Below are positions 1 to 64,000 of a stretch of DNA of 64,000 nucleotides, piece by piece. Made by a program: the position numbers and the translations under genes. The notes beneath the pieces are model-generated. The model did not search any database. It saw nothing but the letters and a program-made list of their open reading frames with translations, and was not told the origin of the DNA. Each line of letters begins with the position of its first letter. The first letter of the stretch is position 1. Location: assembly GCA_963695855.1 (NCBI GenBank), contig CAVOHZ010000010.1, positions 1 to 64,000 of the forward strand. The letters are read 5' to 3'. The stretch comes from an uncultured Nitrososphaerales archaeon (GTDB lineage Archaea; Thermoproteota; Nitrososphaeria; Nitrososphaerales; Nitrososphaeraceae).

Positions 1-187
1 CTAGATTGATAATATTATTGTTATAGTACAAGTTTATTAGCTATTTTTGAAAATTTAGTTAAACATTTTATTTACAAATATTTATCAAGATTAACACTTA
101 ATATTCTTCTTAGGGTATGATATACAATAATCGTATGTGAGATTGATCTTTCGTTACTTATAAAAGAATTATAGAGAATTAGTACAC

Positions 188-940
188 ATGTCGAATACGA
201 CTATATTTGTAACAATGACTTTCTTAACTGCAGTAGCAACTATTTTTTCACCTATGGCTGTATCTGCGTTCCCAAACCAAGGTGATTTTTTGGATCTAAA
301 AAAAGCAGTACTAGACATAAATGATGAAGTAATAACAGATATCATCTTTAAAGCACAAGCAAATATTCCTGAACATCCTGGAATTAATTGGGGATATGGA
401 ATAATAACATTAGATGAATCAGATAATACAAATGTCATAGCAACAACGTCACATCCTGACCTTCCAATTGCAGATAGTATATTACAAAACGGCAATCCAG
501 CAAATGATGTTATACATAATCACTACGTAATATTAGGAGTAGATGCACAAGGACTGTGTGAAGATAATCCATTTGTACAGGATCTAACCTTTCAATCACC
601 TGGCAAGATATTTGTAAAACAAAATGAAGCGATATTGAAAAACCTACCAAAATCAGTAACTGGAGGCAATTTCCTGATCCCGAGCCTAGTCTTTATTCCT
701 GGAACAAATTATCAAGTAGCAGCATCATTTCAATTAGAATATCGTGAAAATCCAATGAACCCAACGGATTTCGCAATCTGTGTTGTTGATGTTAGACCAT
801 TAGACCCACAGGAACAGAGTACGGTAATCATAGGAGAGAAGGATTTCTTCGATCACAAGCAAAGACCACACGACAACGATGGTGGATATGACCTATTCGT
901 AGGCAATAATCATCGTGGACATGACAACGCAAAAAGATAA
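188..940 (+). CDS. Secreted hypothetical protein with His motifs (TSHP...IHNH) and Asp/Gly/Tyr-rich tail
   Basis: 250-aa ORF with hydrophobic N-terminal signal (AVSA-F) and two Cys. The tail appears to continue in another frame (DNNYYGGYDNE). Confidence 0.75.
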   Translation: MSNTTIFVTMTFLTAVATIFSPMAVSAFPNQGDFLDLKKAVLDINDEVITDIIFKAQANIPEHPGINWGYGIITLDESDNTNVIATTSHPDLPIADSILQNGNPANDVIHNHYVILGVDAQGLCEDNPFVQDLTFQSPGKIFVKQNEAILKNLPKSVTGGNFLIPSLVFIPGTNYQVAASFQLEYRENPMNPTDFAICVVDVRPLDPQEQSTVIIGEKDFFDHKQRPHDNDGGYDLFVGNNHRGHDNAKR

Positions 941-1269
941 CAATTATTACGGAGGATATGACAACGAACAGAAGATCATATAGTCCTTACTAAACTACTA
1001 ACCAGAAAATGAATCAAACTAAATAAAAAAGAAGATAAGCACAAAAATTTTCATTTTTTTACAGCATTCCACGTTTTCAAGATTCATATACATTGTAAAT
1101 CTATTGCTTCAGAGATATTCTATACTTTTTTATAGAACAGATTTCATATTGTACCTAAAGATCAGTTGCTATTCTTTTTATTGTTAATAATTCAGAATGA
1201 TCGAATATTAGAACATTAGATAATGTTCCTTCCAACTATAGATATATTAAATTCGTATTTAACAATGTA

Positions 1270-1698
1270 ATGAGCAATAAAATGATAGTTTTTGCTTCCA
1301 TAATCTGAGCAATATTAGCGACAAGTCTAGTAGCTTTAAACCCTTCAATAGTAGGAAATGCGGGTGCACAATTGTACGGAGACCAGTACGGATATGATAA
1401 CCATCCAAAAAAGAGTTCTCATATAGATATCCAGAAAATAAAATGTGTGAACAGTAACATCAATGTAAACGGTGTAGATATTACTCAGATACCTCGAGAC
1501 GATATTGGTGGACTTGCAGCAAATGAAGAAGCAGGCGGTGAAGGAACAGCAACAGATGCAGAAAATACACAAAATGGTAACGGACCTGGAGATAGAATAA
1601 ACTTTGACAGGAACCTTGTAAATGTATGCGTCAATCTCGATTTTAATAATCAAGAAAGATCACCAATTTTAGGAGATTTCACAAGCACGTTACAATAA
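1270..1698 (+). pseudogene. Small secreted Asn-rich protein, paralog of 11023..11550, with in-frame TGA in the signal peptide
   Basis: ATG at 1270 reads MSNKMIVFASII*AILATSLVALNP (TGA at 1306) in frame with ORF 1372..1698. It aligns to MSNNNSQKIVFASILAAILATGLLALNP and shares GDRINFDRNLVNxCVNLxFNNQERxPILGDFTSTL. Confidence 0.8.
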
Positions 1699-2552
1699 CC
1701 ATAATTTTTTTTCTTTCTTTTTTTTATTACTCTACCAATATTTTACAAATCTAATATTATAGAAATGCTTAACCCATGTTGAATCTCTGCCCCTTTCCGC
1801 CGAAGCCCAAAGAAAATTCCTAGCAATAATACAACTTGATGTTATTTATATTACATGATATTTCTAATACAAAGACTCACTCTGGTTTTCCAACGGTCTA
1901 AAATGTAAAAGATTTGCCTAAATTCTTTTACAATCCAACAATGTCAAATGAAAATAAAATTAAAGGATTTATTTTTTATTTTATATGACTATGTATAAGT
2001 GACTATGAAGATTTTCATAGAATCATGAATCTTTAAAACTAATAGGAGTTATTCCTTTTTCTCCTCAGGTTTAATATATTTTTTCTTTCTTTATTTTGGC
2101 ATCACGTCAAATTCTATTTCCTTTTTTTAGCTTGATGCTAATATTATAAGAATCCACTACCATAGTTAAAAAGCATACAGATACGCAATTAAATAAGTTA
2201 CATTTCTGGCAAACTTTTTTAAATATAATATATGTTTTATTCCAGTGTATTGTACTCTTATTATTCTACTGAAATCGGTATTACAGCCAACAGACCCTAG
2301 TCAATTGACGCATTACTCTACATATATCGCAAAGTAAATTTTTATTATAAAAACTAGGGTTAGATAGTAAACTAAAATAATTCTATCTTATATAGAATTA
2401 GATTGTTATAAAACAGTGTATAATTATTTCATATGATTATATTAGTATATACCAAGAAATGGATTCATTTTATAACTGATTATGAGCTATTTATTTAACA
2501 TAAAGATCCATCAAAATTCAGAATAATATATATATGGTTATTCTATTTTGGA

Positions 2553-5020
2553 TTGAAACTAAAACTTGGTATTTTAGTAGTGCTTGTAGTAATGTCAGCA
2601 ATTTCAGGATTCAATAATGGTATTATTTCAGGTGCAAATGCAGCAGAACACGCAGTGTCATTAGAAATGGGATTACAAGACGAGTCCTATCAAGAACAGG
2701 AAAATGATTACGATACGGACGAGGTTGGTTATCCAGATAACTACGGACAGGACCATGAAGGGTATTCCAGTTACAATGATTATGGATCAAGTGAAGATGG
2801 ATCTTATGGAAAGAGTTATAACAACATGGGTTATGACGATAGTAATACTTATTCTGATTATGGAACTTATTATCCACCAGAAAAACCAGACAAGAAAAAT
2901 AAGTTTACTTGTCCGGATACTGGAATAATAGTTGACAAGGAAGAAAATTGTCCTGTTGTCTGTCCACCGGGATCGTTGCTGGAGGGCCAGCTGGCAGTTC
3001 CAGGATCTGATCTGGAGCAAATATGTAACTTTCCAGACGTAGAAATATGTGCTGAAGAAACAGACTTGGCAGGACTTTTAGTTGCAGATACAGATGGTAA
3101 TAATGATGGTCTGGAAGAAGCCTGTGTCATTCGAACTCATGTCCAGAGGGGACGGCACTTGAAGGGTTTAGTGCTTAACTTTACTCAATTTAATACAGAT
3201 GACACGCGATCCAACGACCCGGTTGCCAGATAGGATATTCTGATATCTGCCATAAACGGCCTTGAAAAGTGTCCACCAGGAACGCCACAGTCAGGACACT
3301 TTGTAATGGGTGACGGTGACTTGACAACAACTGTACCCGATGACACGATGCTTACAAGAATCTGTAACGCTGATGGTGACCAGGCCGAGGTATGTCCCGA
3401 GAGAACCGATCTAGCCGGAGTACTAGTAGAGAATGCACCTGAAGACTGTGTATTGAACTCCTGTCCAGAAGGAACGGCACTTGCAGGTGTAGTGCTTAAC
3501 TTTACTCAATTTAATACAGATCATACGGGTCCAGACGGTATGCCAGATAGGATACCTGATATCTGTACCATAAACGGCCTTGAAAAGTGTCCACCAGGAA
3601 CGCCACAGTCAGGACACTTTGTAATGGGTGATGGTGATTTGAGCAACAACTGTACCCGATGACCCGATGCTTACAAGAATCTGTAACGCTGATGGTGACC
3701 AGGCCGAGGTATGTCCCGAGAGAACCGATCTAGCCGGAGTACTAGTAGAGAATGCACCTGAAGACTGTGTATTGAACTCCTGTCCAGAAGGAACGGCACT
3801 TGCAGGTGTAGTGCTTAACTTTACTCAATTTAATACAGATGCTACGGGTCCAGACGGTATGCCAGATAGGATACCTGATATCTGTACCATAAACGGCCTT
3901 GAAAAGTGTCCACCAGGAACGCCACAGTCAGGACACTTTGTAATGGGTGATGGTGATTTGAGTACAACTGTACCCGATGACCCGATGCTTACAAGAATCT
4001 GTAACGCTGATGGTGACCAGGCCGAGGTATGTCCCGAGAGAACCGATCTAGCCGGAGTACTAGTAGAGAATGCACCTGAAGACTGTGTATTGAACTCCTG
4101 TCCAGAAGGAACGGCACTTGCAGGTGTAGTGCTTAACTTTACTCAATTTAATACAGATGATACGGGTCCAGACGGTATGCCAGATAGGATACCTGATATC
4201 TGTACCATAAACGGCCTTGAAAAGTGTCCACCAGGAACGCCACAGTCAGGACACTTTGTAATGGGTGATGGTGATTTGAGTACAAATGTACCCGATGACC
4301 CGATGCTTACAAGAATCTGTAACGCTGATGGTGACCAGGCCGAGGTATGTCCCGAGAGAACCGATCTAGCCGGAGTACTAGTAGAGAATGCACCTGAAGA
4401 CTGTGTATTGAACTCCTGTCCAGAAGGAACGGCACTTGCAGGTGTAGTGCTTAACTTTACTCAATTTAATACAGATGATGACGGGTCCAGACGGTATGCC
4501 AGATATGATACCTGATATCTGTACCATAAACTTCGTTACAGAACAAGATAAAGAATGTCAAATATGTGCTACTAGGGCATTAATGCCCTTTACCGGAAAT
4601 CCCTTATCGGAAGTTAATGTCAGACTTGACGCCATTACTAGTCAAACTACCGACGCGCTCGGTTTAACTGCATTGTGCGAATTGGAGGGCCAAGATTTAA
4701 GAGACGAATGGTGTGATAGTGTTGCTAACGATACTAATGATAACTTCGACGATTCAAATGAAATATTCAACGATTGTCTAGACGCAGCAGGATTTGGAGG
4801 AGATTTCCCCACTGAAGGTGAATGCATTACAGGTTTGACAGCCGGCAATGTTGAAAGTCAATCTAGCGCCAGCGACTCTGCACTTCAAACCAGCAGTAGC
4901 AACATGCAGCCCAATAACCTAGAGTCACAGAAATTCAATCAAAACGTAGAAGTAAACAAAAACATGGAACAACCAAAGAAAACTTCAATACTTCCTTGGT
5001 TCAAGTTCAACCACCAATAA
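2553..5020 (+). CDS. Secreted Cys-rich repeat protein (gene A), split by frameshifts into ORFs 2553..3233, 3306..3662, 3667..4515, 4475..5020
   Basis: Signal peptide, Tyr/Asp-rich linker, CP..T.LAGV.V....C modules, 318-bp tandem repeat, KECQICA helical domain and tail EQPKKTSILPWFKFNHQ. The fragments join into one repeat-consistent reading. Confidence 0.85.
3130..4530 (+). repeat. 318-bp (106-aa) coding tandem repeat, ~4.4 copies
   Basis: Anchor gacccgatgcttacaagaatc recurs at 3661, 3979 and 4297 (spacing 318). The preceding copy at 3342 is 319 away, i.e. a 1-bp insertion. Confidence 0.9.
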
Positions 5021-5427
5021 TTTTTTTAACCCTCTATTTTTTTTATTCTGTATTAGTATCTTTTACTGATAATAAATAAAACTATTTTAGAACTCTATAG
5101 ATAACATTTTATAATATATTATTTGTTTTCTTTTTAATTGGAAGAATAAAACGCTATTTTTTAGGTAATACCTATTTGTTGTACTTACACATATAGATTG
5201 TAATTTCGTTTTCACAGATAGGTAACAATTTTTAATCTGCTAATAGTAAGTGGATAAAAAATATAAAAGTATCCTGTTAATAATATCTTCAGTGTTTTAG
5301 AAATATTATAATATAGAAAATGATTTATTTATCTATTATTATCTTATTTTTTTTATAAAGCTGCTTTTACCATATATAACATAAATTGCAATAATTAAAA
5401 TTTTTTTATGTTTATAGATCTTGAGAT

Positions 5428-7143
5428 CTATCCTTCTTTTATTACTTTTATCTTTTTGTCTTTCATGTTTTCTCTTTTTTTTACTATTTTTTTCTTTCTT
5501 CTCTTTTTGTTGATGTTATTGTTGATTTTATTGTTCTTCTCTTCTATTTTGAATTGTGACCTAACTGACTTTTTAGGTTCTTTAATTACGATAAAGAGAG
5601 GAATAAGCGGTAAGAAATAATTAAAAACACAGATTATAAGAATTCTTTTTATTAAATTTTTTTGTATCTGTACCTTTTCTGCATTAAAAAGCCTAGAGTA
5701 AAAATAAAGAGTCGTAACTAATGAAAAAAGAAAAACTTCGAGATTAGATTTAACTATTGCCAATTTATCTATATAAGATCTCTTTATCAATATTTTATTA
5801 TCCAAACCTTGCATTGTATCTCTTACTGTTGGATATTTGGTTAGATCTATTGAAAGACGTTCAAGATAAGTTCTGTCACCATACGGCATATTATTACACA
5901 GATCTGTTTTAAAAATATTGAAAGCCATTAGAATATCATGTTCATTTAATCCTGCACTTATCAAGTTTTCTAAAATAGAGGATACGATGGGTTGAGATTC
6001 CATTATCTTTCTTCCAGAAGATATTTCACTATTTAATAGAGAAAGTTTATCTGCCTTTTCTAAAATCTCTTTTTCAAGAGTTAGAAGAGAATACAAGCGA
6101 TCTATATATCTAAAGAACAGACTTTTGATCTCGTTTTTATTCAGACCATATCTTTTAGAGATGTCTGAAAATGCCCTCTCTAGATTTTTAATATCAGAAG
6201 AATTAAACCCGAGCCGTTCCAACTGTTTTAGGGATAGAACCATATGTTCATTTGAGTCAATCTTCGTTTCATAATTATCACTTATAGTCTTTAAATCTTG
6301 GATATGAGATTCAAGCCCCTTTATTTTTCTGGCTTTATTTTCGACTAGATCTCGGTATTCAGCTATATCTGAAAATTCGCTAAGGATTTTAAGAGGTTTG
6401 AAATGCATCTCTTGAAAAATCTTTATAACATCTATTAAAGATTCCAATACATAAATATCTATATCATTTTTCTCTAGTTCATCCTTTGCATCCTTGAATA
6501 ACGAAAAGTCTTTTCTCTCATTTTGCATCCCTTTTCTAACAGAATCTAAATCATCTTGTAAATCCTGGATCTCTTTTCCCTTTCTTTCCTTTTCCCGATC
6601 CAATTTTTGGATTTCACCTTTTTTGTTATAGATGTCTATATCTAGTTTAATCTGTTCTTGTCGTCTTTTGTTGATATATTTTGGTATTTCATTTAATGAA
6701 TTTATCTCTGGAAAGGCATTTATGACTTTCACCAGTCTTGCAATATCAGCAGCTAGTAATCTTTCTTTTTTACTTTCATTATATAAGTTTTGTAAAAAGT
6801 CCAAGAGGTGGTCCTCATCTATACATAGTTGTTTAATTAGGTTATTGATTCTTGCACCATCAACGCATTGGAGTGGCGATATTTCTGCCTTTTTTAATGC
6901 TAATGCCAATTCTCTAAGATTGGTTGCATCAAAGAGACCGATCCTATTCTGCCATTGCTCTATAATATTCGAAACTGAACCTGTGCTAATATTAAGTTCT
7001 AGGGCTATTCTATCTCGTGTCTTGCCCATCATCCATGCATCTATAACCGCTGATTTGATATGTTCTTGTGTTGGTAACCGCATTACATAAAAGTGGTTAA
7101 AAAAAGACTTATTTATACATTTATGATTCCTAAAATAGGACAA
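5428..7143 (-). CDS. N-terminal HTH + long coiled-coil protein with C-terminal hydrophobic and Lys-rich segments
   Basis: GKTRDRIALELNISTGSVSNII is HTH-like, followed by heptad-rich E/K/L segments. True start probably MRLPTQ (~7083). Confidence 0.75.
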   Translation of the reverse strand: MSYFRNHKCINKSFFNHFYVMRLPTQEHIKSAVIDAWMMGKTRDRIALELNISTGSVSNIIEQWQNRIGLFDATNLRELALALKKAEISPLQCVDGARINNLIKQLCIDEDHLLDFLQNLYNESKKERLLAADIARLVKVINAFPEINSLNEIPKYINKRRQEQIKLDIDIYNKKGEIQKLDREKERKGKEIQDLQDDLDSVRKGMQNERKDFSLFKDAKDELEKNDIDIYVLESLIDVIKIFQEMHFKPLKILSEFSDIAEYRDLVENKARKIKGLESHIQDLKTISDNYETKIDSNEHMVLSLKQLERLGFNSSDIKNLERAFSDISKRYGLNKNEIKSLFFRYIDRLYSLLTLEKEILEKADKLSLLNSEISSGRKIMESQPIVSSILENLISAGLNEHDILMAFNIFKTDLCNNMPYGDRTYLERLSIDLTKYPTVRDTMQGLDNKILIKRSYIDKLAIVKSNLEVFLFSLVTTLYFYSRLFNAEKVQIQKNLIKRILIICVFNYFLPLIPLFIVIKEPKKSVRSQFKIEEKNNKINNNINKKRRKKKIVKKRENMKDKKIKVIKEG

Positions 7144-7220
7144 ATATGTATATTTCTAATTCTAAGAAATAAAGAGATCAATTCATCGTATTAAGGTTAT
7201 AATCACCAACCCTCTACCAC

Positions 7221-7280
7221 CGTCATTTAATCAAAATTTCCGTCAAATAACCCGTCAAATCGTCAGCATTTTCGTCAAAT
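7221..7280. repeat. Cluster of five CGTCA(AAT) direct repeats
   Basis: CGTCA at 7221, 7241, 7253, 7261 and 7273 in an otherwise CpG-poor AT-rich intergenic region. Confidence 0.7.
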
Positions 7281-7451
7281 TCAAGTATCTAAAGCTAAAT
7301 ATGATAATCTATTTACTTAAGAAATCGCCTCTTCTATCCCCTCCTGAGAAAAGAAGTTTAGAGGAGGAACGCAGCTTTGAGGTGGAACATGGATTTGTTT
7401 TATTTTAATAGTTGAATAAAATAGATATGAATAATGGTAGACTAATGAGTC

Positions 7452-7880
7452 TTATAGCACAATATTATCCACAGAATGGAATTGAAAGTCAGAACCAGAC
7501 TTACTTTCAAATTTTGAATCCTTAAGCTTATCTCCAATTATGTTATTTAATTCATCAGATAGTTTATCAAATACATAAAGTTTGAATTTAAGGCTTGCAC
7601 CAAATAGGCCAAACTGCATTAATTTCTTTTTATCTTTGATTCTGCCTATTTCTTCCCCTATTCTTTTAATTCTAGTATTATTATTGGTTTTATTAAATCC
7701 AATCTCTTTCAAAGCATTATTAATTAAATCTCTTAACGTTCTTTTATCAAAAATATTGCTAATGGCAGGAATATAGTTAAGTTATCTACTAATTTTTTTA
7801 GCAAGTTTGACACTGAATTTAGGAATCTTATTAGTTCCTTTTTAACATCTCTCAAATTGTTGTATTCAATGGAACTTGGC
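7452..7880 (-). pseudogene. Probable degraded gene fragment (ORF 7452..7712 plus broken upstream frame)
   Basis: Protein-like Lys/Ile-rich ORF whose upstream reading is interrupted; lies next to an IS5. No family recognised. Confidence 0.35.
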
Positions 7881-7991
7881 AAATGTTAATTATTTGTGTA
7901 TTGTTTACACCTTTAAATTCTATACTAATAAATTGATAAATAATTTTTTATGGATAATATCGTATACCATAGAAAAATCTCTTTATGTTAA

Positions 7992-8888
7992 GAGCCTATC
8001 CAAAATTATCCTCCTGTAGATAATAATGCTATTTGCTAGTTGCACAAGACCTAGATAGTTCTCATCCTTCTTTTCATATCTTGTAAATAACTTCCTCAAT
8101 CTATTGTGCCATGAATTTGTTCTCTCTACAACCCATCTTCTTGAGGGATGTTTTGTAGAAAATATTCTTTCTTTTTCTCTTCTTCTGTGTCGTATATGCG
8201 GTATGTATCCCCTTTTGACCATTTCTTGTTCTACTTCGTTGGAATGATATGCTTTATCAAGACACAGATTTTGTTTCTTCTGGTTATGCTTTACTTTGGG
8301 AGATGATGATGGTCTTTTGATTAAAATATTATCAATTGTATCAATTGCAACAGTAACATCGTGAGTATTGGCAGATGTTATAACAGTTGAAAGGGGAATA
8401 CCATCTTTATCTGTAAGAATATGTCTTTTACTGCCTAATTTGCTTCTGTCAGTAGGATTAAGGCCTGTCCTCGCCCCCCTAAAGGTGACTTTATAGAGAT
8501 GCTGTTAAGTGATTGCCAGTTCCATTTGATTCCCTTCGTTAAATCATATATTTGTAGCAATCTTGTCCAGATTCTATCAAATATATCTGATTGTACCCAT
8601 TCTTGAAATCTTCTATGACATGTTGAACCAGAACCATATTCTTTGGGTAACATTTTCCACTGACATCCAGTTCTTAGTATAAACATTATTCCATCAAGGA
8701 CTTTTCTGTATGGAACAATTGGACGACCTATGGTGTTCTCCGGTTTCTCATCTGGTAAAATATCTTCAATTTCATTCCAAAGATCATCTGGAATGCGTAT
8801 GATTGTTCTAACATACTTTTTATTAAGCATTATCAGATATGATAAGAAACCAATGAGCTATATTCCTATCTATTTTTGGGATAGGCTC
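7992..8888 (-). mobile_element. IS5-family element (IS1031/IS427-like), two-ORF frameshift transposase
   Basis: Terminal IRs GAGCCTATCC(C)AAAA, 3-bp TSD TAA (7989-7991 / 8889-8891). OrfA has LRTGCQWKMLP..GSGSTCHRRFQEW; OrfB has LDKAY and RWVVERTNSWH; frames join at a G6 run (~8474-8479). Confidence 0.92.
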
Positions 8889-9154
8889 TAAATATCTTCT
8901 ATGTAAAACAATCAATATCAATTCGAAAGTACAATATTTATCTTATATTTTTGATTCGTTCTGTTAATATAGAACCTACTCCTATTACCTCTTCTATATT
9001 ATAGATGTATTACTATAAATCTTCAATAATTTTCAATAAATTTAAGACTACTGAATAGAATAAATGCTAGGATAAAAATTCCCAAATTCGGTAGTTTGTT
9101 GGAAAAAAAACCGGTGAATATTGACGAACTCTATAAAGACATTCCTCTTAACAA

Positions 9155-9565
9155 TTAAGCATCATCAGTAAAATCAGGAAACGATTCTTCAGTTTTTTTA
9201 TTTCTTCTTTCTTTCAAAAACCACTTGAAATATTCTGTTTTTGCTTCAACTCGTGAAAGTTTACAATTACACAATTTCTCAGTGCAATGATGAGGAATTC
9301 TAATCTTGTGTCTGCCTAATAGATGGTTACAACTAGGACATAGTGCTTCCTTTTCATTTATGCTTTTGTAAAGTAAGAATTCTTCACTATGGTGATGTTT
9401 ATTGAACTTTTTAGATGTGTTAAATGAATGCTTTTTCTTCATTTTTTGTTCCTGTCTGATTTGAGTACATCTACTGGTACAGTACTTGAATATATTCTGT
9501 TTTCGAACAAGATGCGGGAAAAGAAAGATTATTCTATAGATTGTATAGATTTGAAATCTGTTCAA
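9155..9565 (-). CDS. Small basic putative Zn-binding protein (CPSCNH...H...HC...CNC)
   Basis: Cys/His cluster in the ORF; probable start at MKKKHS (~9442). Confidence 0.5.
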   Translation of the reverse strand: MNRFQIYTIYRIIFLFPHLVRKQNIFKYCTSRCTQIRQEQKMKKKHSFNTSKKFNKHHHSEEFLLYKSINEKEALCPSCNHLLGRHKIRIPHHCTEKLCNCKLSRVEAKTEYFKWFLKERRNKKTEESFPDFTDDA

Positions 9566-9764
9566 TTTCCTAAACTACTTTATAAAATTAATATATGCTA
9601 TTCCTCTAATGCCTTTTGTACCACTCCAATAATATGTGACTAGTAACCTACTGCTGCTCTGCGAGTCATGTAATATTAACTAAAGACAGAATTGGTTTGC
9701 AAAATGTGAATCCTCCATTCTAGCATCTTAAAAGGACTTTAACGGCTTTGTTTATTCAAGAATA

Positions 9765-10286
9765 ATGACAATTATAGTTCTAACCGGAGCTCCGGGAGTG
9801 GGGAAGACCACACTCGTGATACGTGTTGCGGGAGCATTAAAGGAAAGAGGACTCAAAGTAGGAGGTATAGTTTCCAGAGAGGTAAGAACCAATAATATAA
9901 GGATTGGATTTGAGGTCATCGATCTTACCACAAATGATAGAAACATTTTGGCATCTATAAATGGAAATGGTCCTAAGGTTGGAAAATATTTCGTTAACTT
10001 TGAAGGGTGCCGCTTTGCAGCTGAAACACTGACCAATGCAATAAAGAATTCTGATATTATCATTTGTGACGAGATTGGGCCTATGGAGCTCAAATCAAGA
10101 GAGTTTATAGACGTCGTAAAGAATTTACTTAATGTAGACAAGAAAGTAATTGTTGTTGTACACCAAAAGCTACCACATCTTCTAATCGACGAGTTCAAAA
10201 ATAAATCTAGTCTTTTGATCAACCTCGATTTGAAAAACAGAGAAAAATTTACTGAAATTTTGCTCGATAGATTAATGATTGATTGA
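9765..10286 (+). CDS. Nucleoside-triphosphatase, THEP1/NTPase_1 family
   Basis: Walker A LTGAPGVGKTT, GPKVGKYFVN, and Walker B IICDEIGPMEL; 173 aa. Confidence 0.93.
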   Translation: MTIIVLTGAPGVGKTTLVIRVAGALKERGLKVGGIVSREVRTNNIRIGFEVIDLTTNDRNILASINGNGPKVGKYFVNFEGCRFAAETLTNAIKNSDIIICDEIGPMELKSREFIDVVKNLLNVDKKVIVVVHQKLPHLLIDEFKNKSSLLINLDLKNREKFTEILLDRLMID

Positions 10287-11022
10287 AACATAAATGCTAC
10301 AATTAAGCCCCTGCTTGTATATGTATACGGGGTCTCTTGCTTTTGTTGTTGTTATTTAGCTTTTAAGAATGCATGTCGTAGATACTATATAGTTACTTGT
10401 CAGGTTTCAATTTGACAAATATAAGCAATATGTTCTGAACCTAAAATAAAAGAATATGATGAACAGCAATGATACGAATTATATTTTATCAAAAAATGTT
10501 TGCAGTACCCCTACCAGATAAATCTGGATAATACTTTAGATATAAAGCTCACAAGAAATTCAAACTGTAATTGACAAGCTTGACCAGGCTATTTCTCTAA
10601 CGACCAACACAATCAATTGAAGACATGTCAAACTTTTTAGCAACCTCAACACAGCCAAACATGGAATTGGGATCATTTATTGATCTTATACCAGGTAATA
10701 CTGGTACTTCTCGTCGATAAAGATGTTATGCTCAGGTAGGTGTTTGGATAAGTTAGCATTAATTTTAGGCCGATCATAATAAGAGTAGGAACCCAAATCC
10801 TTATTCTTTTATTTCATTAATTTTTTATGCCATAATATTCTAGCCATATTTGTTCTCTTTCCAGATTGTATCTATGAATGTTTTAACCCTACCGATTTCA
10901 TATTTTACCTAAACATCTTTTCTATTCTTCTTATAGTCAATAATTCAGAATGATAAAATATTACAAGATCAGATAATGTTCCTTCCAACCATAGATATAT
11001 TAAATTCATAATTAACAATGTA

Positions 11023-11550
11023 ATGAGCAACAACAACAGTCAAAAGATAGTTTTTGCTTCTATACTGGCAGCAATACTAGCGACAGGTCTACTGGCTCTA
11101 AACCCATCGTCAATTACAAATGCGCAAGCGGTATTATACGGCGCAGATTATGACAGTAGATATTCCTATGGCGGTCAATACGGGGAACAGTATGATAACA
11201 ACAGATACGACGATAATAATAGGCACGGATATGATAGCTATGACAATAGTTATTATCCGGAACCAAAAAAAGATAAAAAAATTGGAAATGAGCAGGAAAT
11301 AAAATGTCTCAATAAGAACCTTAACTTAAATGGTCTAGATATTACCGAAATACCTCAAGACCCTACTACCTGGTCAGCAGCAAATGAAGCAGGAGTTGAC
11401 GGAACAAACGCAGCAAACACACAAAATGGTGATGGACTTGGAGATAGAATAAACTTCGACAGGAACCTCGTAAATATATGTGTCAATCTCAACTTTAACA
11501 ACCAAGAAAGAATACCGATATTAGGAGATTTCACAAGCACGTTACCATAA
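11023..11550 (+). CDS. Small secreted Asn-rich protein with Tyr/Asp linker and two-Cys NxNxN motif
   Basis: Signal peptide (NAQA), YDDNNR repeats, YYPEPKKDKK, KCLNKNLNLNG...NFDRNLVNICVNLNFNN. Confidence 0.85.
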   Translation: MSNNNSQKIVFASILAAILATGLLALNPSSITNAQAVLYGADYDSRYSYGGQYGEQYDNNRYDDNNRHGYDSYDNSYYPEPKKDKKIGNEQEIKCLNKNLNLNGLDITEIPQDPTTWSAANEAGVDGTNAANTQNGDGLGDRINFDRNLVNICVNLNFNNQERIPILGDFTSTLP

Positions 11551-11651
11551 ACATAATTTTTTTATTTTTTTATTTGGGATATCTAAATTAATTATTTTTT
11601 ATATTATCCTAGAGAAATTTAAAAATGATATGATATTTTGATTTATTTATT

Positions 11652-11891
11652 TTATTTTTTGGCCATAGTCACTTCAGTATTCCAATCACACTTTACATTT
11701 ATTTTAGCATGATGTTTTTCTACTGCTTCCTTGCTGGGTGCATCCAGGAGACAGTAACATAAATCACCTTCTCTGTTATAGAAAATGTTGATGTGAATAA
11801 CATCAAACTCGTCTTTGGCTAAATCTATCAAGTCTTCTATTTTACTGCCTGCCATAGAAGAAAGTTTGTGGACGTCTAAAAATATGGGTAT
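11652..11891 (-). CDS. DUF4242 / SCO4226-like nickel-binding small protein
   Basis: CYCLLDAPSKEAVEKHH motif. The frame extends upstream of the called start to (ATA)PIFLDVH, the usual N-terminus of this family. Confidence 0.75.
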   Translation of the reverse strand: MPIFLDVHKLSSMAGSKIEDLIDLAKDEFDVIHINIFYNREGDLCYCLLDAPSKEAVEKHHAKINVKCDWNTEVTMAKK

Positions 11892-12345
11892 GATTATGGT
11901 TTGAGAATGTATTTATTAATTTTTGCTAATTTTGTATGCAAAATTAAACTCACCTATACCTCTATTTGCCCCAGAAATACTGGCGTAAATCTCTGAGATT
12001 GGTTTAAGAGTTCAAAGCGTTCAAATCGCTATCCGACCTCGACTTGTGCAGTCCATCCATAACGTAAATGTACCAAATGGTTATCATTTCGGTTCATAAG
12101 CCTAAAACCAATCACAGGATATAGTTAATTTATTGGATAGTGAATTTCTCTTTATGGGGTCAGAAAGAAAAATCGTTATACTTTTCTTTCCCTCTTTAAC
12201 ATTTAAGATATTTGTTCTGTAACATAACGCATTTTAACAGATAGTACACAGAATACTATGATTTTTTTATAGCATTTTTAGAGAATCAATATTGGTAACA
12301 TAGTATTATTCAAATTCACTATACTGTGCTTACTCAAGCTGTTAG

Positions 12346-12417
12346 GAGAATGTATTAAGAGAATGTATTAAGAGAATGTATTAAGAGAATGTATTAAGAG
12401 AATGTATTAGGAGAATG
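12346..12417 (+). repeat. 13-bp tandem repeat GAGAATGTATTAA x5 plus partial, immediately 5' of gene B
   Basis: Units start at 12346, 12359, 12372, 12385, 12398 and 12411 (partial). The paralogous leaders have one copy. Confidence 0.92.
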
Positions 12418-14064
12418 AACTATCGAACCTTAGATATTCTCTTTCGGACACTAATAATCATGCTAGCTAATAAAGATAGTAGCAGCAAGAAGAAAGATTC
12501 AAAAAGAGGTCATTTTTTTTCATTGTTTTATGTCTCTCTTTTCGGATTCATATTCTTGTCAGGAACAATGCTAGGCATCCCATCAAGTTTTAAAACACAA
12601 CCAGTATCACTGGGAGTTCAGGATGCAGATGCACAACAGTATTACCCACCACAAATGGGCTATGACGACAGATCGTACGGAGGAGGAGATCAATATTATA
12701 GTAATTCCTACGACAACAAACGAAATGATAAAAGTTACGACGACAGATCGTACGGAGGAGCAGATCAATATTATAGTAATTCCTACGACAACAAACGAAA
12801 TGATAAAAGTTACGACAACAACAACAACGACTACAAATCACATGATAAAAAGAAAAGGAATTTTGCAGAGATAGAGAAGTTTGATAACAAGCTCTTCGTT
12901 TGTGACAACGGTATAGTGGTAGATGACAGGATCAACTGTCCAAAAATATGTCCGTTCAACACACCACTTGAAGGTGTCTATGTAACAGATCTAGACGTTT
13001 GTAACACTCAACCAGGTGTTGGTATTACATGTCCACTTGATACCGATTTACCGGGTGTAGTTGTAATAAATGAAGCAAATTGTAACATATTTGAAGAATG
13101 TGATGCATCATCGACTCCACTTGGTCAAGCATTAAACCAAGATGTTAAAGTTGCAGATTCTGCATTATGTCAGCTCTCAAACATACCAAACCTACAGATA
13201 TGTGATGATGGTCCATTTGAAGGATTTGCAGTTAACGACCAAGATGTCTGTGATACTCTTGATAGCGTTCAGATCTGTCTTGAAACTTCAGACTTACCAG
13301 GTGTACTTACTACCAACCAAGAAACATGTAACATCTTTGAAACATGTGATCTTAACACACCATTAGGTGCATCCATAGGTCAAAATGTTGAAGTAGTAGA
13401 TGCCGATATCTGTCAGTTGCAATTTGCAGTATGTGATTCAGATTCTGGATTAGCAAAAGCGTTAGGTCTTACTGGAGAAATTATAGTTGCAGATGAACAG
13501 CTCTGTGAATTAGAGGTAACCTCTGGTACAACAACATGTCCAGCCGGTTCTGATTTGGCAGGTGTTGTAGTGTTAGAAACACAAGCAAGACAAATATGCA
13601 GTCTACAAATACCACAAGTAGTTACATGTGATTCAGACTCTCCGTTAGGTGAGGCAGTAGGTCAGGGAACAGTTGAAGTTACAGATGTAAAACTCTGTGA
13701 ATTAGAGGTAACCTCTGGTACAACAACATGTCCACGCGGTACTGACCTTGCAGGGGTTGTAGTGTTAGAAGGACAACAAGGTGTAGTATGTAATTTCGTA
13801 GAATGTCCCGGAGGCACCAATCTCGTAGGTCATCTCTTAGCACCTGGAACAACACCAGCACAAATACAACAAATATGCAATCTTCCTGAGGGTGGAGGGT
13901 AAATCTGCTGTCTGCTTCTAGCGAAAAATCAACATCTACCAACAGTCAAATTGAAGCAAACGCTGTGCAATCTACTGAAGAGCCAAAAGAAAACATCCAA
14001 CCAGAATCAAGAACAACAGAAGACTACGGCACTTCCGTTGTTCAAGAAGTTCAACAATCGATAA
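12415..14064 (+). CDS. Secreted Cys-rich repeat protein (gene B); ORF stops at 13902 but the family tail lies downstream
   Basis: Type-A leader (probable start MLANKD at 12460), 75-bp Tyr/Asp tandem repeat (12661/12736) and Cys-loop core. Tail EQQKTTALPLFKKFNNR* ends at 14064 in the same frame. Confidence 0.85.
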
Positions 14065-14788
14065 TCATTCCAACCACTCATTTTTTTTGCTACTAAAACT
14101 TTTTATTCTTATTTTAAACAACAGTAAAATAAGTATAATTTGAAATATTTTGCTATTTTCCATCTTATTATAGAGAGAGGTCAAAAAAAAAGATGATATC
14201 ATTATTAATCTAATACTTTAAAGAATGATAGTCTTATTGAGCAAACAATCATAGTCTTGTTGAACAGATTTTTTGTTTCATGTTAAGGTCCTAAATAGAT
14301 TGTGATATTTTCTGTGTCTAAATGTGTTTCCATATGAAATTGATTTATCTTTAAATTTCTGCAATGGTTCTGTAAAGTAAAAAACCTGAACCTGTTTATT
14401 CTCTTTTTTAAATATTCTATTAAATTTGCTTTTCTTTATACAAGATGAGTGTTAATGTTATACTTATAAAAGATAATGAAACATGAATGTAATGATTCAG
14501 ATTGCTGGTCACTGATTCATAAACGTAAACATATGATTTTGCAGAGATAGGTTTTACACAAAGAGAAAAAGATTAACGATCATAATAGTTTATTAAGTGA
14601 CCCGGCTAATCGTCTTTGTGTCTGTTCCTACACTTAAAAATAGGGTAAGCGTCTAACAAAAATAGAGATATTCATAATTTTCTATGTATAGATAGCAAAA
14701 TGACCTTTAGTATTAATATTTTATCAGAGAAGGGGAAACATAATGCACGTCTATTACTACTAATATCCATATATATATTCTAGTGGCA

Positions 14789-14854
14789 AATGTTTGAAAT
14801 ACCAAACATTCATATGATTATTAGCAAATACCAAACATTCATATGATTATTAGC
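14789..14854. repeat. 29-bp tandem duplication overlapping an 8-bp inverted repeat
   Basis: aaataccaaacattcatatgattattagc at 14797 and 14826; aatgtttg...caaacatt inverted pair. Confidence 0.8.
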
Positions 14855-15101
14855 ACTTGATGTTTCTTAAAGTGTTTATAACTAGGTTGATAAACATAGT
14901 AGTATAATAAAGAAATAAGTTGAATTTTAAAATATTTATTAAATGATCGTGCATGAGTTACATCGATTTTAAAATTTGAAATGTGGCAAGAAGTATAAAA
15001 TTACAATGGTTCTACAAAATTAAAACTTAGGTTTGTAAAGTAGGTTTTATTACTAAGTAATCATAAGAAGATTTTTTTATAGTAATTTTAATATCAAATC
15101 C

Positions 15102-15263
15102 TTGGTAACATAGTATATTTAAATCGATGATATATCATATGATATAATTTTTTATACCAATTTTAAGATGAAATAGATGATAACATAGTTTTATTCGAAT
15201 TGATAATACTAACTTTAGTTAATCTATTAAGAGAATGAACTGTCGAACCTCAGATATTCTCTT
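15102..15263 (+). promoter_or_regulatory. Promoter cassette identical to 19506..19667, with 16-bp palindrome TATATCATATGATATA and AAGAGAAT-N19-ATTCTCTT inverted repeat
   Basis: ~160 bp read as identical upstream of genes C and D. Palindrome at 15131-15146; TAACATAGT occurs twice. Confidence 0.7.
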
Positions 15264-15283
15264 TTGAATATTAATAAAGTTGT

Positions 15284-18200
15284 ATGCTAACTAATAAAGA
15301 TAGTAGCAGCAAGAAGAAAGATTCAAAAAGAGGCTATTTTTTTTCATTGTTTTATGTCTCTCTTTTCGGATTCATATTCTTGTCAGGCACAATGCTAGGC
15401 ATCATCCCATCAAGTTTACAAACACAACCCGTATCCATGGGTTCGCAGGATGTATATGCACAGCAGCAGTATTACCCACCACCACAAAAGGCTTATGACG
15501 ACAAATCGTACAGGAGGAGGAGGAAGATTATTATAGTAACTCTTACGACAGCAATAGCTACAAGAGCTATGACTCTCACGATAAAAAGGAAAGGAATTTG
15601 GCAGAGATAGAGAAAGATGATAACAAACTATTCATCTGTGATAACGGTATAGTAGTAGATGACAGAATAAACTGTCCTCAAAAATGTCCGTTCAACACGC
15701 CACTTGAAGGCGTCTATGTCATGGACCTAGATGTATGTAACACTCAACCAGGTGTTGGTGTAACATGTCCACTTGATACCGATTTACCGGGTGTAGTTGT
15801 AACAGACGAGGCAAACTGTAACATCTTTGAGGTATGTGATGCATCATCGACTCCACTTGGTCAAGCATTAAACCAAGATGTTAAAGTTGCAGATTCTGCA
15901 TTATGTCAATTATCAAACGTACCCAATTTACAGATATGTGAAGATGGTCCATTTGAAGGATTTGCAGTTAACGACCAAGATGCTTGTGATACTTTAGACA
16001 ACGTACAGATATGTTCTCTAACTTCAGACTTGCCAGGTGTACTTACAACAGACCCAGCAACATGTAACATCTTTGAAACATGTGATCTTAACACACCATT
16101 AGGTGCATCATTAGGAACAAATGTTGAAGTAGTAGATGCCGATATCTGTCAGTTGCAATTTGCAGTATGTGATTCAGATTCTGGATTAGCAAGAGCGTTA
16201 GGTCTTACAGGTCCAATTGTAGTTGCAGATGAACAGCTCTGTGAATTAGAAGTTACTTCGGGTACAACAACATGTCCAGCCGGTTCTGATTTGGCAGGAG
16301 TTGTAGTCACAGCAGGACAAGCAGATGTAATATGCAATCTAGAAATACCACAAGTAGTTACATGTGATTCAGACTCTCCGTTAGGTGAGGCAGTAGGTCA
16401 GGGAACAGTACAGGTTACAGATGTAAAACTCTGTGAATTAGCGATAACTTCTGGTACAACAACATGTCCAGCCGGTTCTGATCTGGAAGGAGTTGTAGTC
16501 TTGGAAGGACAAGCAAATGTAATATGTAACCTAAACATACCAACGTTAGTTACATGTCCAACTACATCTGATATTGCAGGAGCTCAAGTAACCGACATTC
16601 GAATATGTGACCTCGATAACATAGATCTGATTCCATGTGCTGCAGGTACCAACAATGCAGGCGCACTAGTAACAGATGAAAGGCTGTGTCAAGCACCAAA
16701 CGATCAAAACAAGTGTCCGCCAGGTTCAGACCTTGAAAACGTCTATGTAATGAACCCTGATCTTGATGGTGCTTGTGACATATTTGAAGAGTGTGAACCA
16801 GACGATCCAATCTTTTCAGCATTACCAGAAGGTTCATCTACATTCGAAGTAGTTGACGACCAGATATGTGAGCTGACAATACCACCAGGATCAGAAGTAG
16901 ACTTAATTCCCTGTGATGGTGTACCAGGCAACAATCTACCCCCAGGTGCATTGGTAACAGATGAAGCTTTGTGTACCGCAGCTACTCCAGCAGAGCAGTG
17001 TCCACCAGAAACCGACTTGGAAGGTGTATGGGTAGTAGACGCAGGTGCTGAAGGAGCATGTGATATAGAACTGACAGTCGAGTGTCCACCTGGTACGTTA
17101 CTAGCAGGAGCAACCGTAACCGATGAGGATCTGTGTGACCTTGTTGATGTAGAAAATAAGGAATGTCAAATATGTGCAACCCTTGTAAACACCATATTAG
17201 CACCGAGTGCAGCAAATATAGTATTTGATGCTATTAATGCATATGACCCTAGCCCACCAGATGGAGAGACTGGCTTAGAAGCTATATGTACGTCTGATGA
17301 TCCAATCACCGCCGCCTATAATACATTTGTAGATCAGATACCCAATCCACCCGCCGATCCAGGTCTTCAACTATTTCTCAAAAACGAGTTCGCAAACTGT
17401 GAAGGCATAGAACAAACATGTGGTCTCCCAACAGTTGATGCAACTATAGATGGACCCTTCGCTCAGCCAAGAGATATAGCATTTGACCCGGTCTTTGACA
17501 GAATGTATGTAGTCACTCGAGATGGAGCTCCCACTAGTGGTTCTGTATCTGTAATTAATACCACTAACAACCTACAAATTCCAGGAAGTCCAATTCTAAA
17601 TGTCGGAACTAACCCATTTGGTGTAGCCTATGACCCTATTAATCTGGAGATGTATGTGACCGATTGTGAGAATACGGGTTGTACTACTGTTTCTAGAATT
17701 AATACTACATCAACCCCACCAGCCTTAATCCCCGGTCCAATTACAGTAGGAACTTCACCACTTAATTTAGCCTATGACCCAGGACATCAAACAATGTATG
17801 TCACCAATTTTGGTGGTACTACAGTCTCTGTAATTGATACAACACAAAACCCACCAGTTACAACCGATACAATTGGAGGATTTAATCAACCATGGGGTGT
17901 AGCGTATGACCCATTCCATGAAACAATGTATGTGACCAATTTTGGCAATGGTACTGTCTCTGTAATTGATACAGAAACAAACACAGTAGTAGGCGGTCCA
18001 ATTGCAGTAGGAACTGGACCAACTGATATAACATATGATGCGATACATGAGAGAATGTATGTAACCAATTTTGGTAGTGATTCAGTCTCCGTAATTGATA
18101 CAGAAACAAACACAGTAATAGACGGTCCAATTGCAGGATTGGGAGACGCTCCAGTATATGTAACCTTTGACCCCATCAATCTGAATATGTATGTGACCAA

Positions 18201-18372
18201 TCAACAAGGTACTACAGTCTCTGTAATCGATACAATAACAAACACTGTAATCGATACAATTGCAGTACAAAATGCGCCAATTGGTATAGCCTATGACCCA
18301 GAAAATCAGAGAATGTATGTGGGCAATCGAGATAGTAATAGTGTATCTGTCATAAATATCTGCCCCATCTAG
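15284..18372 (+). CDS. Secreted Cys-rich repeat protein with C-terminal 7-blade YVTN beta-propeller (gene C); frameshift near 15510
   Basis: Leader ORF 15284..15610 joins 15598..18372 at a GGA run. Seven D(P/A)xxxxMYV(T)N..TVSVIDT blades lie between ~17416 and 18372. Confidence 0.9.
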
Positions 18373-19505
18373 AGATAGAAAATCACTATGGCATGAACAC
18401 TACAACAACCTTTTTTTTTGCCTAAATTACTACAACAACCTTTTCCTATTTTTTGTCTAGCGAATTCATTCGTAAAATAACTCATCACATCAAATCTTAA
18501 TCATTATATCCATACAAATTTTGTTTAGTTTACAATTTGGTTGGCTATCGTTGATCTGGTTTCAGTTTTCTCTCAATGACTGGTTTATTGTCTGTAATTC
18601 TTCTATTTTTTTCTCTGAAAGTCTGCACCCTGTCTTTACAATTGTGGAACATTTAGAAACATCAATAACCTTTATTTTCTTAATTATTTTTAAATTGTAT
18701 TAACCTGTTAATACAAGTAATTGGTTCAAATCTCGTCCCCTCCAGACTACTAGGCATATTTTTCACTATAGTAAAGCTATACAAGTAAGACTTTATCTCA
18801 ATATCTGTGCCAAAATTATATATAGTAAATATAAAAACAACAACAAATTAAAGAAACTCAAGTTATTTCTTTAAAATTTAGATACGTTTAGTGCATTTCC
18901 AGTTTTTAATTGCCAAAATAAGATTTAAAGAAAGTTCAAATAAAAATAATTTTTTAACTCGGTCGCATACTCTTAAGGAATATTGACTCTGATGGTTATT
19001 TCTTTCTTTTGTCTCTATCTTTTATCTACAAAGCACTTTGATAGTTTAATTTTTCCCAATTTCATTGTAAGTAAGGATATCTGAATAATTTTCGCACCAA
19101 GCTATTCTATAATTTGGATATAGACAGTTGTAATAATTATTATCTTGACGATTAAATGATGTCTATCAGGTTTAAAAGGTGGAATTTAACCATAAAATAC
19201 TTCCCGGATTGTGATCTCTTAATTCTTTATTCCTTTTGTTCAGTTGGCCGCCCTTTAATATCAGACTTGCATCTTTCCTGTTTTAGAAATTACCATAAAG
19301 TTTTCTATCTCAATTTACACATTTTAGTATTATAAGACCCAATATTGCTGACTGTCTAATTCAAATTCTTGTGTTTTTACGATATAGGTACGAATCAAGA
19401 ATAAAATTTGCAACAGGTTAAAAATAAAACTTGAAATTTGATGAGAAGTTTGTTTACTAATTACCCTCTAGCAAATTTTTTTAGATCAATTTTAGTAGGT
19501 AAGGT

Positions 19506-19667
19506 TTGGTAACATAGTATATTTAAATCGATGATATATCATATGATATAATTTTTTATACCAATTTTAAGATGAAATAGATGATAACATAGTTTTATTC
19601 GAATTGATAATACTAACTTTAGTTAATCTATTAAGAGAATGAACTGTCGAACCTCAGATATTCTCTT
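19506..19667 (+). promoter_or_regulatory. Second copy of the gene C/D promoter cassette
   Basis: Matches 15102..15263; palindrome at 19535-19550. Confidence 0.7.
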
Positions 19668-21954
19668 TCGAACAGTAATAATCATGCTAGCTAATAAAGA
19701 TAGTAGCGGCAAGAAAGATACAAAAAGAGGCAATCTTTTTTCATTATTTTATGTCTCTCTTTTTGGATTCATATTCTTGTCTGGCACAATGCTAGGCATC
19801 CCATCAAGTTTTAAAACACAACCAGTATCACTGGAACTTCAGGATGCAGGTGCACAGGAATATTACCCATCACAAATGGGCTATGACGACAAATCGTACG
19901 GAGACGGCGGCGGAGGAGGAGGAGATTATTATAGTAACTCTTACGACAGCAGCAAATATGATAGTAGTAGCAGCTACAACAGCTATGACTCTCACGATAA
20001 AAAGAAAAGGAATTTGGCAGAGATAGAGAAAGATGATAACAAACTATTCATCTGTGATAACGGTATAGTAGTAGATGACAGAATAAACTGTCCTCAAAAA
20101 TGTCCGTTCAACACGCCACTTGAAGGCGTCTATGTCATGGACCTAGATGTATGTAACACTCAACCAGGTGTTGGTGTAACATGTCCACTTGATACCGATT
20201 TACCGGGTGTAGTTGTAACAGACGAGGCAAACTGTAACATCTTTGCTACCTGTGATGCATCATCGACTCCACTTGGTGTTGCTCTAGGACAGGACGTCAA
20301 AGTTGCAGATTCTGCATTATGTCAATTATCAAACGTACCCAATTTACAGATATGTGAAGATGGTCCATTTGAAGGATTTGCAGTTAACGACCAAGATGCT
20401 TGTGATACTTTAGACAACGTACAGATATGTTCTCTAACTTCAGACTTGCCAGGTGTACTTACAACAGACCCAGCAACATGTAACATCTTTGAAACATGTG
20501 ATCTTAACACACCATTAGGTGCATCATTAGGAACAAATGTTGAAGTAGTAGATGCCGATATCTGTCAGTTGCAATTTGCAGTATGTGATTCAGATTCTGG
20601 ATTAGCAAGAGCGTTAGGTCTTACAGGTCCAATTGTAGTTGCAGATGAACAGCTCTGTGAATTAGAAGTTACTTCGGGTACAACAACATGTCCAGCCGGT
20701 TCTGATTTGGCAGGAGTTGTAGTCACAGCAGGACAAGCAGATGTAATATGCAATCTAGAAATACCACAAGTAGTTACATGTGATTCAGACTCTCCGTTAG
20801 GTGAGGCAGTAGGTCAGGGAACAGTACAGGTTACAGATGTAAAACTCTGTGAATTAGCGATAACTTCTGGTACAACAACATGTCCAGCCGGTTCTGATCT
20901 GGAAGGAGTTGTAGTCTTGGAAGGACAAGCAAATGTAATATGTAACCTAAACATACCAACGTTAGTTACATGTCCAACTACATCTGATATTGCAGGAGCT
21001 CAAGTAACCGACATTCGAATATGTGACCTCGATAACATAGATCTGATTCCATGTGCTGCAGGTACCAACAATGCAGGCGCACTAGTAACAGATGAAAGGC
21101 TGTGTCAAGCACCAAACGATCAAAACAAGTGTCCGCCAGGTTCAGACCTTGAAAACGTCTATGTAATGAACCCTGATCTTGATGGTGCTTGTGACATATT
21201 TGAAGAGTGTGAACCAGACGATCCAATCTTTTCAGCATTACCAGACGGTTCATCTACATTCGAAGTAGTTGACGACCAGATATGTGAGCTGACAATACCA
21301 CCAGGAGCAGGAGTAGAATTAATCCCCTGTGATGGTGTACCAGGCAACAATCTACCCCCAGGTGCATTGGTAACAGATGAAGCTTTGTGTACCGCAGCTA
21401 CTCCAGCAGAGCAGTGTCCACCAGAAACCGACTTGGAAGGTGTATGGGTAGTAGACGCAGGTGCTGAAGGAGCATGTGATTTAGAAGGAATCCCAACCAT
21501 GCCGTGTCCAGCTGGTACGCTACTAGCAGGCGCAATGGTAACCTCTCTCGAATTGTGTGACCTTGTTGATGAAGACCTTAAGGAATGTCAAATATGTGCA
21601 GCCCTTGTAAACACTGTAGTGCCTCAAGAGATAGCAATGATGATATTTGAAGCAATTAACGCCCATACAGGTGGTCTAGTAGACATATGTACGACTGACG
21701 ATCCAAGCGCGACATATAATGGATTGCCTGGTTTACAAGGTGAGCAATACACCACAGCCAAGGCTAATTTCGCAGCCTGTTTAGATGCAGCAGGAGTCTC
21801 AAATGCACTCTCAGTCAACAGCAGTCCAGTTAAAGCGAGCAGTACCGATTCTAGCCCAGAACCAAAAACAGCCAGTCAAAACGTAGAGGTAAACACACAA
21901 ATAGAACAACCAAAGAAAACTTCAATTCCTTTGTTCAACTTCAACCTCCACTAA
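19639..21954 (+). CDS. Secreted Cys-rich repeat protein (gene D), intact
   Basis: 771-aa ORF with type-A leader, core near-identical to gene C (offset 4416), KECQICA helical domain and tail EQPKKTSIPLFNFNLH. Confidence 0.92.
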   Translation: MNCRTSDILFRTVIIMLANKDSSGKKDTKRGNLFSLFYVSLFGFIFLSGTMLGIPSSFKTQPVSLELQDAGAQEYYPSQMGYDDKSYGDGGGGGGDYYSNSYDSSKYDSSSSYNSYDSHDKKKRNLAEIEKDDNKLFICDNGIVVDDRINCPQKCPFNTPLEGVYVMDLDVCNTQPGVGVTCPLDTDLPGVVVTDEANCNIFATCDASSTPLGVALGQDVKVADSALCQLSNVPNLQICEDGPFEGFAVNDQDACDTLDNVQICSLTSDLPGVLTTDPATCNIFETCDLNTPLGASLGTNVEVVDADICQLQFAVCDSDSGLARALGLTGPIVVADEQLCELEVTSGTTTCPAGSDLAGVVVTAGQADVICNLEIPQVVTCDSDSPLGEAVGQGTVQVTDVKLCELAITSGTTTCPAGSDLEGVVVLEGQANVICNLNIPTLVTCPTTSDIAGAQVTDIRICDLDNIDLIPCAAGTNNAGALVTDERLCQAPNDQNKCPPGSDLENVYVMNPDLDGACDIFEECEPDDPIFSALPDGSSTFEVVDDQICELTIPPGAGVELIPCDGVPGNNLPPGALVTDEALCTAATPAEQCPPETDLEGVWVVDAGAEGACDLEGIPTMPCPAGTLLAGAMVTSLELCDLVDEDLKECQICAALVNTVVPQEIAMMIFEAINAHTGGLVDICTTDDPSATYNGLPGLQGEQYTTAKANFAACLDAAGVSNALSVNSSPVKASSTDSSPEPKTASQNVEVNTQIEQPKKTSIPLFNFNLH

Positions 21955-22357
21955 TTTTTTTTCAACCCCTTAATTTTTTTTATTCTGTATTAGTATCTTT
22001 TATTTTACTGAGAATAAATAATCATTTTAGAACTCGATAGATACCAATTTGTTATATGTTATTTGTTCTTTTCTTTTTAATTAAAAGAATAAATTGTTCT
22101 TTTTTTAGGGAACATCCAATTATTGTACTTACGCGGATCAATTGTAAATTCGTTTGAATACAAAGGTAACACTTGCTAATCTGCTATTAGTGAGCATATA
22201 AAAAATAAAATTTCAAATAAAATTTAATTTAATACATGAAAAGACAACTTTTTGTTTGATGAATGGAAGTCAGTTTATGTTTCCACAGCATTAGTTTATA
22301 CTGACGTAACTGAAACACGGAGTTATTTAAACAACAAAAAAGATGGAATAAGGCTAT

Positions 22358-22711
22358 TTGAGGGCAAATGCAAATGTTTCTGCAAGTACACTTCTTTGGT
22401 CTAAGAAGAATCTAATAATTTCTCTGTTATTCTATATTGGTTTTATTTTAACTATTATTTCACCTATTACAATAATGACAGCTTTATTATATGGAATGTT
22501 TGTATTACATGTAATTTTTGCACCACTGTCATTGATTGGTAGATTCATCATAGTGGGATATTTAGAAGGTCTAGATTATAAAATGGGAGATTCAAATGCA
22601 GTAAATTGGAAATACAGACCTTTAATAAATTTAATACTTTCATTTGTAGTCTCATGGCTGGTTTTCTACGCGATATTTAATTATAAAAAACATGAGTGGT
22701 TAACACGATGA
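22358..22711 (+). CDS. Small membrane protein (about 3 TM segments)
   Basis: 117 aa with three long hydrophobic stretches. Confidence 0.55.
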   Translation: MRANANVSASTLLWSKKNLIISLLFYIGFILTIISPITIMTALLYGMFVLHVIFAPLSLIGRFIIVGYLEGLDYKMGDSNAVNWKYRPLINLILSFVVSWLVFYAIFNYKKHEWLTR

Positions 22712-22937
22712 TAAAAATGAAAAACATGAATTCATATTCATTTATGTATGTTAATCTGTTTTCTAGTTTTATTTACTTTCCTCTTGTTCAGCATATTTTA
22801 TTTCGAATAATATTTTCATTTCTTTGCATTTCTCACCACCTGGTAAAGATATTAATTAGTTACAATTCTTCGTCTGGTATTTCTGTTGATGATAGGAACT
22901 GTATAGTATTTCAAATGAATGATATACAAGATTATTG

Positions 22938-23951
22938 TGCCTTGTTGCACAACTCGTTCTTCCCAACACATTTAGCTAACCAATTCTAGTCATATTATGT
23001 GAACTGGAGAAATTACAACGAGTCTCTTGTTAAACGTGGCGAGGTATTACTGGATTTTGATGTTATAGATAACTGGAATACTGAACTAGAGAAGATGAAT
23101 AAGGAAAAGGAAGGTAGGAAATTCGTATATCCAGATTCATTTGTCAAGTTATTGGGATACATGAGAGCATATTTTCACTTACCTTACAGACAAACAGAAG
23201 GCGTAGTTAGGGAACATGCTTCAAACACACTACCATCTATTCCAGATTATAGTAACATTAGTAGAAGAATAAACAGACTAGATATCAAGATTATTGATGA
23301 TGATATAACCAAATCTAACTTGCATGATGATAATTTTGTAATTGCAATTGATGCTACTGGAATCAAAGTATCAAACACAGGAGAATGGATTAGACATAAG
23401 TGGAATGTGAAGAAAGGCTATCTAAAGATACATTTAGCAGTCGACATAAAAAAGAAGAGAATTTTATCATTACATCTAACCAGTGAACAAGTACATGATG
23501 GAAAAGTACTGCCTGATCTGGTAGATGATATAACAATAAAACAGAACAAGGAAATCGATATGACTATCGCAGACGGAGCCTATGACAATAACAATAATTT
23601 TCGATTTCTATCATTTAAGGGAATTGAACCTGCAATCAAGGTAAGAAAGAATTCCAAGTGGAGAAAGACCAATCACTATCTCAGAAACAAGACTGTAAAG
23701 ATGCAGAAAGATCACTTTGATAAATGGAAAGATAGCGTGAGCTATGGCAAGAGATGGATTGCAGAAACTGTCTTTTCCTGTATCAAGAGGATGTTCGGAG
23801 AATATGTTACTGCTATCAGATTTGACAACATGATAAAGGAGATAATGCTGAAAGTATCGTTGTATAACTGGTTTCAGAGCATAACTGTCAGATAAACATC
23901 ATGTAAACTAGAATAAGAAAGATTGTTTAAAACGAGTTGTGCAACAGAGCA
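22938..23951 (+). mobile_element. IS5-family element (IS903/ISH1-like), apparently intact
   Basis: IRs TGCCTTGTTGCACAACTCG / TGCTCTGTTGCACAACTCG; TSD GATTATTG at 22930-22937 and 23952-23959. Confidence 0.93.
22999..23895 (+). CDS. IS5-family DDE transposase
   Basis: NWRNYNESLVKRG, IAIDATGIK, KIHLAVD, ADGAYD and RWIAETVFSCIKR motifs. Confidence 0.93.
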   Translation: MNWRNYNESLVKRGEVLLDFDVIDNWNTELEKMNKEKEGRKFVYPDSFVKLLGYMRAYFHLPYRQTEGVVREHASNTLPSIPDYSNISRRINRLDIKIIDDDITKSNLHDDNFVIAIDATGIKVSNTGEWIRHKWNVKKGYLKIHLAVDIKKKRILSLHLTSEQVHDGKVLPDLVDDITIKQNKEIDMTIADGAYDNNNNFRFLSFKGIEPAIKVRKNSKWRKTNHYLRNKTVKMQKDHFDKWKDSVSYGKRWIAETVFSCIKRMFGEYVTAIRFDNMIKEIMLKVSLYNWFQSITVR

Positions 23952-24880
23952 GATTATTGGTTAAACTCCATCCAAACTAAGGTTTTGGATATATTCGTTT
24001 TGAAAAACAAGAGTCTATCACTTGGAATAATATCTGGCCAAACAGGAAATGATTCATTCAAAGTTAATAGACAAAATTAATTAATTAATGAAGGGTTAGA
24101 TGTAGGCGTGCTTGAATTATCTTTGCATGGATGGGAACATATAGATTATACTACTCTAAACGAACAAGAACAGAAAGAAGCACTGTTGAAATCTATTGCA
24201 AAAATAAATGAATTATTTAAACAAAACGCTTCTGTATATTTATCCCACCCTATTTACTTTTTAATAATTCTACTCTTGATGCAATGACAGATTTAGTTTT
24301 AAAAATAATAAGTAACGGTCTATCATCTGAAGAGGTTTATGAACTAAAGAAATTTGATCAATTTTTTTGCCAAAAAAAATGAGAAAGAGACACTAACATC
24401 AAAATCTACTGCAATAAAAAAAACGATATAACAGATAGGATACTTCATTTGCCACCAACGGTCTTCTTTCATGATTATAAAAACGAGGGGTGGGTAACGA
24501 TTACTGTCAATGATGAGATTGCTACCGATACGAAAAATAATATTCAGAAATATATATGGTTATGCCGTAATTGGGAGAAATCCTCAAGATTTTGTTTTGC
24601 CATTTGTGATAATACTACAGATCATACAGACGATTCAGTAAGGAATGATGTGAATGAAAGTGAGATTAACGATCTCTCAAGAACTCGTAGACCAGATTCT
24701 ATCACAAAATATTCGGATAACTGGATTTCAAAAAATAGTTGACGAATATGATAAAGAGTAAATTAAAATAAAGTATTTTATTTTTAAAAAGATCAATTTA
24801 TTTAGGAACGATTAATAAAATTTCTTCTTTACTGTATGCATTACATGATAGTAGTTGTTTAGATACGAATCGTTAGAATA

Positions 24881-25066
24881 AAATTTTTTGTACTGGAGGA
24901 AACATGGAATATAGCCAAAAATTATTTGCCTGTTTTACGGTACTATTCATCCTTAAAGATTTCGAAAGGAAGATATCCACATAGTTTGGAACAAAAAGAT
25001 TCAATCTTAACATCAGAAACTATCTGCTTGGTGAAATAAGTAGAAAACATAAGCTGAGCTGGTATA
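24881..25066 (+). mobile_element. IS630 3' remnant
   Basis: Reads VLEETWNIAKNYLPVLRYYS...KIST*FGTKRFNLNIRNYLLGE, matching the C-terminus of the IS630 copies at 57-63 kb; ends in a degenerate IR (gctggtata). Confidence 0.75.
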
Positions 25067-25540
25067 GTGATTTAGGAAATTATGTTAATTATTATAGATG
25101 TTCTTAAATATTGCACAGTCCGGCGGGATGATAAGGCTATTAGTTTAATGGATGATAATATAGATAATATAGTATTTATAAATACAAGCAATATTCTGTT
25201 CTATCAGATTTTCTAAATAGTAATAGACCTCTCTTTTTATATTTGACTCAGCACAGGCAAATAATAATAAAGAAGTCACATTTTAGAAAATCATAATAAA
25301 AGACATAGCTAATTTGTAACCAACATTTTTATTAAAGAAATTAAAAGTCGATATGAAGGTAGAATAATTCTATATTATTATTGAACTAACCTACTATTGA
25401 AATATTTTGCATTCAAATCATTATAACAGATTGATATATACCAATAAAAATGGTTTATTTTATGAGCGATTATTGAATATTTATTGAATCTAAGAGTGAT
25501 TCTCAATGTAGATAAACATGTCAAGTAATTTGGTATTGAA

Positions 25541-28500
25541 TTGAAGCTAAAAAGCATCTTTTTAGTGGTACTAGTAGCAATGTCTACCATTTCAGCAATG
25601 TCTACCATTTCAGGTTTTAATAATTCTCTTATTTCGGTTACAAATGCACAGGAATATGGAAAAGAAATACGTATGGATGGATCCGGACTTTCATATAACG
25701 TTATTGATCAGAATAGTTATGGGCAAAATGAATATTCTAGTTACAACAATTATGCATCGAATGAATATAGTAACGATTATTACTATCCTGAGGAAAAAAA
25801 AGTTGTTGCAGAGATAGAGAAAGAAGATAACAAAATATTCATCTGTCCTGATACAGGTATAGTAGTAGATGACAGAATAAACTGTCCTCAAAAATGTCCG
25901 TTCAACACGCCACTTGAAGGCGTCTATGTCATGGACCTAGATGTATGTAACACTCAACCAGGTGTTGGTGTAACATGTCCACTTGATACCGATTTACCGG
26001 GTGTAGTTGTAACAGACGAGGCAAACTGTAACATCTTTGGTACCTGTGATGCATCATCGACTCCACTTGGTGTTGCTCTAGGACAGGACGTCAAAGTTGC
26101 AGATTCTGCATTATGTCAATTATCAAACGTACCCAATTTACAGATATGTGAAGATGGTCCATTTGAAGGATTTGCAGTTAACGACCAAGATGCTTGTGAT
26201 ACTTTAGACAACGTACAGATATGTTCTCTAACTTCAGACTTGCCAGGTGTATTTACAACAGACCCAGCAACATGTAACATCTTTGAAACATGTGATCTTA
26301 ACACACCATTAGGTGCATCATTAGGAACAAATGTTGAAGTAGTAGATGCCGATATCTGTCAGTTGCAATTTGCAGTATGTGATTCAGATTCTGGATTAGC
26401 AAGAGCGTTAGGTCTTACAGGTCCAATTGTAGTTGCAGATGAACAGCTCTGTGAATTAGAAGTTACTTCGGGTACAACAACATGTCCAGCCGGTTCTGAT
26501 TTGGCAGGAGTTGTAGTCACAGCAGGACAAGCAGATGTAATATGCAATCTAGAAATACCACAAGTAGTTACATGTGATTCAGACTCTCCGTTAGGTGAGG
26601 CAGTAGGTCAGGGAACAGTACAGGTTACAGATGTAAAACTCTGTGAATTAGCGATAACTTCTGGTACAACAACATGTCCAGCCGGTTCTGATCTGGAAGG
26701 AGTTGTAGTCTTGGAAGGACAAGCAAATGTAATATGTAACCTAAACATACCAACGTTAGTTACATGTCCAACTACATCTGATATTGCAGGAGCTCAAGTA
26801 ACCGACATTCGAATATGTGACCTCGATAACATAGATCTGATTCCATGTGCTGCAGGTACCAACAATGCAGGCGCACTAGTAACAGATGAAAGGCTGTGTC
26901 AAGCACCAAACGATCAAAACAAGTGTCCGCCAGGTTCAGACCTTGAAAACGTCTATGTAATGAACCCTGATCTTGATGGTGCTTGTGACATATTTGAAGA
27001 GTGTGAACCAGACGATCCAATCTTCTCAGCATTACCAGCAGGTTCATCTACATTCGAAGTAGTTGACGACCAGATATGTAACCTTGAAATACCTGAGGAA
27101 ATTGAACTGTTTGAATGTGATCCCCTCTCTAACCTAGGTGACGGTGCATTAGTAACAGACCCACAACTCTGTAATGCAGCCACTCCAGCAGAACAGTGTC
27201 CAGAAGATTCAACGCTAGCAGGGGTATGGGTACATCCTGATGAATTAGCAACATGTAACCTGGTACTTCCAGAAACATGTCCTCCAGGAACTGCATTGGA
27301 AGGAGTTTCAGTATCTAACACAGAGTTTTGTGACCTTAACGGACTTGAAAAATGTCCAACAGGAACACCACAAGCAGGACACTTTGTAATGGGCGATGGC
27401 AACCTTGCCACAAATAGTGTTACTCCTGGATCTGCTTTTGATCAAATGCTCTTTAACATCTGTACGGCTACAGAGGGGGAGATATGTGACGATACCACAG
27501 ATCTAGAAGGAGTACTAGTAGAGAATGCACCTCAAGACTGTTCATTGAACGTCTGTCCAGATGGAACGGCACTTGAAGGTGTAGCACTTAGTTTATCTCA
27601 ATTTGAAACAGATAACGATAGCCCAGCGGGTCCAGGAATGGGACCAGATGGTATACCTGATATCTGTACTGTCCAGGGACTAGAGAAATGTCCGATGGAT
27701 ACACCACTAATGGGACACTTTGTAATGGGTGACGGTAACCTTTTAACAACCGAGGAACTATTACCATTATGTCGTGTACCAGGTGGAATGGTATGTGGCC
27801 CTAGTACGGACCTACCCGGAGTAGTAGTACGGAATATTGCTACAGACTGTGTATTGAACTCCTGTCCAGCCGGAACGGCACTTGCAGGTGTAGTGCTTAA
27901 CTTTACCCAATTCAATACAGATGATACTGGTCCACTGGGAGTACCAGATGATATACCTGATATCTGTACTATCCAGGGCCTTGAAAAATGTCCGATGGGA
28001 ACACCACAAGTAGGACACTTTGTAATGGGAGATGGTGACCTTACCACAAACCAAGTTACTAATATGGACCTACCTACTTTTGATGAAATGCTCTTTAACA
28101 TCTGTACGGCTACAGAAGCAGAGATATGTTCCGCTACCACAGATCTAGAAGGAGTACTAGTAGAGAATGCACCTGAAGACTGTGTATTGAACTCCTGTCC
28201 AGCCGGAACGGCACTTGCAGGTGTAGTGCTTAACTTTACCCAATTCAATACAGATGATACTGGTCCACTGGGAGTACCAGATGATATACCTGATATCTGT
28301 ACTATCCAGGGCCTTGAAAAATGTCCGATGGGAACACCACAAGTAGGACACTTTGTAATGGGAGATGGTGACCTTACCACAAACCAAGTTACTAATATGG
28401 ACCTACCTACTTTTGATGAAATGCTCTTTAACATCTGTACGGCTACAGAAGCAGAGATATGTTCCGCTACCACAGATCTAGAAGGAGTACTAGTAGAGAA

Positions 28501-31500
28501 TGCACCTGAAGACTGTGTATTGAACTCCTGTCCAGCCGGAACGGCACTTGCAGGTGTAGTGCTTAACTTTACCCAATTCAATACAGATGATACTGGTCCA
28601 CTGGGAGTACCAGATGATATACCTGATATCTGTACTATCCAGGGCCTTGAAAAATGTCCGATGGGAACACCACAAGTAGGACACTTTGTAATGGGAGATG
28701 GTGACCTTACCACAAACCAAGTTACTAATATGGACCTACCTACTTTTGATGAAATGCTCTTTAACATCTGTACGGCTACAGAAGCAGAGATATGTTCCGC
28801 TACCACAGATCTAGAAGGAGTACTAGTAGAGAATGCACCTGAAGACTGTGTATTGAACTCCTGTCCAGCCGGAACGGCACTTGCAGGTGTAGTGCTTAAC
28901 TTTACCCAATTCAATACAGATGATACTGGTCCACTGGGAGTACCAGATGATATACCTGATATCTGTACTATCCAGGGCCTTGAAAAATGTCCGATGGGAA
29001 CACCACAAGTAGGACACTTTGTAATGGGAGATGGTGACCTTACCACAAACCAAGTTACTAATATGGACCTACCTACTTTTGATGAAATGCTCTTTAACAT
29101 CTGTACGGCTACAGAAGCAGAGATATGTTCCGCTACCACAGATCTAGAAGGAGTACTAGTAGAGAATGCACCTGAAGACTGTGTATTGAACTCCTGTCCA
29201 GCCGGAACGGCACTTGCAGGTGTAGTGCTTAACTTTACCCAATTCAATACAGATGATACTGGTCCACTGGGAGTACCAGATGATATACCTGATATCTGTA
29301 CTATCCAGGGCCTTGAAAAATGTCCGATGGGAACACCACAAGTAGGACACTTTGTAATGGGAGATGGTGACCTTACCACAAACCAAGTTACTAATATGGA
29401 CCTACCTACTTTTGATGAAATGCTCTTTAACATCTGTACGGCTACAGAAGCAGAGATATGTTCCGCTACCACAGATCTAGAAGGAGTACTAGTAGAGAAT
29501 GCACCTGAAGACTGTGTATTGAACTCCTGTCCAGCCGGAACGGCACTTGCAGGTGTAGTGCTTAACTTTACCCAATTCAATACAGATGATACTGGTCCAC
29601 TGGGAGTACCAGATGATATACCTGATATCTGTACTATCCAGGGCCTTGAAAAATGTCCGATGGGAACACCACAAGTAGGACACTTTGTAATGGGAGATGG
29701 TGACCTTACCACAAACCAAGTTACTAATATGGACCTACCTACTTTTGATGAAATGCTCTTTAACATCTGTACGGCTACAGAAGCAGAGATATGTTCCGCT
29801 ACCACAGATCTAGAAGGAGTACTAGTAGAGAATGCACCTGAAGACTGTGTATTGAACTCCTGTCCAGCCGGAACGGCACTTGCAGGTGTAGTGCTTAACT
29901 TTACCCAATTCAATACAGATGATACTGGTCCACTGGGAGTACCAGATGATATACCTGATATCTGTACTATCCAGGGCCTTGAAAAATGTCCGATGGGAAC
30001 ACCACAAGTAGGACACTTTGTAATGGGAGATGGTGACCTTACCACAAACCAAGTTACTAATATGGACCTACCTACTTTTGATGAAATGCTCTTTAACATC
30101 TGTACGGCTACAGAAGCAGAGATATGTTCCGCTACCACAGATCTAGAAGGAGTACTAGTAGAGAATGCACCTGAAGACTGTGTATTGAACTCCTGTCCAG
30201 CCGGAACGGCACTTGCAGGTGTAGTGCTTAACTTTACCCAATTCAATACAGATGATACTGGTCCACTGGGAGTACCAGATGATATACCTGATATCTGTAC
30301 TATCCAGGGCCTTGAAAAATGTCCGATGGGAACACCACAAGTAGGACACTTTGTAATGGGAGATGGTGACCTTACCACAAACCAAGTTACTAATATGGAC
30401 CTACCTACTTTTGATGAAATGCTCTTTAACATCTGTACGGCTACAGAAGCAGAGATATGTTCCGCTACCACAGATCTAGAAGGAGTACTAGTAGAGAATG
30501 CACCTGAAGACTGTGTATTGAACTCCTGTCCAGCCGGAACGGCACTTGCAGGTGTAGTGCTTAACTTTACCCAATTCAATACAGATGATACTGGTCCACT
30601 GGGAGTACCAGATGATATACCTGATATCTGTACTATCCAGGGCCTTGAAAAATGTCCGATGGGAACACCACAAGTAGGACACTTTGTAATGGGAGATGGC
30701 AATCTTGCCACAAACAGTGTTACTCCTGGACTTAATTTCGATTCGATGCTTGCAGCAGTCTGTAACGCTACCGATAATCAGGCAGAGATATGTCCTATGG
30801 ATACACAACTGGCAGGCGTACTCGTCAATAATACAAATCCGATGATGGTAGAACCAGCATGCAATCCATTCGAGATATGTCCAGCTGGTACAATTCTTGA
30901 GGGCGCATTGGTAACTCCTGGAAATCTAAACGTATGTGAACAGGAAAATATTGCTGCAGCTCTTGAAGGCTGTATATCCTACTGGCTATCTCTGGCTGAC
31001 GGAGCTACAAGAGTTGGTACTGTCACTGCAATAGTTGAAGGCGCAGCAGCTCTTGTACAAGGAGGCACCCTACCTGATACGCTCAATGACTATACACTTT
31101 TGAATAGCTACGATCTCAATAATAATAACATTCTCGATGCGAACGAATTTGAGTGCACTACATCAAATTCATTAGGATGTCCCCAGGAGTTTCAACTTGT
31201 AGATCTTATCGTAGAGCTACTGAACGCAGGATACACATTAGAGCAGTTGGAAGATGCCTTCAAAGCTGCTGGAGGCAATCAAGAAGATACAATAATTGAA
31301 GGAATATTCAACTGTATAGGAACGGTAATAATCGAAAATTGTGTCACAGATTCGCTATCTGGTTTATCTGTAACTAATCGAACCGCAGCAATTACCGCAA
31401 TAGTTAATGGTTCAGCACAGCTTGTAGAAGCGCCTGGCAATCCTGTGGATGATCTCGATAACTATCCACTTTTGAATAGCTACGATACGAACAATAATGA

Positions 31501-31993
31501 TGTTCTAAGTACGAGCGAGTTTGTGTGCAATGCGATAAATCAAGCGGGATGTCCTTCAGACCTCCAATTAACGGACCTTATACTGGATCTATTCAATTCA
31601 AATGCACCACCTGTACCACCTGGGGGTTACACACAGACGCAGATAGAAAATGCAATGTTAGCCGCCGGCAATAATAATGCAGATGTGGTAATTATGGAAA
31701 TCTTCGATTGTTTATCAGATCCACTCCAAACACAATCTTTGATGTCTGCATTGGTCTCTGTCTTTGAACTGCAAGACTCAACAACATATCTTTCTAATAT
31801 GAATATTGGTATTGCTGAACAAACAACAACAATGAGATCCCAGGAATCCCCTACAATCAATACAGGTATTGCTGAACAAACAACAACAACGACATCAGAT
31901 GAATCCCCTATAAAACCTCAGCATGAGTTTCGACTTCCGAACCTTCCATTTAGCTTCAACGGTTTGGGTGTTGTAAACGAGGACCCTAGATAA
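25541..31993 (+). CDS. Giant (2150 aa) secreted Cys-rich repeat protein (gene E)
   Basis: Type-B leader like gene A, shared core (25858-27079), 111-aa perfect repeats, duplicated C-terminal helical domain with EF-hand-like loops, and tail containing LPNLPFSFN. Confidence 0.93.
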   Translation: MKLKSIFLVVLVAMSTISAMSTISGFNNSLISVTNAQEYGKEIRMDGSGLSYNVIDQNSYGQNEYSSYNNYASNEYSNDYYYPEEKKVVAEIEKEDNKIFICPDTGIVVDDRINCPQKCPFNTPLEGVYVMDLDVCNTQPGVGVTCPLDTDLPGVVVTDEANCNIFGTCDASSTPLGVALGQDVKVADSALCQLSNVPNLQICEDGPFEGFAVNDQDACDTLDNVQICSLTSDLPGVFTTDPATCNIFETCDLNTPLGASLGTNVEVVDADICQLQFAVCDSDSGLARALGLTGPIVVADEQLCELEVTSGTTTCPAGSDLAGVVVTAGQADVICNLEIPQVVTCDSDSPLGEAVGQGTVQVTDVKLCELAITSGTTTCPAGSDLEGVVVLEGQANVICNLNIPTLVTCPTTSDIAGAQVTDIRICDLDNIDLIPCAAGTNNAGALVTDERLCQAPNDQNKCPPGSDLENVYVMNPDLDGACDIFEECEPDDPIFSALPAGSSTFEVVDDQICNLEIPEEIELFECDPLSNLGDGALVTDPQLCNAATPAEQCPEDSTLAGVWVHPDELATCNLVLPETCPPGTALEGVSVSNTEFCDLNGLEKCPTGTPQAGHFVMGDGNLATNSVTPGSAFDQMLFNICTATEGEICDDTTDLEGVLVENAPQDCSLNVCPDGTALEGVALSLSQFETDNDSPAGPGMGPDGIPDICTVQGLEKCPMDTPLMGHFVMGDGNLLTTEELLPLCRVPGGMVCGPSTDLPGVVVRNIATDCVLNSCPAGTALAGVVLNFTQFNTDDTGPLGVPDDIPDICTIQGLEKCPMGTPQVGHFVMGDGDLTTNQVTNMDLPTFDEMLFNICTATEAEICSATTDLEGVLVENAPEDCVLNSCPAGTALAGVVLNFTQFNTDDTGPLGVPDDIPDICTIQGLEKCPMGTPQVGHFVMGDGDLTTNQVTNMDLPTFDEMLFNICTATEAEICSATTDLEGVLVENAPEDCVLNSCPAGTALAGVVLNFTQFNTDDTGPLGVPDDIPDICTIQGLEKCPMGTPQVGHFVMGDGDLTTNQVTNMDLPTFDEMLFNICTATEAEICSATTDLEGVLVENAPEDCVLNSCPAGTALAGVVLNFTQFNTDDTGPLGVPDDIPDICTIQGLEKCPMGTPQVGHFVMGDGDLTTNQVTNMDLPTFDEMLFNICTATEAEICSATTDLEGVLVENAPEDCVLNSCPAGTALAGVVLNFTQFNTDDTGPLGVPDDIPDICTIQGLEKCPMGTPQVGHFVMGDGDLTTNQVTNMDLPTFDEMLFNICTATEAEICSATTDLEGVLVENAPEDCVLNSCPAGTALAGVVLNFTQFNTDDTGPLGVPDDIPDICTIQGLEKCPMGTPQVGHFVMGDGDLTTNQVTNMDLPTFDEMLFNICTATEAEICSATTDLEGVLVENAPEDCVLNSCPAGTALAGVVLNFTQFNTDDTGPLGVPDDIPDICTIQGLEKCPMGTPQVGHFVMGDGDLTTNQVTNMDLPTFDEMLFNICTATEAEICSATTDLEGVLVENAPEDCVLNSCPAGTALAGVVLNFTQFNTDDTGPLGVPDDIPDICTIQGLEKCPMGTPQVGHFVMGDGDLTTNQVTNMDLPTFDEMLFNICTATEAEICSATTDLEGVLVENAPEDCVLNSCPAGTALAGVVLNFTQFNTDDTGPLGVPDDIPDICTIQGLEKCPMGTPQVGHFVMGDGNLATNSVTPGLNFDSMLAAVCNATDNQAEICPMDTQLAGVLVNNTNPMMVEPACNPFEICPAGTILEGALVTPGNLNVCEQENIAAALEGCISYWLSLADGATRVGTVTAIVEGAAALVQGGTLPDTLNDYTLLNSYDLNNNNILDANEFECTTSNSLGCPQEFQLVDLIVELLNAGYTLEQLEDAFKAAGGNQEDTIIEGIFNCIGTVIIENCVTDSLSGLSVTNRTAAITAIVNGSAQLVEAPGNPVDDLDNYPLLNSYDTNNNDVLSTSEFVCNAINQAGCPSDLQLTDLILDLFNSNAPPVPPGGYTQTQIENAMLAAGNNNADVVIMEIFDCLSDPLQTQSLMSALVSVFELQDSTTYLSNMNIGIAEQTTTMRSQESPTINTGIAEQTTTTTSDESPIKPQHEFRLPNLPFSFNGLGVVNEDPR
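27845..30699 (+). repeat. 333-bp (111-aa) perfect coding tandem repeat, ~8.6 copies
   Basis: Identical antisense ORFs recur every 333 bp (28157, 28490, ... 30155); no differences seen between the translated units. Confidence 0.95.
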
Positions 31994-32827
31994 AATAGTG
32001 AAATGTAACAAGAAATTAGAATGGGTGTTTTTTTACACCAACAATTTTTTTTATTTTATTTTATTTTATTTTATTTTTTTATATCATCAAAAATTTAAAG
32101 TCTATTTCAAAATCATTTTCTTTAAACAATTATACAAATACATAATCACGAAAAACTAAGATAATTCTCTTTTTTTCATTTCATCCCATGTTAATAATTT
32201 TCTGAATCTCTTAATTCTTGTACTCGCAATTTTTTTCGGAAAGTCTTATTGAATATTTTAGCCTCAATTTCGTACATTAGCCTGTAAGGAAAACATCTAT
32301 GCAGACATAAAAATAACTGGTTTCATCCGACTCCGTTCTGGCTTATCCAAAACAAATACAGAGAATTTCCAGGATGATAGCTCTTCCTTGATAAAGCAGA
32401 ACAGAAATACAAGTGTAAAAAAAGTCTTTGATTTTTTTGATAGACATAAAAATAATTTGATACCGATATTTCTTCCAGCAAAATTTCCTAAATTTGTGGT
32501 ACTGAAAGAAATATAGAATATATCTAACAACCATCTACTATTCCGATAATATTATTCATCACTTACAGAATTCAGAAATAAATTGTACACATATTTAAGA
32601 ACAGAAAGATCTAACCTGGCGATGGGTAACTATATTTTGGATAACGTCATCAAACCTATACCAATTGATATAGATAAACCATAAAAATTACTCTATAAAT
32701 AGATAGATAGGGTAAATTTTACATTCTTATAAAGATAATATCATATATAATAGTAAAGTTCTCTTTACTGAATAGTTATCTTATGAAGACCTGTACATTT
32801 TTAAGAGCACAATAAGCGATCCGTTAC

Positions 32828-33460
32828 GTGAATGCTATATTATTCGTTTTATCAATAGCAATAATCGTATCTGTATTCCCTTTATTTACAACAGGTGCGA
32901 ATGCCCAATGGACAATACCTTCCCAGGACCTGAGCCAAAACCAAAACGTAAAGACTTCTACCTATGAAAATAGTGATTCAAGCATCAAGATAGATTATCC
33001 CTCTGATTGGTACTATCTTGAAAAATCAGGTTCAGATATAGAGTTCTATCCATCGACAGCGGCAGCAGCATCTGGAACGACACCAGCAACTGCAGGCGCT
33101 GCAACAACAACAGGAGGCTCTACAACTGGACAATCAGACGCAACCATAAAACTGACTGTAACACCTCTTAACTCAAATCCTGTTTCAATAAATTCCATCG
33201 TAGATGAAACTTTAAAGGATAAAAGCAAAACACTTGAAAATTTCTTATTACTTGATTCTGCCATTATTCCGGATTCTAAAGATAAAGTAACACAAAAACT
33301 AATCTATTCTTATACTGGACCAGATAATTCAAAGATTGTTCAACTAGATTATGGAACTATTAAAGACAACAAATTGTATCTTTTGTCCTTTATTGCAGAT
33401 ACAAAAAAATTCTATGATTATGTTCATGTAGCAGATAGCAATGATGGCTTCTCTAAGTGA
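32828..33460 (+). CDS. Secreted PsbP-like domain (probably the N-terminal half of a fusion with the next ORF)
   Basis: Signal peptide, TYENSDSSIKIDYPSDW and IKDNKLYLLSFIAD motifs typical of PsbP-like folds; 20-bp overlap with next ORF. Confidence 0.7.
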   Translation: MNAILFVLSIAIIVSVFPLFTTGANAQWTIPSQDLSQNQNVKTSTYENSDSSIKIDYPSDWYYLEKSGSDIEFYPSTAAAASGTTPATAGAATTTGGSTTGQSDATIKLTVTPLNSNPVSINSIVDETLKDKSKTLENFLLLDSAIIPDSKDKVTQKLIYSYTGPDNSKIVQLDYGTIKDNKLYLLSFIADTKKFYDYVHVADSNDGFSK

Positions 33461-34073
33461 TTATACAAAACAAGCAGCTTTATCTAAATATATACCGCAA
33501 CTATTAAATCCAGTCTCTGATATGGTAAAACCTCTTGGAGATCCAAATGCCGATGTCACCTTAGTTGAATTTGCAGATTATAGGTGTCCTTTCTGTGATA
33601 AGTTTCATAAAGAATCTTTTGATAAAATAAAGACAAACTTTTTAGATACTGGAAAGGTGAAATTTGTGTTTAAAGATTTTGTTGTAAACGACAGGGGAGA
33701 ATATAAAGGATCAGCGCAGGGATCAATAGCAACTTATTGTGCTGCTGAACAGGGCAAATATTGGGAACTTTCAAATGAGATATTTAAAAATTTTAAACCA
33801 GAACCACAGCATTGGATTACTATAGACTCTCTAACACAATTTGCAAAGAATATACAGATTCAGGATATTGAGAAATTCAAAAGTTGTGTAGAGTCTAACA
33901 AATACAATGATATTATACAAACAAACAAAATACTTGCAGCAAGTCTCGGTCTGACTGGGACTCCTTCCTTTGCAGTCCTCAAAGGTGATAAACTTCAGAC
34001 CATCCTGCCTGGAGCAATTCCATACCCGGTCTTTGAAAGTACTTTAACTGCTTTAAGTGCTTTACAAGGATAG
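33441..34073 (+). CDS. DsbA-family (thioredoxin_4) disulfide oxidoreductase domain
   Basis: LGDPNADVTLVEFADYRCPFC, CAAEQGKYWE and cis-Pro GLTGTPSF. Confidence 0.9.
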   Translation: MMASLSDYTKQAALSKYIPQLLNPVSDMVKPLGDPNADVTLVEFADYRCPFCDKFHKESFDKIKTNFLDTGKVKFVFKDFVVNDRGEYKGSAQGSIATYCAAEQGKYWELSNEIFKNFKPEPQHWITIDSLTQFAKNIQIQDIEKFKSCVESNKYNDIIQTNKILAASLGLTGTPSFAVLKGDKLQTILPGAIPYPVFESTLTALSALQG

Positions 34074-34372
34074 TACTTTTTTTTATTTTCATTTTTTGGA
34101 TACAAAAATAATATTTTTCTAATAATGGTAATCAATTCATAAAATTAAGAAGAGAGAATTAATAGAGAATTATATTATATAACAAAAATAAGATATATTG
34201 AAATATATAATATATCGAGATGTTATATAAGTACCATAGTTAATACAAAATAATTATTATTTTTTTTACTTAATAGAAACTTTACTAAATAACTATAATA
34301 AAAAATCAGACTATAATATGTATATTATAATCCTGCAAACTTCTGAAATATTAAAACATTACAAATCTGATC

Positions 34373-36828
34373 ATGCACAAGTCAGTAATAAAGGTAGTAT
34401 TCTTGGCAGCCATTTTGATCGCTGGTACAATTACTATCGCATCACCGAGCCTAATAGATGATGTTCAAGCTTCCAGCGACAAAAAGGATAAGAAACGAGA
34501 TTCTCATGATAGAGATGATAAACAAAGAGATTCTCATGATAGAAAAGATAAAAAGAATCCATATGATCCTTATAAGAAGTCATATAATGACAGAGATCCG
34601 TACATGAAAGATCAATATGCCCAAGATCCCTACAAGAAATCATATGATGACAGCAAATCATACCAAAAAGACCCATATGCTAAAGACCCATATTCTAGTG
34701 GAGATCAATACAAAAAAGACCCATATGCTAAAGACCCATATTCTAGTGGAGATCAATACAAAAAAGACCCATATCCAAAAGATGACTATATGAAATCATA
34801 CGAAGACCCATACAAGAAATCATACGAAGACCCATATGCTAAAGACCCATATGCTAAAGATGATTCATGAAACATATGATGACCAAAAATCATACCAAAA
34901 AGACCCATATGCTAAAGACCCATATTCTATGAAACGATATGATGACCAAAAATCATACAAAAAAGACCCATATGCTAAAGACCCATATTCTAGTGGAGAT
35001 CAATACAAAAAAGACCCATATCCAAAAGATGACTATATGAAATCATACGAAGACCCATACAAGAAATCATATGAAGACCCATACAAAAAACCATATGAAG
35101 ACCCATATTCTAGTGGAGATCAATACAAAAAAGACCCATATGCTAAAGACCCATATTCTATGAAGACCCATACAAGAAATCATACGAAGACCCATATGCT
35201 AAAGATGATTCTATGAAACGATATGATGACCAAAAATCATACCAAAAAGACCCATATGCTAAAGACCCATACAAGAAATCATACGAAGACCCATACAAGA
35301 AATCATACGAAGACCCATACAAGAAATCATACGAAGACCCATACAAGAAATCATACGAAGACCCATACAAGAAATCATACGAAGACCCATACAAGAAATC
35401 ATACGAAGACCCATACAAGAAATCATACGAAGACCCATACAAGAAATCATACGAAGACCCATACAAGAAATCATACGAAGACCCATACAAGAAATCATAC
35501 GAAGACCCATACAAGAAATCATACGAAGACCCATACAAGAAATCATATGATGACAGCAAATCATACCAAAAAGACCCATATGCTAAAGACCCATATGCTA
35601 AAGACCCATATGCTAAAGACCATCTTATGGAAGTGATCAATACCAAAAAGACCCATATGCTAAAGACCATATGCTAAAGACCGATATGCTGAAAGAATCA
35701 TACCAAAAAGACCCATATGCTAAAGACCCATCTATGCATAGATGACCCATATACTAAAGACCCATATGCTAAAGACCAATCTTATGGAAGTGATCAATAC
35801 AAAAAAGACCCATATGCTAAAGACCCATATGCTAAAGACCAATCTTATGGAAGTGATCAATACAAAAAAGACCCATATGCTAAAGACCCATATGCTAAAG
35901 ACCATATGACGGAAGAGATCAATACAAAAATAGATCCATATGCCAAGAGATGACTCATATGAAATCATATTATGACCAATACAAGAAACCATATGACGGA
36001 AGAGATCAATACAAAAATAATCCATATCCAAGAGATGACTATATGAAACCACATGATGATCCATACAAGAAACCATATGACGGAAGAGATCAATACAAAA
36101 ATAATCCATATCCAAGAGATGACTATATGAAACCACATGATGATCCATACAAGAAACCATATGACGGAAGAGATCAATACAAAAATAATCCATATCCAAG
36201 AGATGACTATATGAAACCACATGATGATCCATACAAGAAACCATATGACGGAAGAGATCAATACAAAAATAATCCATATCCAAGAGATGACTATATGAAA
36301 CCACATGATGATCCATACAAGAAACCATATGACGGAAGAGATCAATACAAAAATAATCCATATCCAAGAGATGACTATATGAAACCACATGATGATCCAT
36401 ACAAGAAACCATATGACGGAAGAGATCAATACAAAAATAATCCATATCCAAGAGATGACTATATGAAACCACATGATGATCCATACAAGAAACCATATGA
36501 CGGAAGTAATACCTCTGACAATCATCAAAAAACATCAATCTATTCAATGGGGGATAGCACTACAAAAAAGACCGACAAAACATTGTCGACCAGCTTGAGT
36601 GATTATCTAAAGGGCGATGGTTCTAAATCTCAACCTACAAAAATGTCAGTAGACAAAAATAACATCGTGAAAAATACAAAAATGTCAGTAGACAAAAATA
36701 ACATCGTGAAAAACTCATCTTTAAAGAAAAGTAGCAACAATTCACCGAAGCATATTGTCAAAAACAATGTGGAAACTCCAGGATCATCTTCGATAAACGT
36801 ACCCTCAATGTTATCACTAGGGCCCTAA
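34373..36828 (+). CDS. Giant secreted Tyr/Asp/Pro/Lys repeat protein (KDPY / YEDPYKKS), broken into several frames
   Basis: Signal peptide (VQA-S). The same repeat vocabulary continues through ORFs 34373, 34836, 35213, 35717 and 35950; Ser/Lys/Asn tail followed by a T-tract. Confidence 0.82.
35264..35548 (+). repeat. 24-bp perfect tandem repeat (DPYKKSYE) x~12
   Basis: gacccatacaagaaatcatacgaa repeated head-to-tail. Confidence 0.92.
35976..36506 (+). repeat. 84-bp perfect tandem repeat (DDPYKKPYDGRDQYKNNPYPRDDYMKPH) x~6
   Basis: 28-aa unit repeated in ORF 35950..36828. Confidence 0.92.
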
Positions 36829-37045
36829 AATAACCAATAACCTTTTCTTTTTTTATTTGTATTACTTTATTTTAAATTAAAAGACTATTCTTTTATTCAT
36901 AATCTTTAATAAAAGGATATGTAACAGTTTTCTAAATTGACGCTTTATATTAAATATCTTTACGCAATACGTGTCTAACTTATAAATTTATTTATATTCA
37001 ATTAGTATTATATTCAGGTCTTAGTAAAAAGGTTCAGTTAACTTA

Positions 37046-37891
37046 GACCCTATCCCAAAATAGATAGGAATATAGCTCATTGGTTTCTTATCATATCTGA
37101 TAATGTTTAAGATTAAAAAATATGTTAGAACAATTATACGTATTCCAGATGATTTATGGAATGAAATTAAAAATATTTGACCTAATGAGAAACCAGTGAA
37201 TACAATAGGCCGTCCAAATGTTCCATGCAGAAAAGTACTTGATGGTATCATGTTTGTCTTGAGGCTGGATGTTAGTGGAAAATGTTACCCAAAGAATATC
37301 GTTCTGGTTCAACTTGCCATGGAAGATTTCAGGAATGGAGACAGTCATGGTATATTTGAAAAATTATGGGCAAGATTATTAAAAATATACGATAACAATA
37401 TAGGAATCAAATGGAACTGGCAGTCTCTTTCTTGACAGCATATCAGTAAAATCACCTTTAGGGGGCGATGACTGGTCATAATCCTACTACAAAAGATAGG
37501 AGTAAATTAGGAACCAAAAGACATATTCTAACAGATAAAGATGGTTTTCCATTGTCTGCAGTAATAACATCTGCAAAATACTCATGATGTTACTGTTGCA
37601 ATTGATACAGTTGATAGCATGGATATCAAAAGAAGACAGTCTTAGAAACTAATTCATAGAAAGAAGAAGAAGAAGCAAAATCTCTATCTTGATAAAGCAC
37701 ATCATTCCAAGAACAAATATTTTGTAGAAAACATCCTGCAGCAAGAAGATGGGTAGAACGGACAAATTCATGGCATAACAGATTTAGGAAATTATTTACA
37801 AGGTATGAAAAGAGGGATGAGAACTATCTTGGTCTTGTAAAGTTAGCAAATAGTATAATTGTTTACAGGAGGATAATTTTGGGATAGGCTG
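37046..37891 (+). mobile_element. Degenerate IS5-family copy related to 7992..8888
   Basis: IRs GACCCTATCCCAAAA / TTTTGGGATAGGCTG, TSD TTA (37043-37045, 37892-37894); the transposase has stops, frameshifts and an internal deletion. Confidence 0.88.
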
Positions 37892-38149
37892 TTAAAGTAA
37901 ATAATAGAGAATACAGGTTTTTAAATATACTCAGTACGCATTAAGACAAATATTTCATACAATTAGTAGATCTGCGCTGCTTATTTCAATTTAGGATTGG
38001 AAGATAAATAAAATTTAAATAATTTATAGTCATTAAATGTAATTAATGATATTTACAATTATATAGCGAAGACCAAACATATTGTAAAAAACCATTAATC
38101 TAGCGAACTAGCTTACTACTAACGATGATAAAGTGATTACTTGCTATCA

Positions 38150-38850
38150 CTATGAACTATTACAAAAAATGAAAATGAAATCAATGCTTCTACGATTCAC
38201 AGAAAAGACATTACGAAAAATTATCTGATATATTTCCCCCAGAGAGTGATTTAAAACTCGTTAACGCATATTCATCATCTGGATATTTATTCAAAATATC
38301 TTTGAATATCTTGATAGCTTCTTCCAACTTACCCAGCTTCATCATCGCAGTTGCCTTGTTGTCAAGCGCAGATTGATACTCAGGGTCTATTTCAAGAGCT
38401 TTATCTATATAACTTAGTAGATTCAGAAAAGTTCCCCAATTGAAGTAAAGAATAACCTATGTTGTTCCATGCCCATTTGTGTTCAGGATCCTTTTCTATG
38501 ACATTATTAAAAACCTCAATTGCCTGTGAGTAGTTGCCTATATCCCTAAGAACATATGCTTTACTGTTCAAAGCCTCGATAAAATTAGGATCTATTGAAA
38601 TGGCTCTATCAAAAGCTGCTATTGCACCTGTATAGTTTCCATGGTCAGCATAAAATCTTCCAAGATTATACCATATGCCCTTTGGTGTATCCATCTTGAT
38701 GGTGTTAACTTTGTTTTCTTCCTTGCTATCATTTGAATGAAAAAATGCATAACTATTAGACACATATAAATTAGAAGATACAAGAGCAACCAAAAAAAAT
38801 GAAAAATACAGGGTGGATAATATGATGGATTTTTCTCTAAATTTGTTCAT
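38150..38850 (-). CDS. Secreted/membrane-anchored TPR protein, frameshift near 38410
   Basis: WYNLG..GNYTGAIAAFDRAISIDP, ALNSKA and AWNNIG repeats; continues in another frame as DKALEIDPEYQSALDNKA... Confidence 0.82.
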
Positions 38851-38984
38851 AGTAATACTGTGCCTGACGGTTTTTATAGATAGATACTATAAAAATTTTA
38901 ATATATATAGATTAAAAAATAAATATTTAGTCAAGATCCAATCCCAGAAAAGAAATTTCAGAGATAAAATATAGATTGAGTAAT

Positions 38985-39554
38985 TTAACCTGTCTTATCT
39001 TCGTTAAAAATGATTATAGTTGAATCAATTTCTGAACTGAGTTTTCGTAACGTCCCTGATGTTTTAAGGGTAGTTATGAGGGGTTTACACATGGAGAGTG
39101 TAAATAAAAGTTTGTCGATAGCATTTAGATTACATTTTACAACAAAGATATCGTTAATTTTTATTTTTTTTACTCGAATTATCTGAATATTTGATTTTTC
39201 TAATTCTATAAATCCAAACAGTTCCGAAAAGCGTTTTTTTATTATCTTTAGCAATATTTTTGAAGGATCAATTGCTTGTTGTTCCTCTTTTTTTAAATTG
39301 AAATTATTCTGTTTATTATATTTCAATTTACTACTATTATTTCTTTGAATTGAGGAAACTGATTGTTGTTGTCGTTGTAGTTGTTTCGTCAGGGCTAAAG
39401 ATTTGGTTTCAACTGTCTTTGACCCGTTGGTAGAGGGCGTCTTTAATTCTTGAGAATTTAAGGAATTTTTGGAAAATAGAGACAGTTTTATGAGCTCCTC
39501 CCTTTTGATTAGAATAGTCAGATATCTTCGTTTTTCCCTACGGCGCAGCATCAT
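38985..39554 (-). CDS. rnp2: RNase P protein Pop5/Rpp14 with Gln/Asn-rich insertion
   Basis: RREKRRYL N-terminus, RFSELFG, and LKTSGTLRKL C-terminal motif; next to Rpp30. Confidence 0.82.
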   Translation of the reverse strand: MMLRRREKRRYLTILIKREELIKLSLFSKNSLNSQELKTPSTNGSKTVETKSLALTKQLQRQQQSVSSIQRNNSSKLKYNKQNNFNLKKEEQQAIDPSKILLKIIKKRFSELFGFIELEKSNIQIIRVKKIKINDIFVVKCNLNAIDKLLFTLSMCKPLITTLKTSGTLRKLSSEIDSTIIIFNEDKTG

Positions 39555-40212
39555 AATACACCTTGTTTTTCAAAAATAGCCACCCATTTAGAACCTTCCA
39601 ATATTTTTGAGGTTCTATATCACATACTTTTAAAGTGGCTTCAAAAGAATTTTCCCCTATCATTTCAAATTTTGAATTAGCCCCACTGGAAATAATTAAT
39701 TGATTGTTGGTTAATTCGCAGAATTTGTATACGTCTTTTATACACCTTATCCATCTCCCAATATCGTTTGCATAAATTGAATCGCGAATATCCTTTATTT
39801 TTATCTCTATACCGATATTTTTTCTGTTTAATCTTTTTAACTGTTTTATTACATCAATGTAATCCCTATATTCTTTTAAACAAAAAATGTCAAACTGTAC
39901 TGGTTTGGAACTTAATAATTTATCAACTTCTTCAAGTATAATCAAGTAATTGACAGAAATAGGTTTATCTGGTTTTTCCTTTAGTCTATAAATAATACTT
40001 ACTTGAGAATTTATTTTATTTTTATTTGATTTTCTATGTTCTTGGTTCTCAGGTGGGTAAGTACCATTATCGATAGCTTTCTCTACATCAATGACATCAT
40101 AACTGTTATCTGTATTACAGTCTATTCCAATTATGTCTAAATTGTGTATCTTTTTAAATTGAACTATTTTTTCTGCAGGTAAATTTAAACATAAATCTAC
40201 TTTTCTGAAAAT
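39538..40212 (-). CDS. rnp3: RNase P protein Rpp30-like; frame open 89 codons upstream of the called TTG start
   Basis: IGIEI and LIISSGANSKFE motifs; position between Pop5 and the RNA-binding protein. The upstream extension begins (ATT)FRKVDLCL. Confidence 0.7.
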   Translation of the reverse strand: MFRKVDLCLNLPAEKIVQFKKIHNLDIIGIDCNTDNSYDVIDVEKAIDNGTYPPENQEHRKSNKNKINSQVSIIYRLKEKPDKPISVNYLIILEEVDKLLSSKPVQFDIFCLKEYRDYIDVIKQLKRLNRKNIGIEIKIKDIRDSIYANDIGRWIRCIKDVYKFCELTNNQLIISSGANSKFEMIGENSFEATLKVCDIEPQKYWKVLNGWLFLKNKVYYDAAP

Positions 40213-40742
40213 TGTATCAACCTCCTATACAAAAGGTAAATCTCATTTTCTACCCTGTTACTCCTTTTCAGTTCAATTATTTTATTTTTATTGGGTTTGA
40301 ATTTAATTTTTATACCTTCGTTTTCTGTCAGAGAAATCTTGTATTTACATGTTTTTTGTTTATCTACTCTCAAAAATAGATTTCCTTTTTCATCTATATG
40401 GTTTTCAAGATTGTTCAGTAAAGCATCTCTTTCTACAAAAGAAATGGCTCCCAGGATTTTTTTAATCAAAGATAAACTTTCTTTTTTGTTTATGATGGCT
40501 GTAAGTTTTAGTATTTTGTTACCCCAATGTCCTTCATATTCTGTTTCTTGAAATTTTTCCTGCGGTATCAGGAGAATTTTGAATATTGAATCCAAAATTT
40601 TTGACTTGTCCTCTGTCGCATGACAAACCAAATCGATTTGTGAATTTAAAAACTCTATATCGGTGTAGATCTTGCCATAACTATTTTTTGTTTTTCCGTT
40701 ATTTTCATTTTGATTTGTGTTTATCTGGATTTTCATGTGCAA
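40197..40742 (-). CDS. RNA-binding protein, DUF54/COG1325 (exosome-associated) family
   Basis: HATEDKSKI, EGHWGNKI and LFLRVDKQ motifs. Confidence 0.85.
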   Translation of the reverse strand: MHMKIQINTNQNENNGKTKNSYGKIYTDIEFLNSQIDLVCHATEDKSKILDSIFKILLIPQEKFQETEYEGHWGNKILKLTAIINKKESLSLIKKILGAISFVERDALLNNLENHIDEKGNLFLRVDKQKTCKYKISLTENEGIKIKFKPNKNKIIELKRSNRVENEIYLLYRRLIQFSEK

Positions 40743-40836
40743 TAATATTGAGAAATAAATAGAACCTAAGAATCTTTAAAGATTTTTTAACACAATGATA
40801 AAATCAAAATAAAAAATAAGGTTGACCTGCTTATTA

Positions 40837-41595
40837 TCAAGCTGCTGCTACCGATTCGATTACAGGAGATTGATCAGCATTATCATTGGCAGCAATAACA
40901 GAATTGGTAGACTCACTACTACTAGTACTAGTAGTAGTAGTGGTAGTAGTGGTAGTAGACATAACAGTTCTCTCTATTGGTTTTGCATCGTGAATTGACC
41001 TTGATTCTGGTGTAGATACCAATCTAGATTTTTTGAAACCAATATGACGTATGAAACCTATTTTTTTTGCCTCAGCCAAGAGATCTTTACTTAAACTTCC
41101 AATAGTAATTTCCTGGATAAATTGATCAACTGTGAGTTGGGACACTTTTTCTGTCAAAAACTTGTCTATCAATAGTCTTATTTCATGCTTTGACGAGGTG
41201 TTCATTCTTCTTTGTGACAAAGTTACGATAGACAATCTAAAGGTATGTCCATCTATAGTAGTATAATTTTTAATAAAGTTAATCATAGAACTTCCTCTTC
41301 TTATTAGACTCCTTAGGTACTCTTTTGCGTATTCATGACCCACAAATTTTGTGCTGGATGAAGCAGTAGTTACTTTATCCAATTGAAGAAAAACTTTAAT
41401 CTGATGTTGTGTTGGATCTTGTTTATAGATGTCAAATAGAGTATTCTCTATGATACGACCGTTACTTGCATCTACATCTGTAACGGGTAAATAATTAATG
41501 GGATTGCCACCAAAGGCGACTGGAGCATTAACTATAATCCATTTTTTATCCTTCCATTTATCCCGGACTCTACCTCTTTTAGAAGCTTTTACCAA
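40837..41595 (-). CDS. rps3ae: 30S ribosomal protein S3Ae (eS1) with Thr/Ser-rich C-terminal extension
   Basis: VRDKWKDKKW..VNAP..FG, GRIIENTLFD and FVGHEYAKEYLRSLIRRGSS. Confidence 0.95.
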   Translation of the reverse strand: MVKASKRGRVRDKWKDKKWIIVNAPVAFGGNPINYLPVTDVDASNGRIIENTLFDIYKQDPTQHQIKVFLQLDKVTTASSSTKFVGHEYAKEYLRSLIRRGSSMINFIKNYTTIDGHTFRLSIVTLSQRRMNTSSKHEIRLLIDKFLTEKVSQLTVDQFIQEITIGSLSKDLLAEAKKIGFIRHIGFKKSRLVSTPESRSIHDAKPIERTVMSTTTTTTTTTSTSSSESTNSVIAANDNADQSPVIESVAAA

Positions 41596-42077
41596 TAGAT
41601 CTCGACTTTACAAAATATATTAATTAGTTATATAAGTTTATGGTGATTTTAGATCGCTTGGTGATATTTTTAAATTTATTAATGTTATTATCTGTGATAT
41701 AGCAATTTAGATAAATAAATAGATAAAATTGCATGAACAACCTTTGAGAGAAGACACTTGTTAAAAACCGAACTCTAACTAGAATATTTTTTATCATTAA
41801 GATGAAGAAGGTTGGAATTTATTTTCGCATATCGTTTTCAATTAAGAAATAGGTATTTTCAAAATTAAAATATATAATACTATCTAAGATAAGAAAAAAT
41901 TCTGCAAGTTTTCAAGAAAATTGTATCATAAAAATTACATTAAAAACAATAATGAATTACAATATAATATTTTAACTGTGAAAATAAAAATAAAGATTTT
42001 TACCTACAAATTACACTAGAATAGCAACTAAGAAATTCTTAGCTTTCTAAATAAATATGGTATTAATTTAACCATCA

Positions 42078-43710
42078 ATGAAAAACTCGCTTATACTTGG
42101 CATTTTTCTTATGAGTAGCTTGATGCTTGGAACTACAAGCATGATGGTTCCTCACGCAATCAATGCACAAGAATATGTTCCGACGCAAAATTTCTATGGG
42201 TATGATGAACAATATGAAAAAAAATATGATCAACAATATGATCAACAATATGACAAAGAAAAATCACCAAAATACAACTATGACAAGAAGAAGGATTATC
42301 CATCCTCAAAACAAGTACTTATTCCTATTCCTGAAGGTCCCCCTGGTCCACAAGGTCCACCAGGACCAACAGGATACCCAGGTCCTGAAGGTCCCGCAGG
42401 TCCGATAGGTCCAATAGGTCCAGCAGGGCCGATAGGTCCAATGGGCCCTGACGGCGAACCAGGTCCTGAAGGTCCACCAGGTCCGATAGGTGAAATCGGG
42501 TATCCGGGTCCTGCAGGTCCACCAGGCCCGATAGGTTATCCAGGCAAACCAGGTCCACCAGGTCCACCAGGTCCACCAGGTCTAACAGGTTACCCAGGCA
42601 AACAAGGTCCACCAGGTTTGCAAGGACTTAAGGGCGATAAGGGAGATCAAGGTCCACCAGGTCTAACAGGTTCACCAGGTTTGCAAGGACTTAAGGGCGA
42701 TAAGGGAGATCAAGGTTCACCAGGTTTGCAAGGACTTAAGGGCGATAAGGGAGATCAAGGTTCACCAGGTCTGACAAGTCTCGTAGCGGGTCAAGGTTCA
42801 ACAGGTGAATGTGAACAATGTTTTCTTTATTACCTGAATTTCTTGACATCAAAGAAAGATGGTAACGATAAAGAATTGGTCAATGTATTTGCAGATCTGC
42901 TTGGAGTACAGATTCCCCAAAATAGTGTGCAAACGCCTGTAGATAAAGAAATAGTTTCAGTCGTTGACTTATGGGATTTGGCTGAAAAATTTGAATCAAA
43001 CCTTTCTCAATTGAAGGATAACCAGCAAAGACTGTCTTTTCTAGAAACTTTACAGGCAGCTGTATTAAATGAGGTATCTGATGAGGAGAAACCAGTAGCT
43101 AATTCTATAATTGAGTGTATAATAGACAGGTTGTTAATAGACGGCAAACAAACTCAAAGCTTATTCTCATCAAGCGCTCTTAAAAAACAGAGTAGCAGTA
43201 ATGATAACCAAGCAGGTGAAGATAGCAAATTAACCCAGATGAACAACGACCAAAGAGTATTCAAAAAACAGAGTAGCAGTAATGATAACCAAGCAGGTGA
43301 AGATAGCAAATTAACCCAGATGAACAACGACCAAAGAGTATTCGAAAAACAGAGTAGCAGTAATGATAACCAAGCAGGTGAAGATAGCAAATTAACCCAG
43401 ATGAACAACGACCAACAAAATAAAGAATACAAAAGAAATAAAGAATGCGCAACAAAACCAACAAATCTTAAGCCAAATTGAGAAAAGTCAAAAGAATGGT
43501 ATGAAGATAATTCAGTTGAATAATGACAATACAGTAAACAAGGGACAAATACAAGAAAATCAACAAAAGCAACAACCACTAAACCAAGTTGAGAAAAGCG
43601 ATAAAGAGCAGATAATAAAACAGACAACAAAATTGCAAAAAGAGTCAAACCCAAAAGTACCCAGCATCCTTCCAATTCAAATTTTACCTCAGTTCAATCC
43701 TACAAAATAG
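42078..43710 (+). CDS. Secreted collagen-like (Gly-X-Y) protein; frameshift near 43435 probably joins ORF 43501..43710
   Basis: Signal peptide, Tyr/Asp linker, uninterrupted G-X-Y run ~42336-42777, GECEQC helical domain, 81-bp repeats and tail [18 protein letters not shown]. Confidence 0.87.
43184..43414 (+). repeat. 81-bp (27-aa) coding tandem repeat x~2.8
   Basis: [23 protein letters not shown] occurs three times. Confidence 0.88.
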
Positions 43711-43938
43711 AGTTAGTTGAAAAATACTAAATCTATCAAATTTTTTATTTTTTTTAAACACCAAGAGTTAATTTTTACGGCAAATTAAATTAAATAAAAT
43801 AAGATAAAAAACAATTCCTAAAAAATTATATGAAATTGTCTATTTAATATAATAAATCGATAAAATCTAAATTTAATTAATAAAAACAATGGCTTTTAAA
43901 AGATTTTGTAAAATTTATTTATACCTTTTTAAGTAAGT

Positions 43939-44142
43939 TTGTGTATATGTGATATAATGATAAATAATCCTATGGATTATTCAGATTTGAACTTTCGGGA
44001 TGATAATAACGATGATCATTTCAAAATTTTTGGTAAAAAAGCAATTGATGTAGATTATAACCTGTTCGGTTATTGTGATTTTTGTAACACAAGAATAGAC
44101 GAATTTGGATTCTGTGCGTGTAGTGGCGGCGCAGCTGATTAA
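43939..44142 (+). CDS. Small putative Zn-finger protein (CxxC...CxC)
   Basis: FGYCDFCNTRIDEFGFCAC; the start is probably a downstream Met. Confidence 0.65.
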   Translation: MCICDIMINNPMDYSDLNFRDDNNDDHFKIFGKKAIDVDYNLFGYCDFCNTRIDEFGFCACSGGAAD

Positions 44143-44303
44143 TAAAGTTAAAGGTAAACAATAACAACAACGACAACAACAAGAAGAAGAAAGTGAAATA
44201 GATTTTTCTTTCAATTTCCTCTATCTATTTCATTGATATTTCTTCTTCAAATTATCGAGTCGAGAAATTATTTTATTCATTGATTTATTTCTTCTTTATT
44301 AAT

Positions 44304-45156
44304 TTATTTTTTTGTGGTAACAGTATGTGACAAATATTCATTGGAATAGGCTTTAAGCGAAAAATCACGTATTTTAAAAGTGTTGGATTTTGAAGTTACA
44401 GCAAGTCCAAATGCAGCTGTTTGTTCTGATGGAATAACGAACGGTTCTGTTACTGATTTGGTTATCCCTATTACATCTCCTTTCTTGTCATATACGGTTG
44501 CCACAACAGTAACATTACTTGCATTTTGCAATCCTTCATTCTTTATTTTTCCATTTATATAATAAAACCCTGTGAGGTCCAGACGACTATTAACAGATTC
44601 AATAAAAAGGCTTTCGGGTTTACTTTCTTGTTTGTTTCCAGTTTGAAAGTTTGTCTTTATTGTAAAATTTTTTACATTCTCAGATGTAGAAGGGTCCAGG
44701 TAGATAATTTCAAATGGCGAGATTTCATTAGGATTTATAACACTAATCTCAGGATGTCTATAATATTCGCCAAGCACAAGTCCATTAGAATCGAAAAATG
44801 TTGCTTTCAACGTAATGTTGGACAAAGATTCTTCTGAATCGTTGCTAATTTCACCCAGGATGTAAAGATAACCAAATTCGTCTACATATTGTGAGGTGTT
44901 ATTTATAGTAAAAGAAGAGGAAGAAGAGGAGGCTGGAAGAGGGATAAACTTGTACCATATTTTCTGCTATTGATATTGAAATAACTGAAAGAACAATTGC
45001 ACTAACGATGGGAAAAATAAAAAAATGCTTTTTAGATGATTTTTTCTCTTTCAAGAATAGAAATTTTAATACAAGATTATTTAAGCATTCAATAAACATC
45101 TTTGTTTGTGTTCTTGGTATTTTAAATAAATGAGATTCAATTTCTAAAATGATCAA
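44304..45156 (-). CDS. FxLYD-domain protein (two domains) with signal anchor; frameshift near 44905
   Basis: YILGEISN...ATFFDSNG and YINGKIKN...ATVYDKKGDVIG domains. ORF 44899..45156 supplies the hydrophobic N-terminus. Confidence 0.75.
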
Positions 45157-45401
45157 CGCATATATCGGATCAAGAACATTAAAGATTAAAATTTAGACAA
45201 TTTTAATAGAAAGGAAGACAAAAATTGGCAATGGGTAAATTCAAGATCGAAAAGATATCTTTTGGATGCCTTCCTTACGATATCTTGTCAATCAAATAAT
45301 AGATAGATATTTAATCTTATTTTTGATATATTTCATCTCCTACAAACTTTTTATTATTATTATAATGAAATGATTTTATTTACAAAATAAACCAGATATG
45401 A

Positions 45402-46238
45402 ATGTTGGAAGAAATTTTTACGAAGGTAGGAGATTATAAAATAAGATATTTTGAATCCAAGGTAAAAGATAAGGAAAAAAATCTGTTATTTATACATGGA
45501 CTAGGATCTTCCTCCGATAGATGGCTGGATATTCCAGAAGCATTATCAAAATATTTTCATACTATAGCCGTGGACTTGGTAGGTTTCGGTATGAGTGACA
45601 AACCACAAAACATCAACTACACAATTGAAACATTTAAAAAATTTATTCTTGATTTTATCACCAGTATAGGTCTAAACGATAAAAGAATATCTCTCATTGG
45701 CCATTCACTGGGAGGCTATATCGCTCTAGAAACTGCATTATCAGTGGCAGAAAATGGAAATCAAAAAGAATTAATTGAAAAATTAGTATTAATAGATTCT
45801 TCAGGTTTACTTAAGGCTCCTACACCCTTGTTAGAACAGTATCTGGACGCAGCCATGAATCCAACACATGCAAAAGTAAAAGGTGTCTTTGAAAAGATGG
45901 CTGCGCACCCATGGAGGCTTTTGCCTGTGATAGTGGATATATTTATAAACAGAATAAATGTTCCTGGTGCAAAATACGCTTTTGAGTCTGCATATCATAA
46001 CAGCACTACAACACAAATAGAATTATCTAGATTTAAAATTATTCAGGACATTCCAACATTGATAATCTGGGGAAGTGAAGACAAGTTGATTCCAGTTGAA
46101 CATTCACAAATTTTTAATGGTTGTTTCAATAATGTTCAGTTAGAAATAATACAAGACACGGGACATGCCCCTTTTGCTGAAAAGCCAGCAATTGTTTGTG
46201 AATTGCTGCATACATTTATGGCAGACAACATACAATGA
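45402..46238 (+). CDS. Alpha/beta hydrolase
   Basis: FIHGLG, DLVGFG, GHSLGG nucleophile elbow, WGSEDK and GHAP. Confidence 0.93.
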   Translation: MLEEIFTKVGDYKIRYFESKVKDKEKNLLFIHGLGSSSDRWLDIPEALSKYFHTIAVDLVGFGMSDKPQNINYTIETFKKFILDFITSIGLNDKRISLIGHSLGGYIALETALSVAENGNQKELIEKLVLIDSSGLLKAPTPLLEQYLDAAMNPTHAKVKGVFEKMAAHPWRLLPVIVDIFINRINVPGAKYAFESAYHNSTTTQIELSRFKIIQDIPTLIIWGSEDKLIPVEHSQIFNGCFNNVQLEIIQDTGHAPFAEKPAIVCELLHTFMADNIQ

Positions 46239-46481
46239 AAAAGATTCAAAAATACAATAGTTATTCTTAGATATTTTTTCTTTTTTTAATATGTCTATAA
46301 ATATGAATAATATATGCAATTTTATATTCTCGAACTCTTTCTATTATGTTAATTACAAAATATATCATCTTATGATTTTGTCATCTAGTGTATTTTTTGT
46401 TGTGCAATGTTAACTTTCTGTTATAATTGTATTTTATGATTTGTATTCTTTCTAACTATTATATTATTCTCTCTCTGAAGA

Positions 46482-47272
46482 CTAATGTATTATCACCACA
46501 TGTGTTACACTCTTATTATACACTTGTACTGGTGTCATGTAGTTCAATGACATATGTACTCTTTTGTTATTATAGTATTTAATGAATTGTTCATGTCTTT
46601 TGAATCTAGGTCTTTCCACATCATATATACGATGCCATCTCTCTATCTTTCCAATGTAGTAGGTTTTCCTATACTACGCATAATATGTTGTATGTCATGT
46701 TCTTTGCAGAAAGAATCAAAATCTGACTGTAATTTAGAACGTGAATTATAAAATTGTGAACCATGGTCTGTCAGTATCTGTAATGGTTTTTCATACTTTC
46801 TGATTGTTCGTTTCAATAGATAAATGATCCTATCTGATGTACCTTCTATACATTTGATAGATGATAATACATATCTGCTGTGATAATCAAAAATAGATAT
46901 CAACCATTTTCCTTCATTTTCTATAACTTTTAGGTCAATCTGCCACAATTCATTTGGGAATTTACGCTCAAACCGTATGTATTTTCTCTTCTTTCTGTGG
47001 GTTTGTTGATAGGATTGTTGTTCAATGCGCTTTTGCATAAAATTCTGTATACTGTCATATGCCCTACCTTTATGTTGTATTGATTTGCAAGAGTTCCCTG
47101 TATCTTGTGTGGACAGTAATGGTATTCTTTCTTAACTGTACTACCTTCTGTTCTATCTTTTTATCTGTTCTATGAATTGTATGTGGTCTTTTACAATGAT
47201 CTTTTGGAGTGGACCCCTATTTTTGGGAATACTTTTCCCATTATTTTATAGATACTATTTTTCATTACCAAT
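46482..47272 (-). mobile_element. IS481-like (rve integrase core) transposase pseudogene
   Basis: RFERKFPNELWQID, DYHSRY, ILTDHGSQF and HMSLNYMTP; several frameshifts; paired termini not identified. Confidence 0.78.
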
Positions 47273-47732
47273 ATTTATCACCTTCTCCTCCTTTGCCTCT
47301 TTCATTTTCAATTTTGAAATGAATTAATAGGGAGTAGATATGTAGTGAGGAATGTATTTATTCTGGTTGTAGTTAAAAATGATTTATTATTGCTGATTCT
47401 GCTTCTGGTAGTTCTGAAAATATTTGATCAGATGTATATTTTTAGTGTATTGTGGAATGATTGATGTGTATTCTGTTCTGGTGTGTTGTAGTAGATATGT
47501 TCAGTTTAATCAGTACAGATATAGATTTTTAAATGATTGCTGTGTACTGTGAACGTTGTCTGTCTGATAAAGATATTGTGGTATTATGTCTTGTGTGTTA
47601 CAAGAGCATATTCAACAGAGATGATGGCATTCTCTTTTACTGCAGACAGGTAAAACAGTAACGAATTCTCTTGTAAATATATAAACATGTTGAATAGGTA
47701 ATAGATAAATAATATTTTAATTCATTTTATAC

Positions 47733-47931
47733 TTTGCGGTAGGGAGTGCATCTATCTCTATAGCAGTAGGTGACTTTGACGACGATTCTGACCTGGATCT
47801 GGCTGTAGCTGAACTTTATTCAAGATGATGTCTCCATCCTGCTTGGAAACGGTGATGGTACGTTTGGTGCAGCAAATGACTTTGCGGTAGGAGATCAACC
47901 AGTCTCTGTAGCAGTCGGTGACTTTAATTAG
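47733..47931 (+). pseudogene. Orphan FG-GAP/VCBS-type repeat fragment (C-terminal ~1.5 repeats)
   Basis: FAVGSASISIAVGDFDDDSDLDLAVA/NFIQDDVSILLGNGDGTFGAANDFAVGDQPVSVAVGDFN* with one frameshift and no start codon. Confidence 0.78.
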
Positions 47932-48374
47932 GCATCTCAACCAAAACCATCTTCCTTTATTTTTTTAATTGATATATAATACAAGTTCTATCTATTTCAA
48001 ACATTTTACAGTTGACATATATTTATTGATAAAAAGTCTTACAAGGATTTGCATCTATATCATACATTTTATAAAAAGTCAAGATTCATACTTTCTGTAA
48101 TTTGAATTTCATATAAACAATTGAGCTCTGATTCATTCATCAGTCATATAATCCCATGACCAGAAGTAAGGGTCCAAATCCCTTCACAGTTGATAGTTTA
48201 CTTGAATTACGTCCATATAATGATATATAATGATAACAAATAACTGTCATATAGAAACCGTATAGTCATGTTACTAAATCTATTTTTAAAAATTTACTAT
48301 CACGGCTTTATCATGAAAAAATCTTTATTCATGCGACGCATTTCAGATATTATCAAGTATAATATACTTAAATA

Positions 48375-48897
48375 TTGATTAAAATAGTATCAAACAAAAA
48401 AAGTGCAATCTTTTTAGCAGTTATACTAGTCGCAGGAGTTATTGGAATATCTTCTCCATTTGATGCCTATGGAGAGACTTACCAAAGTGCTAAATGTGAT
48501 AATATAAATCTCAATATCAATGATATAGGTCAAAAACAAATTCAACAACAAAATCAAGAAGACTCTCAAACATCAGCGGATGGTCAACAATTGATACCAG
48601 AAAAGGAAGAAGAATCATTGGATGTATTAACTGGCAATGCCAATGGCAATGGTAACAGCAAATCCTTACTAAACTTGGAAAAAAATATTGTAAATGTATG
48701 TGCTAACTTTGGCAACGAGGATAGTCCAGTAGTATATGGTGCATCACAAGAACAACTACCATCTTGTGAAGTAACAGTTGATACTATAACTGGATTAGGC
48801 GATATTCCTTTTAATATAGTATATGATTCTAGTTCACGAGAGAATGTATGTGACTAATTTAGCTAATGATACTGTCTCTGTCATAAATCTCTGTTGA
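48375..48897 (+). CDS. Secreted Asn-motif protein ending in a single YVTN blade (frameshift near 48830)
   Basis: Signal peptide, KCDNINLNIN...EKNIVNVCAN, then CEVTVDTITGLGDIPFNIVYD / VHERMYVTNLANDTVSVINLC*. Confidence 0.75.
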
Positions 48898-48951
48898 CAT
48901 CATCTAGATAGAACTTCAATCACTACAACCTATATAATAATTTAGATTATT

Positions 48952-50382
48952 TTATTTTTCAATCTTTTTCCATATTGTTCTGTTATCTTTATGATCTACG
49001 AGTTCAACATTAAATTCTTCCTTCAGTTTCTTACGAATATTATCTGCATTTTTAAAATCTTTTTCCGATCTAAACCTGTTTCTCTGGCTAATCATCTCAT
49101 CTATTTTTTTTATATCATCGTCAGATGGTTCCAAGATCTTTAACCCAAAAATATTCATTATTTGATTGAATACCGGTAAAATAACATCTGAAACTTTGGT
49201 AGTTACCGTTTCTTTTGAAGCGCTATTATTTATCTCTGAAACAAATTTCATAAATTCTCCAAGTGCTTTAGAGGTATTCAAATCGTTATCAAGATAATTT
49301 TTGATACTATCAATAGTCTTTTTTGAAAGTTCTATAGCCTCAGATATCATGTCTTGTTCTGTATCTTGACCCTGTTTTTCTTTTTCTTCCTCTTCTTCTT
49401 TATCTAAGGGAAATTTCAATTCATAGTAGCTATTTTCTATCAATCTCCACTTTGTTAAAGCTTCCAAAAGATTTGCCTCAGAGTAATCTAGTGGTTTTGA
49501 ATACTGTGTAGATAAACATAAAACCCTAATCGTATTTGAGCCCCACCTGTCAATGGCATTACCTATAGATACGATGTTGCCAAGAGATTTGGACATCTTT
49601 TCCGAATTGATATTTACCATCCCACAATGCATCCAAATTTTTGCAAAGTCCGTGTTTGTGGTCGCTTCAGATTGTGCTATCTCGTTTTCATGATGTGGAA
49701 AAATAAGATCATTTCCACCTCCATGAATATCAATGGTCTTTCCAAGGTGCTTCAATGCCATTGCAGAACATTCAATATGCCATCCGGGACGGCCTTTGCC
49801 CCAGGGACTTTCCCAGATTGGTTCCTCTTTGAAAAACTTCCAGAGCGCAAAATCAAGCGGATCTTTTTTTGTTGGATCTATCTCTATCCTTGCACCCGCT
49901 TCAAGAGCCTCTCCGCTCTTTTTGGATAGTTTTCCATATACTGGAAACTTTTTAACATGATAGTATACACCGTTTAAAGTGACATAGGCATACCCCTTTT
50001 CTATCAAAAATCGGATGAGATCTATCATCTCTTTGATATGTTCTGTAGCCTTTGGGTATTTGATATCAGGTAATAGATTTAACCTTGAAAAATCATCGAA
50101 ATATTTTTCAATGTATTTCTCTGAAACATCTTTTGGCGAGACACCAAGATCTTTTGCTTTTTTTATAATCTTGTCATCAACATCTGTAAAATTTTGAATA
50201 AACTCTACATCATATCCTTTAGATTTTAGATATCTGTGGAGTACGTCAAAAATGACTATGGTTCTTGCATGTCCAATATGAGAATCGTCGTAAACTGTTA
50301 CTCCGCATACATATATCTTGGCAGTGTTATCCTTTACAATTAATTCATCGTATGCCCTAGATAAGGTATTATAAAGCTTCAA
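48952..50382 (-). CDS. cysS: Cysteine--tRNA ligase
   Basis: YVCGVTVYD..HIGH, GRPGWHIECSAM, FPHHENE and KMSKS. Confidence 0.97.
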   Translation of the reverse strand: MKLYNTLSRAYDELIVKDNTAKIYVCGVTVYDDSHIGHARTIVIFDVLHRYLKSKGYDVEFIQNFTDVDDKIIKKAKDLGVSPKDVSEKYIEKYFDDFSRLNLLPDIKYPKATEHIKEMIDLIRFLIEKGYAYVTLNGVYYHVKKFPVYGKLSKKSGEALEAGARIEIDPTKKDPLDFALWKFFKEEPIWESPWGKGRPGWHIECSAMALKHLGKTIDIHGGGNDLIFPHHENEIAQSEATTNTDFAKIWMHCGMVNINSEKMSKSLGNIVSIGNAIDRWGSNTIRVLCLSTQYSKPLDYSEANLLEALTKWRLIENSYYELKFPLDKEEEEEKEKQGQDTEQDMISEAIELSKKTIDSIKNYLDNDLNTSKALGEFMKFVSEINNSASKETVTTKVSDVILPVFNQIMNIFGLKILEPSDDDIKKIDEMISQRNRFRSEKDFKNADNIRKKLKEEFNVELVDHKDNRTIWKKIEK

Positions 50383-50426
50383 AATACATTTCTAAATAAG
50401 TTAAAAATAATCAATTTATAAAGATT

Positions 50427-50756
50427 TTAGGACTCGCTTGTTTTTGACTCTTTCAAGTCTAGATAGATATCATTTCCCCTTACTTCCAATGGGAAAGTTT
50501 CTAGTTTAACGCCTTGCAGATAATCTAAAAGTTCCCCTGTTCTAATATTGTAATGCCAAGAGTGAAGTGGACATTCAACCACTTCCCCATCGATTTTTCC
50601 TGGTGCTAGGGATCCATCCTGATGTCTGCATAAAGCCTCCAAAGCAAAAAACTTGTCATTAGCATGAAAGATCGCAATTCTGTTTCCGTTGACATTGACT
50701 TCTTTTCCCTTATTCTCCAAAATATCGCTAGTCTGAGCTACTTTTATCCATGTCAT
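50427..50756 (-). CDS. Rieske [2Fe-2S] ferredoxin
   Basis: CRH and CPLH motifs; 109 aa. Confidence 0.92.
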   Translation of the reverse strand: MTWIKVAQTSDILENKGKEVNVNGNRIAIFHANDKFFALEALCRHQDGSLAPGKIDGEVVECPLHSWHYNIRTGELLDYLQGVKLETFPLEVRGNDIYLDLKESKTSES

Positions 50757-50772
50757 TGTAATTTTACTATTG

Positions 50773-50824
50773 ATTTTCTTCTAGTCCATATATAATTTTC
50801 TTCTAGTCCATATATAATTTTCTT
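50773..50824 (-). repeat. 22-bp tandem duplication of a BRE/TATA-like segment upstream of the Rieske gene
   Basis: attttcttctagtccatatata at 50773 and 50795; the minus strand reads GAAAATTATATA twice. Confidence 0.75.
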
Positions 50825-50929
50825 GCTTGTATTAAATGGAGAAATAAACTTGTCTTTAACCGGGAACTATGCTAAAAAAAAGAGTTTTGAAGACTTTCTT
50901 TTTTCATAGTTGAAAAAATAAGAATTAAA

Positions 50930-51280
50930 ATGTGGGTACGCTGCAGTTACTGCAGTAACTGCAACTTGAGGTTCGATTATCGGTGTAAATTTTGTGATCA
51001 GACTTCCAGTAGAAGATGGAATATAGAAAAACACGTACAGAGAAAACATGTTGCTATGTTTAACCACTTTGATTCTCTAGGCTTTAGGCCTGGTCTCTAT
51101 GAGGCGATTATAAGAACACGAAGAGCACCTGATGATAAAGGATCCTCCCCTTTTGTAGAAACAAAGAAAAATATAAGAAAACTCAATGATGATGAATTGT
51201 ATCATATATCTGCCTTCATCTCTCGTATCCAAAAGAGTCGTAAAAAGAGGGTGTACAGCGACTATGGGCAATTTCTCTGA
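50930..51280 (+). CDS. Small C2H2 zinc-finger protein
   Basis: YRCKFCDQTSSRRWNIEKHVQRKH; start uncertain. Confidence 0.62.
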   Translation: MWVRCSYCSNCNLRFDYRCKFCDQTSSRRWNIEKHVQRKHVAMFNHFDSLGFRPGLYEAIIRTRRAPDDKGSSPFVETKKNIRKLNDDELYHISAFISRIQKSRKKRVYSDYGQFL

Positions 51281-52336
51281 TTTTGATTTTATCCAAAAAA
51301 ACTGTACTGAAAATTACTCATTAGTCATCGAAAGGGGATTATTGGAAGCTGAAATAGAGTCATATGATTTTGATAGATGACTAAAATCCACATAGTATAC
51401 TGAACATTTATCAGAACTTTAAAAACTTATAGAAATATTTCTTTATTAGAAAATAATTTTTGATTTCGTTTATGAATTTTAATTCTTATTAAAGATTTTA
51501 TGTAATGAGTAACGAAGATATAAGCGAGAACCTGCCTTTTTTGTTGTTTACAAGTGTTAAACTGACCCTTTCTACAATATTACTAGAATCGCCAAGAGTA
51601 CAAAAATTTTCTTTTAGATATAGGAAGAAGTATTGGACTGATCTGTAACGCCACAAAAGGAAACGTACAAAATTGACAAAACTATGTATAGTTTATTGGG
51701 AAAAATGTACATTAAACAACGCGAAGAGCTATGTCTGTACACGAAGTGTGATACACGTCAGGCAAAAAAATAGTTGGCTCTATCATTCTTCATTCTTATA
51801 TTATTATATTATTGATTGCATGTTTTTGAAATTGTCAATTAGATTAAGGATGTGACATTCCATCGGTATATTATGTGGAACAGTTGGCTCGTCTATATAT
51901 ACAGTAATACGTTTGATCTTTTTATAATTCTAGAACAAATTTTCGACATCTAATATTGGGGACTAATGCGTGTACTATCTTTGAAGGATTATAGGAAGTT
52001 GAAGAGACTGTATAATATCATCTTTTCATAGCAAACCTTACTCATATACTATATTTTGGGTATACTCGCATCTTTGGTTCCCTGTGTTGTTATACACGTA
52101 ATATCCTTAGCCTTTAGTAGGGTTTGAGTCAAGTATTACATTGGTAAATATAATGATAGATATTTTTTCTTATTGCAGTAGAAAAAATAAAAAACTTTAC
52201 GATTTATGGAAATTGTACTTTTGTTATTATAAAAAAGAAATAGAAAAAATATTACTTTTAATTATATCGATGAAAGTTATTAAAATATTTTTAGAATATC
52301 TCAAATATTATAACCTAAAGTAACAAATTAACTAAA

Positions 52337-53113
52337 GTGAAGAATGCTTTGTTATCAAAAAGTAAGGAAGAATTAGATACCATTAACAGTTTCAATTATC
52401 AATGGACTCATTTATCTGATTCTAAATATCTACTTACTGAAGAGTCCTGGAAATCCAATGTTGATCAATACATACTTGACGAATTGTCCGTTAGTAGGAA
52501 ATGGATTATGAATAAAACTGTCATTGATGTTGGGTGCGGAGGCGGTCGCTGGAGTTATGGTTTTGCAAAGCTTGGTTGTAAAGTCACATCTGTAGATATT
52601 TCTGAAGGACCTTGCGAACTAGCTAAACGAAATGTTCCTCAAGCTGATGTGATCATATCAGACTTATTCGAATTAGAAAAAGCATTGAGCAACAGAAAAT
52701 TTGACATAGTTTGGTGCTGGGGAGTGATCCATCATACTTCTAATCCACATAGAGCTTTTGAAGCTCTGACAAAATTGATGCACCAAAATAGTATTATACA
52801 TTTGTATGTCTATAGTTTTAAGAGAGGTATAAAAGTAAAAAGTTTGCGTAAATCATTAAAGTTCTTCTCTTTGAAAAACCGAGAAGCAATAATTCAATTT
52901 TTGATTAAAACTGGAATTCTACATGGCAGCGTACATGAATTATATGATTCCTTATCGACACAAATAAATCATGAAATAGAAGAATCAGTATTGAAGAGAT
53001 GGTTTGAAGAATATAATTTAAAATATAAAAGATACACTCCACAATGGGCTCGTAATAGCAGAGATCTTTTCGTAACTGGCTCTAAGATATCTGAAAGTAC
53101 AAATAAAATATAG
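52337..53113 (+). CDS. Class I SAM-dependent methyltransferase
   Basis: VIDVGCGGGR, VDIS and FDIVWCWGVIHHT. Confidence 0.92.
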   Translation: MKNALLSKSKEELDTINSFNYQWTHLSDSKYLLTEESWKSNVDQYILDELSVSRKWIMNKTVIDVGCGGGRWSYGFAKLGCKVTSVDISEGPCELAKRNVPQADVIISDLFELEKALSNRKFDIVWCWGVIHHTSNPHRAFEALTKLMHQNSIIHLYVYSFKRGIKVKSLRKSLKFFSLKNREAIIQFLIKTGILHGSVHELYDSLSTQINHEIEESVLKRWFEEYNLKYKRYTPQWARNSRDLFVTGSKISESTNKI

Positions 53114-53346
53114 AAACTATTAAATTAATTATAATACTAAAATATCTATGTTTTATTCATTCATGAAAGAATTTATTAAAAACAAATCTATTTTGCGATT
53201 AAAAAGTAATGATATTTTCGATTAAATTATCTTTTTTTGCTTTTAAAAATTTGATTTTGTAAAATGGCAAATTAACTGATAAAAATTAGATGATTACTTA
53301 TTAAATATTTTCCTTATTACAATAAAAAAATTCTTTTCAAAAAAAA

Positions 53347-55940
53347 TTATTTGGTAAATGTTGCAGTTAATGCAGCCATATTACCAGAGTTAAATTGAAC
53401 AGGTCCATTCCCGTCATTATAGATTGCAAGTCCATTGATTCTTGATATACTAGTACTTTGTCCAGATATAGGATTTATTCCATTCATGTTACCATCTAGC
53501 TCTACATTGAATAATGCCTGATTCGTGCTCAAGTCTTGTATTTTTACCGGTTTGACTAATACTCCATCATTATTATTACCAGCTTTATCAATAAACAGTA
53601 ATGCAAGTTTTATACTACCACTATTTGGCATGTTAAGTGTGACACTTCCATCACTAATTCTACAGGGATCAAAATCAGCAAGTATTCTAATTCCTTTGGG
53701 ATTTATTTTTCCATTTAATGGTACAGTTTCTGTTTGAGTAGGACATGTATTTTTATTGCCAATTATAACGTATTCTTTGTCTGTATCATCATCATTATCT
53801 CTGTAAATTACCTTAGTTTTATGTATGACTTTGACCTTTCTATCATTATTGTCGTTGAAATGCTTCTTTGATTGTTGTGGTGGTCCTCCTGTTGTTTTTG
53901 CTGGAGTTACCTTACCCGCTTCGGTGCCTGTTGTTTTTGCTGGAGTTGCCTTACCCGCTTCGGTGCCTGTTGTTTTTGCTGGAGTTGCCTTACCCGCTTC
54001 GGTGCCTGTTGTTTTTGCTGGAGTTGCCTTACCCGCTTCGGTGCCTGTTGTTTTTGCTGGAGTTGCCTTACCCGCTTCGGTGCCTGTTGTTTTTGCTGGA
54101 GTTGTTGTTACACTTTTTGCCAAGGCATCCTTATTAGCAGCATCCTGTTTGGCTGCATCCAGCTGGGCCTGCAGCCCTGCTATCTGGCCCTGTAATACAG
54201 CTTTGGCTACTGGATCTGTATTCTGGGCTTGTGCAATCTGGGCATTTTTCAGTGCAGCGTCCAGACCGGTTACAACAGCCTTGGCATCCTCAGCTGCCTT
54301 CACCTTATCTTCTACTCCACCTGCTGGCGTTGTTGTTGCTGGCGTTGTTGTTTTACCTCCACCGCCACCACCTGTTGTTGTTGTTGCTGGCGTTGTTGTT
54401 TTACCTCCACCACCACCACCTGTTGTTGTTGTTGCTGGCGTTGTTGTTTTACCTCCACCGCCACCACCTGTTGTTGTTGTTGCGGCGTTGTTGTTGTACT
54501 TTTTGTCAAGGCATCCTTATTAGCAGCATCCTGTTTGGCTGCATCCAGCTGAGCCTGCAGCCCTGCTATCTGGCCCTGTAATACAGCTTTGGCTACTGGA
54601 TCTGTATTCTGGGCTTGTGCAATCTGGGCATTTTTCAGTGCAGCGTCCAGATTGGTTACAACAGCCTTGGCATCCTCAGCTGCCTTCACCTTATCTTCTA
54701 CTCCACCTGCTGGTGTTGTTGTTGCTGGCGTTGTTGTTGTAGCTCCTCCACCACCACCTGTTGTTGTTGTTGCTGGCGTTGTTGTTTTACCTCCACCGCC
54801 ACCACCTGTTGTTGTTGTTGCTGGCGTTGTTGTTGTACTTTTTGTCAAGGCATCCTTATTAGCAGCATCCTGTTTGGCTGCATCCAGCTGAGCCTGCAGC
54901 CCTGCTATCTGGCCCTGTAATACAGCTTTGGCTACTGGATCTGTATTCTGGGCTTGTGCAATCTGGGCATTTTTCAGTGCAGCGTCCAGACCGGTTACAA
55001 CAGCCTTGGCATCCTCAGCTGCCTTCACCTTATCTTCTACTCCACCTGCTGGTGTTGTTGTTGCTGGCGTTGTTGTTGTAGCTCCTCCACCACCAGGAGT
55101 GCCATAGATACCTTGTGCTCCAGCTGGTAATGAAGTCACAGCTTCTGTTGAGCCGCCAGTGGTGCTAGCTGCCTCGGTTGTACCAGTTCCCTCAGTTTGT
55201 TCTGGTGGTGTTGATGTACCTTCAGCCCCACCAGTATTTTCAGCACCAAAGAATGCAGATGCATCCTCTTCTATTGGGCTAGTGCCAGTTGTACCTTCTA
55301 TTGGGCTAGTGCCAGTTGTACCTTCTATTGGGCTAGTGCCAGTTGTACCTTCTATTGGGCTAGTGCCAGTTGTACCTTCTATTGGGCTAGTGCCAGTTGT
55401 ACCTTCTATTGGGCTAGTGCCAGTTGTACCTTCTATTGGGCTAGTGCCAGTTGTACCTTCTATTGGGCTAGTGCCAGTTGTACCTTCTATTGGGCTAGTG
55501 CCAGTTGTACCTTCTGTTGATTCACTTGCATCTGCTGAAGCTGATTCTGGTGTACCTTCATCACTACCTTCACCACCAAAGAATGAAGATGAGTCTCCTG
55601 TTGAACTACTGCTAGTGGTATCACTAGCTTCGCTTTCATCATTAGCATCATCACTTCCTTGATCACCACTTTCTTCACTTCCTTGATCACCACTTTCTTC
55701 ACTTCCTTCATCATCTCCTCCACCGCCATCATCATCATCTCCTCCACCGCCATCATCATCATCTCCTCCACCGCCATCATCATCATCAGTTGTAGCATAA
55801 ACATATTCGAAAGTAGAACTGGATGAAAAATCTAAACTACTATTCAATAATGTATTGTTTTGTAATGAACTAGCTGTAGTTAACGTTACGCAAAAAAAAG
55901 CAAACATAACTACAATTCCTATTGATATTTTGTTCCTCAA
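53347..55940 (-). CDS. Large secreted low-complexity repeat protein; frameshift near 54484 joins ORFs 54312..55940 and 53347..54303
   Basis: Signal peptide, DDDDGGGG, EGTTGTSPI x9 (27 bp), three ~65-aa Ala-rich helical units, PAKTTGTEAGKAT x5 (39 bp) and a globular C-terminal domain with two Cys. Confidence 0.85.
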
Positions 55941-56077
55941 AATTGATCATAAAAATAGTCAGCATCTATAAATACTTATTTATATTAAATCGATATATTT
56001 TGATATATTATAAAATTATTATAAAAAAGTAGAGATTATTTTGAAATTTAGCTTTTGTTATAATTTGCGTCTTGAAA

Positions 56078-56216
56078 TTACATCCCTGAAGAAAGAAATG
56101 TGCTGATTGCTGACAGTCTTTTAGATCTCTTGTATCAAACTATGGACAACATATTGTATACACAGATGGAGGGACATGGTATGATGACGCTTGCAAGATA
56201 ATTGAATTAAAACATT
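56078..56216 (+). mobile_element. IS6-family transposase fragment truncated at the IS1595 end
   Basis: Reads ERNVLIA...RSLVSNYGQHIVYTDGGTWYDDACKIIELKH, an IS6/IS240-like core motif. Confidence 0.65.
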
Positions 56217-56217
56217 A

Positions 56218-57154
56218 GGTAATACCCCATAGTTTGGAACAGAAATTAGAAAGTTATCGTTATAATATCACGCTTGATTCATGCGTGAGATTAGTCCTGT
56301 AAAACTTATTGGAAGTGTGACAAAAAGTAGGGTATATTTTTATCATGCAAGATGGAAAGGAAGAAGAACATGTACAAAATGTAACTATAGATCGTTATTT
56401 TATTTTGAGAAGTATGAACGCTATGGATGCAAACGTTGTAGGTACAAATTTAGTGATTTTACTGGTACTTATATAGGAGAATTTAATTACTCTCCAGATA
56501 TAATATCTCATCTTGTTTACCTCTTTACATTAGGTGTACCTGCATACAGAATTAGATTTTATGTACCTATCAATCCGAAAACAATAGAAAGAACGTTTAG
56601 AATATTCAGACAGGCAATTTATGATTCTCTATTTGAAGAGATACGGAATCTAAAACTATCGGGTCAAATTGAAATTGATGAAGCATTGTTTGGTGCACAT
56701 CATAAAGGATGCAAACGTGGATGGGGTTCAATTGAGCACAAAAATCTGGTATTTGGTATCTACAAGAGAAATGGAATTGTTATTACATTTCCAGTATCTG
56801 ATAGGAAACACGAGACACTCATTCCCTTGATAAAACAATATACTAAAAAAGGATCGTTGTACTATTCTGATGACCATACTGTATATGCAATATTGAATAT
56901 GATTGGAAAACATCAAATAGGTACACATGGAAGAGATGAATATGTAACAGAGAAGATACCCATATTAATGCACTTGAAGGATTCTGGAGTTATGCTAATA
57001 AGACATGGTTGTATCATTACAGGGGAGAGTACCTAAACAGTATTTTCATCTATATCTGAAAGAAATAGAATTCAGATTCAATAACAGGGAATGGATATTT
57101 CTATGAATTATCAAAATTAATGATAAAATCTGGTCCAACTAAGTAGGTATTACC
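56218..57154 (+). mobile_element. IS1595-family element, transposase frameshifted near its 3' end
   Basis: Zn ribbon CTKC...CKRC, IEIDEALFG, YSDD and HLYLKEIEFRFN; imperfect IRs GGTAATACC...TGGA.CAGA at both ends; no TSD seen. Confidence 0.87.
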
Positions 57155-57269
57155 TTAATAAAAAATAGATCAATTTATAACCTAATATTTATTAAAAATT
57201 AGTACGATATAATTCGGTATTATCTAAAATCATTGTATTTTAATATTTTTAGGTTAATGATTTTAACTA

Positions 57270-58404
57270 TACCAATTAGCATATATTTTCTAATTATCAA
57301 TTTTAGCAAGCAAATAGTTTCTCATATTCAGATTGAATCTTTTTGTTCTAAAATATGTAGATATTTTAATTAGGAAATCTGTAATTGATGGATAGTATTG
57401 CAGGACCAGAAGATCGTTTTTAGATATATTCCATATTTCTTCCAGTACCATAAATTCAGGAGATGCTGTTGGAAGATATACTGGAATCAAACTATCTTCT
57501 TTATTGTCAGCAAAATACTGCAGTACCTTTTTTGATCTGTAATGCTGTTTTGCTTTATCCAGAAACAGGTAACATTTTGGAAACTTTCTATGAATCTGTT
57601 TTAAATAATCCAGAAATGTATTTTCATCAAACCAGTCATACTGTCTGAATAACTGTTTTCCTTCCAGACTTGTGACACCAAATAAGACTGACTCCTGATG
57701 GGATCCAGTAATTCTTACTACAGGTCGTTCATCATTCTTTATCCATACTCTTCTTACAAGAGAATCATAGAAGAAGAATGATTCATCAAGTGATACTACC
57801 GTGAATCCTTCCTGCTGCTGGTGGAGATTATTGTCCAGTATCTTTCTGGCTCTTTTTTAAAACGCTCTTTTTCCTCCAAAGATGCAGTATTTACATGTAC
57901 TTTTTGAGGTACCTTCTGTTTGAATCCCCACTTGTGCATGAGTCTGTAAATATGTGTATAGTGATATTTGATTCCGCTTTTTCTGAAAATCAGATCTTGT
58001 ACCTGTTTAGTAGTCCAACCTTGTTTGTTGGTGCTAATTCATTTTTTTCTCGTATATTGTCTGTTCTGGTATATCTGGATGTCTACCGCTTTTTGGTCTA
58101 TTCTTTAATCCCTCTACTCCTTCTTGGGAAAATCTATCCAACCAGTATAATCCCCCAGGGCCTACTTCTATGTAATTCATCAGCAGCATAAGCAGGAATT
58201 ACATTTTCATATTTTTCATATTTTACTTTTATTACAAGTAGCATTCTTTCCTTTACTTGATTGATTTCCTTCTTGTATAATCTAATCAATTCAGTTTTGG
58301 AATGCAAGTAGTTACGCTACAAAATAAACACTATTGCAGATAGCTTTTACTCTATCGAATATGATAATAATAAAATCTGATTAGAAAATATAGGCTAATT
58401 GGTA
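57270..58404 (-). mobile_element. IS630-family element (OrfA damaged)
   Basis: IR TACCAATTAGC(A/C)TATATTTTCTAAT flanked by TA; DES / LDKAKQH / SPEFMVLEEIW catalytic motifs. Confidence 0.92.
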
Positions 58405-58757
58405 TACCTGCAAAATATTCCAATAATTACCTTTTAATCTTATTCACTAAAATTAGTTAATTATCATTGATATATATTTACTTAAATTAATTTAATTTAA
58501 TTAGTAATTTAATATTGTTAATCCGATATTCATTTGATTTAAAATAAGTATCTATATATTATAAATTTTTTAATGGTTGATATTTATTCTTCATGTTATA
58601 GCGATTTTGATATTGCGGTGATTCCTTAACTTTATTTGATTACTATAAAATTATATTTATATAATTATAAGTAAAAATATTCAAGTATAATTTTAATAAA
58701 TATTTTTAATGGACAATAAATCAGAAATTATATTAACTATAAATTTCTTCAATTTGC

Positions 58758-59978
58758 ATGCAAAAGATAGAAGAATCATTTCCTAACATTTGTAACATAT
58801 TGACATTAAGGTACGATCCATCCAAGCCACAAACTAAACTAGTTAAAGATATTAGCTATGATTCAATGAAAAACAGAAGAAAGCCATACCCATCCTTTAA
58901 GGATATTGAAATACAACTTAGAAAGATCATTAAAAAAAATCTTTCAGAACTAAATCCTAATAGTGTTTCCTTAGCTCTAAGCTCTGGAGTTGACTCAAAT
59001 TTGATATTGTTCTTGCTAAGAGATGAATTTCCAAATATTAAATTAAATTGTATAACCGTCACTTTTGATGAATTCACTGAAGCAAAAGATGCTAAAAAAA
59101 TCGCAGAAAGCTATTCATCAAATTTTCATGAGGTAATCGTTGAGAACCCTCTACGAGAATTACCATATTTAATTAGCATTATTAAGGAACCTCGATGGAA
59201 TTTGTATAATTATTATTTTATAGAAAAATCAAAAGAATTTTCAAATATTCTCTTTACTGGAGATGGTGGAGATGAGGTATTTGGCGGATATTCGTTTAGG
59301 TATAAAAAATTTTTAGACCATTACGACTACAGATCAGATTGGAAAGATAACGTTCGCCTGTATCTTGAATGTCATGAAAGGGATTGGGTTCCAGATCAAA
59401 ACCTATTATTTGATTCAACATTGCAATTTGACTGGGAAAAGATATATTCTTTATTTAGACCATACTTCGATAATGATCTTGCACCTTTAGATAAGGTCTT
59501 TCTGGCTGACTATCATGGGAAGCTTATATATGACTTTGTTCCTACTCACCAGAAGTTTCTTGAACATTTTAATTTGGTAGGAATGGCACCCCTGCTTGAT
59601 CCGTCTATTATAGATATGTCTATCACAATGCCTCCCTCTTTAAAGTATAACTACTTTACAAATACAGGTAAAATCCCATTAAGAAAAATACTTGAGATAA
59701 AAGAGGAAGAGAGCATTTCTAAAAATAAGATGGGCTTTTCAATGGATCTTAAGAATCTTTGGACTAGATGGGGAAAGGAAATAGTGACTTCAACCCTGGA
59801 TAGAGGTCAAATCTTCGAAACCAACATAATCAGAAGAGACTTCTACATCAGGTCATTGAAACGGATTGAAGATACTTTAGATGTAAGATACATTAGCAAA
59901 CTATTACAACTTCTCAGTCTAGAAGTATGGTACAAAATGTTTGTGACTTTGGAAATCAGTCCTAAAAATAGGCTATAG
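58758..59978 (+). CDS. Asparagine synthase C-terminal (synthetase) domain protein lacking the glutaminase domain
   Basis: LSSGVDS, FTGDGGDEVFGGY, APLLD, GKIPLR and KMGF. Confidence 0.88.
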   Translation: MQKIEESFPNICNILTLRYDPSKPQTKLVKDISYDSMKNRRKPYPSFKDIEIQLRKIIKKNLSELNPNSVSLALSSGVDSNLILFLLRDEFPNIKLNCITVTFDEFTEAKDAKKIAESYSSNFHEVIVENPLRELPYLISIIKEPRWNLYNYYFIEKSKEFSNILFTGDGGDEVFGGYSFRYKKFLDHYDYRSDWKDNVRLYLECHERDWVPDQNLLFDSTLQFDWEKIYSLFRPYFDNDLAPLDKVFLADYHGKLIYDFVPTHQKFLEHFNLVGMAPLLDPSIIDMSITMPPSLKYNYFTNTGKIPLRKILEIKEEESISKNKMGFSMDLKNLWTRWGKEIVTSTLDRGQIFETNIIRRDFYIRSLKRIEDTLDVRYISKLLQLLSLEVWYKMFVTLEISPKNRL

Positions 59979-60240
59979 ATATAGTTTGGATTTTTTATAA
60001 CGGTATATTTATAAATGTGTAATCTTCATTATCATTTTTTTACGTCAAAATCATCTATTAATTATCTTTTTTTTAAATTTTCGTGATAATATTTACTCTT
60101 TCGTTAGTCAATAAATAAAATCAACAAGATTATTACAAGGTTAGCTAATCTTTTTTAATCTATGAAGATTATACTATGCTATTGTTAGTTATCTTTAAAA
60201 GTTTTAAGTACTATTTAGATTAATTTATGTATTACAGTTA

Positions 60241-61083
60241 TCAACTTTTGTTTAAACCAATGTAGCCCATCATTCTCTTTGTTTGAATTCTTCTGATGAC
60301 TTTTCTGGTTGCATTATCGAACATGCTGTTATATCCTTCTTCTTTGGGCTTGAATGATAAGTAATGATATAGCATATAAAGTGACCCTAATCTTCCAATC
60401 GGCCTTCCTGAACAAAAATATTTGGCAAATCTACCAAATACATACAGTGGATGGTATCCTAACGTTTTCATACTAGCTCCAAATTCAAAAAAATTATAAT
60501 TTGTACCTAATTCTCGTGAATGAATATATCGGGCTTGAGGTACAACCATACATTTATAATTATTTTGTATGGCAGAATAAAATAGTACACTCTCAGATCC
60601 CATTCTTTCTGGATAATAACCATGAACAGAAGTAAAGAATGAGTTACGTACAAAACGACCTGCGCCACGAGGAATATGATAATTCATCTTATCGTAGTTG
60701 CCAGAAGCAATAGCAATTGAGGAATCTGAATCCATATATCTAATTATCTTTTCACAATAATTATGTTCATATTGTGCATCATCGGGAGCAATCATATGAT
60801 ATTCTGTTGTTTCGAGCTTCAATTCTTTTGCAAGACGTAAAGCTTTATTCCAATTTTGAAGTACTCTGGCAATATTGTAGCCCATATCAGGATTGGTGAT
60901 GATATGTATATTGCTATTTCTTGTTTGAATCTGTTTTAAAATATTAGGAGTACTATCGCTAAATCCATCATCTACGACTATAATGTGTTTAGGTTTGATG
61001 CTCTGTTCAATTAAAGATGTTAGAGATGGTTCAATGATTTTTTCTGAGTTTCTACAAGTAAATATAACATTAAAATCTCCCAT
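60241..61083 (-). CDS. Glycosyltransferase family 2
   Basis: RNSEKII, IIVVDDGFSDST and APDD acidic motif. Confidence 0.88.
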   Translation of the reverse strand: MGDFNVIFTCRNSEKIIEPSLTSLIEQSIKPKHIIVVDDGFSDSTPNILKQIQTRNSNIHIITNPDMGYNIARVLQNWNKALRLAKELKLETTEYHMIAPDDAQYEHNYCEKIIRYMDSDSSIAIASGNYDKMNYHIPRGAGRFVRNSFFTSVHGYYPERMGSESVLFYSAIQNNYKCMVVPQARYIHSRELGTNYNFFEFGASMKTLGYHPLYVFGRFAKYFCSGRPIGRLGSLYMLYHYLSFKPKEEGYNSMFDNATRKVIRRIQTKRMMGYIGLNKS

Positions 61084-61504
61084 GAAGGGATTTCGTCATA
61101 GTAATTTAAACATTTTGTGATATTATGTACTTTAAAATAATCCTATTATTAAATATTTGAGGATATTAGATTAAATATTAAGCATTTGTATTGTATAGTA
61201 TATATTTATCGTACATATTACTCCAAATTGGTTCAGCTTATTTGTATTAGAAAATAATTACTTAAATTTTTATTTAATTATTAATTATTGAAAAAATTAT
61301 TAAATTGATATTCTCAGTAAACATATACTTTTTCATTTAATTCAATATTTCTCTAAATTAAGCTCATTGTTTTAGTATTTAATTTTTATTATATTATTAC
61401 TATCAATTGTGATATCAGTATAAATAAAAATCCTATTTTTACTAGTATAATATACTAGAAGTTTTTAAAGATAACTAAATTAAGGAAGCAGATGACAATT
61501 ATAT

Positions 61505-61957
61505 ATGATTTTTACAAAAAATAGCTATATTAAAAGACGTTGGCTTGACTTTCGGAATGGTCATACGATCTATCTGGCATTTCTTTTGAATCTTGTCAAT
61601 TTTATCTTAATTGTCTACAACTTTGCTATATTAAAGATCCCACTTGTCTCAACTTTTTTGAATCTCCCATTATTTGTATTAATTTCTTTCTTAATCTATG
61701 TACCAATTGCAATCATAATTGGACATTGGCATAGACGAAATCAATATGCTGTTGAAAATGAGGCTTTATTGCAAGAGAATTGGATATGGGCATGGATAAT
61801 GCAATATGAAATAAGACTAATCAAAGGTAATACAACACCTCATGAGGATGATGTAGTACTCGAATATTTAACTAATATCCTAAAACGAACAAAAAAAGAT
61901 GACCTATTAAAATTAAAAATTGAAGATAAATATCAATTGAAAAATATTAAAGACTGA
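61505..61957 (+). CDS. Hypothetical membrane protein (2 TM)
   Basis: RRWLDFRNGH followed by two hydrophobic helices and GHWHRRNQ. Confidence 0.78.
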   Translation: MIFTKNSYIKRRWLDFRNGHTIYLAFLLNLVNFILIVYNFAILKIPLVSTFLNLPLFVLISFLIYVPIAIIIGHWHRRNQYAVENEALLQENWIWAWIMQYEIRLIKGNTTPHEDDVVLEYLTNILKRTKKDDLLKLKIEDKYQLKNIKD

Positions 61958-62063
61958 TTATGTCTTCCCTTACTACATTCACCGATAAAACTAAGTAGAA
62001 TGATAAAAAGATTTTGTTAGTTGCTTATTATTGTTTTTATCAACAAACAAAATATAGGATTTA

Positions 62064-63204
62064 TACCAATTAAGATAAATATTCTTACTCACCTCCAACT
62101 AGATAGTTCCTCATATCCAGATTGAATCTTTTTGTTCTGAAATATGTAGATATTTTAATTAGGAAATCTGTAATTGATGGATAGTATTGCAGGACCAGAA
62201 GATCGTTTTTAGATATATTCCATATTTCTTCCAGTACCATAAATTCAGGAGATGCTGTTGGAAGATATACTGGAATCAAACTATCTTCTTTATTGTCAGC
62301 AAAATACTGCAGTACCTTTTTTGATCTGTAATGCTGTTTTGCTTTATCCAGAAACAGGTAACATTTTGGAAACTTTCTATGAATCTGTTTTAGGTAATCT
62401 AAAAAGGTATTTTCATCAAACCAGTCATACTGTCTGAATAACTGTTGTTTTCCTTCAAGGCTTGTGGCACCAAATAAGACTGACTCCTGATGGGATCCAG
62501 TAATTCTTACTACAGGTCGTTCATCATTCTTTATCCATACTCTTCTTACAAGAGAATCATAGAAGAAAAATGATTCATCTGTAGATACTACCGTGAATCC
62601 TTCGTCGTCGAGAGTATCCAGTATCTTTCTTGCTCTTTTTTAAAACGTTCTTTTTTCTCCTTAGATGCAGTATTTACATGTACTTTTCTTGGTACCTTCT
62701 GTTTGAATCCCCATCTTCGAAGTAATGTGTAGATGTAAATCTGATGATATTGTACACCGCTTTCTCGTATTATTATATCGTTAACCTGTTTTGTGGTCCA
62801 TCCCTGTTTGCTTGATGATAGTTGGGTTTTTATCTTGTATACTATCTCTTCTGGTATATCTGGATGTCTACCACTTTTTGGTCTGTTTTTTAATCCTTCT
62901 ATACCTTCTTTCCTGTACCTCTTTAACCAATCAGAAGCCCATGGCCTACTTCTGTGCAGATCTCTTGCCACCTGTGCATAGATCCTTTTGTCATATACTA
63001 CGTTTAACACAAGCAACATTCTTTCCTTTACACCTGCATCCGATTGTCGTTTATACAGTTGTTCAAATCTTGTTCTAGAAAGATTATTGTCTCTCTCAAT
63101 CAAATGGATAAACTGTATGCTTCCTTTCTTAGCTAAATCTATTATTGTCTAAAGTGTATGAGCCTTATGTTAAATTAATGTTAGCATAATTATATTAATT
63201 GGTA
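62064..63204 (-). mobile_element. IS630-family element, apparently intact, with -1 programmed frameshift
   Basis: IR TACCAATTAA flanked by TA. HTH OrfA 62588..63103, slippery TTTAAAAAAAG near 62634-62644, open DDE OrfB ending at 62085. Confidence 0.92.
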
Positions 63205-63489
63205 TAATTATACGTTTGAGTTTTAATTAGCTTACAGTATCTAGTACGATTTATTGAATGATTTAATCGAGTATATCTATCTTATAAGATATTTGATAAT
63301 ATGTAGCACTTATTTATACATTAATTTAGATAAATTACATTAACTAAATTATATAACTAAGTTGTCAATAATTTTGAATTTTTTTCCTAATTCCAAATTA
63401 ATATAGTAATCATATATTTAATAAATATATTAGATTTTACACTAACCTTTAAATGCATTATTTTTTGTCATTCTTACTGATATTTGTAA

Positions 63490-64000
63490 ATGACAAATTT
63501 TTTGGTAACGGGAGGATTAGGTTTTGTGGGTTCACATCTTACAGAAGAATTGTATAATGCTGGACACGATGTAACAGTGCTTGATAATCTTAGTAATGGA
63601 CATCTGAATAACTTATCTCATTTGAAAAATAAGATTACATTATATATATCGAACGTAGAACAAATTAAATCTACTATATTTAGCAATAAATTTGATGGGA
63701 TTTTTCATTTAGCTACTGCACCACGATCTTCTAGTCTTACCAATCCTTTGCAGGATATTGAGACTAATTGCAAAGGTATGATTTCAGTATTAGAATTGGC
63801 AAAAAAAGACAATGCAAAGATTGTTTTCACTAGTAATTCTGGAATTTATGGTTCAAGCAATAACAAAGATTCTATCGATGAAAATTCGCCTAATAATCCA
63901 ACAACTCCATATGATGCTAACAAACTTGTATCAGAATATTATTGCAAAATATATCATAATATCTATAATATTAATAGTGCTATAGTTAGATTCGCCACTG
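63490..64000 (+). CDS. NAD-dependent epimerase/dehydratase (partial, runs off window)
   Basis: MTNFLVTGGLGFVGSHL, VLDNLSNG, IFHLA and TTPYDANK (YxxxK). Confidence 0.92.
   Translation, partial: MTNFLVTGGLGFVGSHLTEELYNAGHDVTVLDNLSNGHLNNLSHLKNKITLYISNVEQIKSTIFSNKFDGIFHLATAPRSSSLTNPLQDIETNCKGMISVLELAKKDNAKIVFTSNSGIYGSSNNKDSIDENSPNNPTTPYDANKLVSEYYCKIYHNIYNINSAIVRFAT

Follow-up and report, generated by a model that had tools for sequence, protein, structure and literature searches.

Five related loop-protein genes, designated A to E, were found on one strand (plus) in the 64,000-nucleotide stretch of DNA from a soil ammonia-oxidising archaeon analysed here (the window), and D and E are the only ones intact in the assembly sequence. 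The five genes probably represent a lineage-restricted family of adhesin-like stalk proteins, encoded in an array of paralogs that is duplicating, gene-converting and decaying, and not a programmed combinatorial system. In a self-comparison of the window, all the cassettes assigned to A-E by the original prediction were recovered in place and above chance. The features of the region are:

1270-1692, second remnant of the 'F-family', upstream of A.
2338-2552, plus strand, upstream block of A, homologous to the upstream block of E at 25325-25540 (65%; z = 12.4).
2553-5020, plus strand, gene A, an apparent pseudogene by frame reading, leader B with TTG start.
3117-4531, plus strand, 318-bp tandem repeat of A (106 aa, 6 Cys), 4.4 copies (96% matches, 1% indels).
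7982-8891, minus strand, IS element between A and B (DUF4096-type transposase fragment; Pfam and self-match).
11023-11550, plus strand, 'F-family' gene upstream of B, small and secreted, in truncated form (1137-1723 against 10891-11575, 80-82%).
12342-12417, plus strand, 13-bp tandem repeat, 5.8 copies, 43-118 nt upstream of the likely B start (repeat search).
12460-13902, plus strand, gene B, leader A, stop ahead of the tail (listed ORF start 12415; likely start 12460).
14010-14088, plus strand, tail-cassette remnant behind the B stop codon (similarity to the A and D tails).
15284-18372, plus strand, gene C, leader A, 5' frameshift (ORFs 15284-15610 and 15598-18372).
15830-15882, plus strand, gene-conversion patch in C, where C equals B and D equals E.
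19684-21954, plus strand, gene D, intact, leader A (listed ORF start 19639).
21955-22210, plus strand, 3' flank of D, common to A (sequence match).
22999-23895, plus strand, IS5-type DDE transposase between D and E (Pfam DDE_Tnp_1, 5.6e-26).
25541-31993, plus strand, gene E, intact, leader B with TTG start, 2150 aa (6.4-kb open frame).
27844-30715, plus strand, 333-bp tandem repeat of E (111 aa, 6 Cys), 8.6 copies (repeat search).
30947-31717, plus strand, helical 'head' of E in duplicate, EF-hand-type loops at 31112-31150 and 31484-31522 (two pattern matches).
32828-34073, plus strand, PsbP-like–DsbA fusion gene, frameshift near 33437 (ORFs 32828-33460 and 33441-34073).
34373-36828, plus strand, Tyr/Lys/Asp/Pro-rich repeat gene region, signal peptide at 34373 (repeats of 24, 48, 63 and 84 bp).

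The encoded proteins follow the order export signal, low-complexity linker rich in Tyr, Asp, Asn and Gly, loop chain and distal C-terminal module, the signal-type N-termini and linkers being judged by reading of the translations. Each protein contains 10-30 loop units, in which a stretch of 15-24 residues lies between two cysteines, joined by connectors of 5-10 residues. The Cys spacing switches regularly between long and short, and the Cys counts are even (24 in B, 44 in C, 110 in E and, after the likely start, 40 in D); with a unit HMM, 17 units were detected in D, and E gave 23. The loop proteins have a pI of about 4.05 and contain about 5% Cys. The distal module can be a YVTN propeller, a head resembling an EF-hand, or a 4-Cys domain followed by a Ser/Thr-rich tail that closes with the conserved motif LP(L/W)FxFN. 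The variable length and variable tip that had been proposed were indeed found in these signal-peptide-bearing, Cys-rich modular proteins. The spacing and parity of the cysteines suggest a 'disulfide-closed loop' and an 'extended stalk', and the sequence features point to an extracellular location and a role as stalk or adhesin. The loop proteins would first be exported by the Sec pathway, and their cysteines would then be oxidised by the general DsbA-type proteins of the cell. The looped units would form an extended stalk or fibre, which would keep a binding, possibly enzymatic, head off the cell or inside a biofilm matrix.

The loop core was described earlier as new, and this description held: no covering match was found in Pfam (no family even at E<=10), NCBIfam, PDB sequences or the ESM Atlas, and 71 of 1.84 billion cluster representatives matched the core at E<=1e-3. 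Among 30 relatives scanned, picked by length out of 108, FG-GAP modules were present in seven, YVTN/lactonase-type propellers in three, an N-terminal collagen stretch in three and a weak BNR match in one, and no family was recognized in 16; the longer homologues had propellers in four of four. Metagenome proteins independently show C-like, D-like and E-end architectures. Within one Nitrososphaeraceae genus, 5 of the 21 genomes searched contained the family; among 129 genomes from 17 sister genera, none did. Since 16 of the 21 genomes of the genus gave no family hit, the family is not a core envelope component. It appears to be both lineage-restricted and uncatalogued.

In gene A, leader B and a Tyr-rich linker are followed by a small number of loops and by the 318-bp repeats (76% identical to the 333-bp repeat of E); the 4-Cys domain begins at 4550, and the tail closes with LPWFKFN. 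The reading of A changes at least five times among three frames and meets one stop (frames 0/2/0/1/0/1/2; ORFs 2553-3233, 3306-3662, 3667-4515 and 4475-5020). Gene B has a Tyr-rich linker with a 75-bp duplication, followed by 10-11 loops that match the first half of the core of C, D and E at about 85% identity. A tail-like peptide with an LPLF motif is encoded downstream of its stop, where the remnant aligns with A 4967-5044 at 73% identity (E 2e-6) and with D 21903-21938 at 78%. Gene C is composed of leader and linker (15284-15610), core (15598-17157), 4-Cys domain (17158-17457) and YVTN beta-propeller (17458-18369; TIGR02276 at 3e-38 in five stretches, Pfam Lactonase at 2.3e-6), with the frameshift in the Gly/Tyr linker. 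In D, a Tyr-rich linker (19855-20016) leads into 17-18 loops (20017-21579); the 4-Cys domain spans 21580-21801, and the tail, rich in Ser, Thr and Pro, spans 21802-21951 and ends in IPLFNFN. The C-terminal motif is confined to A, D and E among 6707 genome ORFs. In gene E, leader B and the linker come before the core common to C and D (25808-27080); loops specific to E and diverged repeats follow (27081-27843), and after them come the 333-bp repeats, head and tail. Eight full repeat copies (27844-30507) show 0 pairwise differences in the assembly sequence. The head of E matched EF-hand_7 (5.6e-4) and EF-hand_6 (6.9e-4), both under the Pfam cut-offs, and has four homologues.

Each leader type had been noted to travel with its own upstream DNA, and two such groups, A/E and B/C/D, were obtained. 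The score of the A and E upstream regions was reached by 0 of 200 mononucleotide shuffles, with 65% identity over 278 bp between 2338-2607 and 25325-25595. The pairs B-C, B-D and C-D gave z = 17-75, and all six between-group pairs were non-significant in the shuffle test. The TTG starts predicted for A (2553) and E (25541) are both present. The 13-bp unit repeated upstream of B occurs as a single copy in C and D.

A stretch of about 1.17 kb, bounded by sharp breakpoints, is almost the same in genes C, D and E. The match was 92% between C 15016-17240 and D 19420-21662, 97.7% between C 15601-16883 and E, 98.3% between D 20004-21299 and E, and about 85.5% between B 12730-13793 and each of C, D and E. 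The tail and 3' flank said to be common to A and D were confirmed at 79% (A 4936-5266 against D 21873-22210), and the first 50 bp or so of this flank, including a T8-9 run, are also found in E (32028-32077) and in the B remnant. Within C 15646-16814, differences from D and E are limited to one 53-bp patch and one further site. In a recombination check of this patch, 14 of the 111 informative sites grouped C with B; all 14 were contiguous, and so long a run occurred in 0 of 100,000 permutations. Two breakpoints, D 21286 and D 21487, lie directly behind Cys549 and Cys613. The dS value was 0.012 for D-E versus 0.36 for B-D, and the B-D core had a dN/dS of 0.30 over 323 codons. The relatives P0002, P0003 and P0005 were 92-100% identical (mostly 96-100%) to D residues 126-325 and 52-88% identical beyond them. 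In the syntenic stretch of genome G012, one family gene lies between the same flanking genes, and it is disrupted.

These comparisons show that the array grew from one to five genes in this lineage by duplication. Its genes exchange segments through unequal crossing-over and gene conversion, and the junctions lie directly behind loop cysteines. The internal tandem repeats are expanding, and the array is decaying. Because three of the five copies and the sole G012 gene are disrupted, these strains may be losing the family or may be able to do without it. The mix-and-match appearance is probably a side effect of homologous recombination between repetitive paralogs in the course of evolution, with no programmed switch; shuffling and copying of this kind between genes is an ordinary process. 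The proposal of a recombination-diversified locus stands in part: cassettes have moved between copies, but the programmed 'combinatorial' diversification is not supported, as recent exchanges homogenise C, D and E and only two of the five genes are intact.

The stalk or adhesin role has one competitor of some weight. It is possible, though clearly the less favored reading, that the proteins leave the cell and serve in the matrix or as scaffolds, or that they carry extracellular enzymes (propellers of lactonase or sialidase type), instead of forming stalks or adhesins attached to the cell. Searches of the loop proteins for a membrane anchor, a sortase-type signal and a wall-binding domain found none, the composition is very acidic, and some heads match enzyme-type propellers (Lactonase, Arylesterase, BNR). 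Sialidases are also listed among the biofilm genes of soil ammonia oxidisers in the available text of PMC12448741. On the other hand, leader A has, by eye, a long hydrophobic stretch that could remain in the membrane, and many heads are FG-GAP or YVTN propellers, typical of binding proteins; none of these points decides between the two readings.

The window does contain the predicted same-strand followers, a thioredoxin/DsbA-type ORF (33441-34073; Pfam Thioredoxin_4 at 1.1e-29) and the Tyr-rich repeat region, which comprises five ORFs in three frames. It is unlikely, however, that the DsbA-type gene, perhaps together with the Tyr-rich gene, is a co-inherited functional partner in the folding of the loop proteins. 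Such a partnership would agree with the common strand and short distance (E ends at 31993, and the fusion starts at 32828), with the order of loop gene, PsbP-DsbA and Tyr-rich gene retained in G012, and with the closest orthologues of the window fusion copy (72-100% identity) being those of G012 and G017, both with loop-family hits; but this co-occurrence is confounded by the kinship of both genomes to G000, and in G012 the loop gene and the fusion lie about 10.7 kb apart, with unrelated genes between them. The adjacent disulfide catalyst is not supported as a part of the system, as the 'DsbA gene' is the rear half, with a CPFC motif, of a frameshifted fusion whose front half (32828-33460) holds the signal peptide and the PsbP-like part. 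The frameshift leaves the DsbA half without an export signal; in the syntenic G012 locus the fusion is a single 393-aa ORF, and the Tyr-rich gene there shows frame changes too. Fusions of this type occur in 25 of 25 genus genomes, including all those lacking loop-family hits, and since most of the 25 are without the loop family, the fusion is not a dedicated partner. Moreover, G000 has seven DsbA-type places and two intact fusion paralogs elsewhere, and the window copy is the sole split one.

Cassette-based antigenic variation is known from Neisseria pilE/pilS and Borrelia vlsE. An archaeal counterpart, in which D and E would be expression genes and the broken A, B and C donor cassettes changing stalk and tip, is very unlikely here. 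As in those systems, intact genes adjoin disrupted homologous copies and conversion is segmental. In favor of the counterpart, the two intact and three disrupted genes are on one strand, conversion has left a demonstrable tract in C, junctions coincide with unit boundaries, and the distal part of the core differs across relatives. However, A, B and C retain leaders and their own upstream DNA, like decayed complete genes and unlike promoterless cassettes, and the recent conversions made C, D and E alike, not diverse. Apart from multi-copy IS transposases, no recombination-type genes were found among the 36 window ORFs scanned, and G012 has a single copy of the gene. The same modules recur in other combinations in relatives. 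Contigs of four public runs contained no cassette-reordering joints on D, only two short, weakly supported skips, and so gave no evidence of switching.

That the cassettes, perfect repeats and frameshifts come from collapsed or chimeric repeats and polishing errors over fewer genes is most improbable: polishing across repeats could produce the identical 333-bp copies and the three near-identical 1.17-kb copies, and frame breaks do concentrate in repetitive genes, but every copy has unique flanks, leader, linker length and distal module, the architectures recur in the independent metagenome proteins, short contigs of DNA run X2, possibly the source sample itself, agree with the D region without a single difference, the repeat-free housekeeping genes of the window and the long frame of E are intact, and the fusion frameshift is not in a homopolymer.

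A decaying paralog array of this kind has parallels in yeast FLO/ALS/EPA and Leptospira ligA/ligB, which are tandem or clustered adhesin gene families undergoing ectopic recombination and changes of repeat number. Like these, the array has a homogenised stalk, diverged ends, variable intragenic repeats, pseudogenes and gene conversion tracts; unlike them, its host is archaeal, its unit is an uncatalogued two-Cys loop and not an Ig-like or Ser/Thr repeat, no anchor was identified in the loop proteins, and the variable binding module is C-terminal. Giardia VSPs and ciliate surface antigens are Cys-rich periodic surface proteins of protists, and integrins carry an FG-GAP propeller on a Cys-rich stalk. 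The loop proteins resemble them in being putatively extracellular, with many short, presumably disulfide-bonded repeats and with FG-GAP propellers in relatives. The loop family nevertheless matches no catalogued Cys-rich repeat, its Cys spacings alternate between 15-24 and 5-10 residues, and its domain order differs, without a transmembrane tail. In S-layer-bearing ammonia-oxidising archaea, large adhesion proteins (NVIE_000940-001020 and Nmar_0455-0459) are implicated in attachment; according to the available text of PMC12448741, their genes lie beside that of a putative Ca-binding protein, and one S-layer-free clade lacks such adhesion genes. By their description, these too are large secreted repeat proteins of ammonia-oxidising archaea, whereas the loop family is confined to part of one other genus.

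Contigs from two rhizosphere RNA libraries of one study cover the coding part of D (19585-21954) with 90-99% likeness, leaving the D flanks uncovered. Coming from relatives and not from this strain, they are a weak hint of transcription. A related copy of the IS element between A and B lies inverted at 37043-37901, and the genome holds 27 copies of the IS5-type and 30 of the DUF4096-type element at >=60% length. The 'F-family' was found by tblastn at more than 30 places in the genome.

We consider it rather likely that the loop family consists of accessory, fast-evolving, exported, disulfide-rich and acidic proteins of stalk or fibre type, in which the loop chain would serve as the stalk or fibre that presents a binding or enzymatic head, and that its genes form a paralog array that would have been shaped by duplication, gene conversion, unequal crossing-over, insertion of IS elements and decay. 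Five co-oriented genes of the family lie in the window (A, from 2553; B, 12460; C, 15284; D, 19684; E, 25541). Leader A, found in B, C and D, has a Lys/Arg-rich start and a long hydrophobic stretch, by eye longer than that of leader B, which is found in A and E and has the look of a classical signal peptide; after both leaders comes an Ala-x-Ala/Gln junction. The leader is followed by a linker of 50-70 residues rich in Tyr, Asp, Asn, Gly and Ser, and then by the loop chain, in which Cys spacings of 15-24 and 5-10 residues alternate. In most units, a unit being a stretch bounded by two Cys, the motif C-P-x-G-[ST]-D-L-x-G-V-x-V...[LI]-C is present; in a longer variant a Gly-rich turn is inserted. 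There are 17-18 units in D, 10-11 in B and 23-30 in E, which has in addition eight to nine 111-residue repeats with six Cys each. Cys residues occur in even numbers and the pI lies near 4.05; 15 N-glycosylation sequons are present in E. Judged by sequence, the long Cys-Cys stretches would be disulfide-closed loops and the chain an extended rod.

The distal module of A, C and D is a four-Cys domain beginning with CxxC. A and D possess an additional Ser/Thr/Pro-rich tail ending in LP(L/W)FxFN, an end motif also present in the homologous proteins P0003, P0005, P0028 and P0105 from relatives. The C terminus of gene product C is a YVTN propeller (TIGR02276, 3e-38, 129.5 bits against a cut-off of 27.85, five stretches), which was also recognized by Pfam Lactonase with 27.5 bits (cut-off 21.7). 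At the distal end of E there is a duplicated helical head with two putative EF-hand-type loops; it gave two matches (residues 1858 and 1982) to a PROSITE-style EF-hand pattern, and in Pfam it scored 20.7 bits for EF-hand_7 and 19.6 bits for EF-hand_6, below the respective cut-offs of 30 and 25. In A, D and E the protein ends 2-12 residues after the LP.F.FN-type motif, without a hydrophobic segment, and no sorting-domain model in NCBIfam was matched that would indicate an archaeosortase-type signal. The LP.F.FN motif was rejected as a genome-wide sorting signal, as 9 of 6707 ORFs matched it and only A, D and E were plausible.

Searches of the family databases were not successful. D and B matched no Pfam family at E<=0.01, the loop core (514 aa) gave nothing meaningful in Pfam even at E<=10, NCBIfam had no model for B, D or the core, no PDB chain matched the core at E<=1, and in the ESM Atlas there was no cluster for the core and nothing usable for D. 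Homologous proteins were found by a word-indexed search (48, three of them the window's own) and by an exhaustive phmmer search of 1.84 billion cluster representatives (71 at E<=1e-3, 18 at E<=1e-30). Six homologues of the studied genes were named by NCBI, all as Nitrososphaeraceae archaeon, and a single-protein scan of the species collection gave two related loci, titled Nitrososphaera sp. and Nitrososphaeraceae archaeon. In the collection, 25 genomes belong to the same genus as the window, none of them a single contig. When whole genomes were queried with D, the family was detected in 8 of 24 other genomes of the genus and in none of 16 genomes from 16 other families of the order; queried with the core at E<=1e-5, it was detected in 5 of 21 genomes of the genus and in none of 129 genomes from 17 other genera of the family Nitrososphaeraceae.

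Heads were surveyed in 30 relatives, chosen by length from the 108 then available. FG-GAP repeats were found in seven, YVTN/lactonase-type propellers in three and a weak BNR match in one, while 16 had no match; in three a collagen stretch, one of them below the Pfam cut-off, lies between leader and loops. All four homologues longer than 1350 aa carry a propeller. By module matching, some combinations proved to be absent from the window, namely leader A with E-type repeats (P0006) and E-type repeats with FG-GAP (P0039, P0043), and a further combination in relatives joins E-type repeats to the E head (P0109, P0111, P0112). Over D residues 126-325, the proteins P0002, P0003 and P0005 share 92-100% identity with D (10 of 12 windows reach 96% or more); further on the identity is 52-88%, and D residues 326-425 are missing from several proteins. 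These module combinations, together with the identity profile, indicate that the family is built of modules throughout the gene pool, its proximal core being conserved and its distal parts variable.

The original prediction had placed a disulfide catalyst next to the loop genes. The ORF at 33441-34073 does encode a thioredoxin/DsbA domain with a CPFC motif (Pfam Thioredoxin_4 1.1e-29, DSBA 3.6e-15, both above cut-offs). The ORF itself has no hydrophobic N-terminus and hence no export signal; a signal peptide is found, together with a PsbP-like domain, on the ORF at 32828-33460, which overlaps it by 20 bases in a different frame. In the nearest relative, G012, both halves form one ORF of 393 aa (17498-18679 of L013, its syntenic stretch), and the junction in the window has one extra base relative to G012, not located in a homopolymer. 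All of the 25 genomes of the genus have PsbP-DsbA fusions, in which the two domains form one exported protein; two to three copies of full length are usual, and the source genome has two intact ones elsewhere. A dedicated system of loop proteins and DsbA partner is thus unlikely, since the DsbA-type neighbour is of a general housekeeping type and broken in the window. A search for a re-oxidising partner of VKOR type only (PF07884) gave no match in the source genome, which is 99.87% complete. The Tyr/Lys/Asp/Pro-rich repeat region that follows (34373-36828) is split into five ORFs in three frames, and its counterpart in G012 (L013 18937-19999) also shifts frame, which could be explained by decay, by hypermutable repeats or by assembly error in both. 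Synteny with G012 comprises a common flanking gene, inverted, on one side and the PsbP-DsbA and Tyr-rich genes on the other; at the syntenic place G012 has one loop gene as against five in the source genome, and its interval is filled with unrelated genes.

The proposed cassette map of the five genes was borne out by self-comparison and by Tandem Repeats Finder, which reported a 318-bp unit repeated 4.4 times in A (3117-4531) and a 333-bp unit repeated 8.6 times in E (27844-30715). The two units are 76% identical, and the eight full 333-bp copies are mutually identical. In the self-comparison, D (19420-21662) was 92% identical to C (15016-17240), and B was about 85.5% identical to C, D and E. 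The core common to C, D and E was 97.7% identical between E and C and 98.3% between E and D, and the tail with its 3' flank was 79% identical between A and D. That each leader type travels with its upstream DNA also proved correct: upstream DNA is homologous between A and E (z=12.4, 0/200 shuffles) and among B, C and D (z=17-75), and none of the six cross-group pairs stood out. TTG start codons were confirmed in both A and E. A, D, E and the remnant behind B have a short 3' element in common, which includes 8-9 consecutive T.

In a four-way alignment C, D and E were essentially identical from C 15646 to C 16814, except for one E-specific site and a 53-bp patch with 17 variable sites (C 15830-15882), where at 13 of the 17 C equals B while D equals E. 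C agrees with B at 14 of the 111 sites that separate B from D. These 14 are contiguous, and no such run appeared in 100,000 permutations; the patch is a gene-conversion tract. E departs abruptly from C and D at E 27080 / D 21286, and C and D diverge at C 17070 / D 21487; in the protein the two breakpoints immediately follow Cys549 and Cys613 of D, on borders between units. The dS values were 0.012 for D-E and 0.024 for C-D compared with 0.36 for B-D, indicating that the identity of C, D and E is recent, and the B-D dN/dS of 0.30 indicates purifying selection on the core. Just upstream of B, at 12342-12417, a 13-bp unit is repeated 5.8 times that is present as a single copy in C and D; this repeat in the presumed promoter or 5' leader of B could change expression. 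Antisense to the identical repeats of E there are a 1037-aa ORF (27598-30711, minus strand) and a ladder of 76-aa ORFs, most simply explained as a by-product of the stop-free opposite strand of the repeat unit.

As read in the assembly, the intact genes are D (771 aa) and E (2150 aa) alone. Gene A runs through frames 0/2/0/1/0/1/2 and has one in-frame stop. C has a frameshift in the GGA-rich stretch of the linker, and for this reason its long ORF starts without a leader. In B a stop is followed about 110 bases downstream by a tail remnant with 73-78% identity to the tails of A and D, in which the LPLF-type end is still encoded. The single loop-family gene of G012 is also frame-broken, just before the four-Cys domain.

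It had been proposed that the locus is diversified combinatorially. A programmed cassette system, in which cassettes are exchanged to generate variants, appears very unlikely: the broken copies are complete genes in decay, and the recent exchanges make the copies alike rather than different. Silent donors of the pilE/pilS type, lacking promoter and 5' end, were not found, as A, B and C each have a leader and a matching upstream block. No reverse-transcriptase family of a diversity-generating retroelement was present among the 36 larger ORFs of the window scanned with Pfam. The anti-phage defence models of PADLOC gave no family for B, D, E or the DsbA ORF, and among the 10 proteins scanned only two weak matches, to an NTPase and a TPR protein. 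In the assembled contigs of four public runs on D no joints of cassette reordering were seen; there were two skips, of 92 and 109 bases, both weak. The public runs contained no more than 0.21 of the sampled words, and neither uncovered parts of the D region nor depth of cover count as evidence here. Mis-assembly behind the shared cassettes is unlikely; the housekeeping genes of the window are intact and the 6.4-kb frame of E is open, which speaks against an assembly with errors throughout. Two rhizosphere RNA libraries of one study gave contigs that covered the coding part of D (19585-21954) with 90-99% likeness, without the flanks, and the IS element adjoining D was covered by DNA runs. The RNA-library contigs derive from relatives and are a hint of expression only, no proof of transcription.

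The layout of signal and Tyr-rich linker is not peculiar to the loop family. With a strict threshold (signal-like N-terminus and at least 8 Tyr within 40 residues), about 27 ORFs were found genome-wide, a few of which are wrong-frame reads of repeats. In these ORFs of the source genome the linker stands ahead of unrelated domains; it may be a lineage-wide linker or anchoring device. The layout is also present in the F-family, a family of small secreted proteins with more than 30 places in the genome, which adjoins loop genes at three loci. The features concerned are:

1270-1692: F-family copy in the window
11023-11550: F-family copy in the window
G000:C10:1687108-1689042 (7109-9043 of L014, a stretch of contig C10 of the source genome): F-family / loop locus
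42078-43481, plus strand: secreted collagen-triple-helix protein (Pfam Collagen, 5.3e-24)

The F-family gene G000:C10:1688032-1689042 is fused to loop units and encodes two pairs of Cys loops and a further C-terminal domain. The F-family matched no Pfam family, and in the ESM Atlas its protein gave only sub-threshold matches to hypothetical clusters of Nitrososphaerota (0.84). The collagen protein likewise begins with signal peptide and Tyr-rich linker; its Gly-x-y repeats are followed immediately by a domain that starts with CxxC, and at the C terminus there are three nearly identical repeats. Homology of the four-Cys domain of A, C and D to the CxxC-started domains at the F-family C-terminus or behind the collagen helix was unsupported: BLASTP gave E 0.48, no alignment and 0.047, hhalign gave a probability of 0.4% with only three sequences on one side, and the likeness is confined to Cys spacing and a short end motif.

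Eight multicopper-oxidase domain hits were found in the genome, and PMC12448741 reports strong multicopper oxidase expression in biofilms. One could imagine that the loop family and the Tyr-linker proteins form the kit of a fibrous protein coat of this lineage of soil ammonia oxidisers, with linkers cross-linked into the wall by multicopper oxidases, loop rods bearing heads outward, and A, B and C as a gene-conversion reservoir that re-tips or re-sizes the expressed genes. Such a coat with its reservoir is a long shot; if true, it would be the first cassette-fed surface-variation locus described in archaea.

Returning to the accessory stalk- or fibre-type family as the preferred reading, the locus is the same in kind as the recombining adhesin gene clusters of yeasts and bacteria, and it illustrates gene conversion and unequal crossing-over in an archaeal genome with textbook clarity. 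Both the family and its repeat unit are new, and they come from archaea of ecological importance; the domain grammar of the family is clear: export signal, Tyr-rich linker, loop chain and interchangeable head. No description of it was found in the literature searched, where supplementary data could list the genes as hypothetical proteins. Soil ammonia-oxidising archaea are drivers of nitrification; the construction of their surface and their attachment to particles are understood only in part. Their surface biology is under active study (PMC11559005, PMC12448741 and PMC13245735). The first describes an S-layer-free clade that has a thick wall and bears hair-like filaments of unknown composition, about 30 nm in length, and according to the second (PMC12448741) known adhesion genes are missing from this clade. 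The loop family offers an uncatalogued candidate for a surface protein of fibre or adhesin type in another, related genus; no evidence of it was found in the filament-imaged species, with no match in the 129 genomes of other genera. The importance of the family is limited, because it is distributed narrowly and patchily and because three of the five copies are in decay; it is accessory and fast-evolving, not a core part of the envelope.

The window forms the first 64 kb of a 1.8-Mb contig in a genome of 3.55 Mb with 31% G+C, in which the ammonium transporter and SSU rRNA are each encoded by a single gene. IS elements abound in it: the two IS types located within the locus have 27 and 30 copies genome-wide. 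Non-overlapping ORFs of at least 100 aa account for only about 65% of the genome. The window contains neither tRNA genes nor Rfam families. The coding parts of B-E (12865-31717) have 40-44% G+C, two housekeeping genes of the window 34-35% and intergenic DNA about 29%; the higher value of the loop-family regions may reflect their Gly/Ala/Pro/Asp/Val-rich composition rather than foreign origin. Within an island of 47% G+C, two adjoining ORFs (53347-55940, minus strand), for which no family was found, encode an extremely acidic protein of low complexity that bears a signal and contains runs of Asp/Gly, Thr/Ser/Pro/Gly repeats of nine residues and, in duplicate, a helical segment rich in Ala and Lys. 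A 571-aa protein (5428-7143, minus strand), matching no Pfam, NCBIfam or PADLOC family, is helix-turn-helix-like at its N-terminus, continues as a long coiled coil and ends in a basic tail, and its gene has two further copies in the genome at 79-80% DNA identity.
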